Shown: one piece after another, positions 1 to 64,000 of the stretch
How the letters are laid out: every line of letters starts with the position of its first letter
Numbering within the stretch: position 1 is the first letter of the stretch
IMG/VR virus record: IMGVR_UViG_3300035182_001709
DNA length: 64,000 nucleotides
Strand: one strand, 5' to 3'
Source of the DNA: a virus
Lineage: Duplodnaviria; Heunggongvirae; Uroviricota; Caudoviricetes
The notes under the pieces: generated by a model
Seen by the model: the letters and a program-made list of their open reading frames with translations, nothing else
Databases searched by the model: none
What the model was told of the DNA's origin: nothing
Position numbers and translations under genes: made by a program

Positions 1-1221
1 ACCCACCTCGATGACCTTGTGGGTCCCGACCGGCAGCGACTTGAACTCGCTGACATCGTGAGGCGTGTAGTCATGGTTCTCGTGGTCGTCGTCATCGGTA
101 AAGACGACGTTGAGCTCTAGCGATTCGCCCGCAGTCCGCTCCTTCTCGCTGTCGTGAACGTTGGCATTGAGGGCGAGTTGGTCGCTCGTCGGGCTGTGCG
201 GCGCAGTGTCATTGCCTGCCGCGACCACGTTACGATTGAACGTCCACTCCCAGACTCGCCAGGAGTAGTACGCCTGGTAGACGGGATCGTTGCGATAGCG
301 CGCTTCCCGGCGAGTTCCCGTCCGAGTACAGTACTTCGTCGAGCATGATTGCCCGCCGCCGGTGCAGACGGTGTCGCCGCCGGTGCAGGTTGCAGAACCG
401 TTCTTGTTTGAAGTGCAAGACCGCGAGGTCTTAGAACAGGTTCGCGGGATTTGCGTGCACGTCTGCCCACAGGCCTCCTGGTACATATAAGAAACCGTGT
501 CGTAGTGGTCGAGGACGTGGTTGTAGTGGTGGATGCGTTCGCCCTCGTTGTTAACGTTAAGCGCGTCAAGGGGCGGCGACCACCCATCGTGGTGATTGAT
601 CTGGTAGCGCTGGACCTCGACCGTGTCGGTCCATCGCGTGGCGGTGACGACCGAGTAATGCGTCACGGTGTGAAAGATGAGATAGAGAACGAGGCTGATG
701 AAGGCGATCGCACCAGCAACGCCTCCCACAATGCCCCAAAGAACCTTGGACGGCGGATGCCATCCCATGTCTTCCTCGTACATCAGTTGGCTCGCCCGCT
801 TCTTGACGACGGGCTTCGGAGGCCAATCCTGTGACTGCTTGGTCACCCGGCGTTCAAACTCAGAATGATTGCGTCCGCCGAGGACGTCCTGTTCGGCCGC
901 AGAGATCGGCAACTTCGACGCTTCCTCGATCTCCTGGATGACTTTCTCGGAATGAGCGGGTGAACCGCAACGCTGGCAACTGTCGTCCACTTTCCATTGC
1001 GAAGAACCGCAGTACTCGCAGTGCCGGTCCTCGCCGCCCTCGAACTTGTTCAGCAGTTCGGCATCGCGCACGGCGGCCTCGTGAGAGATATCGTCCGGCA
1101 GCCACTCCTCCACGTCAGGAGTTCGAAATTGACCGCAGTTGTAGCAAGCCTTGTAGCGTCCCAGGACGGTGCTACGGCAGGCAGGACACTTCCACAGCAT
1201 TTCTACAATGTCGACGGGCAT
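1..1221 (-). CDS. Partial CDS; its C-terminus lies beyond the window start. The N-terminus has two CxxC zinc-ribbon pairs, followed by one predicted TM helix (VLWGIVGGVAGAIAFISLVLYLIF) and a Cys/Thr-rich region.
   Basis: Manual translation of the minus strand from ATG (cat at 1219-1221) runs to position 1 with no stop. It is absent from the ORF track because there is no in-window stop. Its frame differs from ORFs 117..587 and 860..1105. Confidence 0.5.
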   Translation of the reverse strand, partial: MPVDIVEMLWKCPACRSTVLGRYKACYNCGQFRTPDVEEWLPDDISHEAAVRDAELLNKFEGGEDRHCEYCGSSQWKVDDSCQRCGSPAHSEKVIQEIEEASKLPISAAEQDVLGGRNHSEFERRVTKQSQDWPPKPVVKKRASQLMYEEDMGWHPPSKVLWGIVGGVAGAIAFISLVLYLIFHTVTHYSVVTATRWTDTVEVQRYQINHHDGWSPPLDALNVNNEGERIHHYNHVLDHYDTVSYMYQEACGQTCTQIPRTCSKTSRSCTSNKNGSATCTGGDTVCTGGGQSCSTKYCTRTGTRREARYRNDPVYQAYYSWRVWEWTFNRNVVAAGNDTAPHSPTSDQLALNANVHDSEKERTAGESLELNVVFTDDDDHENHDYTPHDVSEFKSLPVGTHKVIEVG

Positions 1222-1230
1222 GTGATTTCT

Positions 1231-1731
1231 TTAGCGAACGACGGCCAAATAGGCGATGGGCAGCAGGAAGGCGATGTGCAGGAACTGGTCCATCGTGATC
1301 ATCAGGACCAGACCCCGAGGAGTCAGGGCGAAGGCCTTGAGGGCCTCTTCGTTGGTGCGATACCTGGGCGACTCGATGACGCGGTCAGACCAACCCACGG
1401 GAGCCGGCAGGTCCTTACCCACAGAATCGAATTGAGGCGCCTTTCGCAGGAACTTGGCCCACAGTAGTACCGGCACATAGGAGTCGATGACGTAGTGTGA
1501 AGCGAAGAGAATTACCATCGACCACTCGAAGGCCCCGTCTGGGAAGCTCGCCCACCAGAACAACGGAACGAACACCAGGGCATACTTGAGACAGTGCCAG
1601 GCGCGGACTAGCCTGTCATTGGACTTTTGCATTTCCTCTTTGTGCGACTGGAAGACCCAATCTGCGAGGAAATGCCAGAAGACGAGGACTGCAAAGACGC
1701 CGCCGACTTTCGCGAACATGTTCAAGGCCAT
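1231..1731 (-). CDS. Integral membrane protein (DUF3307-like; 'FLADWVFQSHKEE' motif); start probably at the internal Met (MALNMF)
   Basis: ORF 1231..1770, hydrophobic segments, TAA stop 9 nt before next gene ATG. Confidence 0.5.
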   Translation of the reverse strand: MALNMFAKVGGVFAVLVFWHFLADWVFQSHKEEMQKSNDRLVRAWHCLKYALVFVPLFWWASFPDGAFEWSMVILFASHYVIDSYVPVLLWAKFLRKAPQFDSVGKDLPAPVGWSDRVIESPRYRTNEEALKAFALTPRGLVLMITMDQFLHIAFLLPIAYLAVVR

Positions 1732-1960
1732 TACTCGTTGTCGTACTCGCAGTACGTGTTCTTGTCCCAATCCCAGTGACGGTCATCGTAGACCGACACG
1801 CCAAAATAGAGTGGACCCAGCTCCACATGGAATCTCAGACCTGGATGGTCGCCCTTCGTGGTGAATGAGAACCTGACCGAAAAGTCGGTCTCATTGTCGC
1901 GGGCGGCGTCGACCTCCACGTGTTTGTGGCGAGTGAACGGAACGTCGAATGCAATGGACT

Positions 1961-3319
1961 TCACTGGGCCATCTCCTTGGCGAGGTACGCCTCGCCCGCG
2001 GCTATCACCTTAGGATCCACGTCGCCGGGCGACCGAACGCGAATGTAGACTGGAAAGCGAACCTTGCCGTCGACAGTGAGCCCGTCCTTCGTCAGTGGGT
2101 CAGGTTGGCCTTCTACCTCAACGATCTTGCCCAACCAAGAGTCAGCCATCTCAAGCATGATCTCGGCACGCAGCTTGTCAGAGAAGCCCCCGCCCACGCG
2201 AGTGACCACGCCGTTGGGCAGCACCACGTTGAAGCCACCGAAAAGTCCCTCGCGTTTGGTACCGCGGCGACCCTCGTACCAGCCCACTACGACGCCCTCG
2301 AAGGTCGTCACGGGCTTCAGCTTCAGGATGTTCCGCGAGCGGTCCCACTCGTAGGTGGAATCGAGCGTCTTCAGCATGACACCCTCGTACCCCTCATTCA
2401 TGCACTTGGCGAAGAAGGCCTTGAGCTCAGCCTCGTCCTTGGCCATGATGTGGGGCACCTGGCGCACACAGCCGGTGTTGACCATTTCGACCACGGTGGC
2501 GACCAGCTCGCAGCGGTCTGAATAGATGACCGTCGTCTCTTGGTCGATCCAATCGTCGACTGCCATCGCGTCGAAGACGTTGTAGAATATGTTGCTGTCG
2601 TCCTTCTTGTTCTTGGACGACATCAGGACACTACTGGACTCGTTCCAGTCCTCGCCCATCGCCTCGCCGTCGAGGACGACGTTGTCGTATTCTGCGGCTT
2701 CCAACGCGGCCTTGATTCGCGGCAGGGTCTCGAGCTCGGTGCCATTGCGGGTGAAGAACGTGACCCTGCCGTCCTTCTTCACCGCGATGCAACGCAGACC
2801 GTCAAGCTTGGGCTCCACGCGTACGGGATATGCGATCTTCTCGAGGATCTTGATGCCCTCGCCTTTGACGAAGGTGCTCTTCACCGAAGACGCCAGGGCA
2901 ACGGCGAAGCTCTTGATGGTGCCAGGCCAGATCTTGTTGACCGTCGACTCCTGGACGCCGCAGCGCAGGTTCTTCAAGAGGATTCGAAGGCACCACTTCT
3001 GCTGGCGAGCGTCCATCAGCTGAAACGCCGCTGAGACCGTGAACTTGGCCTCGTTACCCGTCAACTTCCGCGACGATAGGTCGGGAAGGAGGACGTCGAG
3101 AAACGCCGTCAGCGTCTTGTCGTCGCCCACGGGGGCACTCGCCTGTGCCTGAGGCATCTTGAACTTGTTGACGTAGTAAACCATGTACGGGTCCTGGGCC
3201 GCTGCGAAGACGCGGCGGAGCAGCTCGTTGTCGCAGTTGCGCTTGAGGATGTCGCGCTTCGCGTTTGAACCCGCGGTGGTCTCGAGACTCTCCAGGATGT
3301 CGATGACGGTATCGCTCAT
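1961..3319 (-). CDS. ATP-dependent DNA ligase
   Basis: 452-aa ORF; adenylation motif I KxDG ('EPKLDGLRCIAVKKDG'); ligase-like OB/NTase architecture; TGA stop. Confidence 0.85.
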   Translation of the reverse strand: MSDTVIDILESLETTAGSNAKRDILKRNCDNELLRRVFAAAQDPYMVYYVNKFKMPQAQASAPVGDDKTLTAFLDVLLPDLSSRKLTGNEAKFTVSAAFQLMDARQQKWCLRILLKNLRCGVQESTVNKIWPGTIKSFAVALASSVKSTFVKGEGIKILEKIAYPVRVEPKLDGLRCIAVKKDGRVTFFTRNGTELETLPRIKAALEAAEYDNVVLDGEAMGEDWNESSSVLMSSKNKKDDSNIFYNVFDAMAVDDWIDQETTVIYSDRCELVATVVEMVNTGCVRQVPHIMAKDEAELKAFFAKCMNEGYEGVMLKTLDSTYEWDRSRNILKLKPVTTFEGVVVGWYEGRRGTKREGLFGGFNVVLPNGVVTRVGGGFSDKLRAEIMLEMADSWLGKIVEVEGQPDPLTKDGLTVDGKVRFPVYIRVRSPGDVDPKVIAAGEAYLAKEMAQ

Positions 3320-3363
3320 GGCTCTAGTTTACCCCAACGTGAGGAGGGAATACACTGACACTG

Positions 3364-3588
3364 TCAGACGGCAATGAAAAAGGTCGCTTTTTCGATTGCG
3401 AACTCAATATCAGTCAGGAACTCCACGATGACGACCCGCGAGCAGCATGTCACCTTCACCGGGCGTCCTTCGGGTTTCAGGCGCAAAAACGTGCTGGCGG
3501 TGCCGCCATTCTTCTGGGCATCATCCTGGAGGAATGCGATCCACTGAATGAGCCCGTCCTCGCTTACGAGAGGCTCTTCGAGTTCCAT
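3364..3588 (-). CDS. hypothetical protein (74 aa)
   Basis: ORF with protein-like composition, co-oriented with neighbours. Confidence 0.4.
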   Translation of the reverse strand: MELEEPLVSEDGLIQWIAFLQDDAQKNGGTASTFLRLKPEGRPVKVTCCSRVVIVEFLTDIEFAIEKATFFIAV

Positions 3589-3731
3589 TGCGACTTCTCA
3601 GCCGAGATCGGCCTCGGCCTGAAACTCGCGCTTGTGATTTCGAGCACCCCCGCGAGGTGCGCGGCGATCCTTCATCGGACCACCCTTACAGTTGAGGATC
3701 ATGCCGAGCGTGACGAGCTCACGCGGCTCCT

Positions 3732-4025
3732 TCATCTTGTGCTTGCGAATCTTGCTTGCCATGATGGGTCGATCCTACCAGGTTCGGAGTGATAAATACA
3801 CTCACGAATCTTCGATTTGGACCCGAACGTCTCATAGAGAGCTTTTTCGGGCTTGGCGGGCTCGAACTTCGTCATGTGCCAACAACGATACCCTCGCGGG
3901 CCTCCGCACGAGTGGTACGTGCCGAGGTACTTCGAATCCCGCGAGAGCACGTCCTTCTTCGACATCCTCACGATGTCGATGACGGTGTGGTTGCCACAGT
4001 TAGGACAGACCCGCGACCATATCAC
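3732..4025 (-). CDS. small zinc-ribbon protein (CPNC ... C-x7-C), probable GTG start
   Basis: C-terminal 97 aa of ORF 3732..4319 is protein-like; the N-terminal part of that ORF is an S/T/R-rich out-of-frame overlap with the 4072..4308 gene. Confidence 0.4.
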   Translation of the reverse strand: MIWSRVCPNCGNHTVIDIVRMSKKDVLSRDSKYLGTYHSCGGPRGYRCWHMTKFEPAKPEKALYETFGSKSKIRECIYHSEPGRIDPSWQARFASTR

Positions 4026-4071
4026 CTGGTCATAGCGGGCCTTGTCGAGTCGATTCGCCGCTTGGAGGACA

Positions 4072-4308
4072 TCAGGCACCGCCCTTGGGCTCGAAGAGCT
4101 TCCGCAGCGACTCGTAGAGTGCCCACGAGTTCTCAACATCGAGGCGCGCAGCCATCGACTCGCCTTCAACGTTGACCATGGTGATGTCGATCGCCCAAAC
4201 ACGCGTGTCCACGTGGATCTGCAGGTCGACGTCGCCGGACTCAGCTTCGAAAACCGTCTTCCACTTGTCGTAATACAGGTTGAAGTCGATGACGTTGTCT
4301 CGCGACAT
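4072..4308 (-). CDS. hypothetical protein (78 aa)
   Basis: ORF, balanced composition. Confidence 0.5.
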   Translation of the reverse strand: MSRDNVIDFNLYYDKWKTVFEAESGDVDLQIHVDTRVWAIDITMVNVEGESMAARLDVENSWALYESLRKLFEPKGGA

Positions 4309-4312
4309 GGTT

Positions 4313-4495
4313 TCACCAACCTAGGATCTTCGCCGCGACGATGGCGTGGTGCGCCTCGTAGGAGCGAAAGCCACTGTCGACCAGAAGTTGATGGACACGG
4401 GCCTCTTCGAGACCGAATTCAAGGCAGGCACGAGCACGCAGGATGGCGCCTTCGAGGCGGCCACTGCTGTTGTGCTTCAGGCTCACCGTGAACAT
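4313..4495 (-). CDS. hypothetical small helical protein (60 aa)
   Basis: ORF immediately downstream of 4549..4959. Confidence 0.4.
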   Translation of the reverse strand: MFTVSLKHNSSGRLEGAILRARACLEFGLEEARVHQLLVDSGFRSYEAHHAIVAAKILGW

Positions 4496-4548
4496 AGTCT
4501 TAGTGTATCACAGCGCGAGCTGAAGATACACTGCTCGCGGGCAATTTC

Positions 4549-4959
4549 TCATGGGAGTTGCAGGGTGCAACGAACCTTTTGCGCAAGGCTCGGGAGCTCG
4601 TCAGCCAACTCTTCATAGACAGGCCACGTTCGCTGGACCATCCGGTGACAGGTGTAGTATGACATGCGCCCCAAGGTCTCGATGGTCTCACGGTGTTCAG
4701 CGATGGCACCTGGCATGATTGTCGCGGTCCAGAGGACCCAGTCGCCGATTCGTTGAAAGTGCTCGAAGTTCCCGTGATCACGGGCATTGGCAAAGGCCAC
4801 CACGATCGAGCGATCGCTCAGATCACCATCTGCACGCTTAAAGCTGCTCAACACGCTGACCACATAGGCCCTGGCATCAGGACTGCAGTTGACCGCCTCG
4901 AGGCGCTCAGCGAACCAGTCATCGAGCCTGACCACGATCTGCACCGTCCCCATCAACAA
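4549..4959 (-). CDS. hypothetical protein (136 aa)
   Basis: ORF. Confidence 0.5.
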   Translation of the reverse strand: MLMGTVQIVVRLDDWFAERLEAVNCSPDARAYVVSVLSSFKRADGDLSDRSIVVAFANARDHGNFEHFQRIGDWVLWTATIMPGAIAEHRETIETLGRMSYYTCHRMVQRTWPVYEELADELPSLAQKVRCTLQLP

Positions 4960-4973
4960 TATGTATGCCCTCG

Positions 4974-5330
4974 TCAGTCACCGTAAACCTTGCTCAGGTA
5001 AGAACGCAGTTGGTCAGCGGCGCGCTCTCCCGAGGTCACAATTTCACGGAGGCGCTCGTCGTCAATCCCGAGGTGATTGATCCGATCGACCAGCCGTTGG
5101 ATCTCATAGGCACCCTGCAGTGCACCGAGCGAGTGGGCTCGCTTAGCGTATTCCTGCGCGGCCCTGATGACGGGTTGGGCCTCGAGCGACTTGGGCTCGG
5201 ATTGTTGCAGGGTCGCGGAAACACCACGCCCTCGCTTTCGATTGCGGCCATTCGTCGGCGCCGCCTTTGCCGTGCCCGGCATCTCGATCATCACGCGTCG
5301 AGGCCGTTGGCAGTTCGCCGGTTCACTCAT
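4974..5330 (-). CDS. hypothetical protein (118 aa)
   Basis: ORF; overlaps upstream gene by 8 nt. Confidence 0.45.
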   Translation of the reverse strand: MSEPANCQRPRRVMIEMPGTAKAAPTNGRNRKRGRGVSATLQQSEPKSLEAQPVIRAAQEYAKRAHSLGALQGAYEIQRLVDRINHLGIDDERLREIVTSGERAADQLRSYLSKVYGD

Positions 5331-5751
5331 TTGCGTTGCCTTGTTGGTGGCCTTCCTTCTTTTTTCTCGCCTTTTTCGTGGGACCTTTCAGGGCCCCAGA
5401 CTGGACCGCGAGCAGACCGTCGATCTGACCTGGCTCAGTCAAGACGACGACCTCGCCATGTTGAGCGTCTTCGGCGTCTACGTCGATGACTTCACCCGTC
5501 GATTCCTTGATGACCTTGGGCGCCTCGAGGACAACGACGCCCTCCGGGGGCGAGCTGACACGAACGACGACGACTTTTTCGAAGTCTTCGCGTTCTGGCG
5601 GCGCGACGCCCATGCGTTCACACCGGGCAAGGAGCCCTTCGTATGTGGTGATGCCGAACTCATTGAGGTACGACCGGAGCGCCGTCTTGCGGCGGCGCAG
5701 CAGATCAGTCAACCTTAGGCGCGGCAAGTTCTTAACGTGAATCCTGCTCAT
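5323..5751 (-). CDS. hypothetical protein (142 aa), acidic C-terminal half
   Basis: ORF. Confidence 0.45.
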   Translation of the reverse strand: MSRIHVKNLPRLRLTDLLRRRKTALRSYLNEFGITTYEGLLARCERMGVAPPEREDFEKVVVVRVSSPPEGVVVLEAPKVIKESTGEVIDVDAEDAQHGEVVVLTEPGQIDGLLAVQSGALKGPTKKARKKKEGHQQGNANE

Positions 5752-5794
5752 CCTGTCTCCGGTTAGGTGCCGCGGGGCGCGGCCGTAGTACTAA

Positions 5795-6109
5795 CTATGG
5801 CTCCGACCGCACGCGGATCACGCGACGGCGAGCTTCGATGGCATGGAGCACTTCAGCGACACCCTGCTGGAAATCGGGCGACTTGGCGATCTCGTCAATG
5901 CGCTTCTCGGTCAGCTCGAGACCGTAGCGCTCTGAGAGCGCACCCGCAAACTTCCGCATGACGCGGAGGACATAGTTACGGGCCGAGGAGTGGTTCATAG
6001 AGAACCCGAGTTCTGTCATGATATCCGCGATCTCGCGGTAGTTGACGCCCTCGTCCTCCGCCACAGTGGAATACCCACGCTCGACCTTGGTGCCCTTCTT
6101 CAGTGCCAT
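5795..6109 (-). CDS. small helix-turn-helix DNA-binding protein (sigma region-4-like 'YREIADIMTELGFSMNHSSARNYVLRVMRK')
   Basis: ORF 5795..6157, likely start at internal MALKKG; lies next to the sigma factor gene. Confidence 0.45.
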   Translation of the reverse strand: MALKKGTKVERGYSTVAEDEGVNYREIADIMTELGFSMNHSSARNYVLRVMRKFAGALSERYGLELTEKRIDEIAKSPDFQQGVAEVLHAIEARRRVIRVRSEP

Positions 6110-6153
6110 GCCTTTTCCTCTTCCTCTGTTGTACCACCATTGCGGGTGGAGCT

Positions 6154-6441
6154 TCACTCGTCGCCAGCCGGAGTGCGACCGACGATTCCCGGACGTCCGC
6201 GCGTCGGAGTCAACCGTCCTGCGGGTGAGCGCATGCGATCGATAGGCACGCCGAACTGCTGCTGCCTGAATGCGTTGAGGCGCTTCTCGAGGTCGGTCTC
6301 TTCCTCTGGCGTCTCCTCACGGGCAAACAAACGCTTACGAATGTTGACCTCGGTGATGACCTTATAAGCGTGCGCACAGGCGACAATCAGGCAAGCCAGG
6401 CCGATTCCAACGCACATCAGGAAGACGCCGATCTCAATCAT
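6154..6441 (-). CDS. small membrane protein (one TM helix), probable start MIEIGVF
   Basis: ORF 6154..6537 hydrophobic core; a second ~45-aa TM micro-ORF follows at ~6450-6580. Confidence 0.4.
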   Translation of the reverse strand: MIEIGVFLMCVGIGLACLIVACAHAYKVITEVNIRKRLFAREETPEEETDLEKRLNAFRQQQFGVPIDRMRSPAGRLTPTRGRPGIVGRTPAGDE

Positions 6442-6578
6442 CGTCTTTTTCTCTTCTTCGTAGTGACTCAGCCTGAGTGATTGTTCTGAGCACAAGAAGC
6501 AGGACGAGGGCGATGAGGCCGCCGATGAATACGCCACCTAGTGAGGCAAAAACATCGACGACTCCACCGCCCATGCCA

Positions 6579-7381
<803 letters not shown>

Positions 7382-7382
<1 letters not shown>

Positions 7383-7768
7383 CAGCGGTACACCATCACG
7401 AACTTGAGGTTGTCGAAGTCGGCCGCGGGCAGATCGCGCTCTTCTTCGGCAAAGAGGCGTGCCTGCTCCCTGATGAAGGCCTCGTGCGCCTCGCGACGAC
7501 CACGCCGGAGCTGAATCTCACGGCGAATATAGGCGATCTCTTCCTCCCATGGACGGGCATCGAGCCGCGATTCCACGACCTTGACCCGGTCGGCCTCGAG
7601 GGCATTGAGACGTCCATAGACGTCCTCGTCCATCATCCCCGCGAGGATGTCCATGTTGATGACCTCTGGCACCGCGACCGGGTACCGAGGACGCTGCGGC
7701 TCAACGTAGTGGTTGTGAAACGTTTCATGCTGCGACTGCCGCTGAGATGACTTCTTGTTCTTCGACAC
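7382..7768 (-). CDS. hypothetical protein (128 aa), GTG start with GGAGGT Shine-Dalgarno
   Basis: ORF; SD 7 nt upstream of GTG. Confidence 0.5.
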
Positions 7769-7845
7769 CGTGTACCTCCGATTGACTCAACCTTTACAAC
7801 TGCGTGTGTTGATTCTATGCTACAGGCGTGGCTTATACACCACTT

Positions 7846-8235
7846 CTACTTCGCGCGTTTCTTAACAGGCCTAATTGCGTTGGCATCTTGGACGATCACG
7901 GGTAGACACTCGTCATAGACGATGCAGATGCCGGTGTGCGTCTTGGAGCCCACCTTGACAATCACGTCGACGACGTTGATGTCGCGCTCGTCCTCGTGAT
8001 GCTCTTGGTTCTTGGTGATGCGAATGACCTCGAGCAGCTTGCGACGCTCGGCGCCAAACTCCACCGTAAACTCCTGTCCTTCCTTGATGGTGATGTCGAG
8101 AGGCAGCTGGACTGTGTGTGGTTGAGGCTGCTTGGCGAGCGCGGCCTCGTAGTTGTCGCGGTACTGATTGGCCCACGAGGCGGGCCAGATCATGAGCCGC
8201 ACGTTGCTCAGAGCCTTGAAGGTCCCAGCCTGCAT
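7846..8235 (-). CDS. hypothetical protein (129 aa)
   Basis: ORF. Confidence 0.45.
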   Translation of the reverse strand: MQAGTFKALSNVRLMIWPASWANQYRDNYEAALAKQPQPHTVQLPLDITIKEGQEFTVEFGAERRKLLEVIRITKNQEHHEDERDINVVDVIVKVGSKTHTGICIVYDECLPVIVQDANAIRPVKKRAK

Positions 8236-8459
8236 CAGGGCACCTTGATACGGTACGTTCGACTGAGATCTGACAGGGCACGGACGAAGGCCAAGGCCCG
8301 GGCCATCTGCCCCTGCGAGTCACCACGAACCACGGAGGTCGCCAACTTGTCTGCCAGGCCCAAGGCCTCGAGCATCGCCGCCTGTGCCTCGTCATTGAGA
8401 GGCTGCTTAGGTCCAGGTTTGCCGACGGTTCCACGGACCTCAGCGATCGTCTTCGCCAT
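8235..8459 (-). CDS. hypothetical protein (74 aa)
   Basis: ORF; partial GTGAAAGGACAC-TGAAC element directly before ATG. Confidence 0.45.
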   Translation of the reverse strand: MAKTIAEVRGTVGKPGPKQPLNDEAQAAMLEALGLADKLATSVVRGDSQGQMARALAFVRALSDLSRTYRIKVP

Positions 8460-8623
8460 GTTCAGTGTCCTTTCACTTGGTAGACGCGCTCGGTGCCGCC
8501 GCAGGCGCTGAATACCAAGACGGTTGTCGCCAAGATGACCGCAAACGGGCCGGGCCCGTCATCGTAGTATGACATGTTGTTGACCTTCAGTCTACCATCC
8601 AGTGATGGTGGTTTGCACTTCCA

Positions 8624-8866
8624 TCACTTGTCGAAGATTTCCTTGAAGGTGCGCAGGATGTGACCTGCGTGGCGACCGCGCCAAGTGATGCTAGCACTGT
8701 CAATTGCATTGATCGGAATCTCCTGGACTTCCTGGAGGCGCTGCAGTTCCTTGCCACTGGCCTCGACAGAGACGAGCTTGCCGTTGAGCGTGGGCCATGA
8801 TTGTCCCGCCGTGTAGGTCTGAACAATGTCCTGCCTGTTGATGTTGACGATAATCCTCAACATCAT
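8624..8866 (-). CDS. hypothetical protein (80 aa)
   Basis: ORF. Confidence 0.4.
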   Translation of the reverse strand: MMLRIIVNINRQDIVQTYTAGQSWPTLNGKLVSVEASGKELQRLQEVQEIPINAIDSASITWRGRHAGHILRTFKEIFDK

Positions 8867-8940
8867 TCCCTCGTCTCACCACAGGTCATTGCACTATAAC
8901 CTCTAAGCGAGGGTCTGTACAACATTGGTAAAATCTGTGC

Positions 8941-9357
8941 TTAAATCGCAAAGCGAATGACCTGCTTGATCTCGGTCTTCTTGTCGTGGTACGCCGCGAA
9001 CTCGCCGGTGCGGTCCTTGACGATGGAGTAGCGACCATCGGGCATCAACTCCCAGATGAAATCGACATTACGTTCCAGGCCCGCGGGCGAGGGCATGATC
9101 AGCCAGGGCAAGCGCTCGAGGCGAGCGATCCTTGTCAGGTGGAGGCGTCCGTCGGTGTCAACGCCGAGCCACGAAAATGGCAGCGACAATGCATTGAAAT
9201 CGTTCACGCACTTGCGGACCATGCTGCGCGTCTTCGACCTGCGTTCTTCGCTGCGATTTTCGCCCATCATGTGAACGATGGCCTTGATCTGCCGGACCAA
9301 GGCCATCGTTTCCCGGTTCCTGTTCGTTGACCAGGCCCGCTCACGTTCAAGCTGCAT
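8941..9357 (-). CDS. hypothetical protein, probable start at internal MQLERERA
   Basis: ORF 8941..9453 trimmed to avoid overlap with 9389..9985. Confidence 0.4.
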   Translation of the reverse strand: MQLERERAWSTNRNRETMALVRQIKAIVHMMGENRSEERRSKTRSMVRKCVNDFNALSLPFSWLGVDTDGRLHLTRIARLERLPWLIMPSPAGLERNVDFIWELMPDGRYSIVKDRTGEFAAYHDKKTEIKQVIRFAI

Positions 9358-9388
9358 GGTCTTTTTTACCACGCAACTCAACGGTTTT

Positions 9389-9985
9389 TCACTGGCAATC
9401 GGCGGGCTTCCACGCGCGGATCGCGGTGACTGCGTCAGCCTGTGAAATCGCACCCGACTTCAGGCCCGTGTAGACTTTGTCCTCCACCACATCCTTCTTG
9501 TTGGCATCCGAGAGTGGCTGGGGCCACAGGTTGGTGACGTCGTTGGCGCCGCCGGCGGCCAACGGGATGTAATGGTCGAACTCGTACTTCGAGTAGTCGG
9601 CCTCTGCGATGCCGTAGGCCTTGGCGACGGTGTCCTTCATCTTCTTGGTGATGTGGCGCTGACAGTAGGCGATCTTGCCCGGGTAGCGCAGCTCCTTAAA
9701 GTCAGGATCGTCCTTAGTGCACAGCTTGCCCGGCGTCAACGCAGGATCGGGCAACCGCCGCTTCCCATCTGAGGTAAGACACGGCGTTGCCACTGAGACC
9801 TCGACCGATGAGTCGACCCCTGCGTCCACAGAGGCCTCGACGTCTGCACCGGCGCCAGAAGCGGAAGTAGATGCAGACGCGGAAGAAGTCACTCCAGTCT
9901 CGTAATCGCTGGACGGCAGTGTCGATGACTGGCACGCAACGAACGAGAACACGACTGCAACGGTGAGAATCGATTTCTTTAGCAT
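9389..9985 (-). CDS. lipoprotein with C-terminal HNH (His-Me finger) nuclease domain
   Basis: Signal peptide plus lipobox 'VVFSFVAC'; HNH motif 'EFDHYIPLAAGGANDVTNLWPQP'. Confidence 0.55.
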   Translation of the reverse strand: MLKKSILTVAVVFSFVACQSSTLPSSDYETGVTSSASASTSASGAGADVEASVDAGVDSSVEVSVATPCLTSDGKRRLPDPALTPGKLCTKDDPDFKELRYPGKIAYCQRHITKKMKDTVAKAYGIAEADYSKYEFDHYIPLAAGGANDVTNLWPQPLSDANKKDVVEDKVYTGLKSGAISQADAVTAIRAWKPADCQ

Positions 9986-10249
9986 GCGCCCATCATACTA
10001 CGGAGACGGGCTGGTGTTCACTGGCTGGTCGACTGTCTTTTGTGAACAATATTCTTGCCGCAAAAGTCTTAGTTTGAGAGTGACAATTCTGAACGTACGT
10101 GTGATGTCGTGAATCCACAAGCACACTTGATAGAACAGAATCTACCCGATCCATACGACCCATCATGGGGATTCTGACACTTTTCACACAAACTCATGTT
10201 TTACGTGTTCGAACTTAGTTCGAAACACAACTCAGTTCAAGCGGTTTGG

Positions 10250-10321
10250 ATCAGGGAGTGGGATTCGAACCCACATTTTTTCCGTTCAAAGCGGAAGGTC
10301 CTGCCGTTAGACGACCCCTGA
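10250..10321 (-). tRNA. tRNA-Gln (anticodon UUG)
   Basis: T-loop GGTTCGAATCC on minus strand; cloverleaf folded by eye; anticodon loop CUUUGAA. Confidence 0.7.
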
Positions 10322-10413
10322 ATGATTCATGCTGCCTTGTCCTGCCTGGTATAGACGATCGATCAACGTGGCTGTAACCTACGTTCCAATTGTCCCGAAT
10401 ATTCTCGGGATGG

Positions 10414-10485
10414 CTGGGAGAGGTGGATTCGAACCACCGTGAGCAGAGTCAAAGTCTGCCATCCTTGCCGCTGAATGATCTCCCA
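10414..10485 (-). tRNA. tRNA-Gln (UUG), second copy
   Basis: cloverleaf; anticodon loop CUUUGAC. Confidence 0.65.
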
Positions 10486-10498
10486 ATGTTTACATTTA

Positions 10499-10574
10499 TG
10501 GCTGCCCGCCCAGGATTCGAACCTGGATTTTCTACGTTCAGAGCGTAGGGTCCTCCCATTTAGACGACCGGACA
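10499..10574 (-). tRNA. tRNA-Gln (CUG), CCA encoded
   Basis: anticodon loop CUCUGAA; one mismatch in acceptor stem. Confidence 0.6.
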
Positions 10575-10681
10575 ATAAGCGTCACCGTGGTCTGGATCGA
10601 ACAGACGTTGCGATAGCAGCCGCATTCGCTTTCGCGTGGTAAGATTCTGTGAACCTCACAACTTTCCTCAAACACGGTGAC

Positions 10682-10758
10682 TGGCAGGGGTGCTCGGATT
10701 CGAACCGAGACGAGCCGTTTTGGAGGCGGCCATGCTAGCCGTTGAACATCACACCCCT
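10682..10758 (-). tRNA. tRNA-Trp (CCA) probable; CCA encoded
   Basis: loop CUCCAAA with C31-A39 mismatch (alternative is a 9-nt loop). Confidence 0.5.
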
Positions 10759-10779
10759 GTGAACTGAGAAGACGTATCT

Positions 10780-10854
10780 TGGCACCGGCGAGGGGGATTC
10801 GAACCCCGTTTCCGGGTAGACAGCGCGGCGTCCTAGCCACTGAACGACGCCGGC
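10780..10854 (-). tRNA. tRNA, anticodon GUC read (Asp?), atypical loop CUGUCUA (U37)
   Basis: cloverleaf with 4/5 anticodon stem; CCA encoded. Confidence 0.45.
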
Positions 10855-10871
10855 ATGATGAATGAAGAACT

Positions 10872-10945
10872 TGGCGGAGACGACGGGATTCGAACCCGCG
10901 TACATTCCCTAGACAGGGGAGTGGCCTCCAGTGGCCCACGCCTCC
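10872..10945 (-). tRNA. tRNA, anticodon GUC read (Asp?), same atypical loop CUGUCUA
   Basis: cloverleaf; short D-loop. Confidence 0.45.
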
Positions 10946-11178
10946 AAGAAAACCCGATCACGCTGAGCTTCGCGTCGGGGTCATTAGTTCGTTCTCGCAT
11001 TCACCTTCCGAGTGTTTAGCCCGGCTCAGGCGGTTACATGCGCACCCCATCACAGCGTACCCGACGTGACAAATTCATTCAGCCTTCGTGAAATGATCAT
11101 CAATGCGGTGGTACACCACCGGTCAGATGTCCTGTTCAACCCGTGCCTATTCGAGCTTACCACGCTGTGAAGCGTCGG

Positions 11179-11251
11179 TGGAGCTGATGGGATTCGAACC
11201 CACGACCTCCTGCGTGCAAGGCAGGCGCTCTCCCAGTTGAGCTACAGCCCC
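11179..11251 (-). tRNA. tRNA-Ala (UGC)
   Basis: GGGGCUGUAGCUCA... G3-U70; loop CUUGCAC. Confidence 0.8.
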
Positions 11252-11389
11252 AAATGTTCTCGGGTGTCTTTGAAGATACTTCACCAATGATTAGATCGAG
11301 GGCCTTTTTATCGATCTACACCCAAGATTCGGCTTTCACCTGCAAAAGGCGCCCTCTGCCCAAACGGTTACTGGCTACGGTGGAGCTGA

Positions 11390-11462
11390 AGGGATTCGAA
11401 CCCTCTACCTCCTCGTTGCGAACGAGGCGCTCTCCCAACTGAGCTACAGCCCCATGAAATAG
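11390..11462 (-). tRNA. tRNA-Ala (CGC)
   Basis: G3-U70; loop UUCGCAA. Confidence 0.75.
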
Positions 11463-11533
11463 GATTTTTACGATGAACTTTGACCTGAGAGGCGTTTGTC
11501 CGGTGGCCGGGTCTGATCATCACTATTCCATCT

Positions 11534-11609
11534 TGGTGGAGCACAAGGGATTCGAACCCATCACCTCTTGCATGCCGTGCAAGCGCTCTTCCAACTGAGC
11601 TAGTGCCCC
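11534..11609 (-). tRNA. tRNA-Ala (GGC), CCA encoded
   Basis: GGGGCAC... loop ACGGCAU (C33). Confidence 0.65.
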
Positions 11610-11802
11610 GCGTGCCAACAGTTACTTTGCCCGCCTCATATATGATTTCAGAGGAACATTTCATTTCACCTATTGACTTGTCCGGATCTGCGTGCATTTT
11701 CTCTGTCTAATCCTGACAGGACTTTGTCGCAGCATCCTCAGTAGTTCGGTCGCTATTGGCTTAGCGGCCTAGCAACAGGATAATCCCCGTGAGGGGGAAG
11801 TT

Positions 11803-12561
11803 TCACTTCTTGCGTCTCTCCGTGATCGTGTTGATCTTACCGCCACCACGAACGTTCGACATGCCAAGATCAATCAGGACCAGCGTCCCATCGTCACGGG
11901 TCATCATATTGCCCGCATGGTAGTCGTGAAAGTCGATGCCGAGTTCCGTCAGCGTGTTGAACATGTCGCGGAGACCGTACTTGGTGACCAGCGCATTCCA
12001 CTTGCTGTTGATGTCCTTGACGAACTCTTGAGCCTCTGGCGAGTTCAGGTTGCCGCCGTACTTCTTCTTGACTTGAGAGACGATAAACTCCTTCGTCAAC
12101 TTCTTGGCATTGTCCCAAGAGCCCTCGGCTCGCTTGATCCAGATTGGTAGACCCGTGGCAACAAGAGCGTTATTGAAGGCCTTGGCCTCGTCCTTCGGAA
12201 GCGGTTGCAACTTTTCCTGCAGGATTCCGAAAAATCCCGTGTCGCCAAAGCGCCACACCGCGTAGAAGTGAACGACGTTCTTGATGTCCTTACCTACCAG
12301 CGCCGAGGCTGCCTCAGCCTCCTTGTCGTCATTGGTCACCTTCAGGACCTTGCCCCCGCCGATGTCCAAGGCGGTTCCACGCGTTCCCGTTCCGAGAACA
12401 GGCAGTGAATCGATCTTGTTGACGTTGAGACCCAACTTGGCCATGCCCTTTGGGAACTTCTTCAACAGTTCCTTGGACTTATCAGCATCGATCGCCTCAC
12501 CTTCGCGGATGAGGATCTCGAGCAGCGTCCTAAGCCTACCTACCGTGATGACGATTGCCAT
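11803..12561 (-). CDS. protein kinase-like protein (Gly-rich loop LGTGTRGTALDIGGGKVLKV, catalytic HDYHAGNMM, DLG) carrying the N-terminal leader motif (MAIVITVGRLRTLLEILIRE)
   Basis: 252-aa ORF; kinase subdomain motifs by eye. Confidence 0.6.
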   Translation of the reverse strand: MAIVITVGRLRTLLEILIREGEAIDADKSKELLKKFPKGMAKLGLNVNKIDSLPVLGTGTRGTALDIGGGKVLKVTNDDKEAEAASALVGKDIKNVVHFYAVWRFGDTGFFGILQEKLQPLPKDEAKAFNNALVATGLPIWIKRAEGSWDNAKKLTKEFIVSQVKKKYGGNLNSPEAQEFVKDINSKWNALVTKYGLRDMFNTLTELGIDFHDYHAGNMMTRDDGTLVLIDLGMSNVRGGGKINTITERRKK

Positions 12562-12664
12562 GCAATAGGTTATTCGTTTTGGTGTGCCTGGAGGGATTTA
12601 AGCCGAACGTCTCTGGATTATGGGCCCCAGCGGGAACCGTCCCTCCTCCGGGTCAATCTAATAC

Positions 12665-12739
12665 TGGTAGCGGGAGACGGAATCGAACCGCCGACCTCTA
12701 GGTTATGAGCCTAGCAAGCTACCGCTGCTCTATCCCGCT
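12665..12739 (-). tRNA. tRNA-Met (CAU) elongator-type (or Ile2)
   Basis: anticodon arm CUAGG-CUCAUAA-CCUAG; A1-U72 paired; CCA encoded. Confidence 0.7.
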
Positions 12740-12753
12740 ATGATCTATCTAGG

Positions 12754-12825
12754 TGGGTCCGGAGGTAATCGAAACCCCACGCGCCAGTTTAAAAGACTGG
12801 TCTCTTCCACTTGAGTTACGGACCC
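12754..12825 (-). tRNA. tRNA-Lys (UUU)
   Basis: loop CUUUUAA. Confidence 0.75.
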
Positions 12826-12842
12826 AATATCACACCTTTCAC

Positions 12843-12912
12843 CTGCTACCCCCGGATTCGAACCGAGGTCTTGCAGGTTCAAAGCCTGCTGTGCTACCAT
12901 CACACTCGCATT
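12843..12912 (-). pseudogene. tRNA-like fragment or pseudo-tRNA (T-arm plus Gln-like anticodon arm, no D-arm or acceptor pairing found)
   Basis: GGTTCGAATCC T-loop and hairpin GCAGG-CUUUGAA-CCUGC, but no complementary 5' acceptor strand. Confidence 0.3.
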
Positions 12913-12928
12913 TGGTTACTTGCTGTGA

Positions 12929-13004
12929 CTGGTGCGCGAGGGTGGAGTTGAACCACCGACCCCCAAGGATAATCCTTGGTGCTCTTCTGCCTGAGCTACT
13001 CGCA
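12929..13004 (-). tRNA. tRNA with canonical 76-nt cloverleaf whose anticodon loop GAUUAUC places UUA at positions 34-36 (suppressor-like or undetermined; A33, U37)
   Basis: perfect arms, CCA encoded; loop lacks U33. Confidence 0.5.
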
Positions 13005-13005
13005 C

Positions 13006-13081
13006 ATGGTGGGGAGGGCAGGACTTGAACCTACGACCCCCGGCTTATTCTGCCGGCGCTCTTTCACTGAGCTACCTCCCC
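13006..13081 (-). tRNA. tRNA with anticodon loop AGAAUAA (AAU at 34-36; Ile-like or undetermined), CCA encoded
   Basis: perfect cloverleaf; G33; 1-nt spacer to next tRNA. Confidence 0.45.
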
Positions 13082-13128
13082 GTGACCGTCACTGTACCCT
13101 GTCCGCTAGAACGTGTACACTGACTTAG

Positions 13129-13203
13129 TGCGTCTGGTGGGATTCGAACCCACGACCTTCTAGGTAAGAACTAGTTGCTCTGGTTCCACTGAGCTACAAG
13201 CGC
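13129..13203 (-). tRNA. tRNA-Lys (CUU)
   Basis: loop UUCUUAC; one acceptor mismatch. Confidence 0.55.
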
Positions 13204-13264
13204 ATGAATGATCGAACCTCACCTTCGACTTCATGTGTCGTGTTGAGTGGTTACTATTCGATCG

Positions 13265-13340
13265 GTCGGTCCGGCGGGATTCGAACCCGCACCTGTCTCC
13301 TTAAGAGGGAGCTATGCAATACCAGTAACACCTCGGACCG
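13265..13340 (-). tRNA. tRNA-Lys (CUU) probable second copy; atypical (A8, 10-nt D-loop)
   Basis: loop CUCUUAA. Confidence 0.45.
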
Positions 13341-13453
13341 AGGTTGCGACGGAAGTTCTGCTGAGAGTTTGGCCGTCGCTCCGTGGGCTCTCATGTCTGC
13401 GCCATCGCAAGGCTACCGCTCCCACGATTACGGAGTCTGCGGTTTGTCTTGCT

Positions 13454-13540
13454 GACGGCTGGCTCACAGGGCAGGATTCGAACCCGCGTTAGGCTTTCAC
13501 CGTTACGGGTTAACAGCCCGCTGCCTGGCCACTAGGCTAC
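13454..13540 (-). tRNA. tRNA with long variable arm (type II-like), anticodon loop CUGUUAA (GUU); CCA encoded
   Basis: 87 nt; canonical T-arm and acceptor. Confidence 0.45.
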
Positions 13541-13564
13541 CTGTGAATGATGATCCCAAAGGAT

Positions 13565-13653
13565 CTGGCTGCGTCGGAAGGAGTCGAACCCTCATCCCCT
13601 CGATTAACAGTCGAGTGCACTGCCTCTCCGGCTTTACGGTTGTGCTACGACGC
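13565..13653 (-). tRNA. tRNA-like, anticodon arm CUCGA-CUGUUAA-UCGAG (GUU) with oversized D region; CCA encoded
   Basis: 89 nt; good acceptor and T arms. Confidence 0.4.
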
Positions 13654-13654
13654 A

Positions 13655-13728
13655 ATGGCTCCGGCACAAGGATTCGAACCTCGATGATCTAGTAAACAGC
13701 TAGACGTCCTCCCGTTGAACGATACCGG
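13655..13728 (-). tRNA. tRNA, anticodon GUU read (Asn?), loop CUGUUUA; CCA encoded
   Basis: canonical cloverleaf; 1-nt spacer from previous tRNA. Confidence 0.55.
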
Positions 13729-13731
13729 AAT

Positions 13732-13806
13732 GTGGCCCCCGAGGACGGATTCGATACCGTCATATCCGACCTAAGGCGGCCGGCGCTCGAGCTTGAGCTA
13801 CTCAGG
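13732..13806 (-). tRNA. tRNA-like with irregular anticodon arm (6-bp stem, 6-nt loop GCCUUA) and 8-nt T-loop; possible pseudo-tRNA
   Basis: acceptor and D arms fine; CCA encoded. Confidence 0.35.
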
Positions 13807-13855
13807 GATTTGGAACGTAGATTGTCAGAGAACAAGGAAAGGCATGCACCTTGCC

Positions 13856-13945
13856 TGGTGTAGCGGGTGGGATTCGAACCCACAATGTTCACCACATTGG
13901 GACCCGGGTTACAGCCGGGCGAGCACACCGTTGCTCAACCGCTAC
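13856..13945 (-). tRNA. tRNA-Tyr (GUA), long variable arm, CCA encoded
   Basis: arm CCCGG-CUGUAAC-CCGGG; variable-arm hairpin CAAUG/CAUUG. Confidence 0.7.
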
Positions 13946-13971
13946 ATACAGTCGATCATCGAGATGATCGG

Positions 13972-14053
13972 TGGAGTGCCTAGGAGTCGAACCTAGTTGT
14001 GCACAGCAAACTGATTTACAGTCAGCCCCCGAGCCCTACGGGACTAGCACTCC
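13972..14053 (-). tRNA. tRNA-Tyr (GUA), second copy
   Basis: loop CUGUAAA; long variable arm. Confidence 0.6.
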
Positions 14054-14272
14054 ATTTGGAGGACCCACTGCTGTCGACCACCGGTTCAGTTTCGATTTTG
14101 GCTTCTTCCTGCCATCATCTCAGCTGCCCCGGAAGCGGACGGGGCAGCGAGGCCCCCATCACACTTGCGTATTGGCATACGCGGTGGCATTATCTTGCCA
14201 CTGCTTCTGCTGATACTGCTTGTTGACGTTCGTTTTCATGACAGTTTCTTCTTCGTACGACCCTTACGGGCT

Positions 14273-14349
14273 TGGTCGACCGGGGGAGAGTCGAACTCCC
14301 GACAACACGTGTATCAGACGTGTGCTCTAACCGACTGAGCTACCGGTCG
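14273..14349 (-). tRNA. tRNA-Ile (GAU), CCA encoded
   Basis: arm CACGU-CUGAUAC-ACGUG. Confidence 0.75.
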
Positions 14350-14375
14350 GTTGCTGTTACTGTAAGGATACTCTA

Positions 14376-14873
14376 TCAGGTTTCAGTTTCTTGTACACAC
14401 TCTTTTTTAGTTTCGAGTACTTTTTGTCTTCCATGACGTTTGCGGTTCTTCCAACCGAAGGTTGGTGTTTGAGAATGACAGTTAGGACACAAGAACCTTA
14501 GGTTGGTTCGTTCTTGATTCCTGTTGTCGCCGTCAATGTGATCAACCTGCAATGTCAATGACCTGCCGTTGTGAACAGGCGGTTGGCCGCAACACTCACA
14601 TCGATAATCACGGCCAATTTCTAGAAGGAGATCTCGTAGATTTCCAGGTTTCTCACGATCCTTCACCAGGATTTCATCGATTGATTTTGATCGCCGGCCT
14701 CGGTTCCAGGCATGGCGTGTTCCGTCCTTGTAACCACGATTTGGATCGCCACCTTCATGAACTTGCCAGATGTGGGCTCGCAGGCCCATTAACTTGAAAG
14801 TACGTGGACAGTGTGGGCAAGGATAAGTTAGAGCACTCGATTGCTTCATCCACTCTAATGATAACAGTTTCAC
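14376..14873 (-). CDS. HNH endonuclease with N-terminal C2H2-like zinc finger
   Basis: 'LQVDHIDGDNRNQERTNLRFLCPNCHSQ'; sits immediately next to the tRNA array. Confidence 0.6.
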   Translation of the reverse strand: MKLLSLEWMKQSSALTYPCPHCPRTFKLMGLRAHIWQVHEGGDPNRGYKDGTRHAWNRGRRSKSIDEILVKDREKPGNLRDLLLEIGRDYRCECCGQPPVHNGRSLTLQVDHIDGDNRNQERTNLRFLCPNCHSQTPTFGWKNRKRHGRQKVLETKKECVQETET

Positions 14874-14894
14874 CCTACTGCTTCAGTTTTTCGC

Positions 14895-15275
14895 CTAAGC
14901 TTGCTTTTTTCTCTTCTGGGGACCCCGCGTGATCGTCAGCACGGAGTTGTCAGCGCGGATGCGACCCTTGTCGTTGCGCTCTTCACCTTGCCACCGGATC
15001 GTGCCTGTCACGGTCACGCCCCAGGGCTCAAGGTGACGGTCGATGATGTGGTTCAACCACTCAATGTAGTTGTAGAACTTCTCGCCGCCATCCCACTCTA
15101 GGTACTTGCGATCGCCCGTGACGATCCATTGGCAGTAGTAGCCAGGAAACGCCGGGTCCTCGGCAATGTTGCCGCCATGACGGGTTTCTGCCAGCTCGTG
15201 CATGACGGCAGACTCAACCTCGGTCAGTTGACGTGAGAACTTGAGGCGGCCTCTGAACTCGGTGGTGTAACCCAT
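14895..15275 (-). CDS. hypothetical protein (126 aa)
   Basis: ORF. Confidence 0.45.
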   Translation of the reverse strand: MGYTTEFRGRLKFSRQLTEVESAVMHELAETRHGGNIAEDPAFPGYYCQWIVTGDRKYLEWDGGEKFYNYIEWLNHIIDRHLEPWGVTVTGTIRWQGEERNDKGRIRADNSVLTITRGPQKRKKQA

Positions 15276-15457
15276 GACTGTTACTCTAACACGGTCGTCT
15301 GAAGGTTTACACTGCCTCTTGTGAGGGCTTCAGGCGCTCTCACGACGTCGAAATCTCACCGCCATCATATAGACGACCCAGACGATCATCGCCAATGCGT
15401 GAATGAAGTCAATGTATCACGCAATGCCGGGAGGTTGCATCATCACCAGTCGTCCCT

Positions 15458-16963
15458 CTAGTCATAGTTGTTATTCCATTCGACCTTAAAGACCTTGATG
15501 GGTCCGATGCCAACAACCTCTTTTTCATCTGGGAATTCATTGAAGCCGTCGACCTTGTAAAGCCCACCAGGACCCGTCAGGAAACGCTTTGGATTCTGTT
15601 CTGTCTTTGCGTGTAGGATGACGTTGAAGTTTCCATCACCCGAGCTCTTGAAGCCCTGTGCGACACTCTTGCTGGTCGACCACGAGGACGAGCCACCCCG
15701 TGGAGTGAATGTAAACGACTTGGTCACAGAACCGTGATTAGACAGCTTCTTGACCTTCAGTGCCATCTTCAACCAGTCGGCGTTGACCGACATGCCACGA
15801 TAGATGCTGCCGTTGGGCTCGTGAAAGACATCCTCGTACCATCCTTTATCGAGGAAGGTCTTCAGCAACTTGGCGTCTGCAGCGTTAAGTGGCTCGTTCT
15901 CGTTAAAGTGAGCGCTGATGTCGTTGTATAGCTCTTCTTCGCGTTCAGTGTCAGCCTCGAACGGTTTATTCTTACGGTGTCCCGGAAAGGCAAGCCGACC
16001 CAGGGGTGCCTTGGGCGGCGCCTCGGCAGCCTTCTCGACCTGTTCTTTTTCCTTGGCGATGATCTTCGGAACCTTCGCCAGGTCTGGCGGCAATGCGCGA
16101 AGGTTCGTCAGGAACCCGTCAAGCTGGTTCATCATGTTCTTTTTGCTAAATTCGTGGTTTGCCTTCTTGACCTGCGAAAACTTGAAGTCAAACAGCTTAA
16201 CGATCTTGGCGACCGCGACCTTGGAGCTAAACTTTCCGTGAAAGTCATCCATGACTTGAGCATCACGTAGGACGCTCAATGATCCTAGCCGAGAGAACAA
16301 ATTCTCTGCACGCGCCTTAGCGTTTTCACCTGAGCCATCGCGGGGCATGATGACATCGCGCAATTCTTGACTTCCGGCTAGCATCTCAGCGACCGTGGTT
16401 GCGAGTTCAACCACTTCGGCCTTCAACTTGGGATCGCCGGTAACAAACGCCTTCTCAAGCGTGGCATGTTGGACCAACGCTTTTTTCGCCAAGACTTCAA
16501 ACTTGGCGAGCGAAGCAGACATGACCTCGGCGGTGGGTGCCGCGAGCGCTGCGACCGCAGTAGACAAGGCCTTGATGGCCTTCGCGGCCTTCTGCAGGCC
16601 CATCGCATCGACTACGACGTTGGTCGCTATCCTTTCCGTTCCGTGCTCGCCATAGATGACGCTATAAATGAACTCATTGACCTCAGCTTGAGGATCGGGA
16701 TAGCTCGTCACAGCAGGAATGTGTGCATTGACGATTTTGCGAGCCTTCTCGTAAAACTTCTGAATGCCGTCGTACCACTTCTTGTTGAAGTCTGTCAGAG
16801 TACTTGTATTGCTGATCGAGTTGAACAACTTCTTGTATTTCTTCTCAAGTTCAGCGATCGGCTTGATCGCCTGAATCAAGGGGTCAAGCAGGCTCGGCAT
16901 TTGAGCCCTCTTTGTTAGAGGCGACTTCTTGATCGAAGGAACAGACTTGAAGGGCGGCGGCAC
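15458..16963 (-). CDS. ADP-ribosyltransferase-domain protein (R-S-E class; Alt/Mod-like), 501 aa
   Basis: C-terminal motifs YRGMSV (Arg), SWSTS (STS), PDEKEV (ExE). Paralog of 53340..55685 (shared LYND..AHF...SFTFTP...GPG.LY.V.GF.E). Stop is TAG. Confidence 0.65.
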   Translation of the reverse strand: MPPPFKSVPSIKKSPLTKRAQMPSLLDPLIQAIKPIAELEKKYKKLFNSISNTSTLTDFNKKWYDGIQKFYEKARKIVNAHIPAVTSYPDPQAEVNEFIYSVIYGEHGTERIATNVVVDAMGLQKAAKAIKALSTAVAALAAPTAEVMSASLAKFEVLAKKALVQHATLEKAFVTGDPKLKAEVVELATTVAEMLAGSQELRDVIMPRDGSGENAKARAENLFSRLGSLSVLRDAQVMDDFHGKFSSKVAVAKIVKLFDFKFSQVKKANHEFSKKNMMNQLDGFLTNLRALPPDLAKVPKIIAKEKEQVEKAAEAPPKAPLGRLAFPGHRKNKPFEADTEREEELYNDISAHFNENEPLNAADAKLLKTFLDKGWYEDVFHEPNGSIYRGMSVNADWLKMALKVKKLSNHGSVTKSFTFTPRGGSSSWSTSKSVAQGFKSSGDGNFNVILHAKTEQNPKRFLTGPGGLYKVDGFNEFPDEKEVVGIGPIKVFKVEWNNNYD

Positions 16964-16981
16964 AGGACTAAATATTCAGAG

Positions 16982-17133
16982 CGCTCGTCACTTCTTTTTG
17001 GGAGTTACCCCGTTCAGCACCTCGTCGGCTGCCACAATAACCGTGACGATGGCTGCACCCAACTTGAACCACGCCAAGACGCGGGGCGTGCGAAGCGAGG
17101 CGACAATACGAACGACCTTCTTCAGTGCATCCT
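16982..17133 (-). CDS. small single-TM protein (about 50 aa, not in ORF track)
   Basis: manual translation MDYKDALKKVVRIVASLRTPRVLAWFKLGAAIVTVIVAADEVLNGVTPKKK. Confidence 0.3.
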
Positions 17134-17158
17134 TGTAGTCCATTTCAGATGTATCTCC

Positions 17159-17557
17159 TCAGGCTGGCTCGCGCCACCGTGAATGACGTTTTTCTAGCAG
17201 CGCGGCAATGACCTCTTGAGCGCGCTCGTCCAAGTTCTTGGCATCGTGGTGGATGCCCTTCGTGTTGTTGCAACGCTCGCACGCCAGCGCCAAATTGTGC
17301 AAGTCGGTTCCACTGCCGCCCGCTGTCAGCGGCATAATGTGCTCAATGGTGGCCTCAGTGCGTCCTGACATCGTCACGGTCAACATGGTGCCGCAGTGGA
17401 TGCACTTTCCCACGTGAATCGACGGGTCAGTGTAGCCCACATAGAAGCTGTTGTCGGTCCGGACGATGTCGAGCACCAATTGTTCCCTTGAAGAACCTTT
17501 CGGCCTCGGGTCAGTGGCTTCTGCCTTCGACTTTTTGCCTTTTTTCTTGAGGCCCAT
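17159..17557 (-). CDS. HNH endonuclease
   Basis: 'TIEHIMPLTAGGSGTDLHNLALACERCNNTKG'. Confidence 0.6.
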   Translation of the reverse strand: MGLKKKGKKSKAEATDPRPKGSSREQLVLDIVRTDNSFYVGYTDPSIHVGKCIHCGTMLTVTMSGRTEATIEHIMPLTAGGSGTDLHNLALACERCNNTKGIHHDAKNLDERAQEVIAALLEKRHSRWREPA

Positions 17558-17595
17558 GGTGTCAACAATACCATGGTCGGAATGTGGCGTTCAAC

Positions 17596-17964
17596 CTACT
17601 TAGGCGGTGCTTGCCCCTCGGGCGTTTCTGCTTCGCCTTCAGTACCTTCTTTGCCCGTGAGTTCATCGGCAGGCATCCCGTCAGGCGCGTCCTCGCCCGG
17701 CGTGTTGACCGCGTTATCGGACGGGGGCTTCTGGCCGATGTAGACGGCCGCATCATCGGGTCGAAATGGGTCGCCGTCGCCGCCCATGGGTCGACCAGGC
17801 GACTTGTACCAAAATCCGTGGATGTCAGCGCCACGCTCAATTTCGTATGGATAGAACCCGTCGGGTTTGGTCGGATCGGTGCCCGAGGCACCGGTGGGTC
17901 CGCCGAACTCGCGAAGCAGGACGCCACGGATGATGCGACGGAGTTCGCCAAGCCTGATCCTCAT
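17596..17964 (-). CDS. acidic Gly/Pro-rich protein with N-terminal leader MRIRLGELRRIIRGVLLRE
   Basis: ORF; member of leader family. Confidence 0.55.
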   Translation of the reverse strand: MRIRLGELRRIIRGVLLREFGGPTGASGTDPTKPDGFYPYEIERGADIHGFWYKSPGRPMGGDGDPFRPDDAAVYIGQKPPSDNAVNTPGEDAPDGMPADELTGKEGTEGEAETPEGQAPPK

Positions 17965-18389
17965 CGCCGTGCCCCTTCACGGCGAGCGGCAGAGCGATGC
18001 TTGAAGGCCGACTGCTCGGCCTCGATGGCCCGTTCGTCGCAGTCATTGGCTGACTTGTTGTCGCCCAACTTAGCGAACAACGTGGAGGCCTTGTTGAAGT
18101 ATCCGTAGGCACGCATGAAGGTGTTGTCCGCGTGGAGGTAATCGGACCGCGAGGCATAACCCTGGGCAACTGACATGGCCTTAAGGCCACGCTCACGGTA
18201 GAACTCGGCCTCGTGTCGACCGGGATCGAGCTGACCCGATTCTTCCTCATCGACCTCACCGAGGCGCTCGAGGTCCTCTTCATCCGCGGGTTCACCGCTG
18301 TTGGCGGCCCACTTGCCGGGCGGAACGGCCTCCTGGTTGAGCGCCTCACGAATGATCTGGCGAATGCCGGAAAACGTCGATGCCATGCA
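17961..18389 (-). CDS. TPR-like repeat protein with leader MASTFSGIRQIIREAL
   Basis: ORF 17961..18524, start moved to internal Met; ATGA overlap with downstream paralog. Confidence 0.5.
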   Translation of the reverse strand, partial: CMASTFSGIRQIIREALNQEAVPPGKWAANSGEPADEEDLERLGEVDEEESGQLDPGRHEAEFYRERGLKAMSVAQGYASRSDYLHADNTFMRAYGYFNKASTLFAKLGDNKSANDCDERAIEAEQSAFKHRSAARREGARR

Positions 18390-18597
18390 AGTAACTATCG
18401 AGTCAGTTCTGCCCAACGTGCCTCGAGAAACCGAGAGTACACTAACAACGCTAGACCATAGCACCCGACGTGGGATATCGTTGGCCTCGACCAGCAACGT
18501 CTCACCCGATTCTGTGACGCCCATGTCTAGGACGTAAGTGGCCGCGTACGTGTTGGTATCATCCGGGAAGTTTCTTGTCGAGCATGTCTCATCGTAT

Positions 18598-19038
18598 CTA
18601 ACGCGAGGCCAGCATTACACCGATGAGGACCAGGCCGATGCCAATCACTGACTTCAATGATGGTTGCTCGCCCAGGAACAACGCCGACAACATCAAGGTG
18701 ATAATGGGTGACGCCGAGCCCAATGCGCTGACGAGCCCCACGTCGTTGCGAATCTGCAGGGCATACATGAAGGCGATGGAGCCCACGATGTTCAAGCAGA
18801 CCGCCGCGATCGACCACAACATCCCGCGAGCGTCCCAGTCATTGTGTTGGACGAGATTCTGTTGGAGCAGGGCTAGATACAACGGGATCAATGCTGCGTG
18901 GATGATTCCCGAGATGGCCTCGAATTGCAGAGGGCGCAGACGATTCAGCGCAACCTTGCGCATCAACGTGACGATGCCGAAGACGACCGTGGAAAAGCCG
19001 ATCAACAGCGCCCGCTCTCGGGAGATTGGATCGCTCAC
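18598..19038 (-). CDS. EamA/DMT-like small membrane protein (4 TM helices)
   Basis: hydrophobic ORF. Confidence 0.5.
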   Translation of the reverse strand: MSDPISRERALLIGFSTVVFGIVTLMRKVALNRLRPLQFEAISGIIHAALIPLYLALLQQNLVQHNDWDARGMLWSIAAVCLNIVGSIAFMYALQIRNDVGLVSALGSASPIITLMLSALFLGEQPSLKSVIGIGLVLIGVMLASR

Positions 19039-19057
19039 TTAATGAAGTATCCCGACG

Positions 19058-19492
19058 TCAGCCTGGAACTCGAACATCGATGTTGATCCACCACGGGGGC
19101 ATCGGCGGTTGCACGCTGAACTTCACGTGGATCTCACCTGATTCTGCAGGATGCGATTCAAAGATGACGCCGTTACCTCGACCGTCGTTGGAGACGATCA
19201 ATGCCTTGATGTTTCCCAATTTGTCCAAGACTGGGTCGCCGGGCGCAGCGCCCAGCTCTAGGTCGTTGACCTCGCGTAGGGCCGGCACGCGACCCGCCCT
19301 GACAGATTCGATCTTGAATTTGTTGATGGTGCCACCGGTGACGAGGTTGTGCAGCGTCGAATTTACGGCGCTCTGGATGGCGCCCACGTTGAACGCCTTG
19401 TCAGGACCGAGGATATAGTTGTTGCACGTCCTCTTGACGAGGTCAGCGACCAACTTTCGAACGCGAGCAGTCTCGAGTTCAACTGACGCCAT
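19058..19492 (-). CDS. hypothetical protein
   Basis: ORF 19058..19534, start at MASVELET. Confidence 0.45.
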   Translation of the reverse strand: MASVELETARVRKLVADLVKRTCNNYILGPDKAFNVGAIQSAVNSTLHNLVTGGTINKFKIESVRAGRVPALREVNDLELGAAPGDPVLDKLGNIKALIVSNDGRGNGVIFESHPAESGEIHVKFSVQPPMPPWWINIDVRVPG

Positions 19493-19540
19493 CACAGTTC
19501 CTCTCTTTCCTCTCCACTCCGTCCATGAGAGCATCGTACA

Positions 19541-20827
19541 TCAGCCGGTCTCAAATAGACTGACGTAACGCTGTGCCACACGGTCCCACGTGTTTTCGTC
19601 AATGTAACGCAGCTGACGTTCCACCTGATCATGGCGCGCCAACGGGTTCGAAAACATCCTGTCGAGCGCCTCAGCGAGCGCCTCGGGCGTGTCAGCCTTG
19701 AGGGTGGGCACGTCAGAAAAGTGGTTGACGTTGGTGGTGACCACAGGGGCACACTTCGCCATCGCATAGCGTGCGGCGCCCGAGACGCCGAAGACCTCGT
19801 GAGCGGGGTGCGAGACGTACGGGAAGATGACGGCAGCGTTCGTCCGAATGTATGAGTCCAAGGCGGCATCGCTCTGGTAGCCCCTGATGATCGCCACGTT
19901 ATCGCGGAGGCCCAGGGAATCAACGAGGCGCATCAGCTCATCGTAGTAGACCTGGTGCTCGACGGCGTTGAAGGGCGACTCAGAGAACAGGCCTGTGAAG
20001 AAAACGTCCTCGTATTTCTTCTTGAGTTCCGCGGCAGCTCGAATCGACAGTTCCCAACCTTTATAGCGAAAGCCGAAGCCGAACTGCATGAAGGTGTGAT
20101 CAGACTTGTAGAAGTTCCACAGGCGTTCCTTGGAATCGACGGGCTGGCAACCGTGTGGGATGACAGTGACCTTGCCGGGCACGCCCTTTTCTTCCTTGAG
20201 GACCTTTGCTGCGCCCTCGAGGTGGACGACGATCTCTGGAATCGCGGCCTCAACGATCGTCTTGTCGCGGTGGTGAAAAACGCTGTGCATTGTGACAACG
20301 GGCCGCGTCCACTGCGACAGCCGCGCCATAAAGGGCAGCCACCGGCTGGCATCGGGCCAGATGCCGAACTCGTGTTGAATCCAGACGATATCGGGAGCAT
20401 ACGCCTCGAGCTCGCGCTCCAGATCGGCCAAAGATTCGCCACGCTTCCAACAGGAGACGACCTTCTCGTGAGGAAGCAACACTTCGCCCATCACATGGAC
20501 GGGCCCAGTCGGCTTGTCATTGCGCTCGATGAACAGCTTGAAGTCACCCACGCGGCGGGCGACCGCGGGCCACAGTTGCTCAGAGTAGGTGGCGATGCCG
20601 CAGCGCATCTTCCAGTTGCCGACGAACGCCACGCGCAGGTGTTTGGCAGGCCTGAAGACCTGCCGCGAGACCAGGTGACCGTTGTTGACACGGTAGCCCG
20701 TGATCAATTCTGCGTTGGTCAACCCGTCGAGGCCTTCAGGAACCTCGATGACCGTCAGATTGGGACCGCTGAACCGGTGCGTTGACACCGTAACAATGTG
20801 ATCACCTCGAGCGCCAATCCACCTCAT
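19541..20827 (-). CDS. glycosyltransferase, GT-B fold (GT4-like)
   Basis: 428 aa; C-terminal 'EVFGVSGAARYAMAKCAPVVTT' nucleotide-sugar-binding signature. Confidence 0.7.
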   Translation of the reverse strand: MRWIGARGDHIVTVSTHRFSGPNLTVIEVPEGLDGLTNAELITGYRVNNGHLVSRQVFRPAKHLRVAFVGNWKMRCGIATYSEQLWPAVARRVGDFKLFIERNDKPTGPVHVMGEVLLPHEKVVSCWKRGESLADLERELEAYAPDIVWIQHEFGIWPDASRWLPFMARLSQWTRPVVTMHSVFHHRDKTIVEAAIPEIVVHLEGAAKVLKEEKGVPGKVTVIPHGCQPVDSKERLWNFYKSDHTFMQFGFGFRYKGWELSIRAAAELKKKYEDVFFTGLFSESPFNAVEHQVYYDELMRLVDSLGLRDNVAIIRGYQSDAALDSYIRTNAAVIFPYVSHPAHEVFGVSGAARYAMAKCAPVVTTNVNHFSDVPTLKADTPEALAEALDRMFSNPLARHDQVERQLRYIDENTWDRVAQRYVSLFETG

Positions 20828-21870
20828 TTGACCTCCAGACCATCGATGAAAGATCTCACTGCTGCATCGTATCCATCGGTGGGAGGAACGTACTGCTCAC
20901 CTGAGAGCAACAATTTTCTGAACGCAACGTGAAGGTCTGCCTTGGAGATGGCGTTGAATGGCACCGCTGCAGTGGGTTGAAAGTGCTCGTCCGGCCTCAA
21001 CTTGTCATGGTGGTGAATCGACAGGCATGGAACGTTGGCCATCCTCGACAGAATCGCGCCGTGAAATCTCTGTGAGATGACAGCGCGGTACGAGGAAATC
21101 GTGGCGGTGGCGACCGTCGACAGCGTCGACAGTGTCTTGCCCCTCAGGAACTGGGTACGGCGATTCCGCATGCGACCGATGATCTCAGCCGCAGGCCAGG
21201 CATCGTCCTGATATGGGTTAAGGCAGCAACCGACGAACTCGGGCAACCAGCCGTCCGCGACGATGTCGTCGAGAAACTGCGCAAACTCATTCTTGAACAA
21301 TTCCCAACCCACGTGAGACCAGTGAGGGCCCGTGTGGTCAGGAACCGTCTCCACGTTGGGAAGAACCAACAGGCGTTTCGACGAGGCCCAGGAACTGTTC
21401 TGAACGGCGCGGAAGGAAGGCAGGGTGAAGACCGCATCAGGCAATGAGACCCAAGCGTCAGTAATTCCTAGCTGTTGCTTGATCTGGTCGCCCCTCGCTA
21501 CCGACGAGCGGTGGACAACCAGGCGAGCGCGCTTGAGCAGCTCATGGTGACCGTGGTGAATGCTGGTCTCAAGGCCGACGGAGACATAAGCCAGCGGCAT
21601 ATATGCCATGTCGATGCTGGGATCAATGTCGGGCGGACCGTCCAGCAGCGAGCCTCCACCGATGATGAGGCCGTGCAGGCCCGCAGCGGTCCGCGGGGTT
21701 AACGTGCCCGACAGCGGAACAGGTTCGGCACCGGCGGCCTGGATCTGGTTGCAGATAGCAGCGCGGAGCAACTCGTCACCGACGTTGCCCCGCCCGATCC
21801 ATCCCAGGACGCCGACCCTCAGGGCGCGGTGATGCTCCACTTGACCGTCCTCGGGTATGCCACACGCCAC
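20824..21870 (-). CDS. polysaccharide pyruvyl transferase family protein
   Basis: N-terminal 'GWIGRGNVGDELL'; 4-nt overlap with GT gene. Confidence 0.55.
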   Translation of the reverse strand: MACGIPEDGQVEHHRALRVGVLGWIGRGNVGDELLRAAICNQIQAAGAEPVPLSGTLTPRTAAGLHGLIIGGGSLLDGPPDIDPSIDMAYMPLAYVSVGLETSIHHGHHELLKRARLVVHRSSVARGDQIKQQLGITDAWVSLPDAVFTLPSFRAVQNSSWASSKRLLVLPNVETVPDHTGPHWSHVGWELFKNEFAQFLDDIVADGWLPEFVGCCLNPYQDDAWPAAEIIGRMRNRRTQFLRGKTLSTLSTVATATISSYRAVISQRFHGAILSRMANVPCLSIHHHDKLRPDEHFQPTAAVPFNAISKADLHVAFRKLLLSGEQYVPPTDGYDAAVRSFIDGLEVK

Positions 21871-22199
21871 TTGATCCGCAGGACCAGGATGTCCTTCTGA
21901 TCGTGGTGCGGGTGGTGGCTATGGTGCTCGTGTGAGTGACACGGGCGAACGACAACCTCCCAGTCGAGCCAGTCATCGTCTGACCCGTCGGGATTGCAGG
22001 GGTAACAGCCTTCTTCAATCGGGCCGAGGTCCACCTTGATGTGTTGTTCAGGGTGGTGATAGACACCGCGAGAACGAATCAGGTCATCCTCAATGTCAAC
22101 CTCGCCGGTGCCGACCGCGAGAACCTCTCCTCTGACTGTAGTCCTCATGATGACCCTACCTTTTGAACCCATGGAGATGATAAGTATCGTCCTTCTTCC

Positions 22200-22694
22200 T
22201 CAGGGAGAGGTCAGGTGCCGCGAACGAACGTACAACCTTTGTTGCGCCCTGGCGCCGTTGCGGTACTGTTGCAGGTCTTCCATCATGACGGAAAACATCT
22301 CGACTGTGCAGTCGTTGTCCTCGAGGGCGCGCTGAAAGGCCTCGGCGACCTCACCGTCCTCAAAGATGCCGATGATCCCATCGAATGCGCCCTCGATGGC
22401 GTCCTTTGCCTCCTTCAGGCCGCAACCCGTGTACTCACGGATGATCTTGATGGAAGCGATCTTCTTTGCAGGGTCGAAGTTCGTCAGCCTGACGATACAC
22501 GGGGTCTGGCCCAGGTTGAACATCCGCGAGATGGCCATGCCGGTGAACTTGAACCACTCGGCGATTTTGATAAGCTCCACGTCATCGGCGAAGGTGATCC
22601 AACGTCCGTCTTCTTCTGAGCCGACTGAAAACGAAATGCGCAGGCGTGTGGAACGTGGGCGGTGCTCGCCCGACTGCAGGTCATTGTCGTTCAT
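22200..22694 (-). CDS. protein with ribosomal bL12 (L7/L12) C-terminal-domain-like region
   Basis: 'ASIKIIREYTGCGLKEAKDAIEGA...FEDG..EVAEAFQRALEDNDCTVE' aligns by eye to the bL12 CTD. Confidence 0.5.
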   Translation of the reverse strand: MNDNDLQSGEHRPRSTRLRISFSVGSEEDGRWITFADDVELIKIAEWFKFTGMAISRMFNLGQTPCIVRLTNFDPAKKIASIKIIREYTGCGLKEAKDAIEGAFDGIIGIFEDGEVAEAFQRALEDNDCTVEMFSVMMEDLQQYRNGARAQQRLYVRSRHLTSP

Positions 22695-23282
22695 TTCAAA
22701 ATAATACCTCAGGTTGATGTCAATATTCACTGCAGCGCGTCTCAGTGACCAACACAGCATCTCGTGTATAAAGATGAGTTCCATGGGGAACCATCTTTGA
22801 GCTTCTCTTGCAACTTAATGCCGCTAAGCGCGATGGGGCCGATGGCGATGCATTATGCCTCATCTTCGTACTCACCGAAGCCCTCTAGGTCATAGAGGCC
22901 GTCGTTGCCATTGATGCGTTTGCCCTTAACATCAAATGGATGTAGGACGAAAGTGCAGATGGACGCGGCGCAGGTAGAGTACAACAGGCCTGAACATACG
23001 AATTTATCACCGCGCAGTTAGGTGACCAATCAATCGACTTTTCGACTAATTTCCGAGGGTCTCTCACGAGGGTTGGCGCCATGGGATGCATGGGCTTGCC
23101 CTTATAGGTGTACAAGACCCTAAGCGCGTCAATACGGACCGGTCATCCACGTGAATAGCTCAACTGAGCCTTTCACTGCGAATACGTCTCTCATCGGGCA
23201 GGCCAGTGAGTGAGCGCAGTCCTTGATGATTCCATGAAACCCGCGTGCCCACCATCATATCACCGCGCGAGATGGTGAACTT

Positions 23283-23567
23283 TCATCGACCCCGCGAGCC
23301 GGATCCCATGACGTAGAGCATCGAACCCGTCAGCAGGCCATTTTCGACCGCGATGATGGCAGGAGGGGTCTCAGGATCGCGGGACCACGAGGCCGAGACG
23401 AAATCGCGGCCGCGATGAGTCACAGAACCTGAGGGAATGGCACCTTCAGGGATGCCCAACCTGAGGCCCTGCAGCTTCCAGGGCACCGTCAGTAGAGAGC
23501 CCGACAGAACACAAGGTGGGTTCCAGCAGCCGTTCCAGAGCAGATGATGTACCACGGGAAAAGACAT
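23283..23567 (-). CDS. hypothetical protein (94 aa)
   Basis: ORF 50 nt downstream of 23617..23958. Confidence 0.35.
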   Translation of the reverse strand: MSFPVVHHLLWNGCWNPPCVLSGSLLTVPWKLQGLRLGIPEGAIPSGSVTHRGRDFVSASWSRDPETPPAIIAVENGLLTGSMLYVMGSGSRGR

Positions 23568-23616
23568 GCCTCTAAGTATGGCCCGACCACATGATCAAGA
23601 AGCGCTCGTCTCATCG

Positions 23617-23958
23617 TCATTCTGCGGCCTTGACGGTGCTGCGCAGCTCGCGGTCTGCATCACAGGCGAGCTCGCGTGTAAAGTGGTCGGCCTGATCCAA
23701 CAGTGCCTCAACCGCGAACCAAAGATCCAACGAGTCTCGCGATTCGCAGAGGCTAAGTAGCTGGCCTGCATACCACTCGAGGGTCTCGCGGGATCCCTCT
23801 GCCAGCTTGCGGCCCACATGGGCTCCAGGAGTGAAGCCCAGGGTCCGCAGGGAGTAGGCGGCTAGGTCACGGGCCTCGGGCCCGTGGAGACTTAACAGCG
23901 AACACGTTAGGAGGACGTCGGTCCTGAGGAGCTGCTCTTCACGGGTGTGGTTGACCAT
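23617..23958 (-). CDS. hypothetical protein (113 aa); first gene carrying the upstream promoter cassette
   Basis: ORF; GTGAAACTGTGCACC ... GGGATACAC ... ATG upstream. Confidence 0.45.
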   Translation of the reverse strand: MVNHTREEQLLRTDVLLTCSLLSLHGPEARDLAAYSLRTLGFTPGAHVGRKLAEGSRETLEWYAGQLLSLCESRDSLDLWFAVEALLDQADHFTRELACDADRELRSTVKAAE

Positions 23959-24288
23959 GTTTCATGTGTATCCCATGTTGGTGCACAGTTTCACAGGAGG
24001 GCACTTGAATTTTCTCGAAAAATCCCGCGTGAAATTTGCGCACAGTGGGCCCAGAGGGAAAGGCAGTTCGATCGGGAAATTGCCTGCGTCGTATGTGATG
24101 CCTTAGCGCGGGAGGCCTCCCGAGAAGGCCCCACAAAGGCTGCCAGAAGGGGCGGGGCCCCGCCCCCTATTTAGGGGGCCATTTAGGGGGTCCCGAAGGG
24201 GCCCTTTTAGGGGGCTGAAATAGGGGGCCCTGATGGCCCCGTTGAAGAGCCCCTCTCGCGGGTGGGGCCGGCGCCCCCCCCCACGTCA

Positions 24289-24471
24289 CTAGATCATCTC
24301 CACGTTGTGGCGGACAGCGAACCATGTCGTACATGACGGTGTCGGTCCCCGGTGCCGCGTGTAGTGACCCTCCGTCAGGAAGACTTCCTCATCGCGATGG
24401 CAGCGGCACGTCGCGGTTCGCTGAGGCACTACGACAGTGACCGGAAGAGGTGTGGTTGTCTCCGTCGTCAT
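24289..24471 (-). CDS. small Cys-rich protein, paralog of 24924..25202 (shared RDEEVFLTEGH...NVE)
   Basis: ORF. Confidence 0.45.
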   Translation of the reverse strand: MTTETTTPLPVTVVVPQRTATCRCHRDEEVFLTEGHYTRHRGPTPSCTTWFAVRHNVEMI

Positions 24472-24923
24472 CTGTAATTGCTACTCGCAGGAAGAATTGT
24501 CTACTGCTGAACGAGCGTGGCAGCTCGAGACCGGATGCTTCGAGCTCGCAATGGCTTCACGGGCACCGCGGCTCCTACGAGGCGACCGTCACTGCCGGGC
24601 GAAAGGGTGGCGACCCTCTGACTGCCATGATGAAGAGCACGTCTCCGCTCGCCGGCCTGTCGCCCGAAGAACGGAGAGAGTACTTCCGAGCCGCCGGCGG
24701 GGCGCGGCAAAGAGCAGGCAACACACCTGAGTCGTGCTCAGTCATTGAAGACGACGATGTAAAAGCGGCAGCAACTCCCCGCCTCTCGCGCTGACCGCGA
24801 CGGCGGACCCTCAGGGTCGACTGGAACTCGGGTACATCATCTGCTGCTGGGCGGCTTCCATGATCTCTATCCAGACACCCCAAATCAGTCGGGAGACTTG
24901 CGCGGTCTTCGGCGCACCCTGCG

Positions 24924-25202
24924 TCACCAGTTCTCCACGTTGTAGCGGACAGAGGAGACCAGCCGCTCGCCGCCCAGCGGACCAACGCGGACCAGGTCGT
25001 ACGTGACCACGTCGGCCCCTCGGCGCCGCGTGGAGTGGAACGCCTTGGCCGCCGACTTAGCCTCGGCCTCCGTGGCGTGGCCCTCCGTCAGGAAGACTTC
25101 CTCATCGCGGCAGCAGTCCTCCTCGTGGCCGCAGCACGGGCAGCAGAGGCACTCGTAGTAGCCCTTGACCTTGTACGTGACCGGCTTGGTGTTCTTGCTC
25201 AT
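24924..25202 (-). CDS. small Cys-rich protein (CLCCPCCGHEEDCC), leaderless start
   Basis: cassette 25203..25238 directly upstream of ATG. Confidence 0.5.
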   Translation of the reverse strand: MSKNTKPVTYKVKGYYECLCCPCCGHEEDCCRDEEVFLTEGHATEAEAKSAAKAFHSTRRRGADVVTYDLVRVGPLGGERLVSSVRYNVENW

Positions 25203-25238
25203 GATCCAGTTATATCCGGTTCGCTGTTGAAGATTCAC
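25203..25238 (-). promoter_or_regulatory. promoter cassette: box A GTGAATCTTCAAC - CGAAC - TATAAC-like -10 - ATG (leaderless)
   Basis: about 22 near-identical copies between 23.96 and 38.9 kb. Confidence 0.6.
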
Positions 25239-25882
25239 CGAGCCTCCAGGTGCCGCGGGTCGATCCAGTCGCCCTGGGCATTGCGGTCCCGCCAGCTGGC
25301 GTCCGGCTTCAGCAGCACGCGGCCGCTGTGGTGGATGTAGGCGATGGTGCCCAGCGTCCCGGGCTTCACCTTGCTGCCGCTCTTGACCCGCATCTGCTTG
25401 CCCACCTCGGGGCGGTCACGGGCTTCCTTCAGCCTGCGGGCCTGCTCTTCTGCTTCCCGCTTCGCCTGCTTCTCAGCGGCTTCCTTGGCGTTCTGTTCCT
25501 GGATCGCGGTCCATGCCTCCAGGTCCTGGAACAGTTCCGGGATCGCCAGCGCGATGTAGTCGACCGAGGGCTCGCGGTGGGGCAAGCCACGCCAGGTGAA
25601 GATGTTGGTGCAGTCGACCCAGGCGAACCGGTCGGCGGGAGCGAGCTGCACCACAGGATTGGTCTCGGACTCGGGCAGCCCGGATATCGTTGTTTGCTCC
25701 CGCCCGAGCCAGACCAGCGCCTCCGTGACGGTGCAGCTGCGGAAGTCCGTGTAGTCGAGCGTGTCCGAGAAGTTCCGGATGGCCACGTAGCTGCGAACCT
25801 TGACAACACGCCCGAGGTGGGTAATCTCAGACCGCTCGACGTTGCCGGTGTTCGGATTGGCGTAGGTCTCGATGATCGGCAT
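25235..25882 (-). CDS. hypothetical protein (215 aa)
   Basis: ORF with cassette at 25883..25922. Confidence 0.55.
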   Translation of the reverse strand: MPIIETYANPNTGNVERSEITHLGRVVKVRSYVAIRNFSDTLDYTDFRSCTVTEALVWLGREQTTISGLPESETNPVVQLAPADRFAWVDCTNIFTWRGLPHREPSVDYIALAIPELFQDLEAWTAIQEQNAKEAAEKQAKREAEEQARRLKEARDRPEVGKQMRVKSGSKVKPGTLGTIAYIHHSGRVLLKPDASWRDRNAQGDWIDPRHLEAR

Positions 25883-26523
25883 GAGTCTAGTCTACCACGA
25901 TCGCCCCGCACATTGCACAGATTTCCGCGACAATTCTCCAGAGGACCGTGAAGCCGACACCTCCCGTGAGGCAGCCTCGCAGTCGGAGTTCGGACCCGTC
26001 ACGGGAGGCGAACCCGGGAAAGAAGCATAGACGTCGATCGTCCCGCCGCGGTGCCTGAAGTGGCGACTTCCATGATCGTCGCACCTTCTCATTGCCTCGC
26101 GGCGTATCTCCAGATACGGATCTCTGTCTCTATCTCTGTCTCTGCCCAGCTGACGTTGTGGACCGTGGACCAAGCACACATTGACCGTAAGGGTCACCCG
26201 GACGTTCTTAGAGTCCGCGCCACGATGGAGGCAGTCTTCTTAACAGCGGGCTTCTTGACCGTGTTTAGATCATGTCTCACGCCGCCCGTGGAGATTCACA
26301 GTCAGTCTGCGTTCCATTGTCCCGTCTTTACCATGTGCTTGACCAGCGAGCCGAGCTTCGTCTGCGGCTTCTCGTTCAAGACAAGAAAGGCATAGATGAT
26401 CAGAACGCAGGCTCCCGCTGCAAGCAATCGCTTACTATCGTCCGTCATTGGGCCTTGAAGAAGTCATCGACTGAGCAACCGTGGCTCTCAGCCCGCAATG
26501 CTGCCACTGCGGGCGCTCTGGCT

Positions 26524-26778
26524 CTAAGGCTCGTGGTGCGTCTGCACCGTCTTGATGTTGACGGTGACCTTCCCGCTCTCGCCCAAGGCAGTGAAGACGC
26601 GCTTGAGGCGGTCGCTCTCCTCGTCGGTGTCGAACTCGCGGTTGACGTCGATGTCATCGTCGTTGAGCGTGAAGGGGATGTTGTACTCGTTGCACAGGAT
26701 CTGTAGGGCCCGAGCGAAGGAGGTCTTGCCCGAGGCGCAGGGTCCGGAGATGACGATGTTGAGGGTCCTGTTCTTCAT
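26524..26778 (-). CDS. mini P-loop NTPase (84 aa, Walker A ISGPCASGKTS)
   Basis: ORF with cassette upstream (GTGAACACTAACC...TGATAGGATAGAG). Confidence 0.5.
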   Translation of the reverse strand: MKNRTLNIVISGPCASGKTSFARALQILCNEYNIPFTLNDDDIDVNREFDTDEESDRLKRVFTALGESGKVTVNIKTVQTHHEP

Positions 26779-27523
26779 GGCTTTACTCTATCCTATCATG
26801 TCGCAGGGTTAGTGTTCACTCAGCAACGTGCGATTCACGCTTGAAGTGGTACCACCACGTGGACCCAAGCACGATGACCGTGACCAGGTCCCAACCCTGG
26901 TCACCCTTTTCTTTCAGGAAGATCTCGAGCTTGCCATGAGGCAACTCGAGAGGACTCAGACGCATGACATTGTATTCGAAAGTCTTCACGAGCTTGTCCT
27001 GTCTTGAGGGTCAGACGGGTTCACTTCATCATGAAGAAGATGAAGACGCTGCTGCTCACGATGAGCAGATTCATCACGATGAAAAAGATCGTGACCTCGC
27101 GCCAATCGACGTTGCCCAGGAAGGGAGTGCGACCTTTGTTGAACATGATCTTACTGTACCACTCAAGTCAGAGGGAGTTCACAGAGGATTCATCACAACA
27201 TGTCGGGGTTCCGCTGATGATCCTATGTCCGCCTCAGGTCACAGTCGAGGCTCGGGCAGCTCTCTCTCTCCAAGTCCGTGATCCGCTGCAGTGCAATCGC
27301 AAACTGAGATTCCAGCTCTGTGACCCGGGATTCCAAGGACTTTCTCCTGCTCGCGGTCTTGAGCCTGTGCTACGTGCCCGTGAACCGGGCAGTCTGGTTC
27401 TTCCGCGATGAAGGGCCCGCGAGGCGGCGGTCCTGAGCACGTCCCTGCTTTCCATCATAAAGTCGCATCCCTCCGGCGACTCGCATGATATCGAGCTTCC
27501 TGTGTCGCGCGCTACCTCACACA

Positions 27524-27766
27524 TCAACGCCCAGACGGGCGCGGGTTGGCGAGGCACTCGATGTCTCCACAGGTACAGTCCCAATGGACGAACTGCATGC
27601 CCTTGATGTAGTGCCGCGTGCCCTTGCTGCGGTTGTTCTGCGAGTGCTTCACCGCCTCTTCCCAGCGGATGTGCCGCATGCGGGACTGCGGGAGGAAGAC
27701 ACCACCGTTGGCCTTGAAGCCACTGTCGCGGCGGATCTTGTTGCTGACACGTTCGTAGATCCTCAT
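27524..27766 (-). CDS. hypothetical small protein (80 aa)
   Basis: ORF plus cassette 27767..27807. Confidence 0.5.
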   Translation of the reverse strand: MRIYERVSNKIRRDSGFKANGGVFLPQSRMRHIRWEEAVKHSQNNRSKGTRHYIKGMQFVHWDCTCGDIECLANPRPSGR

Positions 27767-27807
27767 GTCTCTACTCTACCCCGATCGCAGTTGAAGATTC
27801 ACCGGGA
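27767..27807 (-). promoter_or_regulatory. promoter cassette GTGAATCTTCAAC-TGCGATC-GGGGTAGAGTAG-agac-ATG
   Basis: repeat family. Confidence 0.6.
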
Positions 27808-27844
27808 CTGAGTCACCCGGTTGAACTGTGGAACAAGGTTCATC

Positions 27845-28099
27845 TCAGTTATCGACGCGGGAGCTCAAGTAGCGGACGATTCGCTGGTACCCGTCGACCA
27901 TGCCGGTATCCGCGTCCAGGATCAGGTCGGCCAGGAAGGGATCGTGCTCGCGGAGGGCGTTCAGCATCTGGGCATAGCGATCGTCCTGCGCGGCAGCCGT
28001 AAGCTGGTCGGCCATGACGCTATGCGACGCCAACAGCTGCGTGATCGCGGTGTTGAACTCCTGTTTCGACAAGGCGGGCTTCTTGGGCTTGCTCATCAT
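27845..28099 (-). CDS. hypothetical small protein (84 aa)
   Basis: ORF plus cassette variant. Confidence 0.5.
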   Translation of the reverse strand: MMSKPKKPALSKQEFNTAITQLLASHSVMADQLTAAAQDDRYAQMLNALREHDPFLADLILDADTGMVDGYQRIVRYLSSRVDN

Positions 28100-28120
28100 G
28101 GGTTAATCCTATGCTCAGAG

Positions 28121-28351
28121 CTAGGGCTTTTTCACTGTGGCACGGCAGAGGTTTCTGGTGTCCGCGGACTTGATGAACTCACACCAGCTCGGGTCCTTCT
28201 TGGTTGTCGCCAGGCAGAAGTTCCGCCCGTCGGGATCCTTGATGAACTCGCAGTTGCTCGTTGCGGCCCGCGCCGTCATCAAGAAGAGCAACACTGTCAG
28301 CCCAATCAAGGCTGCGAAGACCAGCATCAGGAACTTCTCACGGGGCATCAA
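28121..28351 (-). CDS. secreted or membrane small protein with internal repeat (CEFIKDPDGRNFCLATTKKDP / CEFIKSADTRNLCRATVKKP)
   Basis: signal-peptide-like N-terminus. Confidence 0.5.
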   Translation of the reverse strand: MMPREKFLMLVFAALIGLTVLLFLMTARAATSNCEFIKDPDGRNFCLATTKKDPSWCEFIKSADTRNLCRATVKKP

Positions 28352-28656
28352 AATATTCTTTGATATTGTAGAATGGTTCTACACCACCTAAGCACTCGGG
28401 ACCAGTCTTGAAACTGGCGCCTCTGATCTGGTCCCCCACCCAGGAGTCGAACCTAGTCGATTCACCGTCAACCCTGGAGGGCGCCGCTACCCGCGAGCCT
28501 TTTTGACGATGTGGGAGAGAGTTGAAGGGAAAGTTTTTTACGAGCGTTGCATCCCAATTGCTCGAATTGAAGTGGTCTCTTTTTGATTCGGCTGGGAGAC
28601 CGTGACCAGCCAGTGAGTCTACTCTATCCAAATCGTGGTGGAGAGTTCACTGTCTC
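28352..28656 (-). ncRNA. noncoding segment downstream of a cassette promoter, containing a tRNA 3' half (T-arm CTAGG-TTCGACT-CCTGG, acceptor strand, discriminator, CCA) and a following hairpin
   Basis: no ORF; T-arm nearly identical to that of tRNA 13972..14053. Confidence 0.35.
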
Positions 28657-28884
28657 TCAACCGTACTTCTTCAGCTCTGCCAGAGCCCACCGCTTCAGCT
28701 CGGGCTCGAAGCGCTCCACCCGCGAGCGCGTCTCAGGATCCAGGTCAGGGTCCTCCGCCAGTGCGAAGAAAATGCTCTCGAGGTGATCCACCGCGCCCTC
28801 ACCGTCCTGCGAGCCACAGTCACTCGCGAGCCCTTCCCACGCCGCCGCGACCGCACACTTGAAGTCTCGTTCGGTGATTGCCAT
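28657..28884 (-). CDS. hypothetical small protein (75 aa)
   Basis: ORF plus cassette 28885..28924. Confidence 0.55.
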   Translation of the reverse strand: MAITERDFKCAVAAAWEGLASDCGSQDGEGAVDHLESIFFALAEDPDLDPETRSRVERFEPELKRWALAELKKYG

Positions 28885-28924
28885 GAATCTATCCTACCCT
28901 GTTCAGAGGCGAAGGTTCACTGCG
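28885..28924 (-). promoter_or_regulatory. promoter cassette GTGAACCTTCGCC-TCTGAAC-AGGGTAGGATAG-attc-ATG
   Basis: repeat family. Confidence 0.6.
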
Positions 28925-29123
28925 CCCACCGAGCCGCGCCCAGCATCTCCTTGCTCGAGAGGATCTCTGCGTCGAGCATCAGCATATCGTGGCTCAGCCA
29001 ACGCCGGGCCCGCTTGATCGCCTCACCTTCGGTGGCGGCCTTGATCTTGATGGCGCTGGGCTTCACTGCGACCGCACCGAGCTTGCGGAAGAGAACGCGG
29101 AAGATGCGAATGTCAGGCGGCAT
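28917..29123 (-). CDS. hypothetical small protein (68 aa)
   Basis: ORF; start overlaps upstream gene stop. Confidence 0.5.
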   Translation of the reverse strand: MPPDIRIFRVLFRKLGAVAVKPSAIKIKAATEGEAIKRARRWLSHDMLMLDAEILSSKEMLGAARWAQ

Positions 29124-29290
29124 CGAGCTGCTCCTTCATGGCGTCCCGGGCCTCGATACGCTTGGCGCGGCGGTTGATGGCGCGCTTGATGCGGGCCGCG
29201 GGCTTGCTGAGTCCACCGCCACAGTCCTTGCTGGTGTAGCGGCCGGCTTCTTCCCAGTGCTTGTTGGCGATCTTCTTCCAGGTGGCCATG
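29114..29290 (-). CDS. hypothetical small protein (58 aa; not in ORF track)
   Basis: manual translation MATWKKIANKHWEEAGRYTSKDCGGGLSKPAARIKRAINRRAKRIEARDAMKEQLDAA; cassette 29291..29331. Confidence 0.45.
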
Positions 29291-29307
29291 TGTCTACTCT
29301 ACCACGA

Positions 29308-29661
29308 TCAACCGGGAGTTTGCACCAGGCCCGCCTTGACTGCCGCGAGCTCCGCGAGCTGGGTTCGGGCATATGTGTGGGCCAGCTTCCGCGCCTGCTC
29401 CAGGTGGATGCCGGTGAGGTGGTTCCCGCGGGCCAGCCACTTGCCGTAGTAGGCAATGCGATGCCCATGACTGTGACGGACGCCCACTTGGTTGTTAACG
29501 TGAGTGCTCTCGGTCGCCTTCTCGGAAGTGGTCTGGCGCTCGTAGAGGACCTTGATGGCACGCTCCACCGCGGCAGGATTGGCGTCCAGGGACGCGCGGA
29601 CCTTCGCGGTCATCTCAGAGCGAACCTTGCTAGAGAGCTTGATGCGAGCGGGGTGGGCCAT
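29308..29661 (-). CDS. hypothetical protein (117 aa)
   Basis: ORF plus cassette 29662..29700. Confidence 0.55.
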   Translation of the reverse strand: MAHPARIKLSSKVRSEMTAKVRASLDANPAAVERAIKVLYERQTTSEKATESTHVNNQVGVRHSHGHRIAYYGKWLARGNHLTGIHLEQARKLAHTYARTQLAELAAVKAGLVQTPG

Positions 29662-29700
29662 GATTTGATTCTATCCCGATCGATGTTGAAGATTCACGGA
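29662..29700 (-). promoter_or_regulatory. promoter cassette GTGAATCTTCAAC-ATCGATC-GGGATAGAATCA-aatc-ATG
   Basis: repeat family. Confidence 0.6.
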
Positions 29701-29987
29701 GTCGCGCGGATCGTGAGACCCTCCACGTTGGTGAGCCCGAGCTCCTTGGCCGACCAGGGCGTGAAGATGACGTCAACGGTGCACTTCCACTTCGCGGTGG
29801 CCAAGAACTGGGTGATGGCTTTGGCGATCTCCGAGGTGTGGCGGCACTTCCCGAAGCGCTGAGCGCCCTCGCAGGTGCAGCGTCCACGGTTGTCCAGCCG
29901 GTAGACGCGATCGTCAAATGGGTTGTCCGAGAAGACGTATGCCATCGTGGTGTGGAGAGACTCTCGGTGGGCCTTGATCCGTGCCAT
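29694..29987 (-). CDS. small SWIM-type zinc-finger protein (CTCEGAQRFGKCRH)
   Basis: ORF plus cassette 29988..30027. Confidence 0.55.
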   Translation of the reverse strand: MARIKAHRESLHTTMAYVFSDNPFDDRVYRLDNRGRCTCEGAQRFGKCRHTSEIAKAITQFLATAKWKCTVDVIFTPWSAKELGLTNVEGLTIRATP

Positions 29988-30027
29988 GAGACAATCCTAC
30001 CTCAGTTCACCAAGGATTTGCACCGTC
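29988..30027 (-). promoter_or_regulatory. promoter cassette GTGCAAATCCTTG-GTGAAC-TGAGGTAGGATTG-tctc-ATG
   Basis: repeat family. Confidence 0.6.
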
Positions 30028-30191
30028 ACCCGTGAGGCCCTCTCAGGCCCGGTAGGTAGGAAACCCTGTCCTGACCGGGAAGGCACTCACGGGGGTCACT
30101 GGTGGGTCCGGTCAGGGGTCCCGCTTGGGCAGTGATCGATCATTGCATCGAGTTCGTTGTTCTGGCTCGTGTTCTTCCCCTCTCTCTCCCC

Positions 30192-30557
30192 TCAGTCGAC
30201 CGAGCACATCAGCGCTTCCTGGACCAGCGTCTGGTTGAGGCCCTGCTTGAAACCGTGGAACGTGCGCCAGGTGAAGCGCTTGGTGGGCTGCCCGTAACGC
30301 TTGAAGTTCCACCGCTCGTCCGCGATGATGGACTTGACGAGCTTCAGCACGTCCTTCGGGGACGAGGACTTTGCCTTCATGTGGAGGCGCTCCTCGAAAC
30401 CCGTGGTGTCGCCGGATCCGTCCATGCCGCCAACCGGCGAGCTGGAAGAGACGATCACGTGAACCAGGCGGGTATCTGCGTCGAGCTGGACCTCCATGCG
30501 ATCCGTGTACCGCGAGTCACCTGCGATGTTGGCGTAGATGTAACCGAGTTGGATCAT
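30192..30557 (-). CDS. hypothetical protein (121 aa)
   Basis: ORF plus cassette 30558..30598. Confidence 0.55.
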   Translation of the reverse strand: MIQLGYIYANIAGDSRYTDRMEVQLDADTRLVHVIVSSSSPVGGMDGSGDTTGFEERLHMKAKSSSPKDVLKLVKSIIADERWNFKRYGQPTKRFTWRTFHGFKQGLNQTLVQEALMCSVD

Positions 30558-30648
30558 GGGTCTAGTCTACCTCATCTTCTGGGAGAAATACACAGCCCCG
30601 TGAGAGCTTCTAGCGCTCGCGGGCTTGCAACTCATTGCACTGCTTGGG

Positions 30649-30861
30649 TCAGTCGTCGTAGCGACTGAAGTACTTGCCGCAGCACGGGCAGCTGGCATTG
30701 TTCCCGAGGCCCGGGTGGGAGCACCACTCGCGAGTCTCAGCGAGCAGCGCTCGACTGAGCTTGAGCTCGGTCTCCAACGCTTTGATGTGCTCCAGGACGC
30801 TCTGAACCGCGGGCGCGACCTGGTCCTGCGTCATCGGGAACTCAATCTTCGGGATCGCCAT
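30649..30861 (-). CDS. small Cys-containing protein (start MAIPKIEF) preceded by 24-aa micro-ORF 30862..30936 (TGATG coupling)
   Basis: ORF 30649..31044 trimmed; cassette at 30937..30975. Confidence 0.45.
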   Translation of the reverse strand: MAIPKIEFPMTQDQVAPAVQSVLEHIKALETELKLSRALLAETREWCSHPGLGNNASCPCCGKYFSRYDD

Positions 30862-30967
30862 CACTTCTTCTCTTTGCGTTTGAAGGGCCCCTCGTGGAGG
30901 ATCGCCTGCTTGATCTGCTCGCGGGTTTTGGCCATGTCTCTGTTGTACCTTGTTTCGTTGTTGAAGT

Positions 30968-31186
30968 TCACAGCTGCGCGGCACGCTGGAGGCAATCACG
31001 CCACTCTCGGCAGAAGTAGTCCCACTCCTCGTGGCTGGGATCACGGCCCAGCACGCCCGAGACAGTGCGGCGGACTGCGTGGTCGGGCTCGTGGCCCAGT
31101 TCAGCCCACTCCTCGGCCATGCCGCTGCCGATCGTGATGTCCCAGGCCGTGCTCTCGAGGATCCGACGGGTGCCTTGGTTGACCAT
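30968..31186 (-). CDS. hypothetical small protein (72 aa)
   Basis: ORF plus cassette 31187..31228. Confidence 0.55.
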   Translation of the reverse strand: MVNQGTRRILESTAWDITIGSGMAEEWAELGHEPDHAVRRTVSGVLGRDPSHEEWDYFCREWRDCLQRAAQL

Positions 31187-31228
31187 GAGATTATCCTACC
31201 ATGTTCAGATGTGAATTTGCACTCGCAA
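31187..31228 (-). promoter_or_regulatory. promoter cassette GTGCAAATTCACA-TCTGAAC-ATGGTAGGATAAT-ctc-ATG
   Basis: repeat family. Confidence 0.6.
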
Positions 31229-31533
31229 CGGACATTGGACGGTGCCCACCAGCCACGCCACGTGATCCACGAGCGTCATCAGCACCAGCTCGAGGCGGGC
31301 CATGCGCTTCTAACTTGTCCGCGAGGCCTATTGTAGGCCCAAGTCACAGACGATTTGCACAATGACACACGTGAATACTCACGGGCCCAAGTGGGGTAAC
31401 CCATTACCCTGACATGAAAGCACTCACGTGGGTCCCACGGGGGCTGTGACCGTGGCCCGAAACGGGGTCAAGGCCTGACCCAGTGAGGATCGCGGCCTTG
31501 ACTGTTGGAGTTTACCTTGTGAACTTCTGCGAA

Positions 31534-32181
31534 TCAGGCGTCCGTGCCCGTCGCCTCACGATCGGCCGCAGCCAGTGGCTCGACGTCCGAGGTGAAGCAG
31601 TACACCGGCTTGTTGACGCCCTCGATCTCGACGTAGCAGCGGATGCGCTGCGCCTTGGTGACCGTACCCGTCTTGCCGATGAAGCGCGGGTCGCCGCCAA
31701 CGATGGTGACCGTATGACCGGCCTCGATCCTCGTGTCCAGTGCTCGCTCCGTCGCCTTGACGCGGTTGAAGTGCTGGATGTGCAGCGCCAGGCTCGCCAG
31801 GTCGGCGCGGCCCAGGTTCGCGGTCGCATCACCGAAGAGGATCTGCGCGGCACCCGCGAGCTGCGGAAGCTTCTCGCCTGCCTTGGTGACCTTGCTCATG
31901 TGCGCCGGCTTGCGGGCTGCCAGCTTCTCGGCGCGGGCCTTCTCGCGGGCCGCTGTCTTCGCAGCCTTGCGCTCCGCGCGCTCCGCCTCGAGCTTCGTCT
32001 TGCGGGCCTCGCGCTCTTCGTCGGTGAGCTTCGGCTTCGCAGCTGCCCTCGCGGGCTTCTCCGCCTTCGTCTCCGCGGTCTTCGTCGCGGTCTCGCCCTT
32101 GGCCTTGGCCGCTGCGCGGGCCTTGGCCGCCGCAATCGCTGCATCGATCTTCGAGGTCTTCTCGTCCGACTTGTCACTCAT
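31534..32181 (-). CDS. Ala/Lys-rich histone-like (H1/HU-tail-like AKA repeats) protein with C-terminal KOW-like barrel
   Basis: 215 aa; promoter with ~45-nt leader and GGAGAG RBS. Confidence 0.55.
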   Translation of the reverse strand: MSDKSDEKTSKIDAAIAAAKARAAAKAKGETATKTAETKAEKPARAAAKPKLTDEEREARKTKLEAERAERKAAKTAAREKARAEKLAARKPAHMSKVTKAGEKLPQLAGAAQILFGDATANLGRADLASLALHIQHFNRVKATERALDTRIEAGHTVTIVGGDPRFIGKTGTVTKAQRIRCYVEIEGVNKPVYCFTSDVEPLAAADREATGTDA

Positions 32182-32293
32182 GGTGTTCTCTCCGTGAATC
32201 CTTGGTTTTGGTGGGTGCCAGCTTGTAGGTTGAATCTATGTCACACCGCAGGTGCTTTACACCCACGAAGTTCGCAAAGATTCGTTGATGATT

Positions 32294-32533
32294 TCAGGCA
32301 TCGAGCTCGAACCAGGTCTCGACCAGCGCCTTCGCGTGGGGCTTGCGCTGCTTGACCGTGATGCTGCCGTCGTCGTTGACGCTCTCGACGGTGGCCGGGA
32401 CGTCCTTGCGGAAGGCGCTCGCCTCCCCATCCTTTTCCGCGACGAACCCGTAGAGGACGCCCTTGTGGCAGAGGGCGAGGGTACCCATGGTCGAGTAGAT
32501 GCGGCGCGGCGAGTCGGAGGTCTTCATGCTCAT
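32294..32533 (-). CDS. hypothetical small protein (79 aa)
   Basis: ORF; cassette with 40-nt leader. Confidence 0.5.
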   Translation of the reverse strand: MSMKTSDSPRRIYSTMGTLALCHKGVLYGFVAEKDGEASAFRKDVPATVESVNDDGSITVKQRKPHAKALVETWFELDA

Positions 32534-32612
32534 GGTGTGCTCTCTTCCGTGGTGGTAAGGTTGGAGGGGGCTTGATTAGCCTATCACGTGATCTGGGGAA
32601 CTTGCACTGCGT

Positions 32613-32876
32613 TCAGTCATTGAAGATGTGAAGCCGGGTGCCCTGCTCGTCGGCCGACTTGTAGATCCAGGCAGCGATCTCGCCGTCGTTCACCTCGGTG
32701 TTCTCGTAGAGGAAGTCCTTGGTGCGCCCGGTGCGGTGGCTCTGAACCGTCAGCTTCATCGGGGCGCACCAGTCTGGGCTCATGCAGGCGATGCTGGAGG
32801 CCTCCGTGATGCCAACGTTATCCTTCCAGATGAAGATGAAGCCAGGGATGACCGGGATGTCGCAGGAAGTTTCCAT
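32613..32876 (-). CDS. hypothetical small protein (87 aa)
   Basis: ORF plus cassette 32877..32912. Confidence 0.55.
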   Translation of the reverse strand: METSCDIPVIPGFIFIWKDNVGITEASSIACMSPDWCAPMKLTVQSHRTGRTKDFLYENTEVNDGEIAAWIYKSADEQGTRLHIFND

Positions 32877-32908
32877 GGTTCTAGTCTACCACGATCCTCA
32901 CTAAAGGT

Positions 32909-33094
32909 TCACATCTCGCGGGTGATGATCTCCTCATCGTCAACGTCTTTGTTCCAGACGTTGATCGACAGGCACCGCGCCTTCTAGGAGGCGAGCTCTG
33001 TTGCTTCCTCCTCCGTCGCAGCCTCGACCTCAACGCCCCGCGAGAGGCGTTGGATGACCTTAACGGTCTAGGTGCGGACCTTGGGCTTAGGCAT
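32909..33094 (-). pseudogene. cassette-driven 61-codon reading frame interrupted by two in-frame TAG codons (pseudogene or readthrough candidate)
   Basis: ATG placed exactly like other cassette genes (cassette 33095..33139); TGA stop embedded in next cassette; TAGs at 33068-33070 and 32984-32986. Confidence 0.3.
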
Positions 33095-33168
33095 GTCTAG
33101 ATCCTAAACACGCCGGGACTTGAAGATTCACAGTGCAAACTTTCGTCCATGTGTGGTAGACTAGAACC
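33095..33168. promoter_or_regulatory. back-to-back divergent cassettes sharing CACAGTG core (minus GTGAATCTTCAAG...; plus GTGCAAACTTTCG...GTGGTAGACTAGaacc-ATG)
   Basis: strand switch of the small-gene array. Confidence 0.55.
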
Positions 33169-33393
33169 ATGGAAACCATCCAGTGCCGGACCTGCGGCGG
33201 CGTCGCCCATCCCGCGACCGGGTGCGCCTACACCGCGACCTTCATCGTCTGCGGGCCGTGCACCCGCGAGTTCTGGGCCTGGCTGCGCTCGCGGGTCAAC
33301 AGCCGCCCGAGTCGGCGCCACGGTGGCCCGAGCTTTTACGATCACGTCAACCGCGTCGCTCCCCCTGTGCAAATCCACCACGAAACGGAGTAA
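33169..33393 (+). CDS. small Cys-rich zinc-binding protein (CRTCGG...CGPC)
   Basis: ORF; plus-strand cassette 33140..33168. Confidence 0.55.
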   Translation: METIQCRTCGGVAHPATGCAYTATFIVCGPCTREFWAWLRSRVNSRPSRRHGGPSFYDHVNRVAPPVQIHHETE

Positions 33394-33402
33394 GATCTAA
33401 TC

Positions 33403-33771
33403 ATGGCCAACACCACCAACGAAATCATCGGCTACCGCGTCGTCAACACCCGTGACCAGGTCTTCGTCGACCATAACCCTAGCTTCTCTGGGTCCGGCAA
33501 CTTCCAGACCTCCCGTGAGCCGACGCCCATCTCGCGCGGCGATGCCTTCCGACGCCTCGCGGCCTTCCTCGATGCCTTCCCCGAGGAAGATCACCAGAAA
33601 TTCGCCGTCGAGCCCGTCTACCGTGAGCTGACGCCCATCGAGTCCAGTGCCCGCGAGCTCGGGAGTCTCCTGTCTTCCCTCTGCCAACGCCACGGGATCA
33701 ATCTCGGTATGTCCCAGGCCGAGATCGAGGCCCAGCTCGTCCGCGAGCTCCGGGCGTTCGGCGCCCGCTGA
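33403..33771 (+). CDS. hypothetical protein (122 aa)
   Basis: ORF. Confidence 0.55.
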   Translation: MANTTNEIIGYRVVNTRDQVFVDHNPSFSGSGNFQTSREPTPISRGDAFRRLAAFLDAFPEEDHQKFAVEPVYRELTPIESSARELGSLLSSLCQRHGINLGMSQAEIEAQLVRELRAFGAR

Positions 33772-33859
33772 GTTCACACCACAACTAGCGCACACGGGGC
33801 TCGGGCAATCGCTCGGGCCCCGTGTGCATTTTATCCCGCGATCGTGATACACTAGAACC

Positions 33860-34162
33860 ATGGCAACCAACCTCAAGTTCGCTGATGTGCTAAACTACCT
33901 CGCCACGTGCCAGCTCACCCCCACGGAGACGCAGCAGCTGGCCAAGGCCTGGAACGCCAACATCAAACGGCAGCGTACCGCGACGAAGGAGACCGCGATC
34001 GCCCAGTTCCGCGTCGGACAGCGCGTCAGCTTCACGGCCCGTGGCGGGTTTCCCTGCACCGGCGTCATCGAGAAGGTGATGCGGGTCAACTGCTGGGTCC
34101 GTGAGGATATGACGAAGCAGCGCTTCTACTGCCCGTCGACCTGCCTCAAGATCATCGCCTGA
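33860..34162 (+). CDS. hypothetical protein (100 aa)
   Basis: ORF plus cassette ending CACTAGAACC-ATG. Confidence 0.55.
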   Translation: MATNLKFADVLNYLATCQLTPTETQQLAKAWNANIKRQRTATKETAIAQFRVGQRVSFTARGGFPCTGVIEKVMRVNCWVREDMTKQRFYCPSTCLKIIA

Positions 34163-34177
34163 TCCTCGCTCGCGGGT

Positions 34178-34223
34178 GTGCAACTCGTTGCAAAGGCACC
34201 GACAGGTGTGGTAGGATAAATCC
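34178..34223 (+). promoter_or_regulatory. plus-strand cassette TGTGCAACTCGTTGCA...GGTGTGGTAGGATAaatcc-ATG
   Basis: repeat family; preceded by conserved GCGCTCGCGGG extension. Confidence 0.55.
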
Positions 34224-34679
34224 ATGACCTGGGGCAAGCGACCCTCATCACGTGGTAGGGGACCGATCAACTGGAAGAAGGACGCAGAGACCTTCGCGGT
34301 GCCGGTTGGCAAGATTCGGCGTCATACCCACGAGGAAGACGTCCCACTCGAGAAGCAAGAACTATACGCCGCCCACATGGTCCCGGGCGCGATGTGGGAG
34401 GTGATGAAGGACCTCGAGCTGGTCAAGCTCGGTCCCAACGTGGTGCAGCCGCCCTTTCCACTGCTGCAGGTCCACATACCTCGCACCTGGGATCCGACCT
34501 ACGATCCCAACAAGTCGACCGTTGCCCGCGCCAAGGCCATCGCTCTCTACGTTGACTCCGTCCGCGTGGATGAGCAGGGCAAGCAGGGCACGCTCCGCGT
34601 GGTCCGCCACACCTTCATCGTCGGCGGCGGGCGCTACATCATCACAGATCTCAACTGGGTCAGGCCGATTGATGACTGA
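34224..34679 (+). CDS. hypothetical protein (151 aa)
   Basis: ORF plus cassette 34178..34223. Confidence 0.55.
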   Translation: MTWGKRPSSRGRGPINWKKDAETFAVPVGKIRRHTHEEDVPLEKQELYAAHMVPGAMWEVMKDLELVKLGPNVVQPPFPLLQVHIPRTWDPTYDPNKSTVARAKAIALYVDSVRVDEQGKQGTLRVVRHTFIVGGGRYIITDLNWVRPIDD

Positions 34680-34959
34680 GAAGAAGCGTTCTCCACGGCA
34701 GCTGGCCCGCCTAGCGTTGGGCGAACTCGTCATCTACAACGAACACCCGTCCCGGAAGGACGAGCCCGACCGCTTAGCGATGGTCATCGGCTGCTGGCGC
34801 TGGGGTGCTGACAGCAAGACACGGGAGGACCTCTTCAACGTCTGCCCCCGCGAGGTCGACTGGGCACAGGGCTACCTGCTACTGCCCAACTCAGAATCGC
34901 GCTGGGTCCGTTGCTGGTTCGGCGACATAGACACACCCGAAAAGCTCCGCCGCGCTTAA
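34673..34959 (+). CDS. hypothetical protein (95 aa), ATGACTGA overlap with upstream gene
   Basis: C-terminal part of ORF 34522..34959. Confidence 0.5.
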
Positions 34960-34967
34960 ACGACTTT

Positions 34968-35012
34968 CGCCCCCGAAACTCTGTGGAGTCCGGGGGCGAA
35001 CCTCATTTTCGA
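34968..35012. terminator. perfect 10-bp GC hairpin (TTCGCCCCCG/CGGGGGCGAA) between convergent gene blocks; bidirectional terminator candidate
   Basis: inverted repeat followed by CATTTT. Confidence 0.5.
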
Positions 35013-35137
35013 GGCCTAGGTTACAGGGACTACGTCGGTTCGCCCTTTCACCTGCTTATAAAATATATTTGCTCAGGGCATGCACCATGCCATACCCGAC
35101 CCCCGAGCGACGCTGGTTGATGGGAAGTCCCTACGGA

Positions 35138-35545
35138 CTATCCCTCTTTCTTCCCATCGCTTGACTCCTCCTCTCGCTTGATGGTCTTGAGCTGCTTGAC
35201 CATCGGCTCAACCTTGGTCTTCATGACTTCATCGTAGACAGCCTGCTTGCGCGCCAGCCTCTGCCTCCGTGAAGGTCGCGTCGGCTTGCCTTTCTTTGGG
35301 ACGGCAACGTATTTGTTCTTGACGAGCTTCTTTCGCTCCTCGGGCAGCTTCACCAGCTGCTTCTTCATCTGCTTACGCCACAGCTTGCGAAACTTCCGCT
35401 TCAAGCGTCGGGCATCTTCCTGCTGCAGGCCTTTCAACGCACGGCGGACGTCCATCGTCGGGTCTTCCATCGGGACGATGCCCTCTTGGAACATTGCCGT
35501 ATGGATGAAGATTCGCGTGGCGTCGTTGAGCTTGTTGTTGCGCAT
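35138..35545 (-). CDS. basic Lys/Arg-rich protein (135 aa)
   Basis: ORF. Confidence 0.5.
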   Translation of the reverse strand: MRNNKLNDATRIFIHTAMFQEGIVPMEDPTMDVRRALKGLQQEDARRLKRKFRKLWRKQMKKQLVKLPEERKKLVKNKYVAVPKKGKPTRPSRRQRLARKQAVYDEVMKTKVEPMVKQLKTIKREEESSDGKKEG

Positions 35546-35880
35546 CAGCTGCCTCCGACCTTCTGCTGCCAGACTCGTCGAATCGATTCTATCGCCTGGT
35601 GCATCCGTTGTGCACCGACGGGATTGGCCGAATGAACGCTGATGATCTCAGGCGGGATGAAGTCCTGACGGGCGCACTGCTCTTCCAACCAGCAGACAAC
35701 ATCGTAGCCGGTGCCTGCGCTCAGAGGTCCCAGATCGTGGTCGAGGCTTAGCTCCACCACGCGGCCCGTCTCCAACAGGCGCTGCGCGCCCGCCGCTGTC
35801 TTGGCGTGGATCCAACCTGAGGGCGCAGGCCGCTCATCATCAAGCCACAGTCGCATCGTCATCTGCTTCTGCTGGGTCAT
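35545..35880 (-). CDS. hypothetical protein (111 aa)
   Basis: ORF. Confidence 0.5.
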   Translation of the reverse strand: MTQQKQMTMRLWLDDERPAPSGWIHAKTAAGAQRLLETGRVVELSLDHDLGPLSAGTGYDVVCWLEEQCARQDFIPPEIISVHSANPVGAQRMHQAIESIRRVWQQKVGGS

Positions 35881-36427
35881 CGTATTTCTCGTATCCAGGC
35901 GCCTTCGTCGCCCAGAGCAGGTATGTCCGCAGCATGGCGACCCGCGTCCTGTCGAAGGCTGCCTTGTCTTTCTTGGTCAACGCACCCAGGCGCCGCGCTA
36001 GCTTCCAACCACGGTGCCAGGCCTCGAACTCTTCATCAACGATGTCAATTCGATGATGAAATGAACGCTTAACGTCGGGATCCTGGTTGCCGTAGCCCAT
36101 CCCGTAGCGCTCATATTTGTCCTTGCTGCCGATCAGGTGGTGCCCACACTCATGCAGGAGGATGTGCAGCTGGTGCTTCGGCGAAGCCCGGCCGCTGACC
36201 TTGATCTCCTTGTCAGCCGTGTAGTAGATACCACCGCTGCGCTTGCAGAAGGTCACTGTCAGCGACCGGGCCTCACACCACTCCACCACCACGCGGAGTG
36301 CCGAAACGTAGTGGCGATCTTCCGTCCACCGCTTGGTGGCCCGGTCTGCGTTCTTGCCCGCTTGGATCGCTTTTTGAAAGCGATCCCAGGCACGTGCATT
36401 CCACAGCTCGAGATCGAAGGCCGCCAT
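35840..36427 (-). CDS. zinc metallopeptidase-like protein (HExxH: LLHECGHHLIG)
   Basis: ORF; immediately downstream of MoxR-like ATPase. Confidence 0.5.
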   Translation of the reverse strand: MAAFDLELWNARAWDRFQKAIQAGKNADRATKRWTEDRHYVSALRVVVEWCEARSLTVTFCKRSGGIYYTADKEIKVSGRASPKHQLHILLHECGHHLIGSKDKYERYGMGYGNQDPDVKRSFHHRIDIVDEEFEAWHRGWKLARRLGALTKKDKAAFDRTRVAMLRTYLLWATKAPGYEKYDDPAEADDDATVA

Positions 36428-36440
36428 GCAGGTAACTAGG

Positions 36441-37601
36441 TCACTTCTTCTTCCCTCCCGCCCCGGGCGACTTGAAGATGCCGGGGATGTCAGGAACGAT
36501 GCCGATGCCAGCCTCGCCCATCGGGACGCCGAAGACGTCCAGGACTGCGGCCGCGCAGTACTTGTGGATGCTGCGTGCCAGCTCCATTTTGTCGGTGCCA
36601 GGCAGGGTCAGCTTGGACCAGCAGTTGACGCGCTGCTCACCCGGCAGGTCCTTGAGAAACTGCTTCAGGTTGGTGCCTTGCTTCTCGGTCAGACTGTTGA
36701 GGTTCTTGGTCACGTGGTCCGAGACCTTATCGACCAGATCGTTGATGCGGTCGGCCGTGAACTTCTTGACCTTGTGCTGGACCTTGTCGTACCCGTCGAT
36801 CACGTCTTTGCCCGAGACGCGGGTGTCGACGGTGACCGCGAAATCGTGGAAGGCGATCGCCGCCTCGACACCGACGAAGCCCACGGCTATGTGGTAGAAC
36901 AGCGGGTTGCTGGGATCATCCGCGACCCCGGCGTGCTTGTGCGAGCGGTCCATACGCTCCCAGCTACGCCGCGAGGAATGAACGCTGCCGGCCTCGGCGC
37001 CCTTGGGCGGGTCGAGCCACTTCTCGCCGTTGGCAGCGTGGAAGTCGATCAGGGTCGGGTGAATGTCACCCTCGCCCTTTGCCCAGGCGAGCCAGTCCTT
37101 GACGTCCGGCTTGAGGTCGACGACCCAGAAGCGATCGAGGAGCGCCGGATCCATCTCGTTGACCGTGTACTCCTGTGAGGAGTTGATGGCCGACCAGACG
37201 CGGGTCTGGGGGTGCAGCTTCCAGCCGTTGAGCTCACGGTCGAGCACGATCTGGAACGCTGCCTGCATGACCTCCTGGGTCGCGCGGTTCAGCTCGTCCA
37301 GCAGGAGGAAGCAGGGCCGGACGCAGGCACGCTTGTACCAGTCGGGCGGATTGAAGCGCGTGACCTCGCCGTCGGTGCTGGGGAGGCCGATGAGATCGCC
37401 TTCCGTCTTCTGCGACAGGCGCTGGTCGATGAACTCGAAGTCCTTGATCTGCTCCGCGTGAGCGATGATGCGGGCGACCTGGCGAGCCAGCTGCGACTTG
37501 CCGATCCCGTGAGGACCGCGCAGCAGGACGGAGATGAAGGCGGGGAGCTTGGGAGAGACGTCCACAAGGGTATGGATCGCCATGGAGTTGGGAGTTGCCA
37601 T
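36441..37601 (-). CDS. MoxR/AAA_5-type AAA+ ATPase
   Basis: Walker A GPHGIGKS; 'LLLDELNRATQEVMQAAFQIVLDRE'. Confidence 0.75.
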   Translation of the reverse strand: MATPNSMAIHTLVDVSPKLPAFISVLLRGPHGIGKSQLARQVARIIAHAEQIKDFEFIDQRLSQKTEGDLIGLPSTDGEVTRFNPPDWYKRACVRPCFLLLDELNRATQEVMQAAFQIVLDRELNGWKLHPQTRVWSAINSSQEYTVNEMDPALLDRFWVVDLKPDVKDWLAWAKGEGDIHPTLIDFHAANGEKWLDPPKGAEAGSVHSSRRSWERMDRSHKHAGVADDPSNPLFYHIAVGFVGVEAAIAFHDFAVTVDTRVSGKDVIDGYDKVQHKVKKFTADRINDLVDKVSDHVTKNLNSLTEKQGTNLKQFLKDLPGEQRVNCWSKLTLPGTDKMELARSIHKYCAAAVLDVFGVPMGEAGIGIVPDIPGIFKSPGAGGKKK

Positions 37602-37645
37602 GTGGTGGTGTCTCTATCCTAACTTAGCGAGTCCCGGCTTTACAC

Positions 37646-38341
37646 TCAGGAGACGCGGTGGAGGTGCGAGGTGTTCGGCCGCCGCTCGTCGACGGTGATG
37701 GTGTACTTGCGCTCGACCTTGCCGTTGTAATCGTCCCGCGAGACGGGGTAGACGCCCGTCTTGATGCCCGGCAGCAGCGAGGAGGGGATGTTGCGATCCT
37801 GACCCACGCGCATACCCTTGCGGACCATGTCGGCGGCCTCGTGGAGAACACGCTCGATGCGGGCTTCCTCGGCCTTGCGTTCCTGCTCGGCCATGAACGC
37901 CGCCTGCTCCTCCGCGGTGCGGATGCAGACCGCGATCCCGTCGCCGATTTCCGCGTTGATCGCCTCCGTGAGCTCGACGACCCTGGTGTAGAACTCCAGG
38001 CGCGCCTTGGCGAGGGCGGGCCGCGTGTCTCCGTGGCTGGGCCAGTTGACCTCGACGCGGAACTTGTAGTTCCGCCAGATCGACCCGTCCTCACGGGGCT
38101 TCAGGTCGCGGGTCCAGTCGATCGTATCGAACCGCACGTAGAGGTCACAGCTCGTGTCGATCTGCTCCGTGGTATCGCGGAACATCACGGACACGTTGCC
38201 CGCGGAGCCCGACTTGCGCTGCTCGCGGAGCGACTGCATGGTGTGCGGGGACAGGTACTTCTGCGCGATCTCGCTGGCAAGGATGAGGTCGATGGCCTTG
38301 TGAGCGCGGTCGATGATGAGGGGCTGTTGCATGGCGTTCAT
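37646..38341 (-). CDS. hypothetical protein (231 aa)
   Basis: ORF plus cassette 38342..38383. Confidence 0.55.
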   Translation of the reverse strand: MNAMQQPLIIDRAHKAIDLILASEIAQKYLSPHTMQSLREQRKSGSAGNVSVMFRDTTEQIDTSCDLYVRFDTIDWTRDLKPREDGSIWRNYKFRVEVNWPSHGDTRPALAKARLEFYTRVVELTEAINAEIGDGIAVCIRTAEEQAAFMAEQERKAEEARIERVLHEAADMVRKGMRVGQDRNIPSSLLPGIKTGVYPVSRDDYNGKVERKYTITVDERRPNTSHLHRVS

Positions 38342-38373
38342 GAGTCTATCCTACCAGGATCAGAGATGAAGGT

Positions 38374-38667
38374 TCACAGCAGCGCCAGCGAGATCGCCAG
38401 CTCCAGTCCGGGCTCCGTCAGTGCAAACACGTGAGCACCTGACTTCGTCTTGCCGACGACCTCGATGAAGCCTCGGTGCACCAGGGACGCTCGCCAGCCG
38501 TACCCGTCTCGTCCGGAGGTGACGAGGGAGTGCCCCCACGTCGGGCTCTGGAGCGCTCGTCGCTTCTGTTGGATCACTGCGAAATCTTTCACCGTTGCCG
38601 TCTTGTTGCGGACGAGGGTGAACAGGATATCGCGGATCGTGGGAGAAATGCGGCTTGGATTGACCAT
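38374..38667 (-). CDS. hypothetical protein (97 aa), possible winged-helix
   Basis: ORF plus cassette 38668..38703. Confidence 0.5.
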   Translation of the reverse strand: MVNPSRISPTIRDILFTLVRNKTATVKDFAVIQQKRRALQSPTWGHSLVTSGRDGYGWRASLVHRGFIEVVGKTKSGAHVFALTEPGLELAISLALL

Positions 38668-38703
38668 GAGACTATCCTACCAGGTTCAGCGTTGAAGATT
38701 CAC
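38668..38703 (-). promoter_or_regulatory. promoter cassette GTGAATCTTCAAC-GCTGAAC-CTGGTAGGATAG-tctc-ATG (consensus copy); box A supplies the TGA stop of the upstream gene
   Basis: repeat family. Confidence 0.6.
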
Positions 38704-38855
38704 TGCGCGCCACAGGCGCTTGACCTCACGCCATAGTTCCTCGACTGTGCACGCAATCTCCTTGCGGAACTCTTTTGAGAGAGGACGCGAGGACTGTGCC
38801 CGGACGTTGTCCGTTAGGATCTCGATGTCCGCGTCGGTCAAGGGGCGCTTGCCAT
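38703..38855 (-). pseudogene. cassette-driven small gene with frame disruption directly after ATG (ATG-GCA-AGC-GCC-CCT-TGA; protein-like frame continues in -1 frame)
   Basis: cassette 38856..38891 positions the ATG; the open frame KRPLTDADIEILTDNVRAQ... lacks a start. Confidence 0.3.
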
Positions 38856-39337
38856 GGTTCTAGTTTAACTCAGCGAACCCAAAGTTTGCACTGCGAGCAC
38901 AGAATATTCGTAGAATCAAGCCATAAGATACCCCGTCGGGCCCATGAAAGCCCTCCCGTGGGTCCCCTGTGGGCACAGTTTTGGTTGCTCATGGGCCCGA
39001 GAAGTGTAAGAGCTCATGGGCCCAGGGTACTATAAGACCATGAGCAACGCCTTCTAGAACTTCGTCAGGCAGCACGATACAGGCATCTCGCGGACCGGGT
39101 GTCCACGCGGCACCTCTCGGGTTCGATCTTGACCTGACTCACCTGTCGGAGCTGCTGCGGCTTGCCCAGCAGACGGGTTACCAGCTCTGCAACACGGGCT
39201 GGGATGACTGCATCATGGTCACCTAGACTTTCAGCGTTGGCTGATCGCGCTCGCGAGTGTGCAACCCATTGCACTGGGTGAAAATCAGCGCCTGGGCGTG
39301 ATAGACTGTAGACCTCCACCACCACGGGGTAAGATAT

Positions 39338-40102
39338 ATGGCGAGCATGAACCTCAACGTCGGAATCAAGGGCCTGAAGCAGGGCACCAACATCATGGAT
39401 GTTGAGGTGCCTGAGAAGCTGAAGCAGCGCATCAAGACCGGCATCACCTGGTTCGATGACGCGGTTGGTGGCCAGGGTTTCGTGCCCAGCTCCGTCATGA
39501 TGCTGACCGGTACGCCTGGCGCCGGCAAGACCACGATGCTGCTGCAGCTGGCGGACGCCATCACCGGGCAGGGGAACATCTGCCTCTACAACACCGGCGA
39601 GGAGTCGCTCTACCAGGTGCGCATGGTGACCGAGCGCCTGAAGTTGAAGCACGGCTTCATCTGTGGCCAGGACATCATGGTGCCCGACCTGCTGAAGCAC
39701 GCGGACGCGCTGCGCAAGGCCAACCCGAAGAAGCAGGTCTTCATTCTGCAGGACTCGCTGCAGACCCTGGACGACGGCAAGTACTCCAACGGTACCAATG
39801 GCGCCACGCCGCTGCGCTGCGTCGAGATGCTGACCGACTGGGCGAAGAGCACCTACGGCATCGTCATCTTCATCGGACAGGTCAACAAGAGCGGCGAATT
39901 CGCCGGCAAGAACGGGATCCTCCACGCGATCGACGTCCGCGGGTCGCTCTACATCGACCAGGAGAAGAACAGCGAGACCTACGGGGAGCGCATCTTCGAG
40001 GTCACCAAGAACCGCTTCGGTTGCTCGGGCCGCGCCTACGTCCTCGGCTTCCAGGAGAAGGGGCTCTTCGAGAAGGGCAGCTTCGGCATGAACGAGCGCT
40101 GA
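39338..40102 (+). CDS. RecA-superfamily ATPase (Sak4/RadA/KaiC-like recombination protein)
   Basis: Walker A TGTPGAGKTT; 254 aa. Confidence 0.65.
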   Translation: MASMNLNVGIKGLKQGTNIMDVEVPEKLKQRIKTGITWFDDAVGGQGFVPSSVMMLTGTPGAGKTTMLLQLADAITGQGNICLYNTGEESLYQVRMVTERLKLKHGFICGQDIMVPDLLKHADALRKANPKKQVFILQDSLQTLDDGKYSNGTNGATPLRCVEMLTDWAKSTYGIVIFIGQVNKSGEFAGKNGILHAIDVRGSLYIDQEKNSETYGERIFEVTKNRFGCSGRAYVLGFQEKGLFEKGSFGMNER

Positions 40103-40194
40103 ACCCGCGATCTGGGGGCGCAATTCTCGGGAGAGACGGGGGCACGGGTCCTTAGGGACCCAAGCTCACGCGGCCAACGGGAGACCAATAGCGC

Positions 40195-40232
40195 CGAACC
40201 CGGTTCGATTCCGGGGCGCTCCACGAGAGACG
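40195..40232 (+). ncRNA. tRNA-like minihelix (acceptor stem stacked on T-arm, CCA encoded) with no D or anticodon arms
   Basis: AGCGCC-GAA-CCCGG-TTCGATT-CCGGG-GCGCT-CCA. Confidence 0.35.
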
Positions 40233-40514
40233 GATATACTGACAAGGGCAACACCACGTGCCGGGAGGTAAAGGAACAACTAGTCGAAGTCGTCAGTTGA
40301 CAGATGCCTTGACAAGACTGGATCTACGTAGCATTGCAAGAACCTGCCAGATCAAGTCAAAAGAGGTCGTTTCTCTCTTTCAATGACGATGTTAGCTCGT
40401 GATTCTTCTCCTTTGCGGGAGAAATGTCAGCCAACATCTACGTTCTATAAGTTGACCGTAGATCTCGTAAGACAGATGCATGTTTAACAATGACAGGGAG
40501 AGGAAGAGAAAGTC

Positions 40515-40552
40515 TCTGCTCCCCGGTCAACCCCATCTCAACACCGGGGTTT
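40515..40552 (+). terminator. rho-independent terminator candidate (CCCCGGT...ACCGGGG TTTTT)
   Basis: 7-bp GC stem, U5 tract. Confidence 0.45.
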
Positions 40553-40900
40553 TTACGGCTTCTTAGCCTGAGACTTGCGGAGGCGTTCCGCCTTCTCCTT
40601 GTCCTTCTTTTCTTTTTCCTCGGCACGCTCGTCTGAGGTCTTGACGGTGTGCAGGGACTTCTCATCATCGAGATAGTAATAGAGGGTACGCTTGGCAACG
40701 CCCAGCTCGCTGGCTGCCTTGGCAGCATCGCCCCCGTGACCGTTTACGGCGGCGCGGACCCTGTTGCGGAACTTCTCAGGGTTGAGCTGGCGCACTGCCC
40801 CGATGTCGGTGCGCGGCCCGCCGGGCTTGGCGTGGCGCTTCTTCTCGTCGAGGAGATCCAACGTCTCCTTGATGAACTCCTTCAACAGTGCTGCACTCAT
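40553..40900 (-). CDS. Fis/NtrC-C-terminal-type HTH DNA-binding protein
   Basis: 'AAKAASELGVAKRTLYYYL'; start at internal MSAALLKEF. Confidence 0.5.
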   Translation of the reverse strand: MSAALLKEFIKETLDLLDEKKRHAKPGGPRTDIGAVRQLNPEKFRNRVRAAVNGHGGDAAKAASELGVAKRTLYYYLDDEKSLHTVKTSDERAEEKEKKDKEKAERLRKSQAKKP

Positions 40901-41134
40901 GGGTCTAAGTAGGCAGCCCGCGCTCGCGGGTGTGCAACTCATTGCACAGTTGATACCCATGAGAGGGCCCAATTCCGCAACTCACAGGTAGAGTTCATAG
41001 TCGAAGTTCCACACGGGGATGCGGGCACGGGCCCAAGAAAAAGCTTCCAACCCCGCGGCAACCCCATCTCTTTGCCGGCATTTATGCAAATGTTCTGAGT
41101 GCAAAGCTCGCTTGGGAAGGGATAGAATCTGAAC

Positions 41135-41800
41135 ATGGGCAAGAAGGCAACCGCAGATAAGTCTCCTGAGCTGGTCCCCACGAGCCTCACGGGACCCGCG
41201 GAAGATAACCCTGGCATCACGTCGGAGCTGCAGGCACCCCCGGGACTCTCGGACGAGGACCTGGAGCTGCAGGCTGCGCTGACCGATCCCATGGCTGCGC
41301 AGGCGGCCCGTGATGCTCGCAAGCCCGATATCACGTGGCTGGAAGACGCAGTGGTCGAGGCCGAGGGCATGAAGGTCCCCCTCTTCAACGTGGGCGACCG
41401 GATCGTCATCGAGCGCTACTGCCGCATGCTGCAGGGGTCCCCGTGGCTCGATACGCAGACCTACGAAGTCCAGTCCATCGACGATGAGACGGGCGATCTC
41501 CGCCTGTGGAACCCGGATCTCAAGCAGTTCGCCATGTCCAACTTCATCAAGGGCCCCGCGAGGGGCGACGTCTTCAAGCTGGCCCCCGCCAAGGGCAGCA
41601 TCGGCAAGAAGAAGCGTGGCCGCCCGCGGAAGCACCCTCTTGGTGCTCCCAAGCCCGAGGTCAAGCCCGGTGAGAAGCGTGGCCGGGGTCGCCCGAAGGG
41701 CAGCAAGAACCGGCCCAAGGACGTCATCAAGGCCGAGAAGGCTCGCCTGCAGCAGGAGCGCCAGGCCAGGGCCTCGCGGAAGCGCCGGGTGAAGAAGTGA
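41135..41800 (+). CDS. AT-hook DNA-binding protein (KRGRPRK, RGRGRPKGSK)
   Basis: 221 aa; cassette 41095..41134. Confidence 0.55.
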   Translation: MGKKATADKSPELVPTSLTGPAEDNPGITSELQAPPGLSDEDLELQAALTDPMAAQAARDARKPDITWLEDAVVEAEGMKVPLFNVGDRIVIERYCRMLQGSPWLDTQTYEVQSIDDETGDLRLWNPDLKQFAMSNFIKGPARGDVFKLAPAKGSIGKKKRGRPRKHPLGAPKPEVKPGEKRGRGRPKGSKNRPKDVIKAEKARLQQERQARASRKRRVKK

Positions 41801-42039
41801 TCAAGCGCATCCGCGATCTGATCAGGAGCCTCCGGGGCGGGAGCCAAAATCAACAGGTCCCTGCCCCGGAGGAGCAGCTGCTACCCAGTTTTTCGCCAGG
41901 CGATCGCGTTACGCCCATCTGGCAGCCAGCTCGCGAGCCACTGGTGGTGGTAGTAGTGGAGGGGCAGATGGTGCTGGTGGAAGACGCTCAGGGGATGCGC
42001 CAGATCATGCACGTCTGGGAACTGCTGCATCATCAGTGA
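41797..42039 (+). CDS. hypothetical protein (80 aa)
   Basis: ORF with 4-nt overlap. Confidence 0.45.
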   Translation: MIKRIRDLIRSLRGGSQNQQVPAPEEQLLPSFSPGDRVTPIWQPAREPLVVVVVEGQMVLVEDAQGMRQIMHVWELLHHQ

Positions 42040-42585
42040 TTTACGCGGCCCAGATTTATCATGTGGTGTGCACCAGCAGCAAAAAGTGCCCTCCGCGACT
42101 GGAGCTAAGGCCCGATCTATTCTTCTTAGACAAATGTCGCACCATCTCACAGGACAGCCTTTGTTCCCGCGGGATTTCCTTATCCTTGGGCCCAAAGTCC
42201 ATACCAAATGTCCACTTCGCCAGTGACACTGCCACATATTAGTCCCCCTCATGCCCGCGAGTGCAGGCACGCGGGCCGAGGCGCGCGGCGAGAGTGCAAT
42301 TCAGTGATCATCACTGGTGATCTGCTTCCTCAAGATTAAAGCTGCCCAACAGGTTTCGTTCAGTTCATTTACTGACCTGTGTCCCTGTTGAGTGTGAACA
42401 TGCCAGTCACCTGTTGAGTCTGCATCAGCAACTATGATGTCAGGATCAAGCGCGGGTTCCTGACTGACAAGGCCAAGATCATTTCTCGATATTGAGATTT
42501 TGTCCGCGCCCAGAACTCAGAGCAGCTGAATAACAAGAAATCCTGTGAGTGATACAAGTGGTCCACGGTGGATAATAGTTAAACG

Positions 42586-42978
42586 GTGCGCCCTATGATG
42601 AAGGAATCCAAGCTTTCCGAGCCCACCGCTGACCCGCGGGTGGCCGAGTCAGTTTCGAATTTCAAGCAGATGGTCGCAGCCTCAAAGTTGATGCCGGGTG
42701 ACATGATCATCCCGTCCCGCCCTTGGGACAAGAACGAGTTCTGCGAGCTTCCCCACAATCGTAGGTGGTCCTCGCGCATCGTCATCTCACGGTCTGAACC
42801 TTGGATCAAAGGAGTAGTTGGCGAAGTAGACCAGTATGGCATGCCCGTGGAGCCCGAAGAAGTCGTCACGGTTCATCTGATGACGATATACACTGATGGT
42901 AGCATTCAGATGATCTCGGGTGACTTTGAATCCGAGACGCAGTTCTGTGTTATGGCTCTTGAAGATCAAGAGCGGTAG
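42586..42978 (+). CDS. hypothetical protein (130 aa)
   Basis: ORF. Confidence 0.5.
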   Translation: MRPMMKESKLSEPTADPRVAESVSNFKQMVAASKLMPGDMIIPSRPWDKNEFCELPHNRRWSSRIVISRSEPWIKGVVGEVDQYGMPVEPEEVVTVHLMTIYTDGSIQMISGDFESETQFCVMALEDQER

Positions 42979-43483
42979 CCTGATGAAGGGCATGCCCAAT
43001 GCTCATGCCGATGAGCACCAACTTCTGGTTCCAGATGATGTTGCTCAGACGGTCTGACCCATTGTGAAGGTCTGGTGTTTTCACATAGTCATTAGACTGT
43101 GGTGACTGACGGGCACGTGGAGCCTAAACAAGGCGACTATTTTCTTGATTCTGAGTGGGAGATTGTCCACCGTGCCTGACACAATCGAACAGGTGGCAAT
43201 TGCCGCACCCGCTTCCTGACCGTGAGCTGCAAACCCGTCGAAGTCACATGGGTCCCCGAGGCGATGGTGTGCTTTTTAGGTCGGTGAATCTTCACGGCCT
43301 CCCGTGTTAAGATAAGCTCATGGATCTGCTCCTTCGCATTGGAGCATCACCCGCGAGTACGCTGGTTGCATCGACGGGATTCTGTACCGCGAACCTGTAG
43401 AAACTCTTCTGACAAGAAGGTCAGGTTCGAATTTGAAGACCTCTGCCGGCTGCGATGCCCTATGGCACCCGCTCTGAAGACCC

Positions 43484-43912
43484 ATGACGCCCTATAGCAA
43501 CAACCTTAATGCCGGTAACTACTGCAGGGAATCATACGGGATCCTCCGATACTCGCAGGGAACCCAAGGTCCGCGCCTCGTCCTCGAGTGCGACTGGGGC
43601 ATCGCCATGGTCACTCGGGCCTTGATCCCGAAATACTACCCCGTGAGGCCGCAGAAGTATGCGCCTCACGTGACTGTCGTTCGTCACGAGCGTCCGCGCA
43701 TGGACGCCTGGAAGCGCTACGAGGGAAAGCGCGTCGACTTTCTGTATGATCCTTGGGTCTACAACGATGAGACCTACTGGTGGCTCTCGGTCTCCTGCGA
43801 CTTCCTGAAGCAGGTTCGCATTGAGTTGGGCCTGAAGCCCACGCGGTTCACGCCCCAGGATGCCTTGGGTGGGTTTCACATGACGGTGGGCAATACCAAG
43901 AACGCCCCATGA
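43484..43912 (+). CDS. 2H phosphoesterase superfamily protein (two HxTx motifs: HVTV, HMTV)
   Basis: 142 aa; motif spacing ~80 aa. Confidence 0.6.
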   Translation: MTPYSNNLNAGNYCRESYGILRYSQGTQGPRLVLECDWGIAMVTRALIPKYYPVRPQKYAPHVTVVRHERPRMDAWKRYEGKRVDFLYDPWVYNDETYWWLSVSCDFLKQVRIELGLKPTRFTPQDALGGFHMTVGNTKNAP

Positions 43913-44130
43913 TCAAGAAGTTCAACGAGAAATTGCAGGAATCTACGCTGCAGCCTGGGGACTTGGTGCAGTTGCTACCTCCCAAGAACTCGCTCAACGA
44001 GAATCACTCGATTTTTCTCCGTCACGTTAATGAACCCAGGGGGATCCGCACTGGCTTTGACTTCCTGTCTGGGCCCGTCATTAAGTGCTCAGACAGATGT
44101 CTTCGCGTGGGCCGTCGTCTATCGTCATGA
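43909..44130 (+). CDS. hypothetical protein (73 aa)
   Basis: ATGA-coupled ORF. Confidence 0.4.
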   Translation: MIKKFNEKLQESTLQPGDLVQLLPPKNSLNENHSIFLRHVNEPRGIRTGFDFLSGPVIKCSDRCLRVGRRLSS

Positions 44131-44545
44131 GCCAAAATGGCATTTGGATGATCGCTGGGACGTGTTGTTGCTGACTCCCGCTGGGAACATGGGTTGGTGT
44201 ACGCAGAACTATCTGAGGCAGGTCTGACGCATGGAAAACGCGTGACCCATCTACCCAGGCGACATGGTGACGTCACCATCCTGTTGCCCGACCTGCGACT
44301 TGGGATCCTTTATGAATCCCGTTTGTGGTTGCTGTTCCCGTGACGGTTTTATGCCCTCACGTGTGATGGTGAGGCACCAACACTTTTTTCACGAGATATT
44401 CGTGGGTCACCCTGAGGGCCTCAAACTTGTTTCTGCACGCTTATACAAGGATGGCTTGATAGAGGACAATTGAGACACTGGTTTCAAGACCCGAGAGTGG
44501 TTACAGTAACCGCTGGGTCCTTTCACATAAGGAAGAGGACATCAC

Positions 44546-53339: not shown

Positions 53340-55685
53340 ATGAGGGCGAAGGTACAAGAAGTCGCACTGCTGTTGGAGATCAGTTTCAACGGTTTCGTTG
53401 ATCGCTTTAAGCAGCTTGCCAAGCAGATCAAGGCGACAGCTATCGTCAAGGCCATCGACTCGCTAGACGATGCGCCCCCAGGCCTCAAGGCCAAGCTACA
53501 TGACGCATTCGATGCCTGGGTGGATTCTGGCGGGCTGAGCAACAGCGGTTACTACAGTGAAGTTCTCTTCACTAAGCTGAAGGCTGCTTTGGGCAGTCTG
53601 TCAGACGATCAGCTCGATGATCTCTTTTCAAAGATCACAAACTTTGAGGCGGTCCCAAGCCACGCTGACAAGAGCATTCAGGACATTGCGTTCAACTCGA
53701 TCCTGAAGCGACTGTCACACATCCCAATTCCGATCCTGCGTGACCTCAGGGAAGACCTGCAGGACCTGCAGCTTAACGTCAAGAACCACGCCACGGCTCG
53801 TGACTTCTTGAATTACGCCCTGGGCGCAGTGATTGAAAGCAACCCGACTGAAAAGCACTTCAGGTTGCAGTCGTCCAAAGGTTACTTCACGCGCTGGTTG
53901 GAACAACTGGACAGCGAGGACGCTGAGTCCGAGATCGACAAGCTCGACAAGATCATCGCTGGGTTTGAGGCCAAGAAGGCCGAGGCCGCCTGGGACGTGG
54001 TCGACGCAGGCCGCGAATTGCTCGACCTTCTGAAGGAGAAGGTTCCGAGCGACCTAAAGCCCTACTATGAGACCGTAATCTCATACGACTACCACATTGG
54101 TATGTCGGACTACAATTCCATCAACACGTTCAATGCGTATCTTAACGAGGATGAAAACGAGTTTCTCGAAGAGTACGCAAGGATTGCAGAACGCTCGAGC
54201 AGGCTAGCGCGCAAGGTCATCACGCAGATCAAGGCAATGCTCGAGCGCGAGACTCCCAAAGCCGCCAGGTACGTGCAGACCCTGAAGGGTGAACTGACCG
54301 AGGAACAGCTGCAGGACCTGCAGACGCTCGCGGATTACGCTCGCTTCACTCACAAGTTGGGCGGCGCCAAAGTTTCAAGGGACTACTTCGGCAAGAGCAT
54401 TTGGAACTTTCCCAACGACTTTACTGACAAAATCGACAAGATCACCAAGATCGATCCCGAGGTCGGACCTAAGTCAATGACACGCTTGCGAGCTGTCATG
54501 GCCTACTCGCAGATCATCAACTCCTCTGAGTTGCATGAATACATCAAGAACCTGAGAGACGATCTCGCTCAGGTCAAGGAACAGCTCAAGGCAAAGGACG
54601 ATCCTCAATTCATTGCGTTGATCGATGGCCTGATCAAGTTGTCGGACACCATCAGATCGATGCCCGATGATGACATCGTGGATACGTTTGAAACGCTTGG
54701 ACCCGAGAAGTCATCGAACGAGACCTACTTTTGGGGCAGCATCATTTCGACAATGCGCTCCAAAGGTGATGACTTCACCAAACAGCCCAATGATCTCAAA
54801 CGCGCCCTGAAAGCATGGGCACTGACCTCAGAAGGTGACAGGCCAAAACTGCTGCAGCGCGCCAAGAAGATCGCCAGCAGTTGGATCAAAAAGACGAAGG
54901 CGAAGAACGCCGAGCTGTTGAAGAAGGCGCCTCCTGAAGCAGAGCCCTCAGCGCCCCTACAGCAGTGGGCCTTTGCCGACCAGCGCAAGGGAAAGGTTCC
55001 GTATGAGGCAAACTCGAAGGAAGAGCAGAAGTTGTACAATGACCTGTATGCCCACTTCGTCAACAACGATCCGATCTCACCCGCTCACGCTAAGCTGATC
55101 CAGTCCTTCCTGCAAAAGGGTCAATACGCTAGCGTCTTCCGCGAGCCTAAGCAGGCGTACGTCCTCCGTGGCATGAACGTTCCTGCAGATTATCTGCGCA
55201 AGGCCTTGAAGCTAAAGCCCGGAGATGATCTGCCACCGAAGGGAAACAAGGCCGCATCATTCACGTTCACGCCGTTGTCAGGTCGCGGGGCCACTAGCTG
55301 GTCATCAACGTCGCAAGGTGCTGTCAAGTTTTCAAACGATGGAGGTTACGGTTCTTACGCCATCATCATGGTCGCCTCTGTCAAGAAGAATCCAAACAAG
55401 TTCTGCATGGGACCGGGCGCTCTCTACAACGTTCAGGGCTTCGATGAGTACGAGACTGAAGACGAGGTCATTGCCTTGGGCGAGATCAATGTCTCAAAGG
55501 TCTTCTGGTCAATCAACTCCATCACCAAGTCGACGCCGGGCCTGCCAAAGGGCGGTGTTGGCCACAAGACGTTGAAGAAAAAGAAGAAGGTGGCGACCAA
55601 TAAGTCAGTGGCTAAGAAACCGATCGCCAAGAAGAAACCTGTGGCCGCCAAGAAGCTCGTCAATAAATCCACGAAAAAGAAGTGA
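53340..55685 (+). CDS. ADP-ribosyltransferase-domain protein (R-S-E; Alt-like), 781 aa, with Lys-rich H1-like C-terminal tail
   Basis: LRGMNV / SWSSTS / TEDEV motifs; N-terminus MRAKVQEVALLLE resembles leader; paralog of 15458..16963. Confidence 0.7.
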   Translation: MRAKVQEVALLLEISFNGFVDRFKQLAKQIKATAIVKAIDSLDDAPPGLKAKLHDAFDAWVDSGGLSNSGYYSEVLFTKLKAALGSLSDDQLDDLFSKITNFEAVPSHADKSIQDIAFNSILKRLSHIPIPILRDLREDLQDLQLNVKNHATARDFLNYALGAVIESNPTEKHFRLQSSKGYFTRWLEQLDSEDAESEIDKLDKIIAGFEAKKAEAAWDVVDAGRELLDLLKEKVPSDLKPYYETVISYDYHIGMSDYNSINTFNAYLNEDENEFLEEYARIAERSSRLARKVITQIKAMLERETPKAARYVQTLKGELTEEQLQDLQTLADYARFTHKLGGAKVSRDYFGKSIWNFPNDFTDKIDKITKIDPEVGPKSMTRLRAVMAYSQIINSSELHEYIKNLRDDLAQVKEQLKAKDDPQFIALIDGLIKLSDTIRSMPDDDIVDTFETLGPEKSSNETYFWGSIISTMRSKGDDFTKQPNDLKRALKAWALTSEGDRPKLLQRAKKIASSWIKKTKAKNAELLKKAPPEAEPSAPLQQWAFADQRKGKVPYEANSKEEQKLYNDLYAHFVNNDPISPAHAKLIQSFLQKGQYASVFREPKQAYVLRGMNVPADYLRKALKLKPGDDLPPKGNKAASFTFTPLSGRGATSWSSTSQGAVKFSNDGGYGSYAIIMVASVKKNPNKFCMGPGALYNVQGFDEYETEDEVIALGEINVSKVFWSINSITKSTPGLPKGGVGHKTLKKKKKVATNKSVAKKPIAKKKPVAAKKLVNKSTKKK

Positions 55686-55695
55686 TAAACGCACT

Positions 55696-56565
55696 ATGAA
55701 GATAAAGGTAAAAGACCTACGCCGCACCATCCGCGAGGCACTCGTTACCGAAGTCGGTATCGATAAGCTCAAGGGCATGAAGGGCACCTTGGGCTCCACC
55801 CATGAGATGAACGTGGCCAAATTGGTGGGCTCGGAGGAGAAGTTCTTCGTCAAGTTCTCTGACATCGCAGAGGACCTTTGGAACGAAGGCGACCCCGATC
55901 CTAGCATGCAGTGCATGAGCGAGTACCTCGCCTACAAGCTGTATGCCCTCTACCCGGGCGTCAAGATTCCCAGCCGTATTGAGTTGGTCTATGATCCTAA
56001 CAACTCACGGGTCGGTATTGCCACGGCTGCTGTCAAAGGCAAGATGGCGCTCGGTCGCATCAAGCCTCAGGCGCTGGCGAAGCAGCTCGAGGCAGGCGTC
56101 TACGTCGACATTTTCCTGGCCAATTACGACGTCATCGGTACTGGCGCCGGCAACCTGATATCGTCGGACGACGGCTCAGTCACCCGTATCGACCCGGGTT
56201 CATCGTTCAAGTACCGTGCACGGGGTGGTCGCAAGGGACCTGGCTTCAACGACAAGGCTGGTGAGCTGAACACAATGTTGGACCCTGACTTCGGCTATGG
56301 CGAGGCAGCCGGGTCAGTCTATCAGTACGCTGACCTCAAGGTCGCAGCCAAGGAGTTCATGACAGTAAGTTGGCCCGCAATCGCCGCGCGTATCGATGAG
56401 GTTCAGGGGTCAGTCGCGGCTGAACTTGAGGAGAACGGCATGGACGACCTGCTGCAACAGTGGCACGCCGAGGTCAACGACATCAAGAAGGTCCTGGCTG
56501 GCCGTTACAAGGTTGTTACAATGCACGCGCAGAAGGTCCTCGCTGCCGACAAGAAGACACGTTGA
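55696..56565 (+). CDS. atypical protein-kinase-like protein with leader MKIKVKDLRRTIREAL
   Basis: catalytic-loop-like 'DIFLANYD', 'IDPGSS'. Confidence 0.5.
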   Translation: MKIKVKDLRRTIREALVTEVGIDKLKGMKGTLGSTHEMNVAKLVGSEEKFFVKFSDIAEDLWNEGDPDPSMQCMSEYLAYKLYALYPGVKIPSRIELVYDPNNSRVGIATAAVKGKMALGRIKPQALAKQLEAGVYVDIFLANYDVIGTGAGNLISSDDGSVTRIDPGSSFKYRARGGRKGPGFNDKAGELNTMLDPDFGYGEAAGSVYQYADLKVAAKEFMTVSWPAIAARIDEVQGSVAAELEENGMDDLLQQWHAEVNDIKKVLAGRYKVVTMHAQKVLAADKKTR

Positions 56566-56942
56566 TATTGCGACAACGATTCATTGCCACAATCAACTCC
56601 ACTCGCGGGGCCTAACTCTTTTGTTCAAAACGATAGAGGCTCTCAAAGAACTTGTCAAGTATTTTGACCCGTTTGACGGGTATTCCGACGTGTTCAGCGT
56701 ACTACTACAGGTACTTGGCATCACGTTGGTCGCTCTCTAGGCGATGCATGTCACCGCAAATGCAGGACTTTCCATCCTAGAGACCGCTGGCCCACCAGTA
56801 ACCTGGACCGCCGAGGTCACTTCGTCTGACCAGGCGCTCAACGCCTTGAAGGCCGCGTAGCAGACGTTAATCACCGCCAACGCCAAGAAGAACATCATGA
56901 TCTCGTAGTGACTACACCACGTGAACAGCATCTCTGCGTTCG

Positions 56943-57199
56943 TCACTTTGAGCGCCAGGCAACACGGCCCCGCGTCAGGTCGTAAGGCGAGACTTCAATC
57001 GTCACTCGATCGCCGGGCAGCAGGCGAATGTGGTGGAGCCGCAGCTTGCCCGACAGGGTGCACAGCACCTTGATGCCATTGTCACAGATGACCCTAAACA
57101 GGGTTCCCGGCAACGCTTCGTCGATCATGCCCTGAAGTTCGATCGAGTCCTCGCGCTCGGGCTGCTCTTGCGCCGAGTTGCTCCAGTTCTTCTTGTTCT
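56943..57199 (-). CDS. infA: translation initiation factor IF-1
   Basis: '[66 protein letters not shown]' aligns to bacterial IF-1. Confidence 0.75.
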
Positions 57200-57372
57200 T
57201 CTTTGCCATCGTCTTGTGTCTCGTCGTCACCGAGTTCGGGCGGGGGTGCGGCACCATTGCCGCCATTGTAGCCACCCTCTTGTCCGCCGCTAAAGATTCC
57301 TGCGCTCCAGCGCATGTTGCGCTCGACTTCTTCTCGAATTAGAGCGCGCAGTTCGCGGATGGTGATCCTCAT
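57200..57372 (-). CDS. leader-motif ORF ([17 protein letters not shown]..., Gly-rich) running into the IF-1 gene in another frame
   Basis: ORF 57094..57372; the downstream part is an Arg-rich out-of-frame overlap. Confidence 0.35.
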
Positions 57373-57380
57373 CCATCTAA

Positions 57381-58007
57381 CTATGCCTTGACGATCACCG
57401 TCGAGATACTGATCAACCAGTCTGCGGCAATCTCATAACGACCCTGCGGGCTGCCAGAAGCATCGAGCTGCACCGTGTGCCCGTGGTCGATGGGCCAGGC
57501 CTGACCGGGAGGAAAATACTTGGCGGGCGCGGACATCATCGTGCCGTCACCCGTGATGAAGTCAATGTCAGCCCTTCTCGTCACGCGACCACACGCCAAG
57601 ATCATCTTGGATCGCTGAGGGGCATCATTGACCTCGACCATCTCGCGGTCACTGAGGACGTTGAAGTGCTCAGGAACAACAATTTCATAGTCGCCATCGA
57701 CCGTGATGGGATCTGAACTACCGTTGAGCTCCAACCTCATGTCCACCACTAGGATGTAATCCGTCACACGATGCTGTACAACGGAATCATGGGTCTCAGT
57801 CGAACTCGGTCGCTGTCGTCGACAATTGACAAATATTGCAAGACAGTACCAACCATGGTCCATCACGTGAATAAACCTGGGATCTCTGTGGGTCCCGAGG
57901 GTGGCACCTACGACCTCTTGAGAACCATAGTTACGAGTCGGCCAAGCCATGTCGGACCCGGGACTACTCGCGCCCATCCTGATGTTGTTCGGGATGGGCT
58001 TGATCAT
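57381..58007 (-). CDS. hypothetical protein (208 aa)
   Basis: ORF. Confidence 0.45.
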   Translation of the reverse strand: MIKPIPNNIRMGASSPGSDMAWPTRNYGSQEVVGATLGTHRDPRFIHVMDHGWYCLAIFVNCRRQRPSSTETHDSVVQHRVTDYILVVDMRLELNGSSDPITVDGDYEIVVPEHFNVLSDREMVEVNDAPQRSKMILACGRVTRRADIDFITGDGTMMSAPAKYFPPGQAWPIDHGHTVQLDASGSPQGRYEIAADWLISISTVIVKA

Positions 58008-58402
58008 CGCTCAGTTGGCAGAACAAGCTAAGACGCGTGATACCCACCCCTTCGTTCAAGACCTACGTGATATGGAGCGTGGACGCTGCCCTGAGTGCCA
58101 CAGTGTCCATCCTGAAGCTGCAAACCACGATGGGCCGGAAGGGTTTTGGACTGTTTTTGCGTGCCCTGAATGTGGTTTCAAGCTTCGAGCACACGTACAC
58201 TCCACGGATCCCAAGCCCTGAGTTGAAGCCAGGGTCCTACGTGGTCCAGGTAGGAAGACACAAGCAGATCGGCCTCATCACTTCTCGCGGGACGAGCTAT
58301 GCTTTGAGGCCGGCGTCTTGGAAGACGGTCGCTCGGTGACTTGGCTTCTATGGGAACGTGACAGAGGTCTGACGTGGCACGTTTGCTCTGAACTATGATA
58401 CA

Positions 58403-59002
58403 ATGGCACAGAGGTCGACCGTGTTCAAGAAGTTCTTCGTTGGTTTGTTCGCCGCGCTGATGATCACCGGCTGCGCTCATGTCGTCAAGGAACCCGTCCC
58501 GGGTGGCTCGTGCCCGTCAGGGGGCTGCCACGAGGAACTGCAGACGTCACATGAGATCAAGGGAACGGGATGGTCGTTGACGTTGCCAGATTCCTATATC
58601 ATTAAGTCTGTTCCGGCGCGTTCCGTCAAGGTGGCTGAAGGCAACCGTGAACTGTTGGCAATGACGAAGCAGAAGGAGCCGGTCGGCCGCGGGCCCATCA
58701 TCGTCACCGTTACCGTCGCTGACCTCGACAAGGACCTGCCACCCGAGAAGTACGGGTTGACTGCCATGGGCGCCCTGCTGTCACAGGAAGATATCATACC
58801 GTTGGGAATGAAGGAAATCAAACTAGGCGCCTACCCGGGCACATTGACTGTCGTCCTTGCCGATGGCAACGTTGCCATCGCTCAGCTGGCGGTCGGCAAG
58901 GGAGCCCGCGGAATCATGCTGGCGTGCGGCGGCGAGGCTCACGAGTACAAGAAGGTCGCCGAGGCCTGTGGTGATGTGATCAAGTCCTTCAAGCTATTGT
59001 GA
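58403..59002 (+). CDS. lipoprotein (signal peptide plus lipobox LMITGC)
   Basis: 199 aa. Confidence 0.55.
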   Translation: MAQRSTVFKKFFVGLFAALMITGCAHVVKEPVPGGSCPSGGCHEELQTSHEIKGTGWSLTLPDSYIIKSVPARSVKVAEGNRELLAMTKQKEPVGRGPIIVTVTVADLDKDLPPEKYGLTAMGALLSQEDIIPLGMKEIKLGAYPGTLTVVLADGNVAIAQLAVGKGARGIMLACGGEAHEYKKVAEACGDVIKSFKLL

Positions 59003-59211
59003 TGCCTGACGAGTGGCTGCAGCGCCTGACCCCGGGCACATTATTGGCGAGGCCTTCCGGCGAGGTGGTGATGGTGATCACTTGCGAGGTGCAAACGCTG
59101 CCCATCGGCTGGATTCAGCTCAACTTCACCACGATTGGACCCTCGGGCCTGCTGCGAAACAGCGTCGAAGCCAACACATTCGATAGAACGTGGAAAACCT
59201 TGACCTCATGA
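58999..59211 (+). CDS. KOW/SH3-like small protein
   Basis: ORF. Confidence 0.4.
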   Translation: MMPDEWLQRLTPGTLLARPSGEVVMVITCEVQTLPIGWIQLNFTTIGPSGLLRNSVEANTFDRTWKTLTS

Positions 59212-59459
59212 GGCAGCTGATCCCGCGCCCGGGTGACATGGTCATCGCTCGCAAAACGATGGCGGCGTGGTTCTCTGACAGCGAGCGTCGTCCCGTTGGG
59301 ATCCAGGTCGATCCAGGTGATGTCTGTCTGGTCGTCCAATCGTGGATGGTAGGTGCCAACGTGCGGCTCAGATTGATCGCCAGGGGGACCATGTCGATGT
59401 TTTCCTGTCGGCTGGAACACGTGCGGCTCAATTGGACGGTTGTTCAAAATGCTGAATGA
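59190..59459 (+). CDS. KOW/SH3-like small protein (PRPGDMVIARK)
   Basis: ORF. Confidence 0.45.
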   Translation: MENLDLMRQLIPRPGDMVIARKTMAAWFSDSERRPVGIQVDPGDVCLVVQSWMVGANVRLRLIARGTMSMFSCRLEHVRLNWTVVQNAE

Positions 59460-59476
59460 AGTTGGCTACTTAAAGT

Positions 59477-59746
59477 GTGTCCACCCCTCCAATTCGTCCA
59501 GGTGACCTCGTCACATTCACGTTCTGGTCCTCGTACTTGGCGCCCTCAGCGGCGCCGACCGAGCTGGGCCTCATCAACTGGTATGAACTGCACCCCGGCG
59601 ACGCTGGCCTGGTCGTCTCGGTCGGGAGCGACGTTTCTGCGTCTAACACTCACGATAACACAGTCACCGTGATGTTCTCAAGGGTCAACAAGCTGCTGCG
59701 GGTTCACTTGAACCAACTGACCAGGGCCAATGACTCCACCAGGTGA
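59477..59746 (+). CDS. KOW/SH3-like small protein (IRPGDLVTF)
   Basis: ORF. Confidence 0.45.
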   Translation: MSTPPIRPGDLVTFTFWSSYLAPSAAPTELGLINWYELHPGDAGLVVSVGSDVSASNTHDNTVTVMFSRVNKLLRVHLNQLTRANDSTR

Positions 59747-60168
59747 TTGTCTCGAATAATCCTGAGTCACTCTATGGACTCCAAATCCAAGGCAGCGATC
59801 CACCAGAGTGACCCTTCTAACAGGACCAATGATAGTTGTTCGCCGAGTTCATTGCAGCGATAGTGGTGAGCGATGAGCAGGCCGATCCCCTCGTGCCACA
59901 TCTCGCAGTAGCCTCCCAGCTGTTCGATCAAGACTTGGCCTTTGGTCGCGACCAAATCACCAGGCAGGAGCGTCTGAGACATGACTGAGCTCGGATGAAA
60001 AAAGTGGTCCACTAATGCCGCTGCACGTCAAGACGTAGTAAACCCACGGGTAGCGGTCAGACCGTGCTGATCCCGCTGCCAGTGGGTCTCGGTTCGCCTT
60101 GGTGGCGCAGATGACCAGACCGAACTTGGGGCGCCCCGCGAACGGATCACAGATGACCAATTCGCCGA

Positions 60169-60396
60169 TCAGGTGGCGAGGTGCCATCGACCCTCCACCT
60201 GCTTAGCGTTGTGATCATTGACGACGAGGAGCGCATCGGCAAGGTGGACCTTGAAACCGACGCGATCATCCTCGTGCCACATCACAAGCCACTCGCCTTC
60301 CCTGATTTGACCGATAACCAGACCGAACTGTTGAGCGTCAACGCCCCAGCGTATCCTACGCACCACTAGCTCGCCCGATTGCAGGCCGCTACCCAC
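60169..60396 (-). CDS. KOW/SH3-like small protein (SGELVVRRIRWG...)
   Basis: ORF; two further overlapping minus ORFs (59767..60012, 59957..60187) may be members. Confidence 0.4.
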   Translation of the reverse strand: MGSGLQSGELVVRRIRWGVDAQQFGLVIGQIREGEWLVMWHEDDRVGFKVHLADALLVVNDHNAKQVEGRWHLAT

Positions 60397-60417
60397 AAAT
60401 ATAAATATCGTCTTGAT

Positions 60418-60801
60418 TCAATGATCGTCTGCGGGCATGCGTTGCTTGAACGTCGTCACCATCTCCATTGTGTCCTTGACGGCCCGATCGTGCAACAGCT
60501 TGGAACCCGAGCTCGCCAGCGCTGTGATTGCTGACATAAACAACTGCAGGCCCGCGGTGCAGACCAGGATAGTACCCGCGGCCACGTGGAATAGCGCTAG
60601 GACCAGCGCCAAGACCATGGTGAAGACCAGCATGGAAACTCGGCTGTTGCTGGCGCTAGCTGCGGTCACCCAGGCCATCGCTGCCTTCTCGAGGACGATC
60701 ATCTGCAACGTGAAGTTGATCTTCTGCTTGTCGCTGACCGTCTCCCAATCAACGTTTTCCAGCTTCTTCGCGAGTTGTTCCTTGGCCTCTTCCACCTTCA
60801 T
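60418..60801 (-). CDS. small membrane protein (2 TM helices)
   Basis: ORF. Confidence 0.5.
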   Translation of the reverse strand: MKVEEAKEQLAKKLENVDWETVSDKQKINFTLQMIVLEKAAMAWVTAASASNSRVSMLVFTMVLALVLALFHVAAGTILVCTAGLQLFMSAITALASSGSKLLHDRAVKDTMEMVTTFKQRMPADDH

Positions 60802-62405
60802 TCCTTCTTCTCCTCTTCCTCGACCACAACCGCATCGAGCGACAGGAACGTCACCGCGACGGAGACGGCGTTCTTCAGGGCGGTGCGAGTCACCTTGACG
60901 GGATCCACGACGCCAGCGGCGATTAGGTCCTCGTAGGTCTCCTTAGCTGCGTTGTAGCCCAGGGTGACGTCATTGAGGTGCAACTTGTGCAGCTCATTGA
61001 TGACCACGTCGGGAGAGACGCCCGCGTTGGTGACGATGCGCCGCAGGGGCGCAACACATGCAGCCTGCACCACCTTGGCACCGGCGCCGAACGTGGAGAC
61101 TGGAATCTGCTGGCTCGCAGCCGCCAGTGCCATGCCGCCGCCGGGAACGATGCCCTCTTCTGCGGCAGCCTTCGTGGCATTGAGAGCGTCTTCAATGCGG
61201 TACTTGCGTTCCACCATCTCGACTTCCGTCGCGCCACCGACGCGGATGATGGCGACGCCGCTCGCCAACTTGGCGATTCGCATCTTCAGCTTGGTGACCT
61301 CATCCTGCGTCTTGGTGACGTCTTCCACCTGCGATCGCAGGTTGGCCACGTGAGCGTCGACCTCGGGCTTCGTGGTACCGGTGCCGACCAGCGTCGTGGA
61401 CTTGGCGTCGACCGTGACACGCTTGATGGTGCCGAGGTCAGCCAACGTCAGTGTCTCGAGCTTCAATCCCTGCGATGCAGAGACGAGCTTTGCGCCCGTC
61501 AGGGTGGCGATGTCCTGCAGTAGCTCGTCGCGGTGCTGCCCATAGCCCGGTGCCTTAACGGCCACAATCGGCAGGTTGCCCTGGACACGGTTGAGAACCA
61601 GGCCGTGCAGCGCCTCACCTTCCACGTCTTCTGCGATGATCAGCAGTGGCGTCCGCGTCTGGAGAACCTTCTCTAGGATTGGCACTAGGTCCTTCAACAC
61701 GCTGATCTTCTTGTCAGTGACCAGGACTCGGGCGCCCTCGTAGGTCGCCAACATCCTGTCGGGATTGGTGACGAAGTACGGCGATAGGTAGCCGCGGTCG
61801 AACTGCATACCTTCGACGACGTCGAGGCTGGTCGTCATGCCTTTGGCGTCCTCAACAGTGATAATACCGTCCTTACCGACCTTGCTCATGGCCTGAGCGA
61901 TCAGTTGCCCGATTTTCTCGTCACCGTTCGCGGAGATAGTGCCAACCTGGGCGATCTCTTCCGCCGTCGTTAGCTGCTTCGCAGCGCGGATCAGCTCCTC
62001 ATCGACAGTGGCCCGTGCCAGCTCGATGCCTTCACATAGTTCCTTCGCCGAGAAGCCAGCCTCCAGCAGTTTCAGGCCTTCCCTGACCATGGCGTGGGTC
62101 AACACCGTTGCTGTTGTCGTGCCGTCACCGGCGACCTCGTTGGTCTGCGATGCGGCCTCCCGGATCAGCTCTGCGCCCATCCTCGCGATGGGGTCCTTCA
62201 GCTTGACAGACTTGGAGACCGTGACGCCATCCTTGGTGACAACCGGCGCCTCGCCCTTGCGCTGGATCAGTACCGTTTTGCCCTTCGGGCCCAGCGTGCA
62301 GCTGACGGCCTCCGCGGCGATCTCGAGACCGTTGTAAAGCTTACGGCGGGCCTCGTCCTTGAAAACAACCTTGGTGACTGCGGGAGTGTCGACGTCTTGA
62401 AACAT
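60798..62405 (-). CDS. groEL: chaperonin GroEL (Cpn60)
   Basis: 535 aa; 'AGDGTTTATVL', 'GGG' C-terminal region; TGA stop. Confidence 0.85.
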   Translation of the reverse strand: MFQDVDTPAVTKVVFKDEARRKLYNGLEIAAEAVSCTLGPKGKTVLIQRKGEAPVVTKDGVTVSKSVKLKDPIARMGAELIREAASQTNEVAGDGTTTATVLTHAMVREGLKLLEAGFSAKELCEGIELARATVDEELIRAAKQLTTAEEIAQVGTISANGDEKIGQLIAQAMSKVGKDGIITVEDAKGMTTSLDVVEGMQFDRGYLSPYFVTNPDRMLATYEGARVLVTDKKISVLKDLVPILEKVLQTRTPLLIIAEDVEGEALHGLVLNRVQGNLPIVAVKAPGYGQHRDELLQDIATLTGAKLVSASQGLKLETLTLADLGTIKRVTVDAKSTTLVGTGTTKPEVDAHVANLRSQVEDVTKTQDEVTKLKMRIAKLASGVAIIRVGGATEVEMVERKYRIEDALNATKAAAEEGIVPGGGMALAAASQQIPVSTFGAGAKVVQAACVAPLRRIVTNAGVSPDVVINELHKLHLNDVTLGYNAAKETYEDLIAAGVVDPVKVTRTALKNAVSVAVTFLSLDAVVVEEEEKKE

Positions 62406-62442
62406 ACAGCCATTCTACCGCGTGGGTAGGGCTCTGTACACA

Positions 62443-62724
62443 TCAACCGTCCTTTGTGACGGGCAACCAGACAGGCTGTCCCTTGCGCCAGGCGATGGCG
62501 ACGAGGCCCTTCTTGTAGTTGGTGATCAACTCCTTCAGGGTTGCCTTCTGTTGCGGGTCCTTGACTTTGTCGGCATAGCGGAGCAGCCGGTGTTCGGTGT
62601 AGTCAATCACCTTGTGCATGATCCCTGCAAAGATTGACTGCTGAGACTTGTGGAGGTGAAACTCCGTGCCTTCAACGTCCACCTTTGTGCCACCGGGATT
62701 ACGAGTCGCCATGCTAGCATTCAT
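62443..62724 (-). CDS. hypothetical 93-aa protein in the position of a co-chaperonin (no clear GroES/gp31 motifs)
   Basis: ORF immediately upstream of groEL. Confidence 0.45.
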   Translation of the reverse strand: MNASMATRNPGGTKVDVEGTEFHLHKSQQSIFAGIMHKVIDYTEHRLLRYADKVKDPQQKATLKELITNYKKGLVAIAWRKGQPVWLPVTKDG

Positions 62725-62894
62725 AATTACTTGTCACCTCCCTTTTTGTCTCGCGCTCAGTTTATCCACATTCGCAATGGCGATATTGTCGACTTCTATG
62801 AGTGCCCGTGTCCAGAGTGCACGAATATTCGCCTGTCCGTGATCCTCACGGTGTAGCTTATCACGCGCCCGTGTCGACGCAGGGCCTGAAATGC

Positions 62895-62927
62895 AAATCA
62901 GCCCGGTGCCGAAAGACGGCACCGGGC
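62895..62927. terminator. perfect 12-bp hairpin CAGCCCGGTGCC/GGCACCGGGCTG
   Basis: inverted repeat downstream of the AAA gene. Confidence 0.35.
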
Positions 62928-63174
62928 TGATTGATTCGCAGACGACACTGCAAGACACAGTTACTTGTTCACCCTGTGTTGAGCGGGTTCTTGACCCTAG
63001 GCGTCGGCGGTGTGTGGCAAACATGACTTCTCGAGACCATCGTACATAAGTACGTGTCTACGAGACAACGCTTCGGCGGCATGAGCTTTTTCTGCATGCC
63101 ATGAAGGCGCCTCAAATGTTGCATTGTCCTGAACGGGGGCTTGCCATTGTGATCAGCGTGCACCTTGTCGAACT

Positions 63175-63999
63175 TCACTTTCGATCGAAAGAGCGCTCAA
63201 CCTCTTCGACCTCATCGTGCGAGACCTTCACGATTTCGACATCCTTGTCGAGGTTGTAGTTGGGATCGGGCGGGTCGGTGTCAGGCCCGTCTTCCTCGTC
63301 ATCCTCTTCAATTTCGACCTTCGTCATCTTGAGGTGCTTGCGGGTCAGGCGATGCATCCGCTCGACCTCATCGACATCCTTGTACTTCTCGAGACGCTTG
63401 ACGCGGTCGGCCAACTCCTTGGTTGAGGCCTCGGCCTCTTCGGCGCTCATGAAACGTCGGCGCTTGACGTACTCCTGGATGAAGGCGATGGGCCAATCCT
63501 TGACACTTTTCATGGCGTCCTTCAGTTCGGGACCCAGCACGGCCTCGATGACCTCAGGCTCCATCTCGTTGATCAACAACAGCTCATCGAAGCGACCGGG
63601 GCGCAGAATCGCCTCGTCCAGCGAGTTGCGGTCGTTGACCGTCGCGATGACCAACTTCACGTGACGTTGGAAGAACTCCAGCGTCTCCAGGAGCTGCGCC
63701 TGAGCGTGAGCCCGATCGAAGTCATCCAAGATGATCGCGTCTGGTTCGAAGATGCTGATGGCCTCGAACAACGTCGAGCTCTCCAGGCCCGCCACATCTT
63801 CCACGCGGATGCGGAAAGAGCGCATCTTCAGCTCGGTGACGATGGTTCGCGCCATCGTCGACTTGCCGGTTCCCGGCGGCCCGTACAACATGACAGACCG
63901 CGAGACGTTGGCATCGATGCAGCGCTTCAGATAGGCCGCGTAGTTTGAGGCCCGCCTCGAGGGCATCGAGTGGAAAGCATCGTCCAATTCGAACAACAC
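63175..63999 (-). CDS. classical AAA ATPase (Walker A GPPGTGKST, Walker B DDFD, sensor RPGRFD); N-terminus at window edge
   Basis: 274 aa ORF. Confidence 0.7.
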   Translation of the reverse strand: MLFELDDAFHSMPSRRASNYAAYLKRCIDANVSRSVMLYGPPGTGKSTMARTIVTELKMRSFRIRVEDVAGLESSTLFEAISIFEPDAIILDDFDRAHAQAQLLETLEFFQRHVKLVIATVNDRNSLDEAILRPGRFDELLLINEMEPEVIEAVLGPELKDAMKSVKDWPIAFIQEYVKRRRFMSAEEAEASTKELADRVKRLEKYKDVDEVERMHRLTRKHLKMTKVEIEEDDEEDGPDTDPPDPNYNLDKDVEIVKVSHDEVEEVERSFDRK

Positions 64000-64000
64000 T

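What the first reader, a model, noticed from the sequence alone, without database searches (positions are those of the whole stretch)
10250..14349. Tightly packed array of about 23 tRNA genes with redundant isoacceptors and several non-canonical anticodon loops, including a UUA reader
All are on the minus strand. Many have an encoded CCA and 1-3 nt spacers, for example 13004/13006 and 13653/13655. The repertoire is skewed toward A/U-ending codons of a high-GC host: Gln UUG x2 and CUG, Lys UUU and CUU x2, Ala UGC/CGC/GGC, Tyr x2, Ile, Met, and GUU and GUC readers.
Several genes fold into perfect cloverleaves but carry odd anticodon loops that lack U33 or a purine at 37:
- 12929..13004: GAUUAUC, which places UUA at 34-36 (ochre-suppressor-like)
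- 13006..13081: AGAAUAA
- repeated CUGUCUA and CUGUUUA loops
One member is a tRNA fragment (12843..12912). One has a 6-nt anticodon loop and an 8-nt T-loop (13732..13806). The array is flanked by HNH endonuclease genes on one side and a secreted nuclease gene on the other.
Anticodons were read by eye and need confirmation.
Basis: seen in the sequence. Interest (0 to 1): 0.6.

Follow-up and report, generated by a model that had tools for sequence, protein, structure and literature searches.

The report
Huge-phage tRNA array with tRNA look-alikes
This is a real block of 23 tRNA-type genes in a very large uncultured phage: most are ordinary working tRNAs, the supposed stop-codon (UUA) reader is almost certainly not one, and it and its neighbour belong to a widespread, apparently undescribed group of phage tRNA look-alikes whose anticodon arm is free to change.

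Summary
ARAGORN finds 21 tRNAs on the minus strand at 10247-14349. Two more appear at a relaxed threshold, giving 23, plus one decayed relic.

The window comes from an uncultured phage of at least 309 kb. At least five relatives carry syntenic arrays with the same 13 anticodons.

Two parts of the interpretation fail:
- **Repertoire:** it is not skewed to A/U-ending codons. It includes CUG, CUU, CGC and GGC, and matches the phage's own G/C-ending preference.
- **'UUA reader' (12930-13005):** its loop GAUUAUC lacks U33 and R37. No TAA recoding is seen, and its nearest homologues carry 12 different loops.

This gene and 13007-13081 belong to a virus-enriched family with these features:
- perfect stems and a D-loop AGNGAAA without G18G19;
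- an encoded CCA;
- a variable anticodon arm, with 64% non-canonical loops against 12% in neighbouring tRNAs.

Some decoding tRNAs carry clade-conserved oddities: U37 in Asp and Asn, and C33 in Ala.

Best explanation: a replacement tRNA set shaped by conflict with host nucleases that target the anticodon arm, plus tRNA-shaped RNAs that probably do not decode. The mechanism is inferred, not shown.

The parts
14273..14349 (-). tRNA-Ile(GAU), canonical loop CUGAUAC, encoded CCA; first gene of the array
   Evidence: ARAGORN; Rfam 67.8 bits; the same first gene heads the arrays of L001, L002, L031, L281 and L283
13970..14053 (-). tRNA-Tyr(GUA), long variable arm
   Evidence: ARAGORN; below Rfam's tRNA gathering score, weak tRNA-Sec match of 34.7 bits
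13856..13945 (-). tRNA-Tyr(GUA), long variable arm, encoded CCA
   Evidence: ARAGORN; Rfam 53.4 bits
13733..13807 (-). tRNA-like gene: 7-bp acceptor stem, D-loop without GG, 6-nt (or 8-nt) anticodon loop, 8-nt T-loop without UUC, G73, encoded CCA
   Evidence: ARAGORN at relaxed threshold. Counterparts sit in the same slot after Tyr in L001 3727-3798, L002 4602-4671 and L031 2269-2340, each with a different loop
13656..13729 (-). tRNA-Asn(GUU) with loop CUGUUUA (U37)
   Evidence: ARAGORN. Its counterpart L001 3803-3874 keeps CUGUUUA despite compensatory changes in the anticodon stem
13566..13654 (-). tRNA-Asn(GUU)-like gene with a 21-nt D-loop, canonical loop CUGUUAA, encoded CCA
   Evidence: Read from the sequence; partial Rfam match of 25.4 bits; found but mis-folded by relaxed ARAGORN; counterpart L002 4700-4773 has an 8-nt D-loop
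13460..13546 (-). tRNA-Asn(GUU) with a 17-nt variable arm
   Evidence: ARAGORN; Rfam 57.8 bits
13264..13340 (-). tRNA-Lys(CUU)
   Evidence: ARAGORN; Rfam 46.6 bits
13128..13203 (-). tRNA-Lys(CUU)
   Evidence: ARAGORN; Rfam 60.3 bits
13007..13081 (-). tRNA-like gene of the family whose D-loop lacks GG: loop AGAAUAA (G33, 'AAU'), D-loop AGUGAAA, perfect stems, A73-CCA
   Evidence: ARAGORN and Rfam alignment. Close homologues keep N-R-R-A-U-A-A: L281 UAGAUAA, L283 CAAAUAA, L092 UGAAUAA
12930..13005 (-). tRNA-like gene of the same family: loop GAUUAUC (A33, U37, 'UUA'; G32-C38 can pair), perfect stems, A73-CCA; one base after the previous gene
   Evidence: ARAGORN; Rfam 43.8 bits. Nearest homologues carry 12 different loops. 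L031 3495-3566 has the identical acceptor stem but the arm CCGGC-UUGGGU-GCCGG
12843..12910 (-). degraded tRNA-Gln(UUG): canonical loop, but acceptor stem 5 of 7 pairs, truncated D-arm, no CCA
   Evidence: ARAGORN; Rfam match covers only model positions 9-63
12752..12825 (-). tRNA-Lys(UUU)
   Evidence: ARAGORN; Rfam 52.6 bits
12665..12739 (-). tRNA-Met(CAU), initiator-like body with an A1-U72 pair
   Evidence: ARAGORN; Rfam 67 bits; aligned with relatives. The initiator resemblance is my reading against the E. coli tRNAfMet sequence as I recall it
12570..12660 (-). decayed relic of a second Met-like tRNA (loop CCCAUAA still recognisable)
   Evidence: Aligns with L031 3855-3924; not called by ARAGORN or Rfam
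11803..12561 (-). 252-aa minimal protein-kinase-like gene embedded in the array
   Evidence: Weak Pfam ABC1 hit; kinase motifs; AlphaFold2 pLDDT 91 and Foldseek matches to protein kinases at E about 1e-5. Same position in the arrays of the relatives
11534..11609 (-). tRNA-Ala(GGC) with loop ACGGCAU (C33); G3-U70 present
   Evidence: ARAGORN. C33 is shared with L002 6990-7064; L001 and L031 have U33
11379..11453 (-). tRNA-Ala(CGC)
   Evidence: ARAGORN; Rfam 68.7 bits
11177..11251 (-). tRNA-Ala(UGC)
   Evidence: ARAGORN; Rfam 72.1 bits
10872..10945 (-). tRNA-Asp(GUC) with loop CUGUCUA (U37-A38)
   Evidence: ARAGORN. The same loop occurs in L001, L002 and L031, and in 8 of 29 tRNA-Asp genes in unrelated viral contigs
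10780..10854 (-). second tRNA-Asp(GUC) with CUGUCUA; weaker stems
   Evidence: ARAGORN; Rfam 25.4 bits, below the gathering score
10682..10758 (-). tRNA-Trp(CCA) with a conserved C31-A39 mismatch
   Evidence: ARAGORN; Rfam 31.8 bits; the mismatch is shared with L001, L002 and L031
10499..10574 (-). tRNA-Gln(CUG)
   Evidence: ARAGORN; Rfam 44 bits
10411..10485 (-). tRNA-Gln(UUG)
   Evidence: ARAGORN; Rfam 54.1 bits
10247..10321 (-). tRNA-Gln(UUG); last gene of the array
   Evidence: ARAGORN; Rfam 56.9 bits
14376..14873 (-). HNH endonuclease gene directly upstream of the array
   Evidence: Pfam HNH 9e-5; PHROG 10822 at 3.8e-27. Its HNH motif matches a homing-type HNH cluster found beside tRNA arrays in 10 viral loci
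9389..9985 (-). 198-aa predicted lipoprotein with a C-terminal DHxxP...N motif like that of HNH nucleases, downstream of the array
   Evidence: Translation; no Pfam or PHROG hit

Best explanation
The region is the tRNA gene island of an uncultured huge phage (genome at least 309 kb), inherited as a unit within its lineage. It holds three kinds of gene.

**1. About 17 tRNAs that look able to decode, for nine amino acids** (Ile, Tyr, Asn, Lys, Met, Ala, Asp, Trp, Gln).
- Most have two or three diverged genes per amino acid.
- They read the codons the phage itself prefers.
- Several carry clade-conserved changes in the anticodon arm that leave the anticodon intact: U37-A38 in Asp and Asn, C33 in Ala(GGC), a C31-A39 mismatch in Trp.
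- Two of the three Asn genes also have unusual bodies: a 21-nt D-loop and a 17-nt variable arm.

**2. Three tRNA-shaped genes that probably do not decode** (13007-13081, 12930-13005, 13733-13807).
- All four stems and the CCA end are kept.
- The D-loop lacks G18G19.
- The anticodon loop is non-canonical and changes between relatives.

**3. Decay products:** the degraded Gln gene and the Met relic.

**Inferred mechanism.** The phage brings its own tRNA supply so that translation continues when host tRNAs are depleted or cleaved. The anticodon arm is where host nucleases act, so it is the part that diversifies. The decoders keep the anticodon but change neighbouring positions. The look-alikes have given up decoding, or nearly so. 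They may act as uncleavable competitors or decoys, or as substrates for something that reads only the L-shape and the CCA end.

The 'UUA' triplet in 12930-13005 is a by-product of an A/U-rich loop that is free to vary, not a stop-codon reader. The flanking HNH gene is the usual homing-endonuclease companion of such arrays.

**Shown:** gene content, structures, synteny, conservation pattern, absence of TAA recoding. **Inferred:** nuclease evasion and any decoy role.
For: **Phage identity**
- The window encodes a sigma factor, an ATP-dependent DNA ligase, GroEL and HNH endonucleases.
- Its 859-aa ORF matches only the uncultured huge phages LR756500, LR756501 and LR756503 (462-735 kb) at 40-42% identity.
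- An identical kinase-like protein lies on a 309,481-bp contig.

**Synteny**
- L001, L002, L031, L281 and L283 show the same gene order.
- All 13 canonical anticodons occur in at least three of the four complete arrays W, L001, L002 and L031.

**Match to the phage's own codons:**

**Conserved changes in decoders**
- Asp CUGUCUA occurs in W (twice), L001, L002 and L031.
- Asn CUGUUUA occurs in W and L001, alongside compensatory changes in the anticodon stem.
- C33 occurs in five different tRNAs of the clade.
- CUGUCUA occurs in 8 of 29 tRNA-Asp genes from other viral contigs.

**Look-alike family**
This gave 83 distinct tRNA-like sequences.
- 54 of 84 members have non-canonical loops, against 86 of 689 for other tRNAs in the same loci (Fisher p = 5e-24).
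- Loop lengths among those 84 are 7 nt in 58, 6 nt in 18 and 8 nt in 8.
- Some loops are plain helix caps: C-GCAA-G and G-UUCG-C.
- Stems covary strongly: 98.7% of cells paired, score 0.82 against 0.17 in shuffles.
- U56 appears only where G19 is missing: 16 of 71 family members against 0 of 513 tRNAs with GG. This points to a preserved elbow.
- A34 and stop-complementary triplets are not avoided.

**No TAA recoding:**

**Precedents**
- Anticodon-loop mutations in phage tRNAs have been proposed to evade anticodon nucleases (PMC10264068).
- T5 tRNALys escapes PARIS AriB, which cuts between positions 40 and 41, through a base-pair swap in the anticodon stem (PMC11464382).
- Homing endonucleases sit next to tRNA arrays (PMC8421152).
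Against: - **Host unknown.** No phage tRNA could be compared with its host counterpart, and no host nuclease is known. Evasion therefore rests on analogy.
- **Coverage.** Only 64 kb of a genome of at least 309 kb was available. Other tRNAs may exist elsewhere, so 'nine amino acids' may be incomplete.
- **The look-alikes are not uniformly dead as decoders.** A purine at 37 is retained in 86% of 7-nt loops. Sub-groups also keep anticodon-like loops with a purine at 33 (N-R-R-A-U-A-A around 13007-13081; CAUUUAR; CGUNGAG). Some members, perhaps including 13007-13081, may still decode.
- **No expression data.** No promoter or terminator signal exceeds chance.
- **Stop-complementary triplets lean high.** They are 7 of 49 in the family against 16 of 575 in other tRNAs. 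This is not significant against loop composition (p = 0.08), but it leans the other way.
- **Family definition.** The family was defined by a search pattern taken from the odd genes, so its D-arm uniformity is partly built in by the search.
Confidence: 0.6

Rival explanations
1. Codon supply only. The array tops up tRNAs for codons the phage uses more than its host, and the odd loops are neutral drift or pseudogenes of no consequence.
For: - The decoders match the phage's preferred G/C-ending codons.
- Real decay products are present: 12843-12910 and the relic at 12570-12660.
- This is the long-standing textbook explanation for phage tRNAs.
Against: - The most used amino acids without a tRNA here (Leu 8.6%, Val 7.9%, Glu 6.9%, Arg 6.8%, Gly 6.7%) are as frequent as those that have one.
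- Drift does not explain odd positions that are conserved across relatives (U37 in Asp and Asn).
- It does not explain look-alikes with perfect, covarying stems in more than 80 distinct sequences.
- It does not explain bodies that are more conserved (82-91% identity) than ordinary tRNAs.
- The true pseudogene in the array shows what drift looks like: broken acceptor and D stems.
Confidence: 0.15
2. The look-alikes, including 13007-13081, are working decoders with nuclease-proof loops (a purine or C at position 33). They are charged by synthetases that tolerate them, and 12930-13005 is a weak ochre or general stop suppressor.
For: - A purine at 37 is retained in 86% of the family's 7-nt loops, and Y32 in 68%.
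- Sub-groups have conserved anticodon-like triplets: RAU in four homologues of 13007-13081; UUU in the CAUUUAR group.
- L031 3292-3366 is called 'UUA' and L281 4241-4312 'UCA', both with acceptor stems similar to that of 12930-13005.
- Stop-complementary triplets make up 14% of family loops against 2.8% elsewhere.
Against: - 12930-13005 itself lacks U33, R37 and Y32, and can close to a 5-nt loop.
- About a third of the family have 6- or 8-nt loops or tetraloop caps.
- A34 is common.
- No TAA recoding is seen, and TAA terminates the conserved sigma-factor gene.
- The stop-triplet excess is not significant against loop composition.
- The D-loop lacks G18G19.
Confidence: 0.15
3. The look-alike genes matter at the DNA or RNA-processing level, not as free RNAs. 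They could be RNase P and RNase Z punctuation that releases neighbouring tRNAs and the embedded kinase mRNA. Alternatively they could be target or immunity sites for the flanking homing endonucleases, whose cleavage pressure drives sequence turnover in the anticodon-arm DNA.
For: - HNH and GIY-YIG genes are the most frequent neighbours of family members: 13, 10 and 10 of 119 loci.
- An HNH gene abuts this array.
- T4 SegB cuts within tRNA genes (cited in PMC8421152).
- One-base spacers, and T at position -1 of most leaders, fit precise RNase P processing.
Against: - Punctuation does not need an encoded CCA, a conserved T-arm or the A19-U56 covariation.
- The array already has plenty of true tRNAs to act as processing sites.
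- Endonuclease targets are unknown here.
Confidence: 0.1

Closest known systems
tRNA gene clusters of large phages (T4, T5, cluster C and M mycobacteriophages, huge phages from metagenomes) and bacterial long tRNA arrays ('L-arrays')
   Same: - Twenty or more tRNA genes on one strand with short spacers.
- Several genes per anticodon.
- Occasional pseudogenes.
- A homing endonuclease next door (PMC8421152).
- Closest protein matches are to the huge phages LR756500, LR756501 and LR756503.
   Different: - No cultured or GenBank phage shares the array; only single 75-nt tRNA-Ala matches were found.
- A protein-kinase-like gene is embedded in it.
- About one gene in eight is a look-alike with a non-canonical loop.
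Phage tRNAs that escape tRNA-cleaving host defences (anticodon-loop mutations, van den Berg et al. 2023; T5 tRNALys against PARIS AriB; T5 tRNATyr against retron Eco7 PtuAB)
   Same: - The phage copies keep the anticodon but differ in the anticodon arm.
- The isotypes here (Lys, Tyr, Asn, Asp, Gln, Ala, Trp, Met) overlap those reported as nuclease targets (PMC10264068, PMC11464382, PMC11555353).
   Different: - The host and its nucleases are unknown, so no phage-versus-host comparison was possible.
- The changes hit near-universal positions (U33, purine 37) rather than ordinary loop variation.
- Resistance is untested.
Suppressor tRNAs of stop-codon-recoded phages (TAG or TGA reassignment in crAss-like and Lak phages)
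   Same: A phage-encoded tRNA-type gene whose middle loop triplet is complementary to a stop codon.
   Different: - The loop is not canonical.
- TAA reassignment is not known in phages (my own knowledge).
- The window shows no in-frame TAA.
- The triplet is not conserved in homologues.
Pseudo-tRNAs and tRNA mimics with roles outside decoding (Bacillus cereus tRNA-Other, tRNA-like domain of bacterial Y RNA YrlA, T4 stable RNAs C and D)
   Same: - tRNA-like fold with altered D-loop and T-loop contacts.
- No evident decoding role.
- Ro60-type genes lie near family members in 8 of 119 viral loci.
- A weak YrlA match (18.8 bits) spans the junction of the two genes.
   Different: - Size and ends are those of a normal tRNA, with the CCA at the acceptor end and no Ro60-binding helix.
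- The genes sit inside tRNA arrays.
- No Ro60 gene is present in the window.
- The comparisons with tRNA-Other and the T4 RNAs rest on my memory, not on a test.

Membership tests
Phage tRNA gene array with homing endonuclease | Many tRNA genes clustered on one strand with short spacers, in a phage genome | tested here: met
   23 tRNA-type genes lie in 4.1 kb on the minus strand. Phage genes surround them.
Phage tRNA gene array with homing endonuclease | Adjacent HNH or GIY-YIG endonuclease gene | tested here: met
   14376-14873 is an HNH gene (Pfam 9e-5, PHROG 3.8e-27).
Stop-codon suppressor tRNA (for 12930-13005) | Seven-base anticodon loop with U33 and a purine at 37 around a stop-complementary anticodon | tested here: not met
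   The loop is G32 A33 U34 U35 A36 U37 C38 by both ARAGORN and the Rfam model.
Stop-codon suppressor tRNA (for 12930-13005) | In-frame use of the matching stop codon (TAA) in the phage's genes | tested here: not met
   - In a rough gene set, 9 of 109 stops are TAA.
- Only 2 in-frame TAA candidates were found, and both are explained.
- Treating TAA as sense raises coding density from 0.856 to 0.872, the smallest gain of the three stops.
- Only 64 kb of the genome was seen.
Stop-codon suppressor tRNA (for 12930-13005) | Anticodon conserved in orthologues | tested here: not met
   The twelve nearest homologues carry twelve different loops. L031 3495-3566 has the same acceptor stem but the loop UUGGGU.
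Nuclease-evading phage tRNA | Same anticodon as a host tRNA that a host nuclease targets | not testable with these tools
   The host and its defence systems are unknown. The isotypes overlap published targets.
Nuclease-evading phage tRNA | Anticodon-arm differences from the host tRNA at positions the nuclease recognises | tested here: inconclusive
   U37, C33 and the C31-A39 mismatch are conserved in the clade and depart from near-universal tRNA rules. No host sequence was available to compare with.
Nuclease-evading phage tRNA | Resistance to cleavage, and rescue of infection | not testable with these tools
   This needs an experiment.
Canonical elongator tRNA (for 13007-13081 and 12930-13005) | Cloverleaf with four paired stems | tested here: met
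   Both genes pair at 7/7, 4/4, 5/5 and 5/5. Rfam scores are 56.6 and 43.8 bits.
Canonical elongator tRNA (for 13007-13081 and 12930-13005) | G18-G19 in the D-loop | tested here: inconclusive
   - 13007-13081 has the D-loop AGUGAAA, with no GG.
- 12930-13005 has AGGCAGAA, where the GG sits at the 5' end of the loop rather than at positions 18-19.
- The family pattern is AGNGAAA.
Canonical elongator tRNA (for 13007-13081 and 12930-13005) | U33 and a purine at 37 | tested here: not met
   13007-13081 has G33 with A37. 12930-13005 has A33 with U37.

The most novel reading that the evidence does not exclude
The two adjacent odd genes are members of an undescribed, virus-enriched class of tRNA-shaped RNAs.

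**Features of the class**
- A highly conserved body and an encoded CCA.
- A re-wired elbow: A19 in place of G19, with U56 appearing only in that context.
- An anticodon arm that is swapped or capped rather than used for decoding.

**Proposed role:** phages deploy these RNAs as uncleavable competitors or sponges for host immune nucleases, or for other factors that grip the tRNA body and attack the anticodon arm. On this reading, the recurrent U37 tRNA-Asp is a second, independent anti-nuclease adaptation found across many phages.
Probability: 0.3. Interest if true: 0.8.

Novelty: new variant of a known kind. Interest (0 to 1): 0.6.

Why it matters
Phage tRNA arrays have recently been re-read as counter-defence against host enzymes that cut tRNAs. 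So far this rests on a handful of tRNAs from cultured phages.

This locus and its relatives add three things:
- A natural series in which the anticodon stays fixed while near-universal neighbouring positions (U33, purine 37) change.
- A large set of tRNA-shaped RNAs in which the body is under strong selection but the anticodon arm is not.
- A recurrent U37 form of tRNA-Asp across many phages.

If the look-alikes prove to be decoys or nuclease-proof adaptors, they would be a new class of RNA-based anti-defence element. They would also be a source of orthogonal tRNA scaffolds.

There is a practical point too. Automatic annotation calls one of them 'tRNA-Stop(UUA)', which could wrongly suggest an alternative genetic code.

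Tried and rejected
- **Exact search for the anticodon arm of 12930-13005 in viral contigs.** It gave 24 hits on unrelated short contigs. These look like chance matches for a 17-mer and were not followed.
- **Exact search for its acceptor plus D-arm.** This found only ordinary tRNA-Met genes of unrelated phages, which shows the body resembles a Met-type tRNA but yields no orthologues.
- **Megablast and blastn against GenBank phages.** No related array was found, only single tRNA matches.
- **GroEL and ligase tblastn.** No close cultured relative was found.
- **Promoter and terminator scan.** Nothing exceeded chance.
- **TAA read-through at 33391.** Rejected: the downstream ORF has its own ATG, so these are two genes.
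- **Kinase-like gene as a tRNA-modifying enzyme such as Bud32.** Sequence and fold show only a generic minimal protein-kinase fold. Relatives carry the gene away from any tRNA, so no link was established.
- **Ro60/Y-RNA idea.** Ro60-type genes lie near family members in 8 viral loci, but none is in this window, and the RNAs lack a Ro60-binding helix.
- **Bacterial genome scan for the family's D-arm.** Of 100 hits in 596 Gb, about what chance predicts, only 22 are tRNA-like and many of those sit in tRNA arrays. No host tRNA type emerged as the ancestor.
- **Literature.** Six searches found no description of the family. That shows only that nothing turned up in the library searched.

Full report

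Yes. ARAGORN finds 21 tRNA genes, all on the minus strand, between 10247 and 14349, and none elsewhere in the window. At a relaxed threshold it adds 13733-13807 and 13566-13654.

Rfam's tRNA covariance model passes its gathering score for 18 of them. In the more sensitive E-value search it gives 43.8 bits to 12933-13005.

The loops read by eye are correct to within one base:

| Gene | Loop | Feature |
|---|---|---|
| 12930-13005 | GAUUAUC | A33, U37, 'UUA' |
| 13007-13081 | AGAAUAA | G33, 'AAU' |
| Both tRNA-Asp | CUGUCUA | U37 |
| tRNA-Asn 13656-13729 | CUGUUUA | U37 |

The Rfam model places the two odd genes in the same cloverleaf register as ARAGORN, so the odd loops are not a folding artefact.

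Further details also hold:
- Sixteen of the 23 genes encode CCA.
- One-base spacers separate two gene pairs.
- 12843-12910 is a degraded tRNA-Gln with a broken acceptor stem and D-arm.
- A further Met-like relic lies at about 12570-12660.

**2. What is the surrounding genome?**

The window has about 58% G+C. It encodes a sigma factor, an ATP-dependent DNA ligase, a GroEL-type chaperonin and several HNH endonucleases.

Its largest ORF matches only three uncultured huge phages of 462-735 kb, at 40-42% identity. GroEL and ligase find no close cultured relative.

A protein identical to the ORF inside the array lies on a contig of 309,481 bp. Two other samples hold identical DNA. So this is an uncultured huge phage.

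**3. Relatives carry the same array.**

A 252-aa ORF sits in the middle of the array (11803-12561). I used it to fetch related loci. L001 (a 340-kb contig), L002, L031, L281 and L283 carry arrays in the same order:

Ile(GAU), Tyr, an odd gene, Asn, Lys(CUU), two to four odd genes, Lys(UUU), Met, [the ORF], Ala (three genes), Asp, Trp, Gln.

All 13 canonical anticodons recur in at least three of the four complete arrays. The island is therefore inherited and maintained, not a recent accident.

**4. Codon usage and the claim of A/U skew.**

In 59 ORFs of at least 100 codons that show the coding G+C pattern, the phage prefers G/C-ending codons: AAG 89%, CAG 77%, AAC 79%, GAC 67%, TAC 76%, ATC 80%.

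The array supplies readers for exactly these codons (Lys CUU twice, Gln CUG, Ala CGC and GGC, GUN anticodons) as well as U34 readers. The stated skew to A/U-ending codons is not supported.

The amino acids served are not simply the most used ones. Leu, Val, Glu, Arg and Gly have no tRNA in this window. The rest of the genome was not visible, however.

**5. Is 12930-13005 a UUA (ochre) reader?**

Four lines of evidence say no.

- **The loop breaks the rules for a decoder.** It lacks U33 and a purine at 37, and G32 can pair with C38 to leave five bases.
- **TAA behaves as a stop.**
  - A rough gene set has 79 TGA, 21 TAG and 9 TAA stops.
  - TAA ends the conserved sigma-factor gene.
  - Only two in-frame TAA sites have coding signal on both sides. 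One is an antisense-frame artefact. The other lies between two genes, the second with its own ATG.
  - Treating TAA as sense raises coding density least of the three stops.
- **The triplet is not conserved.**
  - The twelve sequences closest to this gene outside the anticodon arm (82-86% identity) carry twelve different loops.
  - L031 3495-3566 has the identical acceptor stem but the arm CCGGC-UUGGGU-GCCGG.
- **No significant excess of stop triplets.** In the wider family, stop-complementary triplets occur in 7 of 49 seven-base loops. Loop base composition predicts 3.8 (p = 0.08).

Two caveats remain. Two relatives with a similar acceptor stem are called 'UUA' (L031 3292-3366, with a poor stem) and 'UCA' (L281 4241-4312). 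The family's 14% also exceeds the 2.8% of ordinary tRNAs in the same loci. I read this as absence of selection against such triplets. I leave a small probability for weak suppression.

**6. What the two odd genes are.**

They share a body with other odd genes in the relatives:
- a perfect 7-bp acceptor stem;
- the D-arm UA-GCUC-AG(N)GAAA-GAGC, without G18G19;
- a paired 5-bp anticodon stem of variable sequence;
- the variable loop AGGUC;
- the T-arm GGUGG-UUCAAGU-CCAUC;
- an encoded NCCA.

Many of these exceed 200 kb. The hits gave 83 distinct tRNA-like sequences.

In these loci, 54 of 84 family members have a non-canonical anticodon loop. The figure for other tRNAs in the same loci is 86 of 689 (odds ratio 12.6, p = 5e-24). 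Further features of the family loops:
- 26 of the 84 are 6 or 8 bases long.
- Some are simple helix caps (C-GCAA-G, G-UUCG-C).
- U33 falls to 57%, against 93% in the other tRNAs.
- A34 is common.

The RNA fold is nevertheless under clear selection.
- On a model-based alignment of 150 hits, 98.7% of stem cells pair. The covariation score is 0.82, against 0.17 in shuffles and at most 0.15 when the partners are slid.
- U56 occurs in 16 of 71 family members and in none of 513 tRNAs that have GG in the D-loop. This is what a preserved 19-56 elbow pair predicts when G19 has become A.
- The bodies are more alike across unrelated contigs (82-91%) than those of ordinary tRNAs (mostly 69-90%).

The same pattern is rare in cellular genomes. 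It hit 100 times in 596 Gb, about the chance level. Only 22 of these hits are tRNA-like, and many of those lie in tRNA arrays.

Rfam has no separate family for these RNAs; they match only the general tRNA model. Six literature searches found no description of them.

**7. The family is not uniform.**

A purine at 37 is kept in 86% of seven-base loops. Some sub-groups keep anticodon-like loops with a purine at 33:
- N-R-R-A-U-A-A in 13007-13081 (AGAAUAA), L281 (UAGAUAA), L283 (CAAAUAA) and L092 (UGAAUAA);
- CAUUUAR;
- CGUNGAG.

So 13007-13081 may retain some Ile-like decoding or recognition role, whereas 12930-13005 shows no such constraint. The third odd gene, 13733-13807, belongs to a different look-alike type. 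It lacks both the GG of the D-loop and the UUC of the T-loop, and its loop also differs in each relative.

**8. Oddities in the true decoders.**

- tRNA-Asp carries U37-A38 (YUGUCUA) in both window copies and in L001, L002 and L031.
- The same loop occurs in 8 of 29 tRNA-Asp genes from unrelated viral contigs.
- tRNA-Asn CUGUUUA is shared with L001 despite compensatory changes in the stem.
- C33 occurs in five different tRNAs of the clade.
- tRNA-Trp keeps a C31-A39 mismatch.

These changes are conserved, so they are selected. They lie next to, not in, the anticodon.

**9. How it most likely works.**

*Shown:* a maintained island of decoders matched to the phage's codons, with conserved changes in the anticodon arm, plus tRNA-shaped RNAs selected for fold but not for a canonical loop.

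*Inferred:* the anticodon arm is the target of host tRNA-cleaving defences. Published cases support this general view.
- Phage tRNAs have been proposed to escape VapC, PrrC and colicins through loop mutations (PMC10264068).
- T5 tRNALys escapes PARIS AriB, which cuts between positions 40 and 41, through a base-pair swap in the anticodon stem (PMC11464382).
- T5 tRNATyr counters a retron effector (PMC11555353).

On this reading, the decoders are replacement tRNAs hardened at positions 31-39. Keeping several diverged genes per anticodon hedges against different nucleases or hosts. The look-alikes are either uncleavable competitors or serve a function that needs only the L-shape and the CCA end.

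The HNH gene at 14376-14873 fits the known pairing of homing endonucleases with tRNA arrays (PMC8421152). HNH and GIY-YIG genes are also the commonest neighbours of family members elsewhere.

No part of the evasion or decoy mechanism could be tested, because the host is unknown.

**10. Verdict.**

- The array as such is a new member of a known kind.
- The suppressor idea is not supported.
- The look-alike family and the recurrent U37 tRNA-Asp are, as far as I could find, undescribed variants. They make the locus moderately interesting (0.6).
- The most novel reading that remains open is an RNA decoy class aimed at nucleases that attack the anticodon arm. I give it about 0.3 probability.

Noticed in passing
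window 11803-12561 (-): A 252-aa minimal protein-kinase-like gene sits inside the array, between tRNA-Met and tRNA-Ala. It has the motifs GTGTRGT, VLKV, HDYHAGN and IDLG. The AlphaFold2 model has pLDDT 91, and Foldseek matches protein kinases at E about 1e-5 with TM about 0.35. There are 62 homologues, all unnamed. The position is the same in five related arrays, but other relatives carry the gene away from any tRNA.
   Followed up: partly
window 12665-12739 (-): The tRNA-Met resembles a bacterial initiator in its D-arm and loop. It has an A1-U72 pair and only two of the three G-C pairs at the base of the anticodon stem. A1-U72 is shared with L001 and L031.
   Followed up: no
window 12570-12660 (-): A decayed remnant of a second Met-like tRNA (loop CCCAUAA) aligns with the second Met gene of L031 (3855-3924). 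No tRNA finder called it.
   Followed up: partly
window 13566-13654 and 13460-13546 (-): Two tRNA-Asn(GUU) genes have unusual bodies. One has a 21-nt D-loop, where its counterpart in L002 has 8 nt. The other has a 17-nt variable arm, which is unusual for tRNA-Asn.
   Followed up: partly
window 10682-10758 (-): tRNA-Trp has a C31-A39 mismatch at the base of the anticodon stem, conserved in L001, L002 and L031. Its Rfam score is low (31.8 bits).
   Followed up: no
window 10247-14349, spacers: The base just before most tRNA 5' ends is T, and many leaders end in (A)TCAT. A T at -1 fits the known preference of bacterial RNase P (my own knowledge).
   Followed up: no
window 14054-14272 (-): This 219-nt spacer after tRNA-Ile has a strong G+C-rich hairpin (fold energy -82.7 kcal/mol for the whole spacer) and a 26-codon ORF. 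Its function is unknown.
   Followed up: no
window 9389-9985 (-): A 198-aa protein has a lipoprotein signal peptide (…FVAC), a low-complexity Ser/Ala/Val stretch and a C-terminal DHYIPLAAGG…N motif like that of HNH nucleases. It has no Pfam or PHROG hit.
   Followed up: partly
viral loci L060-L178: Several genes recur within a few kb of family members: PTH2-like peptidyl-tRNA hydrolase (11 + 8 loci), Ro60/TROVE-type proteins (8 loci) and vWA-domain proteins (8 loci). None of these is present in the window.
   Followed up: partly
viral loci L071, L096, L147, L154, L156, L174: tRNA-Asp(GUC) with the loop CUGUCUA (a pyrimidine at 37) occurs in 8 of 29 tRNA-Asp genes sampled from unrelated viral contigs. 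It is therefore a recurrent phage trait, not a peculiarity of this clade.
   Followed up: partly

Follow-up and report, generated by a model that had tools for sequence, protein, structure and literature searches.

A short N-terminal helix, here termed the leader, is shared by otherwise unrelated proteins encoded in the window, the 64-kb stretch of phage DNA analysed here, and is a real, modular element conserved at the protein level. Comparison with known phages points to a role that we consider probable, that of a prohead-core docking tag resembling the capsid-targeting sequence (CTS) of T4, in a T4-related phage lineage that includes this ~300-kb phage. The leader is most likely a longer and distinct analogue of that sequence. 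It is a basic, amphipathic N-terminal segment of ~16-18 residues with the consensus M-K-I-[RTK]-[LI]-[SG]-E-L-R-[RK]-I-I-R-E-x-[LIV]-x-E (short form MKIxLxELRxIIRExL), followed by a flexible Gly/Pro/Ser linker, and its hydrophobic positions 1, 5, 8, 12, 15 and 19 form a heptad pattern.

Membership in the window was assessed with a log-odds profile derived from 75 leaders, all from outside it. Four window ORFs score 30-35 bits, each match beginning exactly at the start codon, against a maximum of 8.6 bits and a mean of -1 in 30 triplet-shuffled windows. The fifth-best site in the window, that of ORF 17961-18386(-), is not significant alone at its 6.9 bits; judging by sequence comparison, this ORF is a degenerate member of the family, because its orthologues have a canonical MKIKLSELRRIIREE leader. 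The preliminary description had counted at least eight leader ORFs, of which the four canonical and the one degenerate member stand and three others are unsupported in the window. The N-terminus of ORF 11803-12561, MAIVITVGRLRTLLEILIRE, bears a loose likeness to the leader (-13.7 bits), and the shorter version ascribed to ORF 53340-55685 scores -35.6 bits. For ORF 15458-16963 a leader had been placed at an internal Met, which scores -25.4 bits; its start is more likely the GTG at 16963, with a class II promoter-like element 5 nt upstream. The last leader gene (Table 1), formerly taken to end at 57200, extends to 57094. Between copies the leaders use differing synonymous codons, hence conservation acts at the amino-acid level.

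Table 1. Leader genes, related cargo genes, gp23 fragments and promoter-like elements of the window.
Feature	Position	Strand	Leader	Score (bits)	Remarks
122-aa leader protein	17596..17964	-	17908-17964, MRIRLGELRRIIRGVLLRE	35.2	
141-aa degenerate leader protein	17961..18386	-	18330-18386, MASTFSGIRQIIREAL	6.9	
104-aa leader protein	51834..52148	-	52092-52148, MRIKLGELRHIIRTILIE	30.2	GTG start
289-aa leader protein	55696..56565	+	55696-55752, MKIKVKDLRRTIREALVTE	31.2	possibly protein-kinase-like cargo
92-aa leader protein	57094..57372	-	57316-57372	32.5	small, acidic
781-aa protein with C-terminal ART-like domain	53340..55685	+	none		domain 54951-55520; R / S-W / E-x-E
501-aa paralogue with C-terminal ART-like domain	15458..16963	-	none		domain 15461-16009; R / S-W / E-x-E
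252-aa atypical-kinase-like protein	11803..12561	-			between tRNA clusters; ABC1 E=0.0013
gp23 segment	50721..51080	+			C-terminal ~48 aa of small ORF; Pfam Gp23
Second gp23 fragment	49923-50258				Pfam Gp23
Class II promoter-like element TAGTTA	18392..18397	-			6 nt upstream of ATG of 18386
Equivalent element TACTTA	52153-52158	-			
Equivalent element TAGTTA	57378-57383	-			
Equivalent element TATTTA	53328-53333	+			
Equivalent element TATTTA	16969-16974	-			N5, then GTG 16963
Equivalent element TAACCTA	12566-12572	-			

Beyond the leader, the window proteins belong to different families. In the 122-aa protein a Gly/Pro/Ser linker leads to the conserved motif GFYPYEIERGxDIHGFWYKSPGR, behind which the tail is acidic, and the leader is kept in 69 homologues. 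Translationally coupled to it is the 141-aa protein, a member of the VPPGKW...EDLERLG family, and in some homologues (P0036 and P0039) these families are fused, each part with its own leader. In the 104-aa protein the leader is followed by TGGG and then by Pro/acidic-rich cargo of a family present also in L015 and L037, while the 92-aa protein belongs to the ERNxRWSAGxFxGG family, its orthologues P0073-P0084 (71-72 aa) having the canonical leader. The 289-aa gene starts 10 nt downstream of the ART-like (ADP-ribosyltransferase-like) gene 53340-55685, and the two form one unit.

Structure prediction is consistent with a leader helix detached from its cargo. An AlphaFold2 (AF2) model of the 122-aa protein, based on 32 sequences, places residues 5-20 in a helix with the best confidence of the whole protein (pLDDT 81-85), and the remainder is a low-confidence, poorly ordered chain. 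The claim that the leader ends in an (I/L)-x-E site fared less evenly. [LI]xE lies between residues 10 and 22 in 81 of 83 leaders, but the motif recurs with the helix pattern, at positions 5-7, 12-14 (I12-R13-E14) and 16-18 (phi16-x-E18), and since phi-x-E is periodic and built into the helix, it marks out no discrete site and is no independent evidence of cleavage. Of 173 leader copies, 149 stand at the very N-terminus, and the 24 internal ones occur in proteins of two to three modules. Although phi-x-E ends 0-4 residues upstream of 10 of these 24, against a background of 14%, the enrichment is confounded, because in-frame translation of ribosome-binding sites (GAGG as E-G) would produce the same pattern.

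Enzyme-like proteins form one part of the repertoire. The two ART-like proteins of the window are 44% identical over 211 aa, and R-G-M, S-W and E-x-E are kept without change in four diverged members of the domain family. With these invariant columns as its basis, the earlier assignment of two R-S-E ARTs is tentative; sequence searches of Pfam, PHROG and PDB gave no match to the domain, and its AF2 model, at pLDDT 49, is too poor for a fold reading. In relatives the domain is found with a canonical leader (L008:183, L036:992 and L065:5117) or a leader-like N-terminus (L081). The kinase-like label can be kept tentatively for 55696-56565 and 11803-12561, which have the motif AGN..(S/T)xDDGxxxxID(P/L)G in common; the ABC1 match of the latter falls below the Pfam cut-off, and the former has no match in Pfam, PHROG or PDB. 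A PAP2 phosphatase (7e-9) is also among the leader cargo. The labels of TPR and DNA-mimic proteins gained no support from any test, and the picture of a set of host-modifying enzymes did not hold for the cargo as a whole, most of which is small and acidic, with a median of 98 aa and a median pI of 4.56, and poorly ordered by prediction, like the T4 prohead-core protein gp67.

The leader reaches far beyond the window. A DNA-pattern scan of IMG/VR yielded 49 loci (440 kb) with 105 high-scoring leader sites, 99 of them starting at ATG or GTG. Past residue 18, BLAST finds no similarity between the cargo clusters, at least 44 in number, into which the corresponding 102 leader proteins can be sorted, and their genes often stand in tandem arrays. 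When 1.84 billion representative proteins were scanned in full with HMMER, 95 clusters matched at E<=1e-3. In GTDB (596 Gb), the pattern matched 17 times, and three of these matches are true leaders, each on contigs of metagenome-assembled genomes (MAGs) that are probably phage. In the collections scanned the leader is virus-specific, being confined to viral or probable phage contigs. Its carriers include uncultured marine and freshwater T4-like phages, among them phages with ~300-kb genomes; the canonical leader was not found in any cultured phage, and near the head genes of the cultured relatives immuto, Mel-JY01 and Melnitz there are weak variants at most. As a text string, the motif was not found in a corpus of 8 million full-text papers. 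Most leader genes of the ~300-kb phages lie among small orphan genes, far from recognised head genes; the genes of T4 internal proteins (IPs) are scattered too.

The connection to T4-type head genes is drawn from relatives. Locus L012 contains, in order, a leader-like gene, an S77 protease gene (6.9e-25), a canonical leader gene that overlaps the stop codon of the protease, a scaffold-like gene and gp23 (3.9e-75). Locus L009 has two leader genes, the gp20 portal gene, two leader-like genes and a gp21 homologue (phmmer 6e-16). An independent sample of 80 loci (L079-L158, 1.0 Mb), picked solely by protease similarity and without regard to the leader, contains 33 strict leader matches, every one on the same strand as the protease gene. 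For 16 of them this gene is within 1 kb, another 15 sit 6-10 kb upstream of it, past the portal gene, and two are elsewhere; none of the 33 falls over portal, scaffold or major capsid protein genes. The gene directly after the protease, in T4 the slot of scaffold gene 22, often opens with the leader variant MKKSELKxxIKPLIKECIKEV. The preliminary description had proposed a search for a prohead protease gene elsewhere in the genome; these relatives have such genes. The window and the ~10 kb recovered beyond its start contain neither a prohead protease nor a portal gene, and no capsid gene of full length.

The gene content of the window offers some context. Two pieces of gp23, outside the leader family, match Pfam Gp23 at 4.5e-7 and 2.1e-8 (30.0 and 34.4 bits; gathering cut-off 24.4) and share 44-64% identity with the gp23 proteins from L012, immuto and Mel-JY01. 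Because of them, descent of this phage from a T4-like lineage is suggested; being fragments, they attest contact with such a lineage and are not proof of a T4-like head. The window also encodes GroEL, AAA+ ATPases, a sigma-70 factor, L7/L12 and, at 44546-47125, a homologue of the major vault protein (MVP; MVP_shoulder 3e-28).

In T4, internal proteins, described as basic, are directed to the core by propeptides of 10-19 residues, which gp21 cleaves off after L/I-X-E, and the packaged protein Alt is an ART (PMC9026906). The leader system is alike in that a short N-terminal peptide is the sole common part of unrelated proteins, encoded by genes that are in many cases small, variable and clustered; an ART-like family is among the cargo, and an (I/L)-x-E motif, itself part of the helix pattern, stands at the end of the peptide. 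In leader-bearing relatives, moreover, the tagged genes have a gp21 (S77) protease gene, gp20 and gp23 as neighbours (PMC9026906; PMC3012670). Unlike the CTS, with its minimum of 10 residues, the leader is a clear amphipathic helix of the length given above with a linker, has another consensus and occurs also internally; its repertoire of cargo clusters far exceeds that of the T4 internal proteins, and its cargo is mostly acidic. The T4 CTS, which we take to be MKTYQEFIAE, shares with the leader only the MK start and the terminal I-x-E. As for phiKZ/SPN3US-type phages, their propeptides are, to our knowledge, long and without one conserved common leader, and their cleavage motif is S/A/G-x-E. 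The window differs from these phages in its sigma-70 factor, and no phiKZ-type hallmark genes were seen there. Many head-internal and ejection proteins of that group are cut by a gp21-related protease after a short Glu-ending motif (PMC9026906; PMC5694885; PMC10052503).

The proposal that a shared tag works on varied proteins as the T4 CTS does draws substantial comparative support from an element that is modular, confined in the collections scanned to viral or probable phage contigs and located near portal, protease and gp23 genes in relatives, and from the gp23-type sequence in the window; the absence of a protease gene from the window counts on the other side. During head assembly the leader helix would bind the scaffolding core, and whatever protein it is fused to would thereby become part of the prohead. 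The helix would then probably be removed, presumably at I12-R13-E14 or at phi16-x-E18, by an S77 prohead protease of the T4 gp21 type, which cuts after (L/I)-x-E. Small acidic cargo may act as gp67 and gp68 do in the T4 core, or as internal proteins do, while enzyme cargo (ART-like, kinase-like, PAP2) would act like Alt, staying in the head and entering the host with the DNA. By this analogy the tagged proteins are expected in virions. A bolder version, possible but on balance doubtful, is that a single ~17-residue tag labels all head-internal and injected proteins throughout a large, wholly uncultured T4-related branch reaching to ~300-kb genomes, on single proteins as well as on multi-cargo polyproteins that the prohead protease would cut into leader-plus-cargo units.

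Alternatively, the leader proteins could be purely structural parts of the core or scaffold, as gp67, gp68 and gp22 are in T4, with the helix as a coiled-coil and with the proteins degraded and expelled at maturation; nothing would be delivered to the host, and the proteins would be no effector arsenal. The small, acidic, poorly ordered nature of most cargo suits this, as do the heptad pattern and the leader variant in the gene 22 slot; gp67 itself is built like small leader cargo, with a helix at the N-terminus and a poly-acidic tail behind it, and leader genes lie between portal and protease or just past the protease (L009, L012 and many of L079-L158). Phmmer searches with T4 gp67, gp68 and gp22 found no homologues, however, and leaders also occur on genes far from the head module and on enzyme-like cargo (PAP2 phosphatase, ART-like, kinase-like). 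The diversity of unrelated families in variable tandem arrays, which are typical of T-even internal-protein loci (PMC3012670), is likewise hard to fit to scaffold parts, and we regard this explanation as unlikely.

Less likely still is a role of the helix in protein-protein interaction or oligomerisation at large, with no relation to the capsid, engaging a host hub such as RNA polymerase, the ribosome or a chaperone, or else a phage hub. The internal and multi-copy occurrence of helix plus linker within proteins would be expected of such a module, many leader genes lie among non-structural genes, and the chaperonin, ATPases, sigma factor and ribosomal protein encoded in the window could be cited in its favour. 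It nevertheless leaves unexplained both the tight clustering at prohead protease and portal genes in the independent sample and the extreme N-terminal place of most copies, and it names no candidate partner.

Very improbable, in our assessment, is an encapsulation peptide for another shell, be it a vault-like MVP cage or one of the microcompartment (BMC) or encapsulin type. Cargo-loading peptides of the latter two are terminal amphipathic helices or short peptides that, with a flexible linker, bring diverse cargo into a shell; in microcompartments the helices have ~18 residues before the linker, and the style of the leader presumably resembles the N-termini of PduD and PduP. Eukaryotic vaults carry an ART (PARP4), and the window encodes an MVP homologue. 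Yet eukaryotic vaults recruit cargo through a C-terminal domain of ~150 aa and not a helix, and no vault INT-type MVP-interaction domain was recognised in the cargo. MVP is missing among the 25 most frequently matched of 50 Pfam families in leader-rich T4-like contigs, and the huge phage LR756500 has an MVP gene with no leader in the 42 kb around it. BMC-H/P and encapsulin families are absent from the Pfam matches of ~40 window ORFs and from the 25 most frequent families of 112 leader-locus ORFs, and the neighbours of leader genes are, in contrast, T4-type phage head genes. Finally, a chance or low-complexity artefact, or conservation of the nucleic acid (DNA or RNA) at gene starts and not of a peptide, might be suspected in so short a motif rich in K, R, E, I and L, but has a vanishingly small probability and is refuted by the scores far above the shuffled maximum, the synonymous codon differences, the placement at start codons and the retention of the leader by orthologues over 40-70% divergence.

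If the leader is indeed a CTS-like docking tag, it would serve as a sequence tag by which to find the proteins that uncultured phages package or inject: with a simple profile search one could list what thousands of uncultured T4-like phages pack and probably inject, including early-acting host-takeover and anti-defence proteins that only virion proteomics would otherwise reveal. The CTS principle of the T-even phages would then reach far beyond them, with far larger cargo sets, enzyme cargo and possible polyprotein precursors, and the leader would offer a natural handle for protein-delivery engineering. On the bolder version given above, dozens of unknown anti-host effector families, ART-, kinase- and phosphatase-like ones included, could be read from metagenomes, and foreign proteins might be brought into these capsids by means of the tag.

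The leader genes appear to share their regulation as well. All leader-gene units of the window and both ART genes start 4-6 nt past a TA[GCT]TTA-like element, distinct from the class found at other genes, GTGCAA...GGTAGACT-N7-ATG. An ATA[CG]TTA[AT]-N5-6-ATG arrangement precedes leader genes in many related contigs, among them L006, L011, L013, L020, L024, L027, L029, L034, L036, L037, L038 and L050. Because this common element lies 5-6 nt before the ATG, it implies leaderless or near-leaderless mRNAs and co-regulation of the leader genes, and this class II element may be a late promoter.

A six-frame scan of the window, combined with translation of the ORFs cited in the preliminary description, revealed four almost identical N-termini (starts 17964, 52148, 55696 and 57372). 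Against a log-odds profile of 75 leaders (shared N-terminal helices on unrelated phage proteins), all taken from outside the window, each of the four scores 30-35 bits exactly at its start codon; 30 triplet-shuffled windows reached at most 8.6 bits. The ATG at 18386 ranks fifth among window sites, at 6.9 bits, and its degenerate leader is a decayed copy, since orthologues of this ORF carry the canonical one. Eight leader ORFs had been claimed; five stand, because the kinase-like ORF and the two ADP-ribosyltransferase (ART)-like ORFs give no match to the profile. Synonymous codon differences among the window leaders (e.g., CGT/AGG, CTT/CTA) indicate that selection acts on the peptide and rule out a DNA- or RNA-level element as the source of the similarity; chance and nucleic-acid explanations are both excluded.

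Coordinates of features in the window and of one gene family in related loci
Feature	Position	Strand	Detail
Leader ORF	start 17964	-	MRIRLGELRRIIRGVLLRE
Leader ORF	start 18386	-	ATG; MASTFSGIRQIIREAL
Leader ORF	start 52148	-	GTG; MRIKLGELRHIIRTILIE
Leader ORF	start 55696	+	MKIKVKDLRRTIREALVTE
Leader ORF	start 57372	-	18-residue N-terminus, letters withheld
Kinase-like ORF	11803-12561		
ART-like ORF	15458-16963		
ART-like ORF	53340-55685		
Sigma-70 family factor	6579-7382	-	full (regions 2, 3 and 4)
tRNA array	10247-14349	-	21 genes
HNH endonuclease	17159-17557	-	adjoins leader genes
Ribosomal protein L7/L12 homologue	22200-22784	-	
Major Vault Protein (MVP) homologue	44546-47125	+	859 aa; Pfam MVP_shoulder 3e-28, Vault, Vault_3, SPFH/Band_7
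gp23-segment ORF	49923-50258	+	gp23 residues ~286-313
gp23-segment ORF	50434-50724	+	gp23 residues ~329-360 (weak)
gp23-segment ORF	50721-51080	+	gp23 residues ~70-117, covers VQPMxxPxxxVF stretch
Class I promoter-like elements, examples	25889-25896, 30564-30571, 33155-33162, 38348-38355, 47195-47202, 62412-62419		
MKKSELK family genes, examples	L103:5303, L104:10597, L119:6820, L122:3993, L152:10558		related IMG/VR loci

Beyond the window, the leader behaves as a modular tag that, among the collections scanned, occurs on viral or probable phage contigs only. IMG/VR was scanned with a degenerate DNA pattern encoding M-[KR]-I-x3-E-L-R-x-I-I-R, which retrieved 49 loci (440 kb), in which the profile marked 105 sites, 99 of them with an ATG or GTG start. 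After removal of the first 18 residues, 102 leader proteins fell into at least 44 cargo clusters mutually without BLAST similarity, and tandem arrays of leader genes are common (e.g., loci L007, L019, L022 and L036). The consensus, M-K-I-[RTK]-[LI]-[SG]-E-L-R-[RK]-I-I-R-E-x-[LIV]-x-E, leads into a linker rich in G, P and S. The leader itself is basic (pI ~10); most cargo proteins are acidic, with a median pI of 4.56, and small, with a median length of 98 aa. When 1.84 billion representative proteins were scanned in full with HMMER, 95 clusters reached E<=1e-3, and a leader-only profile search of a word-indexed protein database, with leaders padded with X, yielded small proteins only, from 70 candidates. 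Nothing was retrieved from the cultured phages of INPHARED by tblastn with leader-containing queries, the head modules of phages immuto, Mel-JY01 and Melnitz are without a canonical leader, and the motif strings are absent from the full-text literature searched.

A cellular origin was rejected: the same DNA pattern gave 17 matches in GTDB genomes (596 Gb), 14 of them due to chance, and the three true leaders all lie on phage-looking contigs binned into MAGs. Origin from eukaryotic giant viruses was likewise rejected, as the NCLDV capsid match sits in L016, a chance pattern match without a leader-scoring site; a second NCLDV capsid match could not be assigned to a locus.

The expectation that the leader forms a helix apart from the domain agrees with an AlphaFold2 model of the 17964 protein (32 homologues), in which residues 5-20 are predicted as a helix with the top confidence in the chain, while the rest of the protein shows little order. 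Few cargo domains are recognisable: a PAP2 phosphatase, a possible atypical kinase and the ART-like domain found in both large window proteins. The ART-like domain has a canonical leader in L008, L036 and L065, and in L081 its N-terminus is leader-like; its AlphaFold2 model, built on a 2-sequence alignment, was of insufficient quality to search for related folds. Internal leader copies, two or three per protein, occur in several proteins among the HMMER-scan clusters and in the metagenomic proteins P0148, P0152, P0162, P0165 and P0183. Within one AT-rich group all repeats are Met-less and follow a conserved 'P-[MI]-Q-E-S-[VI]-K-P-K-T-Q' junction, which suggests that these are true multi-cargo polyproteins and not fused gene calls.

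The genomic neighbourhood connects the leader to T4-type head genes. A Pfam screen of 112 long ORFs from leader loci detected Gp23, Portal_T4 and Peptidase_S77. In L012, a gene starting MSNSALKKLIRELVEEEL is followed by an intein-containing S77 prohead protease (1166-2221), a canonical leader gene (80 aa) that overlaps the stop codon of the protease, genes for a DUF3008 protein and a gp22-like scaffold, and gp23. The intein (Intein_splicing 1.3e-7) sits directly behind the conserved GELDHPE motif. L009 has two leader genes ahead of the gp20 portal gene and two leader-like genes between gp20 and the gp21 homologue, the slot that core genes 67 and 68 occupy in T4. To avoid circularity, an independent set of 80 IMG/VR loci (L079-L158; 1.0 Mb) was chosen by protease similarity alone. 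All 33 strict M-start leader matches in this set lie on the protease strand: 16 less than 1 kb from the protease gene, where they either directly precede or directly follow it, 15 at 6-10 kb upstream, past the portal gene, and two elsewhere, with none over portal, scaffold or capsid genes. Directly 3' of the protease in these loci there is often a conserved ~140-aa family that starts MKKSELKxxIKPLIKECIKEVxxEEG and ends '...GVDPxDxGVDIS'; it sits in the slot of T4 scaffold gene 22 and has no matches in cultured phages.

The internal proteins of T4 begin with propeptides of 10-19 residues, which confer affinity for the scaffolding core and are cut off by gp21 after L/I-X-E; T4 also packages and injects the ADP-ribosyltransferase Alt (PMC9026906). 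The internal proteins of T-even phages are diverse and have only the conserved capsid targeting sequence (CTS) in common (PMC3012670). The leader shares with the CTS both its logic and its gene neighbourhood, and the small acidic leader cargo is built like T4 gp67. Docking to the prohead core is the most likely function of the leader, and we hold it with moderate confidence: the helix would dock the tagged protein, and, less certainly, the protease may remove the leader and enzyme cargo may be delivered to the host. The preliminary description had the leader end in an (I/L)-x-E site; phi-x-E recurs periodically within the helix and hence does not mark an independent site, and I12-R13-E14 and phi16-x-E18 are candidate cleavage sites. 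Just before internal leader copies phi-x-E occurs in 10/24 cases against a 14% background, which may reflect in-frame ribosome-binding sites.

The main rival to docking as a delivery tag is that leader proteins are mere scaffold or core parts, degraded at maturation; the small acidic members fit this well, but the enzyme fusions and the diversity of tagged families do not. A capsid-independent interaction helix leaves the clustering around the protease gene unexplained. A vault or microcompartment encapsulation peptide draws no support from co-occurrence, either around the MVP gene of LR756500 or among the 25 Pfam families matched most often by leader-locus ORFs.

The principle of such targeting is already known from the T4 CTS. 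What appears new is the distinct, longer, helical consensus and the breadth of its use across dozens of cargo families and in proteins with several copies. Its occurrence among uncultured T4-like phages, some with ~300-kb genomes, and the dedicated promoter-like element that accompanies it likewise appear new. Two promoter-like classes occur in the window, both ending a few bases before start codons. The strong class I motif, GTGCAA-N~17-GGTAGACT/GGTAGGAT-N7-ATG with an optional T before GGTAGACT, stops exactly 7 nt short of the ATG in ten or more window genes, GroEL included. Class II, TA[GCT]TTA-N5-6-ATG, is common to every leader-gene unit of the window and both ART genes, and also lies 5' of leader genes in many relatives, a sharing consistent with co-regulated, possibly late, expression. 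Shine-Dalgarno sequences were found nowhere in the window, and this, together with the position of both classes just 5' of start codons, implies widespread leaderless mRNAs.

The window itself derives from an uncultured jumbo phage. The 122-aa leader protein (17964) recurs unchanged on metagenome contigs as long as 309 kb, and relatives were met on 278-305-kb contigs sharing the sigma factor, the ligase and a phage lysozyme. Contigs carrying this protein or relatives include the 309-kb one (samples SRR11727985, JGI 3300036715 and 3300035661), the 281-kb ENA contig GROS21-1 scaffold_65 and the 305-kb contig ZHAN22-2 scaffold_5. Segments of gp23, the T4 major capsid protein, form the C-terminal 30-50 residues of three small window ORFs; those of 50721-51080 and 49923-50258 exceed the Pfam gathering score and show 44-64% identity to gp23 of L012, Flavobacterium phage immuto and Microcystis phage Mel-JY01. 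The VQPMxxPxxxVF stretch corresponds to the Gol region in gp23 of T4. All of the segments are preceded by a small N-terminal 'PGDxV...VLW(T/S)'-like domain, seemingly repeated in neighbouring ORFs, and no full-length capsid gene lies nearby; these ORFs could be remnants, decoys or something else. The segments indicate that the window phage belongs to, or exchanged genes with, the T4-like lineage. Searches for the window phage's own head genes recovered neither its protease nor a full capsid gene: the gp23 fragment gave no candidate, two IMG/VR pattern scans gave unrelated low-GC T4-like phages or nothing, the top match of a metagenome scan was an unrelated contig of 34% GC, and tblastn with the RadA-like protein and the sigma factor was uninformative.

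Matches to PHROGs are scarce: zero for any cargo and three for 20 other window ORFs, one of them marginal, on the 15458 ART-like protein. In addition to the tabulated genes, the window (GC ~58%; real genes with a GC3>GC1>GC2 signature) encodes an ATP-dependent DNA ligase, glycosyltransferases, a MoxR-type and another AAA ATPase, a RadA/KaiC-like ATPase and GroEL. Among phages, this homologue of the eukaryotic MVP is matched only in 'huge phage' genomes of 462-735 kb, namely LR756500, LR756501 and LR756503, at ~41% identity. A link between MVP and the leader was rejected, as no leader occurs in 42 kb around the homologue in LR756500, a genome of 24% GC unrelated to the window phage. One member of the tRNA array is a suppressor tRNA (12930-13005) whose UUA anticodon would read TAA; among the stop codons of 100 called window genes TAA is the rarest (8), after TAG (16) and TGA (76).

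Follow-up and report, generated by a model that had tools for sequence, protein, structure and literature searches.

ADP-ribosyltransferases (ARTs) of phages are classic enzymes of host takeover and jumbo phages are rich in them, so the kind of system described in this study is not new. T4 Alt is packaged in the phage head and injected; myoviruses commonly package ARTs in their heads, and jumbo phages often encode many ART paralogs (PMC9503650). ModB, an enzyme with the motif R-S-EXE and R73 as its catalytic residue, modifies Arg residues of rS1 and rL2 and also RNAylates ribosomal proteins (PMC10468400).

What the present locus adds is a metagenome family of more than 1,000 clusters that Pfam, NCBIfam, PHROGs and PADLOC fail to recognize and that is absent from ∼50,000 GenBank phage genomes. 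Two of its members, ORF A and ORF B of a huge, uncultured phage, are located in the window, by which we mean the whole 64-kb stretch of DNA that was analyzed. Their common domain very probably represents a phage ART family that is widespread and was previously unannotated, new as a family though not in kind. We infer that A and B are most likely active host-modifying ARTs, probably specific for arginine.

The two ORFs and their surroundings

ORF A has 501 aa and a GTG start and occupies 15458..16963 on the minus strand; ORF B, with 781 aa and an ATG start, occupies 53340..55685 on the plus strand (both with their stop codons). They lie exactly as given in the initial annotation, and they are paralogous. 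BLASTP aligned them with 45% identity over 211 aa at E = 2e-48 (A 298-499 to B 516-726), which bears out the proposed common C-terminal domain of ∼190 aa; and because no other segment of the pair aligned better than E = 0.27, the N-terminal regions are unrelated at BLASTP sensitivity, as had likewise been supposed. Running the family HMM against all six-frame stop-to-stop segments revealed exactly two copies of the domain in the window, those of A and B. Proteins identical to the window's are called on seven or more independent contigs from metagenomes, which measure up to 309 kb, the identity of A starting from Met22. This residue is the start used in the public gene call for A, which has 480 aa and lacks the basic, Pro/Lys-rich N-terminus MPPPFKSVPSIKKSPLTKRAQ (16901..16963, minus strand). 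The 501-aa start is favored over Met22 because relatives of A open with MPPAKKPAASKAK or MPPKKVAASKSTK and because an ATATTTA element (16969..16975, minus strand) is placed 5 nt upstream of the GTG. The remainder of A is made up of a variable region (aa 22-314; 16022..16900, minus strand), without a family match and unrelated to the N-terminal region of B, and of the predicted ART-fold catalytic domain (aa 315-501; 15461..16021, minus strand).

ORF B begins with a leader, MRAKVQEVALLLE (53340..53378, plus strand), that has L-L-E at its end and is kept in B-like relatives. The N-terminal region of ∼520 aa that comes after it (53379..54938, plus strand) matched no known family; it falls in the largest cluster of N-terminal regions in the domain family, comprising 19 of the 103 regions of at least 100 aa. 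The predicted ART-fold domain (aa 534-726; 54939..55517, plus strand) was assigned by BLASTP against A and by the family HMM, and it is succeeded by a C-terminal tail (55518..55682, plus strand) in which a G-L-P-K hinge leads into a Lys-rich segment. With 19 K, 5 A and 4 P in the last 51 residues, the Lys-rich tail that the initial annotation had noticed is real, and its likeness to histone H1 is one of composition only (Lys/Ala/Pro-rich, low complexity). Basic C-terminal tails of this type occur in 11 of 152 family proteins and also in L007.

Only 10 nt downstream of B, a 289-aa gene (55696..56565, plus strand; leader MKIKVKDLRRTIREALVTE) is probably co-transcribed with it. Its weakly kinase-like product had been described as a kinase-like neighbor, an assignment that did not hold up on closer analysis: the protein gave no family or PDB match, and what it does have is a 30-aa segment (AGN...DDG...IDxG) in common with a window protein showing sub-threshold kinase matches. 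Scans for sigma-70 promoters and terminators around both ART genes remained at chance level. The phage also encodes IF-1 and L7/L12, and an array of 21 tRNA genes is found ∼1.1 kb from ORF A. Located ∼6 kb upstream of B is a vault/MVP-like gene for an 859-aa protein with matches to the MVP shoulder (E = 3e-28) and to Vault repeats; the gene is conserved among related huge phages.

Conserved motifs, predicted fold and family

In ORF A, motif 1 (Y388-R389-G390-M391; 15791..15802, minus strand) is placed on predicted strand β1, motif 2 (S427-W428-S429 within SSSWSTS; 15677..15685, minus strand) is followed by a helix with A435 and F438, and motif 3 (E480-K-E482; 15518..15526, minus strand) occupies the start of a predicted strand, with the aromatic F477 three residues before it. 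The counterparts in ORF B, all on the plus strand, are L609-R610-G611-M612 (55164..55175), S653-W654-S655 within ATSWSSTS (55296..55304) and E707-D-E709 (55458..55466), the last one having Y704 three residues before. Conservation was evaluated among 151 representatives, pairwise less than 50% identical. The Arg motif has the consensus [YF]-R-G-M, with R389 present in all 151 and G390 in 149. Within the Ser motif, W428 is invariant (151/151), S427 is kept in 138 representatives (Ala in 9) and position 429 is Ser or Thr in 148. E482 is likewise found in 151/151, and E480 is Glu in 147, Gln in 3 and Asp in 1. Invariance, or nearly so, extends to F326, R330, E336, E342, Y376, A452, N457 and Y469, and both A and B retain all these conserved residues. 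There is no invariant His, H352 being present in 118 of the 151.

Canonical ARTs have Thr in the middle of the STS motif. The motif of the new domain is a variant of it, [ST]-S-W-[ST], with the invariant Trp at the canonical Thr position. Among the R/STS/ExE motifs initially claimed, the Arg, the Ser and the ExE are therefore sustained across the 151 representatives; the canonical STS is not, its place being taken by the S-W-S/T variant. Q/E-x-E is a classic variation of the glutamate motif of R-S-E ARTs, and the E-x-E form is characteristic of arginine-specific protein ARTs in the R-S-E clade.

Two AF2 models of the domain (pLDDT 79.7 and pTM 0.78; pLDDT 86.0 and pTM 0.81) have the same topology, in which R is on a strand (72-79 in model positions), S-W-S on another strand (111-115) that is followed by a helix (118-124), and ExE at a strand start (just before strand 168-172). 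As modeled, the domain adopts the split β-sheet ART fold. A fold search of BFVD returned 7 matches at E ≤ 1e-3; phage ARTs recurred in the list, some of them fused to portal/MuF head proteins, with ModA/B-type and Alt proteins coming after. Structure prediction supports an ART fold in both the AF2 topology and the BFVD matches, and a Foldseek search of the PDB gave no significant match (best E = 0.35). The highest structure-based identities (23%) were to LT and ART2.2, both R-S-E enzymes, the identities to H-Y-E members (PARPs, diphtheria toxin) being lower, at 6-13%, but overlapping with the R-S-E range of 8-23%.

Word-indexed homolog searches retrieved only 2, 2 and 8 proteins, and it was the exhaustive HMM search that revealed the family: 1,033 clusters at E ≤ 1e-3 and 291 at E ≤ 1e-30. 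The domain is essentially always C-terminal. The family is characterized by a constant C-terminal enzyme domain behind a hypervariable N-terminus; standalone proteins of ∼200 aa constitute about a third of it, and relatives have paralog arrays of up to six or seven genes in a row. Pfam, NCBIfam, PHROGs and PADLOC gave no ART match for A, B or relatives. Matches to SecM, Tex_N, ZorA (4e-3) and, on the first 85 aa of A, a tail PHROG (E = 2e-4) were dismissed as noise. Profile searches of PDB sequences, started from alignments of 5 and 47 sequences, returned nothing relevant; tblastn found no match in 50,697 GenBank phages for A, the A domain or a canonical standalone member, and no close relative turned up when 185,579 species genomes were scanned with a single protein, a method of low sensitivity. 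A constant enzyme combined with variable N-termini points to host-modifying effectors that form a diversifying arsenal, and a block of genes that recurs in huge phages under the label "hypothetical" could be annotated with a profile of the family.

Proposed mechanism and alternative explanations

Based on the collective evidence, it is probable that A and B are catalytically competent R-S-E mono-ADP-ribosyltransferases of a large phage-borne family and that their mechanism is as follows. The C-terminal domain of ∼190 aa would bind NAD+ and move ADP-ribose onto a host macromolecule. Arg389 on β1 and Ser427 on β2 would position the NAD+, Glu482 would be the catalytic glutamate and Glu480 would set the acceptor specificity; since the motif is E-x-E, the acceptor is most likely the side chain of arginine. 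The hypervariable N-terminal regions, together with the basic segments (the Lys-rich C-terminal tail in B, the Lys/Pro N-terminus in A), may choose the location and substrate of each paralog, which would explain the presence of two copies in one genome and of up to six in a row in relatives. Host RNA polymerase or translation factors, put forward in the initial annotation along with the idea that A and B act on different proteins, may be regarded as candidate targets. B and the gene next to it start with what appears to be a short amphipathic leader ending in hydrophobic-x-Glu. Because this leader resembles the peptides removed by the T4 prohead protease, B would probably be packaged in the capsid, undergo trimming and be injected along with the phage DNA, like Alt. 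ORF A is without a leader and may act inside the infected cell, like ModA/ModB.

Within their first 30 aa, 34 of 152 family proteins (22%) show the leader pattern h-x-x-h-h-x-E, compared to 2.4% of internal 30-aa windows. Among 15 T4 proteins, the leader regex picks out Alt, gp68 and gp24, in gp24 precisely the 10-aa propeptide that is cleaved off; it matches none of the non-head proteins. The cleaved propeptide of gp24 is MAKINELLRE (PMC9958956). The leader of B misses the strict regex, and its assignment is therefore weaker than that for the neighboring genes; the B-like relatives P0009, P0019 and P0032 begin with ..KVQE[VA]LLLLEM... One family member has a T4-type Gp23 capsid gene at a distance of ∼6 kb and adjoins a leader-tagged pentapeptide-repeat protein. 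The 64-kb window contains no prohead protease, capsid or portal gene and neither ART gene adjoins head genes. By analogy with Alt, ORF B is perhaps packaged in the virion. Immediately ahead of their start codons, the leader-tagged genes share an unusual element, CTAYTTA, in the case of B CTATTTA (53327..53333, plus strand), 6 nt upstream of the ATG and the same as before other leader-tagged genes of the window; when all window genes were compared by k-mers for upstream motifs in common, nothing general emerged. An acidic, Pro-rich 104-aa protein (51834..52148) is among the leader-tagged neighbors.

DarT, pierisin and Scabin ADP-ribosylate DNA or RNA, and the fold and chemistry of an ART could here as well be directed to a nucleic acid or to NAD+ itself, in DNA/RNA ADP-ribosylation, in RNAylation of the ModB type, where NAD-capped RNA becomes attached to proteins, or in what would be mainly NAD+ glycohydrolysis. 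The Lys-rich tails would then hold the enzymes on nucleic acid. We consider this unlikely. Basic tails and N-termini do recur in the family, the nearest sequence relative ModB does RNAylate ribosomal proteins, and the phage does invest heavily in translation through its 21 tRNA genes, IF-1 and L7/L12; but E-x-E is typical of arginine-specific protein ARTs, DarT-like and KptA-like catalytic motifs are absent, and RNAylation would supplement protein Arg modification, not replace it. The tails, with only 11 of 152 representatives carrying them, are understood as accessory rather than family-defining. Residue conservation also bears on two further readings, both rejected because of it. The catalytic tetrad of Tpt1 is Arg-His-Arg-Arg. 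Finding no counterpart of it in a domain where H352 is kept in only 118/151 while R-S-ExE is invariant, we regard it as barely conceivable that A and B are KptA/Tpt1-type RNA 2'-phosphotransferases engaged in tRNA repair, the vicinity of ORF A to the tRNA array and the known phage homologs of KptA (PMC9503650) notwithstanding. There was no KptA/Tpt1 match in Pfam or NCBIfam, and paralog arrays with hypervariable N-termini suit conflict effectors, not housekeeping repair. A catalytically dead ART-like module, whether a structural protein internal to the head or a module for binding, would need the conserved residues for folding or ligand binding only. It could accommodate the atypical Ser motif with Trp in the middle and the non-enzymatic appearance of some leader-tagged neighbors (e.g., the 104-aa protein), and catalysis is, after all, a property that we infer. 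Pseudo-enzymes, however, normally lose catalytic residues; here, the Arg and both glutamates are kept in 147-151 of 151 clusters and the sole recurrent substitution of E480 is a functional Gln, making the dead module hardly credible.

Regarding the leader of B, the 289-aa protein and other tagged proteins, a destination other than the capsid, such as a phage-built vault/MVP-like compartment, or a role as a shared translational or oligomerization element, is quite improbable. The vault-like gene upstream of B and its conservation in related huge phages would fit with it, as would the CTAYTTA element common to the tagged genes and their location without head genes nearby; but the leader is present also on family members of other phages and on the neighbor of the member in the Gp23-type phage, it closely matches the T4 protease-cleaved N-termini, and no link is known between vault-like proteins and N-terminal cargo signals. 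Clearly unlikely, too, is a more far-reaching proposal, according to which the ARTs belong to a cohort (B, the 289-aa protein, a 252-aa kinase-like protein at 11803..12561, a 115-aa HTH-like protein and the acidic 104-aa protein) whose shared address peptide and CTAYTTA element make up a general cargo-loading system, for injected effectors or for a vault/MVP-like shell, with ModB-like ARTs that RNAylate or ADP-ribosylate ribosomal proteins acting together with the phage's IF-1, L7/L12 and tRNAs in rebuilding host translation. If it is true that the leader targets the capsid, as in the favored reading of B, it would supply a rule by which injected proteins of uncultured T4-like and huge phages could be predicted from sequence.

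Comparison with known ADP-ribosyltransferases

The new family resembles T4 Alt in its architecture, with the R-S-E ART domain at the C-terminus behind a long N-terminal region that is not catalytic, and in the hydrophobic-x-Glu end of the leader, as in Alt's MELITELFDE. It differs in the Ser motif, canonical F-V-S-T-S in Alt (motifs LYR-S, FVSTS and EMEV) and S-W-S/T in the new family, and Alt attains only rank 44 in the BFVD fold list (E = 0.27). Alt, with its ART domain at aa 374-614, scores 124 bits against PF03496 (ADPrib_exo_Tox; cut-off 23.4 bits); A, B and three relatives gave no match to it even at E ≤ 10, and aligning the 151-sequence profile with Alt aa 374-640 by hhalign gave a probability of 0.4%. 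On these profile comparisons, the domain is not a member of the Alt family (PF03496), and the designation "Alt-like" is abandoned in the family sense.

Among the BFVD neighbors of the domain are phage ARTs that are fusions with portal or MuF head proteins ("Portal", E = 4e-4; "Minor capsid protein" and "head morphogenesis domain", E = 8e-3 to 9e-3), and the concept of an ART delivered with the virion is shared with these fusions and with the polyvalent injected proteins (Iyer et al. 2022). The identity to the new family is only 15-19%, however, and A and B are not fused to MuF or portal proteins; any delivery would be via the short N-terminal leader. The bacterial R-S-E toxins (Vis, LT/cholera toxin, pertussis S1, C3, iota/VIP2, Tre1, HopU1) have in common with the family the order Arg / Ser / E-x-E and the aromatic residue that precedes the first Glu by three positions, an arrangement seen in ARTT-loop enzymes. 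They are distinguished from it by the lack of sequence-level similarity in PDB profile searches and by the new family's having Trp for Thr in the STS motif and no secretion or B-subunit modules.

ModA/ModB is the only known family with a detectable, if weak, sequence link, and all three motifs are in register. The family profile matched an 8-sequence ModA/ModB profile (hhalign) with 55% probability, E = 1.2e-4 and a score of 34.3, the decoys reaching 21.3 (reversed template) and at most 18.8 (40 column-shuffled templates); against ModA alone there was no signal. In the global alignment with ModB, YRG coincides with Y-R73-G74, SSWT with VSFT, A..F with A..F and ExE with EQE, the A..F helix and an N-terminal E..T..E..L helix being aligned as well. 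The match to R-S-E ARTs that the initial annotation had proposed, naming Alt, ModA and ModB, is thus retained for the R-S-E motifs, dropped for the Alt family and weak for ModA/ModB. The new family and ModB have an aromatic residue in the middle of the Ser motif (S-W-T and S-F-T, respectively), and ModA/ModB are phage-encoded like the new family, about a third of which has the standalone form of ∼200 aa. Their identity to it is, however, below the reach of BLAST and HMMER, and they are without N-terminal extensions, whereas A carries 314 aa and B 533 aa. Many members of the new family have a cleavable-looking leader or a Lys-rich tail, and the family possesses invariant residues of its own (R330, Y376, W428, N457, Y469). 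None of 1,011 GenBank phages with ModB-like genes has the new family. The link is too weak for membership, and the new family is therefore best read as a distant sister of ModA/ModB, a relationship that makes its members candidates for new Arg-ADP-ribosylation or RNAylation activities of biotechnological use.

Two paralogous genes in their genomic setting

Both genes of the initial annotation lie exactly where it had placed them, ORF A at 15458..16963 on the minus strand (GTG start, 501 aa) and ORF B at 53340..55685 on the plus strand (781 aa). Their proposed common C-terminal domain is borne out by BLASTP, which aligns residues 298-499 of ORF A with residues 516-726 of ORF B at 45% identity (E = 2e-48); because the best segment outside this domain reaches only E = 0.27, the N-terminal regions are unrelated at BLASTP sensitivity, as had been described. 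The quoted motifs were found in both proteins, as Y-R389-G-M, S427-W428-S429 and E480-K-E482 in ORF A (whose numbering is used for the family) and as L-R610-G-M, S653-W654-S655 and E707-D-E709 in ORF B, and the Lys-rich tail assigned to ORF B is real, with 19 Lys in the final 51 residues. Searched with the family HMM in all six-frame stop-to-stop segments, the 64 kb contain these two copies of the domain only. At least seven metagenome contigs, up to 309 kb in size, encode proteins identical to ORF A or ORF B. Proteins of the ORF A subgroup start with a basic stretch rich in Pro and Lys (MPPAKKPAASKAK and similar), which favours the annotated GTG start over the public 480-aa call.

The window (GC ~58%) encodes an 859-aa vault/MVP-like protein (44546-47125, plus; MVP shoulder E = 3e-28, Vault repeats and an SPFH/Band-7 signal) that is 40-42% identical to proteins of the huge-phage records LR756500, LR756501 and LR756503, and it is therefore assigned to a huge phage of that group (LR756500-LR756503, "uncultured phage" records of 462-735 kb). 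Further genes, all on the minus strand, comprise a 21-gene tRNA array (10247-14349) with several duplicated isoacceptors and a predicted suppressor-type tRNA of anticodon UUA (12930-13005), an IF-1 homolog (56943-57275; E = 1e-21) extended by ~44 aa at the N-terminus, a protein with the L7/L12 C-terminal domain (22200-22784), a Cpn60-type chaperonin (60798-62405), a sigma-70-family factor (6579-7382) and an ATP-dependent DNA/RNA ligase (1961-3319). ORF A is flanked by two HNH-endonuclease-domain genes (17159-17557 and 14376-14873, both minus), and the upstream one keeps its synteny with ART genes in the related IMG/VR contig L007. The stretch from the L7/L12 gene to ORF A contains glycosyltransferase family 1, faintly pyruvyl-transferase-like and EamA-type transporter-like genes (18598-21870, minus; coordinates mapped from the locus L001), which suggest a sugar-modification module.

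Small paralogs of about 55-165 aa with a (L/R)PGDLV-type motif occupy 48386-51844 (plus) and 59477-60396 (both strands). Two of them (49923-50258 and 50721-51080) score above the gathering threshold of Pfam's Gp23 major capsid family, with matches spanning just 36-45 residues (HMM positions 135-170 and 4-48); we do not regard them as capsid proteins, the short match having the look of a small shared module. A CTAYTTA (or ATATTTA) element precedes the start codon by 4-6 nt, with no intervening Shine-Dalgarno sequence, in ORF B, ORF A (at its GTG), two further genes with a leader and two small genes of the PGDLV type (53327-53333 and 59466-59472, plus; 52153-52159, 40906-40912, 16969-16975 and 60402-60408, minus). 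CTAYTTA occurs just seven times on both strands of the window, four times start-proximally, and could serve either as a phage-specific signal for initiation or as a -10-like promoter from which leaderless mRNAs arise.

Family conservation and predicted fold

Pfam, PHROGs, NCBIfam and PADLOC gave no ART match for ORF A, ORF B or their relatives, neither the 5-sequence nor the 47-sequence profile matched a PDB sequence, and tblastn against 50,697 GenBank phages returned nothing. In 185,579 species genomes, scanned with one protein at low sensitivity, no close relative turned up. A word-indexed protein search recovered a handful of relatives only; searching 1.84 billion cluster representatives exhaustively with the HMM yielded 1,033 proteins at E <= 1e-3, 291 of them at <= 1e-30. 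The domain is almost always C-terminal, after 0-600 aa of other sequence.

Conservation was counted in 151 representatives of the 1,033 proteins with pairwise identity below 50%. R389, W428 and E482 are present in all 151, G390 in 149, S/T429 in 148, E480 in 147 (Gln in three, Asp in one) and S427 in 138 (Ala in nine). F326, R330, P334, E336, E342, Y376, P383, A452, N457 and Y469 are likewise invariant or nearly so, and an aromatic residue is found three positions upstream of E480; ORF A and ORF B retain all of these residues. An alternation of Q/E-x-E is familiar among R-S-E ARTs, and Gln as the sole recurrent substitution of E480 matches it. This pattern of conservation argues for active enzymes rather than a decayed fold.

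AlphaFold2 models built from 5 sequences (pLDDT 79.7, pTM 0.78) and from 12 sequences (86.0 and 0.81; all five models at least 80.6) have one common topology. Two N-terminal helices are followed by the strand bearing R389 and another helix; then come a beta-hairpin with S-W-S on its second strand, a helix carrying A435 and F438, and two more strands; a loop finally reaches E-x-E at the beginning of the next strand, and a last strand closes the domain. Foldseek found nothing significant in the PDB. Against BFVD, the 12-sequence model gave seven matches at E <= 1e-3 (identity 11-18%), namely uncharacterised proteins of the jumbo phages RP12 and phiN3 and of a marine mimivirus, and a head-protein-fused ART annotated "Portal" (E = 4e-4). 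Just below the cut-off are a phage G protein (E = 3e-3) and ARTs annotated "Minor capsid protein" and "head morphogenesis domain" (E = 8e-3 to 9e-3), and lower still ModA/B-type "ADP-ribosylase" and Alt entries. An ART fold, on which the initial annotation had staked its assignment, is thus recovered.

Leader peptides and modular architecture

Peptides resembling MKIRLSELRRLIRE open many family members. Of 152 proteins, 34 have the pattern h-x-x-h-h-x-E within their N-terminal 30 residues, compared to 2.4% of internal 30-residue windows, and in standalone members the leader directly abuts the conserved domain start EAPxDAPLGxxAF. The ORF B N-terminus, MRAKVQEVALLLE, is conserved in its subgroup and falls outside the strict regex; ORF A has no such leader. 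Four other window genes open similarly, encoding a 289-aa protein 10 nt after ORF B (55696-56565, plus; leader MKIKVKDLRRTIREALVTE), an acidic Pro-rich 104-aa protein (51834..52148, minus), a 252-aa protein with sub-threshold kinase matches (11803..12561, minus) and a 115-aa HTH-like protein with a Lys-rich end (40556-40900, minus, start at 40900). Leader-tagged genes outside the window were found in L007 (1223-1573 and 80-487) and in the locus L009 (10978-12156). Versions on unrelated proteins include MKIKVKDLRRTIRE..., MRIKLGELRHIIRTILIE..., ...VGRLRTLLEILIRE... and MSAALLKEFIKE...; two weakly kinase-like leader-tagged proteins have an AGN..DDG..IDxG segment in common.

The regex matches T4 Alt (MELITELFDE), gp24 (MAKINELLRE) and gp68, and none of the non-head proteins among the 15 T4 gene products tested; MAKINELLRE of gp24 is exactly the 10 residues that the prohead protease removes (PMC9958956). 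In another phage, a family member has a leader-tagged pentapeptide-repeat protein as its neighbour and a Gp23-type capsid gene ~6 kb away. The T4 matches and this linkage support, and do not prove, a role of the leader as a capsid-targeting peptide or propeptide of the T4 type; the 64-kb window contains no protease or head gene.

The domain stands essentially alone in 49 of 152 proteins, the others having N-terminal regions of 100-600 aa. These regions are hypervariable, since BLAST sorts the 103 that reach 100 aa or more into 71 clusters; that of ORF B belongs to the largest (19 members). Four proteins (P0005, P0007, P0031 and P0055) have two domains in tandem. Gene context, analysed at a few loci, shows arrays as well: at L008 7074-12945 (ENA ERZ4208449 NODE_9, 277 kb), at least six of seven consecutive genes are family members, and L007 2787-4584 holds an adjoining pair, one with a Lys-rich tail. 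Such C-tails follow a conserved G-L-P-K hinge in 11 of 152 proteins, mostly of the long, B-like group.

Candidate function and relation to known ADP-ribosyltransferases

The designation "Alt-like" does not hold in the family sense. T4 Alt clearly belongs to PF03496, which it matches at 124 bits, and has its ART domain at aa 374-614; PF03496 does not match the new domain, and the 151-sequence family profile attains 0.4% probability against the Alt ART domain. The family profile reaches E = 1.1e-3 against ModB alone and, in a weak link, 55% probability (E = 1.2e-4, score 34.3, 76 columns) against a ModA/ModB profile of 8 sequences from T4, S16, LF82-31, EI, ZQ3 and K65; the reversed template scored 21.3 and 40 column-shuffled templates at most 18.8. 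In global alignment, the family YRG, SSWT and E-x-E correspond to Y-R73-G74, VSFT and E-Q-E of ModB and its A..F to that of ModA/ModB, with the N-terminal E336..T339..E342..L345 on ModB E-K-F-T-D-F-E-Q-S-V-L. ModB has R73 as catalytic residue in an R-S-EXE motif and attaches ADP-ribose or NAD-capped RNA to arginines of rS1 and rL2 (PMC10468400). From these comparisons, the family is best seen as a distant sister to ModA/ModB inside the R-S-E clade, and as no homolog of Alt in the family sense.

ORF A and ORF B are likely to be active R-S-E mono-ARTs, with NAD+ as the donor for modification of host macromolecules. Their E-x-E motif points to arginine as the probable acceptor, and the target and location of each enzyme would depend on its variable N-terminus and basic segments. 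It is plausible, the chances being roughly balanced, that ORF B is packaged and injected; ORF A may act once expressed inside the cell, a division that would mirror Alt versus ModA/ModB in T4. RNA polymerase or translation factors, suggested initially, would by analogy be reasonable candidate targets.

Among the alternatives, an activity directed at nucleic acid or NAD, including RNAylation as known from ModB, is unlikely but deserves the most weight. Somewhat less probable is that the leader sends the proteins elsewhere, for example to the phage's vault-like shell, a reading that concerns delivery only and to which the T4 head-protein matches are opposed. A pseudo-enzyme is very improbable given the conserved catalytic candidates, and a KptA-type RNA 2'-phosphotransferase, the least credible of all, is rejected because the R-H-R-R tetrad is absent.

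ARTs are widespread among jumbo phages: more than 40% encode one, and phage G has at least 10 (PMC9503650). The kind of system is therefore already known. What appears new from the searches is a populous family missed by all curated libraries and GenBank phages searched, distinguished by its S-W-S/T motif variant, extra invariant residues, paralog arrays and modular leader/tail architecture.

Follow-up and report, generated by a model that had tools for sequence, protein, structure and literature searches.

A bipartite sigma-70-type motif recurs along a 64,000-nucleotide (nt) stretch of DNA from an uncultivated jumbo phage of the Caudoviricetes (the whole stretch analysed, hereafter the window). 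The cassette that carries it represents the promoter type in general use across the window and in an entire clade of related jumbo phages, and not a regional regulon. Judging from the sequence, the cassettes are very probably genuine promoters that would give leaderless mRNAs, one per small gene. The motif, its phasing, its enrichment, its co-orientation with genes and its conservation in relatives were established directly.

Anatomy and phasing of the cassette

In the window, the motif comprises a box A of the form GTGnAA (often GTGnAAnTTC), an 18-nt spacer and tGG-TAnnnT, an arrangement that the sequences support as the anatomy of sigma-70-family promoters. The non-canonical box at the −35 position (GTGnAA/GTGnAAnTTC) spans −36 to −26, and the extended −10 element (t/gGG followed by TAnnnT) spans −15 to −7. 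A position-weight matrix (PWM) over −38 to −1, the scan proposed in the preliminary description and run here on the window, returned 44 matches at ≥10 bits, compared with 1.0 in 30 Markov shuffles at this threshold, and the promoter array lies where that description had placed it. On both strands of the window, GTGNA is followed by TANNNT at offset 24 in 43 strict sites, whereas neighbouring offsets yield 0–7 each (typically about 3), except for offset 29 with 14, an excess caused by tandem TAGGATAGACT.

The −10 hexamer is followed by ATG at exactly 6 nt in 26 of the 43 strict sites. An anchor blind to box A (TANNNT-N6-ATG plus an open reading frame (ORF) of at least 40 aa) recovered 28 starts, compared with 3–7 at other distances, and 22 of these 28 carry GTGNA at −36. 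Conservation is seen at hexamer positions T1, A2 and T6, at −14 (G in 23/28 anchor starts), from −36 to −32 (G-T-G-n-A, with G at −36 in 23/28 and T in 1/28) and at −1 (C in 23/26 leaderless strict sites). About 24 PWM matches have a predicted +1 that coincides with a called gene start, with cassette and gene on the same strand, and the start codon at +1 among the cassette sites of the window is always ATG, never GTG or TTG. The copies are less uniform than the 'near-identical' cassettes first described: pairwise likeness is 60–79%, and GTGAATCTTCAAC, in 4–5 copies, is the only box A that recurs exactly. The proposed box B is poorly informative, at 0.06–0.4 bit per position. Canonical TTGACA/TATAAT, a consensus that may not be the host's, was found at one site in the window against 3.0 expected.

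Distribution of the cassettes

The range 23959-38900 contains 22 cassettes without a leader, in agreement with the earlier estimate of about 22, and six leadered ones in addition. Most small genes have their own cassette, which usually abuts or overlaps the preceding gene's stop codon; the claim that every small gene has one is too broad, as about 8 of about 36 genes are operon-internal and lack a cassette (starts 26448, 26989, 29123, 30864, 34672, 35880, 36427 and 38841).

On the minus strand, leaderless copies lie at 23956..23994 (GTGAAA-N18-TACACA, 16.3 bits; ATG 23958 at +1, 113-aa ORF), 25200..25238 (GTGAATCTTCAAC-TATAAC; ATG 25202), 25880..25918 (GTGCAA-TAGACT, 33.4 bits; ATG 25882, 215 aa), 27144..27182 (GTGAAC-TACAGT; ATG 27146, 41 aa), 27764..27802 (GTGAATCTTCAAC-TAGAGT, 35.3 bits; ATG 27766, 80 aa), 28097..28135 (GTGAAA-TAGGAT; ATG 28099, 84 aa), 28882..28920 (GTGAACCTTC-TAGGAT, 37.5 bits; ATG 28884, 75 aa), 29287..29325 (GTGCAAACTC-TAGAGT; ATG 29289, 58 aa), 29659..29697 (GTGAATCTTCAAC-TAGAAT; ATG 29661, 117 aa) and 29985..30023 (GTGCAAATCC-TAGGAT; ATG 29987, 97 aa), the last with a conserved element of about 100 nt upstream. 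The series continues at 30555..30593 (GTGTAT-TAGACT; ATG 30557, 121 aa), 30933..30971 (GTGAACTTCAAC-TACAAC; ATG 30935, 24 aa), 31184..31222 (GTGCAAATTC-TAGGAT, 37.2 bits; ATG 31186, 72 aa), 32874..32912 (GTGAACCTTT-TAGACT, 33.8 bits; ATG 32876, 87 aa), 33092..33131 (GTGAATCTTCAAG-N19-TAGGAT; ATG 33094, an ORF with two in-frame TAG), 38339..38377 (GTGAACCTTC-TAGGAT, 38.6 bits; ATG 38341, 231 aa) and 38665..38703 (GTGAATCTTCAAC-TAGGAT, 37.3 bits; ATG 38667, 97 aa with a weak wHTH match). At 38853..38891 (GTGCAAACTT-TAAACT), ATG 38855 begins a mini-ORF of 5 codons; its UGA and the UUG of a 51-aa ORF (38841-38686) overlap.

The plus-strand island noted previously is borne out by four leaderless cassettes: 33133..33171 (GTGCAAACTT-TAGACT, 34.6 bits; ATG 33169, 74 aa), back-to-back with the 33092 copy; 33367..33405 (GTGCAAATCC-TAAGAT; ATG 33403, 122 aa); 33824..33862 (GTGCAT-TACACT; ATG 33860, 100 aa), with a box A that shares sequence with the 3′ arm of a strong terminator hairpin; and 34188..34226 (TTGCAA-TAGGAT; ATG 34224, 151 aa), the sole copy with T at −36. 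The box A of this last cassette sits inside a palindrome, TGCAAC-TC-GTTGCA.

Where three leaders of 25–45 nt had been reported, six were found, all on the minus strand and from 5 to about 270 nt long. Those of 45 nt (32179..32262, GTGTAA-TAGATT; GGAGAG Shine–Dalgarno (SD) sequence, ATG 32181, 215 aa) and 38 nt (32531..32607, GTGCAA-TAGGCT, 24.2 bits; purine-rich SD, ATG 32533, 79 aa) fall within that range. The others measure 5 nt (26776..26819, GTGAAC-TAGGAT(AGAGT); ATG 26778, 84-aa P-loop protein), 8 nt (37599..37645, GTGTAA-TAGGAT; ATG 37601, 386-aa AAA ATPase), about 20 nt (31301..31360, GTGCAAATCG-N19-TACAAT; ATG 31303, 32 aa) and about 270 nt (28614..28650, GTGAAC-TAGAGT, 25.7 bits; no ATG at +1), the last an ORF-less stretch before gene 28345-28121.

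The array is not confined to this range: cassettes occur from 3355 to 62441. Minus-strand copies precede a 452-aa ATP-dependent DNA ligase gene (3317..3355, 31.6 bits; leaderless ATG 3319), leaderless genes of 60 aa (4493..4531; ATG 4495) and 198 aa (9983..10021; ATG 9985), the operon containing the sigma gene (7805..7840, GTGTAT-N17-TAGAAT; leadered, GGAGG SD), the gene of an L7/L12-C-domain protein (22692..22730; leaderless ATG 22694) and, as a weaker copy, GroEL (62403..62441, 12.1 bits; leaderless ATG 62405). Two further minus-strand copies precede tRNA-Ile genes: 13084..13120, with its predicted +1 3 nt upstream of 13081-13007, and 14363..14398 (spacer 17), 14 nt upstream of 14349-14273. 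Plus-strand copies lie at 39004..39042 (divergent from 38891; ATG 39040, a 5-codon mini-ORF), 39278..39340 (24-nt leader before a KaiC/RecA-like ATPase gene, 39338-40102; a palindrome directly upstream), 41099..41137 (leaderless ATG 41135, 221 aa), 43284..43322 (GTGAATCTTCAC; leaderless ATG 43320, 26 aa) and 47173..47211 (leaderless ATG 47209, 239 aa). Because the same cassette stands ahead of the ligase, GroEL, the sigma operon, the L7/L12-domain gene and tRNAs, it is the promoter type in general use across the window, and the proposed early host-takeover regulon is not supported.

The geometry is also enriched in related contigs (L003-L021, GC 45–58%) and absent in the distant contigs L022-L025. 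Arrays in the relatives hold 18–23 leaderless cassettes per 10–14 kb (up to 23 in 14 kb; median ORF 71 aa), and the exact pattern GTGCAAAGT-N13-GGTA-N3-T-N6-ATG reaches 8 copies per ~12-kb locus among IMG/VR contigs. In 19 related contigs the orthologue of the AAA ATPase has kept GTGCAAAG...GGTAnnnT, 25–35 nt before an SD-led ATG.

Probable promoter function and predicted leaderless transcripts

Six nucleotides separate the −10 hexamer from the ATG, the last of them (−1) being C, which places the A of the ATG at the expected +1, so that the mRNAs should have no leader. The geometry thus agrees with the preliminary proposal of a start at or next to the AUG, and from it we infer both the transcription start position and leaderless translation. 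RNA polymerase would initiate on the A of the ATG, producing an mRNA without a 5′ leader or SD sequence, and ribosomes would load straight onto its 5′-terminal AUG. The exclusive use of ATG at +1 fits the known requirement for such a codon, reportedly described by Brock et al. in 2008. Three cassette ATGs lead into ORFs of only 5–8 codons, a counterpoint to the leaderless-gene reading.

A single strong terminator hairpin (33790-33827) is present in the window, with nearly none between cassettes, which suggests a series of nested transcription units, each individually started. A point against the leaderless reading is that, with terminators so scarce, read-through from upstream cassettes would also give long transcripts with internal cassette ATGs; the AGGA of TAGGAT, present in about 10 of 26 cassettes, could then serve as an SD. 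Copies with SD leaders of 20–45 nt, a kind of evidence that the preliminary description had already cited, copies before tRNA genes and the ORF-less stretch, and the variable promoter–ATG distance in relatives all speak for a transcription signal and against a ribosome-binding site.

A special role for the stop codon that box A shares with the upstream gene is not supported by the sequences, because its frequency is near chance, the relatives' box GTGCAAAG lacks TGA and one cited example is out of frame. GTGA does supply the stop in 8–9 of 19 GTGA boxes, against 1/3 expected for abutting genes; among them, the boxes at 25200, 26776, 28882, 29659, 30933 and 38339 end genes 25235-25882, 26816-26989, 28917-29123, 29694-29987, 30968-31186 and 38374-38667, respectively. 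At 29287..29325 the upstream stop is instead the spacer TGA (+15). Of the examples first given, 38700-38702 is in the wrong frame, as the coding ORF upstream of that cassette ends at the spacer TGA 38688-38686, and 32909-32911 holds only with read-through of two in-frame TAG.

Sigma factors, host affinity and known systems

The phage encodes an RpoD-like sigma factor (6579..7382, minus strand) with regions 2, 3 and 4.1 but truncated ahead of the recognition helix of region 4.2. This −35-recognition helix is missing throughout its family, making a canonical reading of box A by the phage sigma impossible; the protein is a candidate reader of the extended −10 part. Since the sigma operon itself lies behind the same cassette type, we tentatively suggest that the host primary-sigma holoenzyme fires the cassettes, at least when infection begins. 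Somewhat less likely is an arrangement in which the truncated phage sigma takes over the extended −10 and a separate putative factor reads box A.

The 'Actinobacteria-type' label is not supported, as the phage GroEL and sigma look Gram-negative-like: GroEL is ~50–53% identical to those of Proteobacteria, Bdellovibrionota and Ignavibacteria, with no actinobacterial GroEL among its best 80 matches, and the sigma scores highest against proteobacterial RpoD models. Deinococcus-Thermus, Xanthomonadales, Legionellales, Acidobacteria and Chloroflexi have leaderless genes as well (PMC3160421), and a TAnnnT some 10 bp ahead of the start codon is the mark of such genes (PMC3160421). A point against the promoter reading is that box A differs from canonical TTGACA at its own best-conserved position, with G rather than T at −36. 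Promoters of Cluster O mycobacteriophages are likewise predicted to begin transcription at the start codon's first base (PMC4351075), as we infer for the cassettes here.

Geometry and distribution of the cassette

The cassette comprises box A (GTGnAA, often GTGnAAnTTC), an 18-nt spacer and an extended −10 hexamer (TAnnnT), together about 36 bp and mostly abutting an ATG. Counting GTGNA followed by TANNNT at each offset from 16 to 33 in the window yielded 43 sites at offset 24, which corresponds to 18 nt between the two hexamers, and 0–7 sites at the other offsets except offset 29, whose excess stems from tandem TAGGATAGACT. At 26 of the 43 strict sites, an ATG start lies exactly 6 nt past the −10 hexamer. 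A position-weight matrix (PWM) built from these 26 ATG-phased sites, and scanned over positions −38 to −1 with the ATG left out, gave 44 matches of at least 10 bits in the window, compared with 1.0 in Markov shuffles. As the PWM had been seeded with GTGNA, a second test ignored box A and was anchored only on TANNNT-N6-ATG with an open reading frame (ORF) of at least 40 aa; it found 28 starts, against 3–7 at other distances, and GTGNA stands at −36 in 22 of the 28. T1, A2 and T6 of the hexamer are fixed by the search pattern, and enrichment was judged from the offset peak and the ATG-anchored count. The PWM, offset and box-A-free counts indicate that the pattern is real and far above chance, and a reading of the minus strand over 23.8–39.3 kb confirms, with corrections, the recurring string of the preliminary description.

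The information in the PWM lies at G-T-G-n-A (−36 to −32), more weakly at T-T-C (−29 to −27), and then at G−16, T or G at −15, G−14, G−13 and T-A-n-n-n-T (−12 to −7); A-G-A follows downstream of the hexamer, and position −1 is C in 23 of the 26 sites. The fourth position of box A is freely variable (A, C or T), and box B, proposed as a further element, carries little information. Copies said to be near-identical are actually 60–79% alike, with exact recurrence only for the 13-mer GTGAATCTTCAAC. Of the 28 anchored starts, 23 have G at −36 and one has T, and the TG extension appears as G−14 (23/28), T−15 (14/28) or G−15 (10/28), and G−13 (19/28). The box at the −35 position is spaced by 18 nt in 44 cassettes and by 17 or 19 nt in 5, and it reads GTGnAA, not TTGACA; a scan of the window for the canonical TTGACA-N16-18-TATAAT found 1 site, compared with 3.0 expected. 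In 26–30 genes the hexamer lies at −12 to −7 from the ATG, so that the A of the ATG is the seventh nucleotide after the −10 element, and the C at −1 would fit a pyrimidine/purine start junction. Shine–Dalgarno (SD)-like 4-mers between cassette and ATG are restricted to AGGA or GAGG within or beside the hexamer. The start codon at +1 is always ATG, never GTG or TTG, both of which occur among the rough gene calls elsewhere in the window; this fits the need of leaderless translation for a 5′-terminal AUG (Brock et al. 2008).

The sequence and comparative evidence thus supports well a reading of the cassettes as promoters of leaderless mRNAs, the RNA level being predicted. The invariant bases (T1, A2 and T6 of the hexamer and the G of TG) are those read by a sigma-70-family holoenzyme, and a second element at a fixed 18 nt together with the pyrimidine(−1)/A(+1) junction argues for the same role.

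In the range 23959–38900 we found 22 cassettes with the ATG at the predicted +1, in agreement with the earlier estimate of about 22, and six with leaders. The box A starts of the leaderless cassettes are 23994, 25238, 25918, 27182, 27802, 28135, 28920, 29325, 29697, 30023, 30593, 30971, 31222, 32912, 33131, 38377, 38703 and 38891 on the minus strand and 33133, 33367, 33824 and 34188 on the plus strand. The leadered cassettes begin at 26819 (leader of 5 nt), 37645 (8 nt), 31360 (~20 nt), 32607 (38 nt), 32262 (45 nt) and 28650 (an ORF-less leader of ~270 nt), a set that agrees with the three copies with 25–45-nt leaders noted before. The ORF-less ~270 nt after cassette 28650 (28614–28346, minus strand) contain a tRNA-like T-arm and ACCA (GGTTCGACTCCTGGGTGGGGGACCA) and precede a signal-peptide gene (28345–28121); an RNA gene here gave no Rfam match at E ≤ 1, no credible ARAGORN call and a fold z-score of −1.4, and on these results it was dropped and the stretch kept as a long leader with a tRNA-like T-arm.

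A cassette does not precede every small gene, as had been supposed: about 8 of the ~36 genes are without one, and these look operon-internal. Nor is the array confined to this range, because cassettes also precede genes well beyond both borders, namely DNA ligase (3355), the operon containing the phage sigma gene (7840), a 198-aa gene (10021), two tRNA-Ile genes (13120 and 14398, whose predicted starts fall 3 and 14 nt ahead of the tRNAs), an L7/L12-domain gene (22730), further genes (41099, 43284 and 47173) and GroEL (62441). The suggestion of a regional early regulon is therefore not supported. For the ~24 PWM matches with the predicted +1 on a called gene start, cassette and gene share the same strand. 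We saw no recurrent motif that would mark a second promoter class ahead of the cassette-less genes in the window, and box-A-less TAnnnT-N6/7-ATG starts number about four (17557, 49180, 52198 and 57257), which is within chance. A terminator scan found one convincing hairpin (33790–33827), overlapping box A of the plus-strand cassette 33824, and 13 terminator-like sites, compared with 10.5 expected; with one convincing terminator only, transcripts from successive cassettes should be nested. Most small genes would accordingly be expressed as nested, individually started leaderless mRNAs with +1 on the A of the ATG.

The packing of genes against cassettes is tight, as previously described, and a special role for the GTGA of box A as the upstream stop codon finds no support. 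GTGA occurs in 19 boxes, and its TGA terminates a solid upstream gene at eight (6157, 9392, 25238, 26819, 28920, 29697, 30971 and 38377); a ninth (32912) counts only if two in-frame TAG codons are ignored. This frequency is near the one-third expected for a gene running into the box, 79 of the 102 rough gene calls stop at TGA, and box A of the relatives, GTGCAAAG, contains no TGA. Other upstream genes stop at a spacer TGA (+15) or at a TAG or TAA within or past the hexamer. One example offered for the overlap, 38700–38702, is in the wrong frame, the coding ORF there ending at 38688–38686. The coding-looking ORF behind cassette 33131 (33094–32909, minus strand), which terminates at the GTGA of the cassette that follows, is interrupted by two in-frame TAG codons and must be a pseudogene or else a case of local read-through. 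Genome-wide stop recoding was rejected, as reading TAG as sense joins coding-like sequence at one site only (32986) and reading TAA as sense at none. A suppressor-like tRNA with anticodon UUA (12930–13005) was called by ARAGORN only, not by Rfam, and has no supporting junctions in the TAA-as-sense scan; the surrounding region (10247–14349, minus strand) holds 21 tRNA genes, several of them duplicates.

Several further elements adjoin the cassettes. A ~37-nt element with the palindrome TGCAAC-N2-(G/A)TTGCA beside CGCGAGCG occurs in four copies (30606–30642, 34159–34195, 39240–39276 and ~40900–40940) near strand switches, adjoining or overlapping box A of the plus-strand cassettes 34188 and 39278; its half-site resembles a GTGCAA box A, and it looks like a candidate operator for a dimeric regulator. 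A conserved element of ~100 nt with the core GGGACCCACGTGAGTGCTTTCATG (30024–30130, 31361–31470 and 38892–39000, minus strand) stands at a constant distance of ~53 nt ahead of three cassettes of the GTGCAAA type, each of which comes after a ~170-nt non-coding gap, and may serve as an upstream activating region or as a site for a regulator. Two cassettes in the window lead into mini-ORFs of five codons (38855–38838, minus strand, and 39040–39057, plus strand); in one of them the UGA shares bases with the UUG at which a 51-aa ORF starts (UUGA), which suggests termination–reinitiation. Relatives (L178, L185, L199, L179, L218 and L007) have conserved eight-codon leaderless mini-ORFs, METIKIGI* and MERNGAAR*. 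A ~950-nt non-coding stretch (23960–24920) includes a GGGGCCCC-rich 12-nt repeat (24169–24215, consensus ATTTAGGGGGCC) and, at 24358–24403, a degenerate 46-nt copy (87% identity) of part of a Cys-rich gene (25071–25116).

Elsewhere, the window encodes a small protein with a cREC_REC (cyclic-phosphate-processing receiver) domain (35545–35880, minus strand) and an 859-aa protein (44546–47125, plus strand) with major-vault-protein shoulder and repeat domains and an SPFH/Band-7 region, unusual in a phage. Two short ORFs (49923–50255 and 50721–51077, plus strand), both within a stretch of low coding score (48–53 kb), match positions 135–170 and 4–48 of the T4 Gp23 major capsid profile in the wrong order; a fragmented or intron-interrupted capsid gene, paralogues or assembly frameshifts are possible.

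Relatives, host affinities and the reading of box A

No close relative of the cassette region was found in GenBank phages, IMG/VR or JGI metagenomes: megablast of the 15-kb stretch against GenBank phages gave no near match, protein searches there with the AAA ATPase (36441–37601) and the phage sigma gave only matches below 40% identity, an exact-protein look-up of the phage sigma returned no record, and a 231-aa protein had only a 30% match in metagenomes. The same phage was recovered only as a 3.3-kb JGI contig (metagenome 3300035661), 99.6% identical to 4270–7636 of the window; relatives occur in IMG 3300016471/2, 3300022752 and 3300044641. The ATPase matches 25 IMG/VR contigs of up to 340 kb at 39–63% identity, and the sigma matches more than 120 cluster representatives at 67–98% identity on contigs of up to 370 kb, indicating that the window is part of an uncultivated jumbo phage of a large clade. 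The cassette geometry is enriched in the relatives L003–L021 (GC 45–58%), with the consensus caGTGCAAAGTTc...tGGTAnnnTa.aACC-ATG, and is absent from the distant L022–L025. Exact GTGCAAAGT-N13-GGTA-N3-T-N6-ATG occurs up to eight times per ~12-kb locus in a small IMG/VR contig set, whose loci have 18–23 leaderless cassettes per 10–14 kb and a median ORF of 71 aa. As geometry and arrays both recur in relatives, the architecture is a trait of the clade. The variant GTGAATCTTCAAC is private to this genome, since GTGAATCTTCAAC-N11-TANNNT gave 53 scattered single matches in IMG/VR, judged close to chance.

The preliminary description had likened the expression mode to that of Actinobacteria, a comparison that the affinities of the phage proteins leave unsupported. 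The phage GroEL (60798–62405, minus strand; 652 bits with the GroEL model and ~52% identity to GroELs of Gram-negative bacteria) is 50–53% identical to those of Proteobacteria, Bdellovibrionota and Ignavibacteria, with no actinobacterium among the best 80 matches; the phage sigma scores highest against proteobacterial RpoD models; and leaderless genes are not confined to Actinobacteria but occur in other phyla too (PMC3160421).

The phage sigma (6579–7382, minus strand) is RpoD-like over regions 2, 3 and 4.1, aligning to residues 358–572 of the 613 of E. coli sigma-70 before it stops. Past the motif RLRFGL, all but one of the 120 family representatives, which come from contigs as long as 370 kb, have a tail of 25–28 residues, with the consensus v-D/E-D..tdS..YPITxEExxxVMxGKgLT; the E. 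coli sigma-70 tail past the equivalent motif is ~47 residues. From this short tail we infer that the family lacks the −35-recognition helix of region 4.2. An AlphaFold model has three domain 4 helices (206–225, 228–237 and 254–261) and no fourth, the basic residues of the recognition helix are missing under either plausible alignment, and the stop codon is the same in the independent 99.6%-identical contig. Sigma-70 without region 4.2 still works at extended −10 promoters, and the phage sigma may plausibly read the TG-extended −10; the predicted protein cannot read box A in the canonical manner.

What reads box A is a separate question, on which we lean slightly towards the host primary sigma, at least for the first round of transcription, a reading that we would put close to an even chance. 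It is favoured by the sigma operon lying behind the same cassette type, by the placement of box A exactly at the −35 site and by one cassette that reads TTGCAA. Somewhat less likely is that the cassettes are phage-specific and not host-sigma promoters, the truncated sigma reading the extended −10 and a separate phage protein reading box A, as T4 MotA does at −30. The missing recognition helix speaks for such a reader, as do the failure of the canonical promoter scan and the make-up of box A, which spans about 11 bp (GTGnAAnTTC in the window, GTGCAAAGTT in relatives) centred near −31, has G instead of T at −36, the best-conserved −35 position, and is conserved over the clade's range of 45–58% GC. 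Moreover, clade members with enough sequence carry a sigma 72–98% identical, and at least three contigs hold both ATPase and sigma. Against it, the sigma operon itself lies behind a cassette, which calls for another activator of the cassettes until phage sigma has been made, unless the DNA enters the cell together with the factors; cassette 34188 uses TTGCAA; and the analysis yielded no candidate binder of box A, MotA and AsiA not being among the 25 listed of the 49 matched Pfam families (99 predicted proteins, encoded in the 64 kb available of a ~350-kb genome). Genes next to the sigma gene gave no Pfam matches that would point to a partner.

A broader proposal, which we regard as unlikely, is that the clade runs an expression channel orthogonal to the host at both transcription, through a split or adaptor-assisted sigma, and translation, through leaderless mRNAs. 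The truncated sigma would read the extended −10 and a putative partner the phage-specific box A, and most small genes would be expressed as leaderless mRNAs; an L7/L12-domain protein and a homologue of IF-1 are also encoded by the phage. Expression of phage genes would thereby no longer depend on host −35 recognition or on SD/anti-SD pairing, which the phage could shut off. The IF-1 homologue (56946–57266, minus strand; Pfam eIF-1a, E 9e-22) has TACAAT 7 nt before its ATG and no box A, and the ribosomal L7/L12 C-terminal-domain protein is encoded at 22200–22694 (minus strand); both could bear on the translation of leaderless mRNAs.

Possible roles other than promoter

Box A might instead be mainly a regulator operator, comparable to stoperators, or the cassette a device for shuffling small genes, comparable to the T4 promoter early stem-loops (PeSLs), with promoter activity secondary or absent. 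The asymmetric 13-nt GTGAATCTTCAAC recurs exactly and co-oriented with transcription, the cassettes sit among small ORFan genes as PeSLs do (PMC2839356), and cassette pairs share identity into the first codons (for example, 24 nt at 100% between 32869–32892 and 33153–33176). These features notwithstanding, we consider this reading improbable: the rigid 18-nt phasing to TAnnnT and to the ATG suits the needs of a promoter and not of an operator, position 4 of box A varies freely, and the stem-loops that define PeSLs are found in only 1 of ~28 cassettes. The shared stretches (32869–32892 versus 33153–33176, and 33848–33866 versus 38849–38867) run at 95–100% identity from the −10 hexamer into the first two or three codons (ATGGAAAC, ATGGCAA), a possible sign that cassettes have recombined or undergone gene conversion with one another, or that the opening codons of leaderless mRNAs are under selection.

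Still less credit is due to the idea that the element is a translation signal, either an SD-like ribosome-binding site, with the AGGA of TAGGAT placed 7 nt before the ATG, or a counterpart of the start-associated sequences of Cluster K mycobacteriophages. TAGGAT is the commonest −10 variant and holds AGGA at an SD-like spacing, which is why an SD-like 4-mer is scored in 10 of 26 leaderless-class genes. But T1, A2 and T6 are invariant and the GGA core is not, the G/A positions 3–5 of the hexamer vary, and TAGACT, TAGAGT, TACACT, TAAACT and TACAGT are used equally, so the purine core is not the conserved part. Furthermore, a ribosome-binding site has no use for a second box held at a constant 18 nt, and the same element stands ahead of tRNAs and 20–45 nt upstream of separate SD sequences; ATPase orthologues in 19 related contigs keep GTGCAAAG...GGTAnnnT 25–35 nt upstream of an ATG led by AAGGA or AGGAG. 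TAGGAT as a ribosome-binding site was rejected on the pattern of conserved positions.

Least credible of all is an RNA processing or termination site that trims one long transcript into mRNAs beginning at AUG, for although the scarcity of intergenic terminators leads one to expect long transcripts, the element has the hallmarks of a DNA promoter (bipartite, with a TG-extended TAnnnT and a C(−1)A(+1) junction), terminator and repeat scans found a cassette-associated stem-loop only at 33790–33827, and back-to-back divergent copies such as 33131 (minus)/33133 (plus) make sense for DNA and not for RNA.

Implications and comparison with known systems

If the promoter and leaderless-mRNA reading holds, most small genes of a widespread uncultivated clade, whose contigs reach ~370 kb, are each transcribed as a leaderless unit of their own, a layout that would rank among the most compact known in bacterial viruses. 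In such genomes, starts will be misplaced by gene callers that depend on ribosome-binding sites, and the cassette fixes the start codon to the base. The departure of box A from the near-universal TTG of −35 elements, combined with the family-wide truncation of sigma, turns promoter recognition into a testable question, and the ~36-bp cassette is a candidate part for leaderless expression in synthetic biology. Neither repeated early promoters nor leaderless phage genes are new in themselves, so that these observations extend existing principles without adding a new one.

A comparable layout is that of host genes led by TAnnnT ~10 bp before the start codon, a recognized signature of leaderless genes, which account for 20–46% in Actinobacteria and Deinococcus-Thermus (PMC3160421). 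These TA-led genes (Zheng et al. 2011, PMC3160421; Cortes et al. 2013, PMC3898074; Shell et al. 2015, PMC4633059) share with the cassettes the upstream TAnnnT, to which GC-rich genomes reduce the hexamer, the start codon at +1 and the lack of an SD sequence. They are, however, host chromosomal, reach a frequency of 20–46% and have no conserved −35 box, whereas the phage uses the layout for ~60% of the genes in 15 kb, with a strongly conserved, non-canonical box at the −35 position, and its host does not look actinobacterial. Among phages, the SigA-like promoters PL1, PR2 and PL2 of Cluster O mycobacteriophages (Cresawn et al. 2015, PMC4351075) likewise have a sequence-predicted +1 on the first base of the start codon, and include a divergent pair. 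A 70-kb Cluster O genome carries three of them, built from canonical SigA −35 and −10 elements; the window has 26–30 per 64 kb, with the GTGnAA box.

The PeSLs of T4-type phages (Arbiol et al. 2010, PMC2839356; Comeau et al. 2014, PMC4122927) are similar in being dozens of compact early-promoter cassettes, one per small ORFan, in variable regions. In both systems the stop codon of the upstream gene falls inside the cassette, and identity between cassettes could support recombination. PeSLs nevertheless match the E. coli sigma-70 consensus, hold a terminator stem-loop and end in an SD sequence and start codon (PMC2839356), whereas the cassettes of the window have a non-canonical −35 box, a stem-loop in 1 of ~28 copies, and neither SD sequence nor leader in the leaderless copies.

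Thermus phage P23-45 uses extended −10 promoters while gp39 displaces region 4 of the host sigma (PMC7403470). Its middle and late promoters resemble the cassettes in being driven by an extended −10 with −35 recognition disabled. They differ in that gp39 disables the host sigma and there is no −35 box, whereas the window phage has a conserved box and a sigma without the recognition helix. Work from 2011 by Berdygulova et al. reportedly found many P23-45 transcripts to be leaderless. In T4 middle promoters (MotA box at −30 with a sigma-70 −10; PMC7403470), a phage-specific box of ~9–11 bp near −30/−31 replaces the −35 hexamer, 12–13 bp upstream of a normal −10. Box A runs from −36 to −26 about a centre at −31, a geometry like that of the MotA box that fits a −35 element equally well. 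T4 middle mRNAs have leaders and MotA/AsiA are used, whereas a non-sigma binder of box A is only conjectural here.

The stoperators of Cluster A and the start-associated sequences of Cluster K are short asymmetric 13-nt repeats, present in dozens per genome in short intergenic gaps and, as the cassettes are, co-oriented with transcription or near start codons. Stoperators are repressor sites without fixed −10 phasing, and start-associated sequences hold an SD-like core. The cassettes differ from both in having promoter-type invariant bases and rigid 18-nt and 6-nt phasing. For jumbo phages, the phiKZ and AR9 transcriptome papers report no leaderless phage transcripts, and our literature search found no description of the clade or of leaderless cassette arrays. 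The ingredients of the system are known and their combination is new: a single-gene leaderless layout for ~60% of the genes of the stretch, a non-canonical box at the −35 position and a family-wide truncated sigma.
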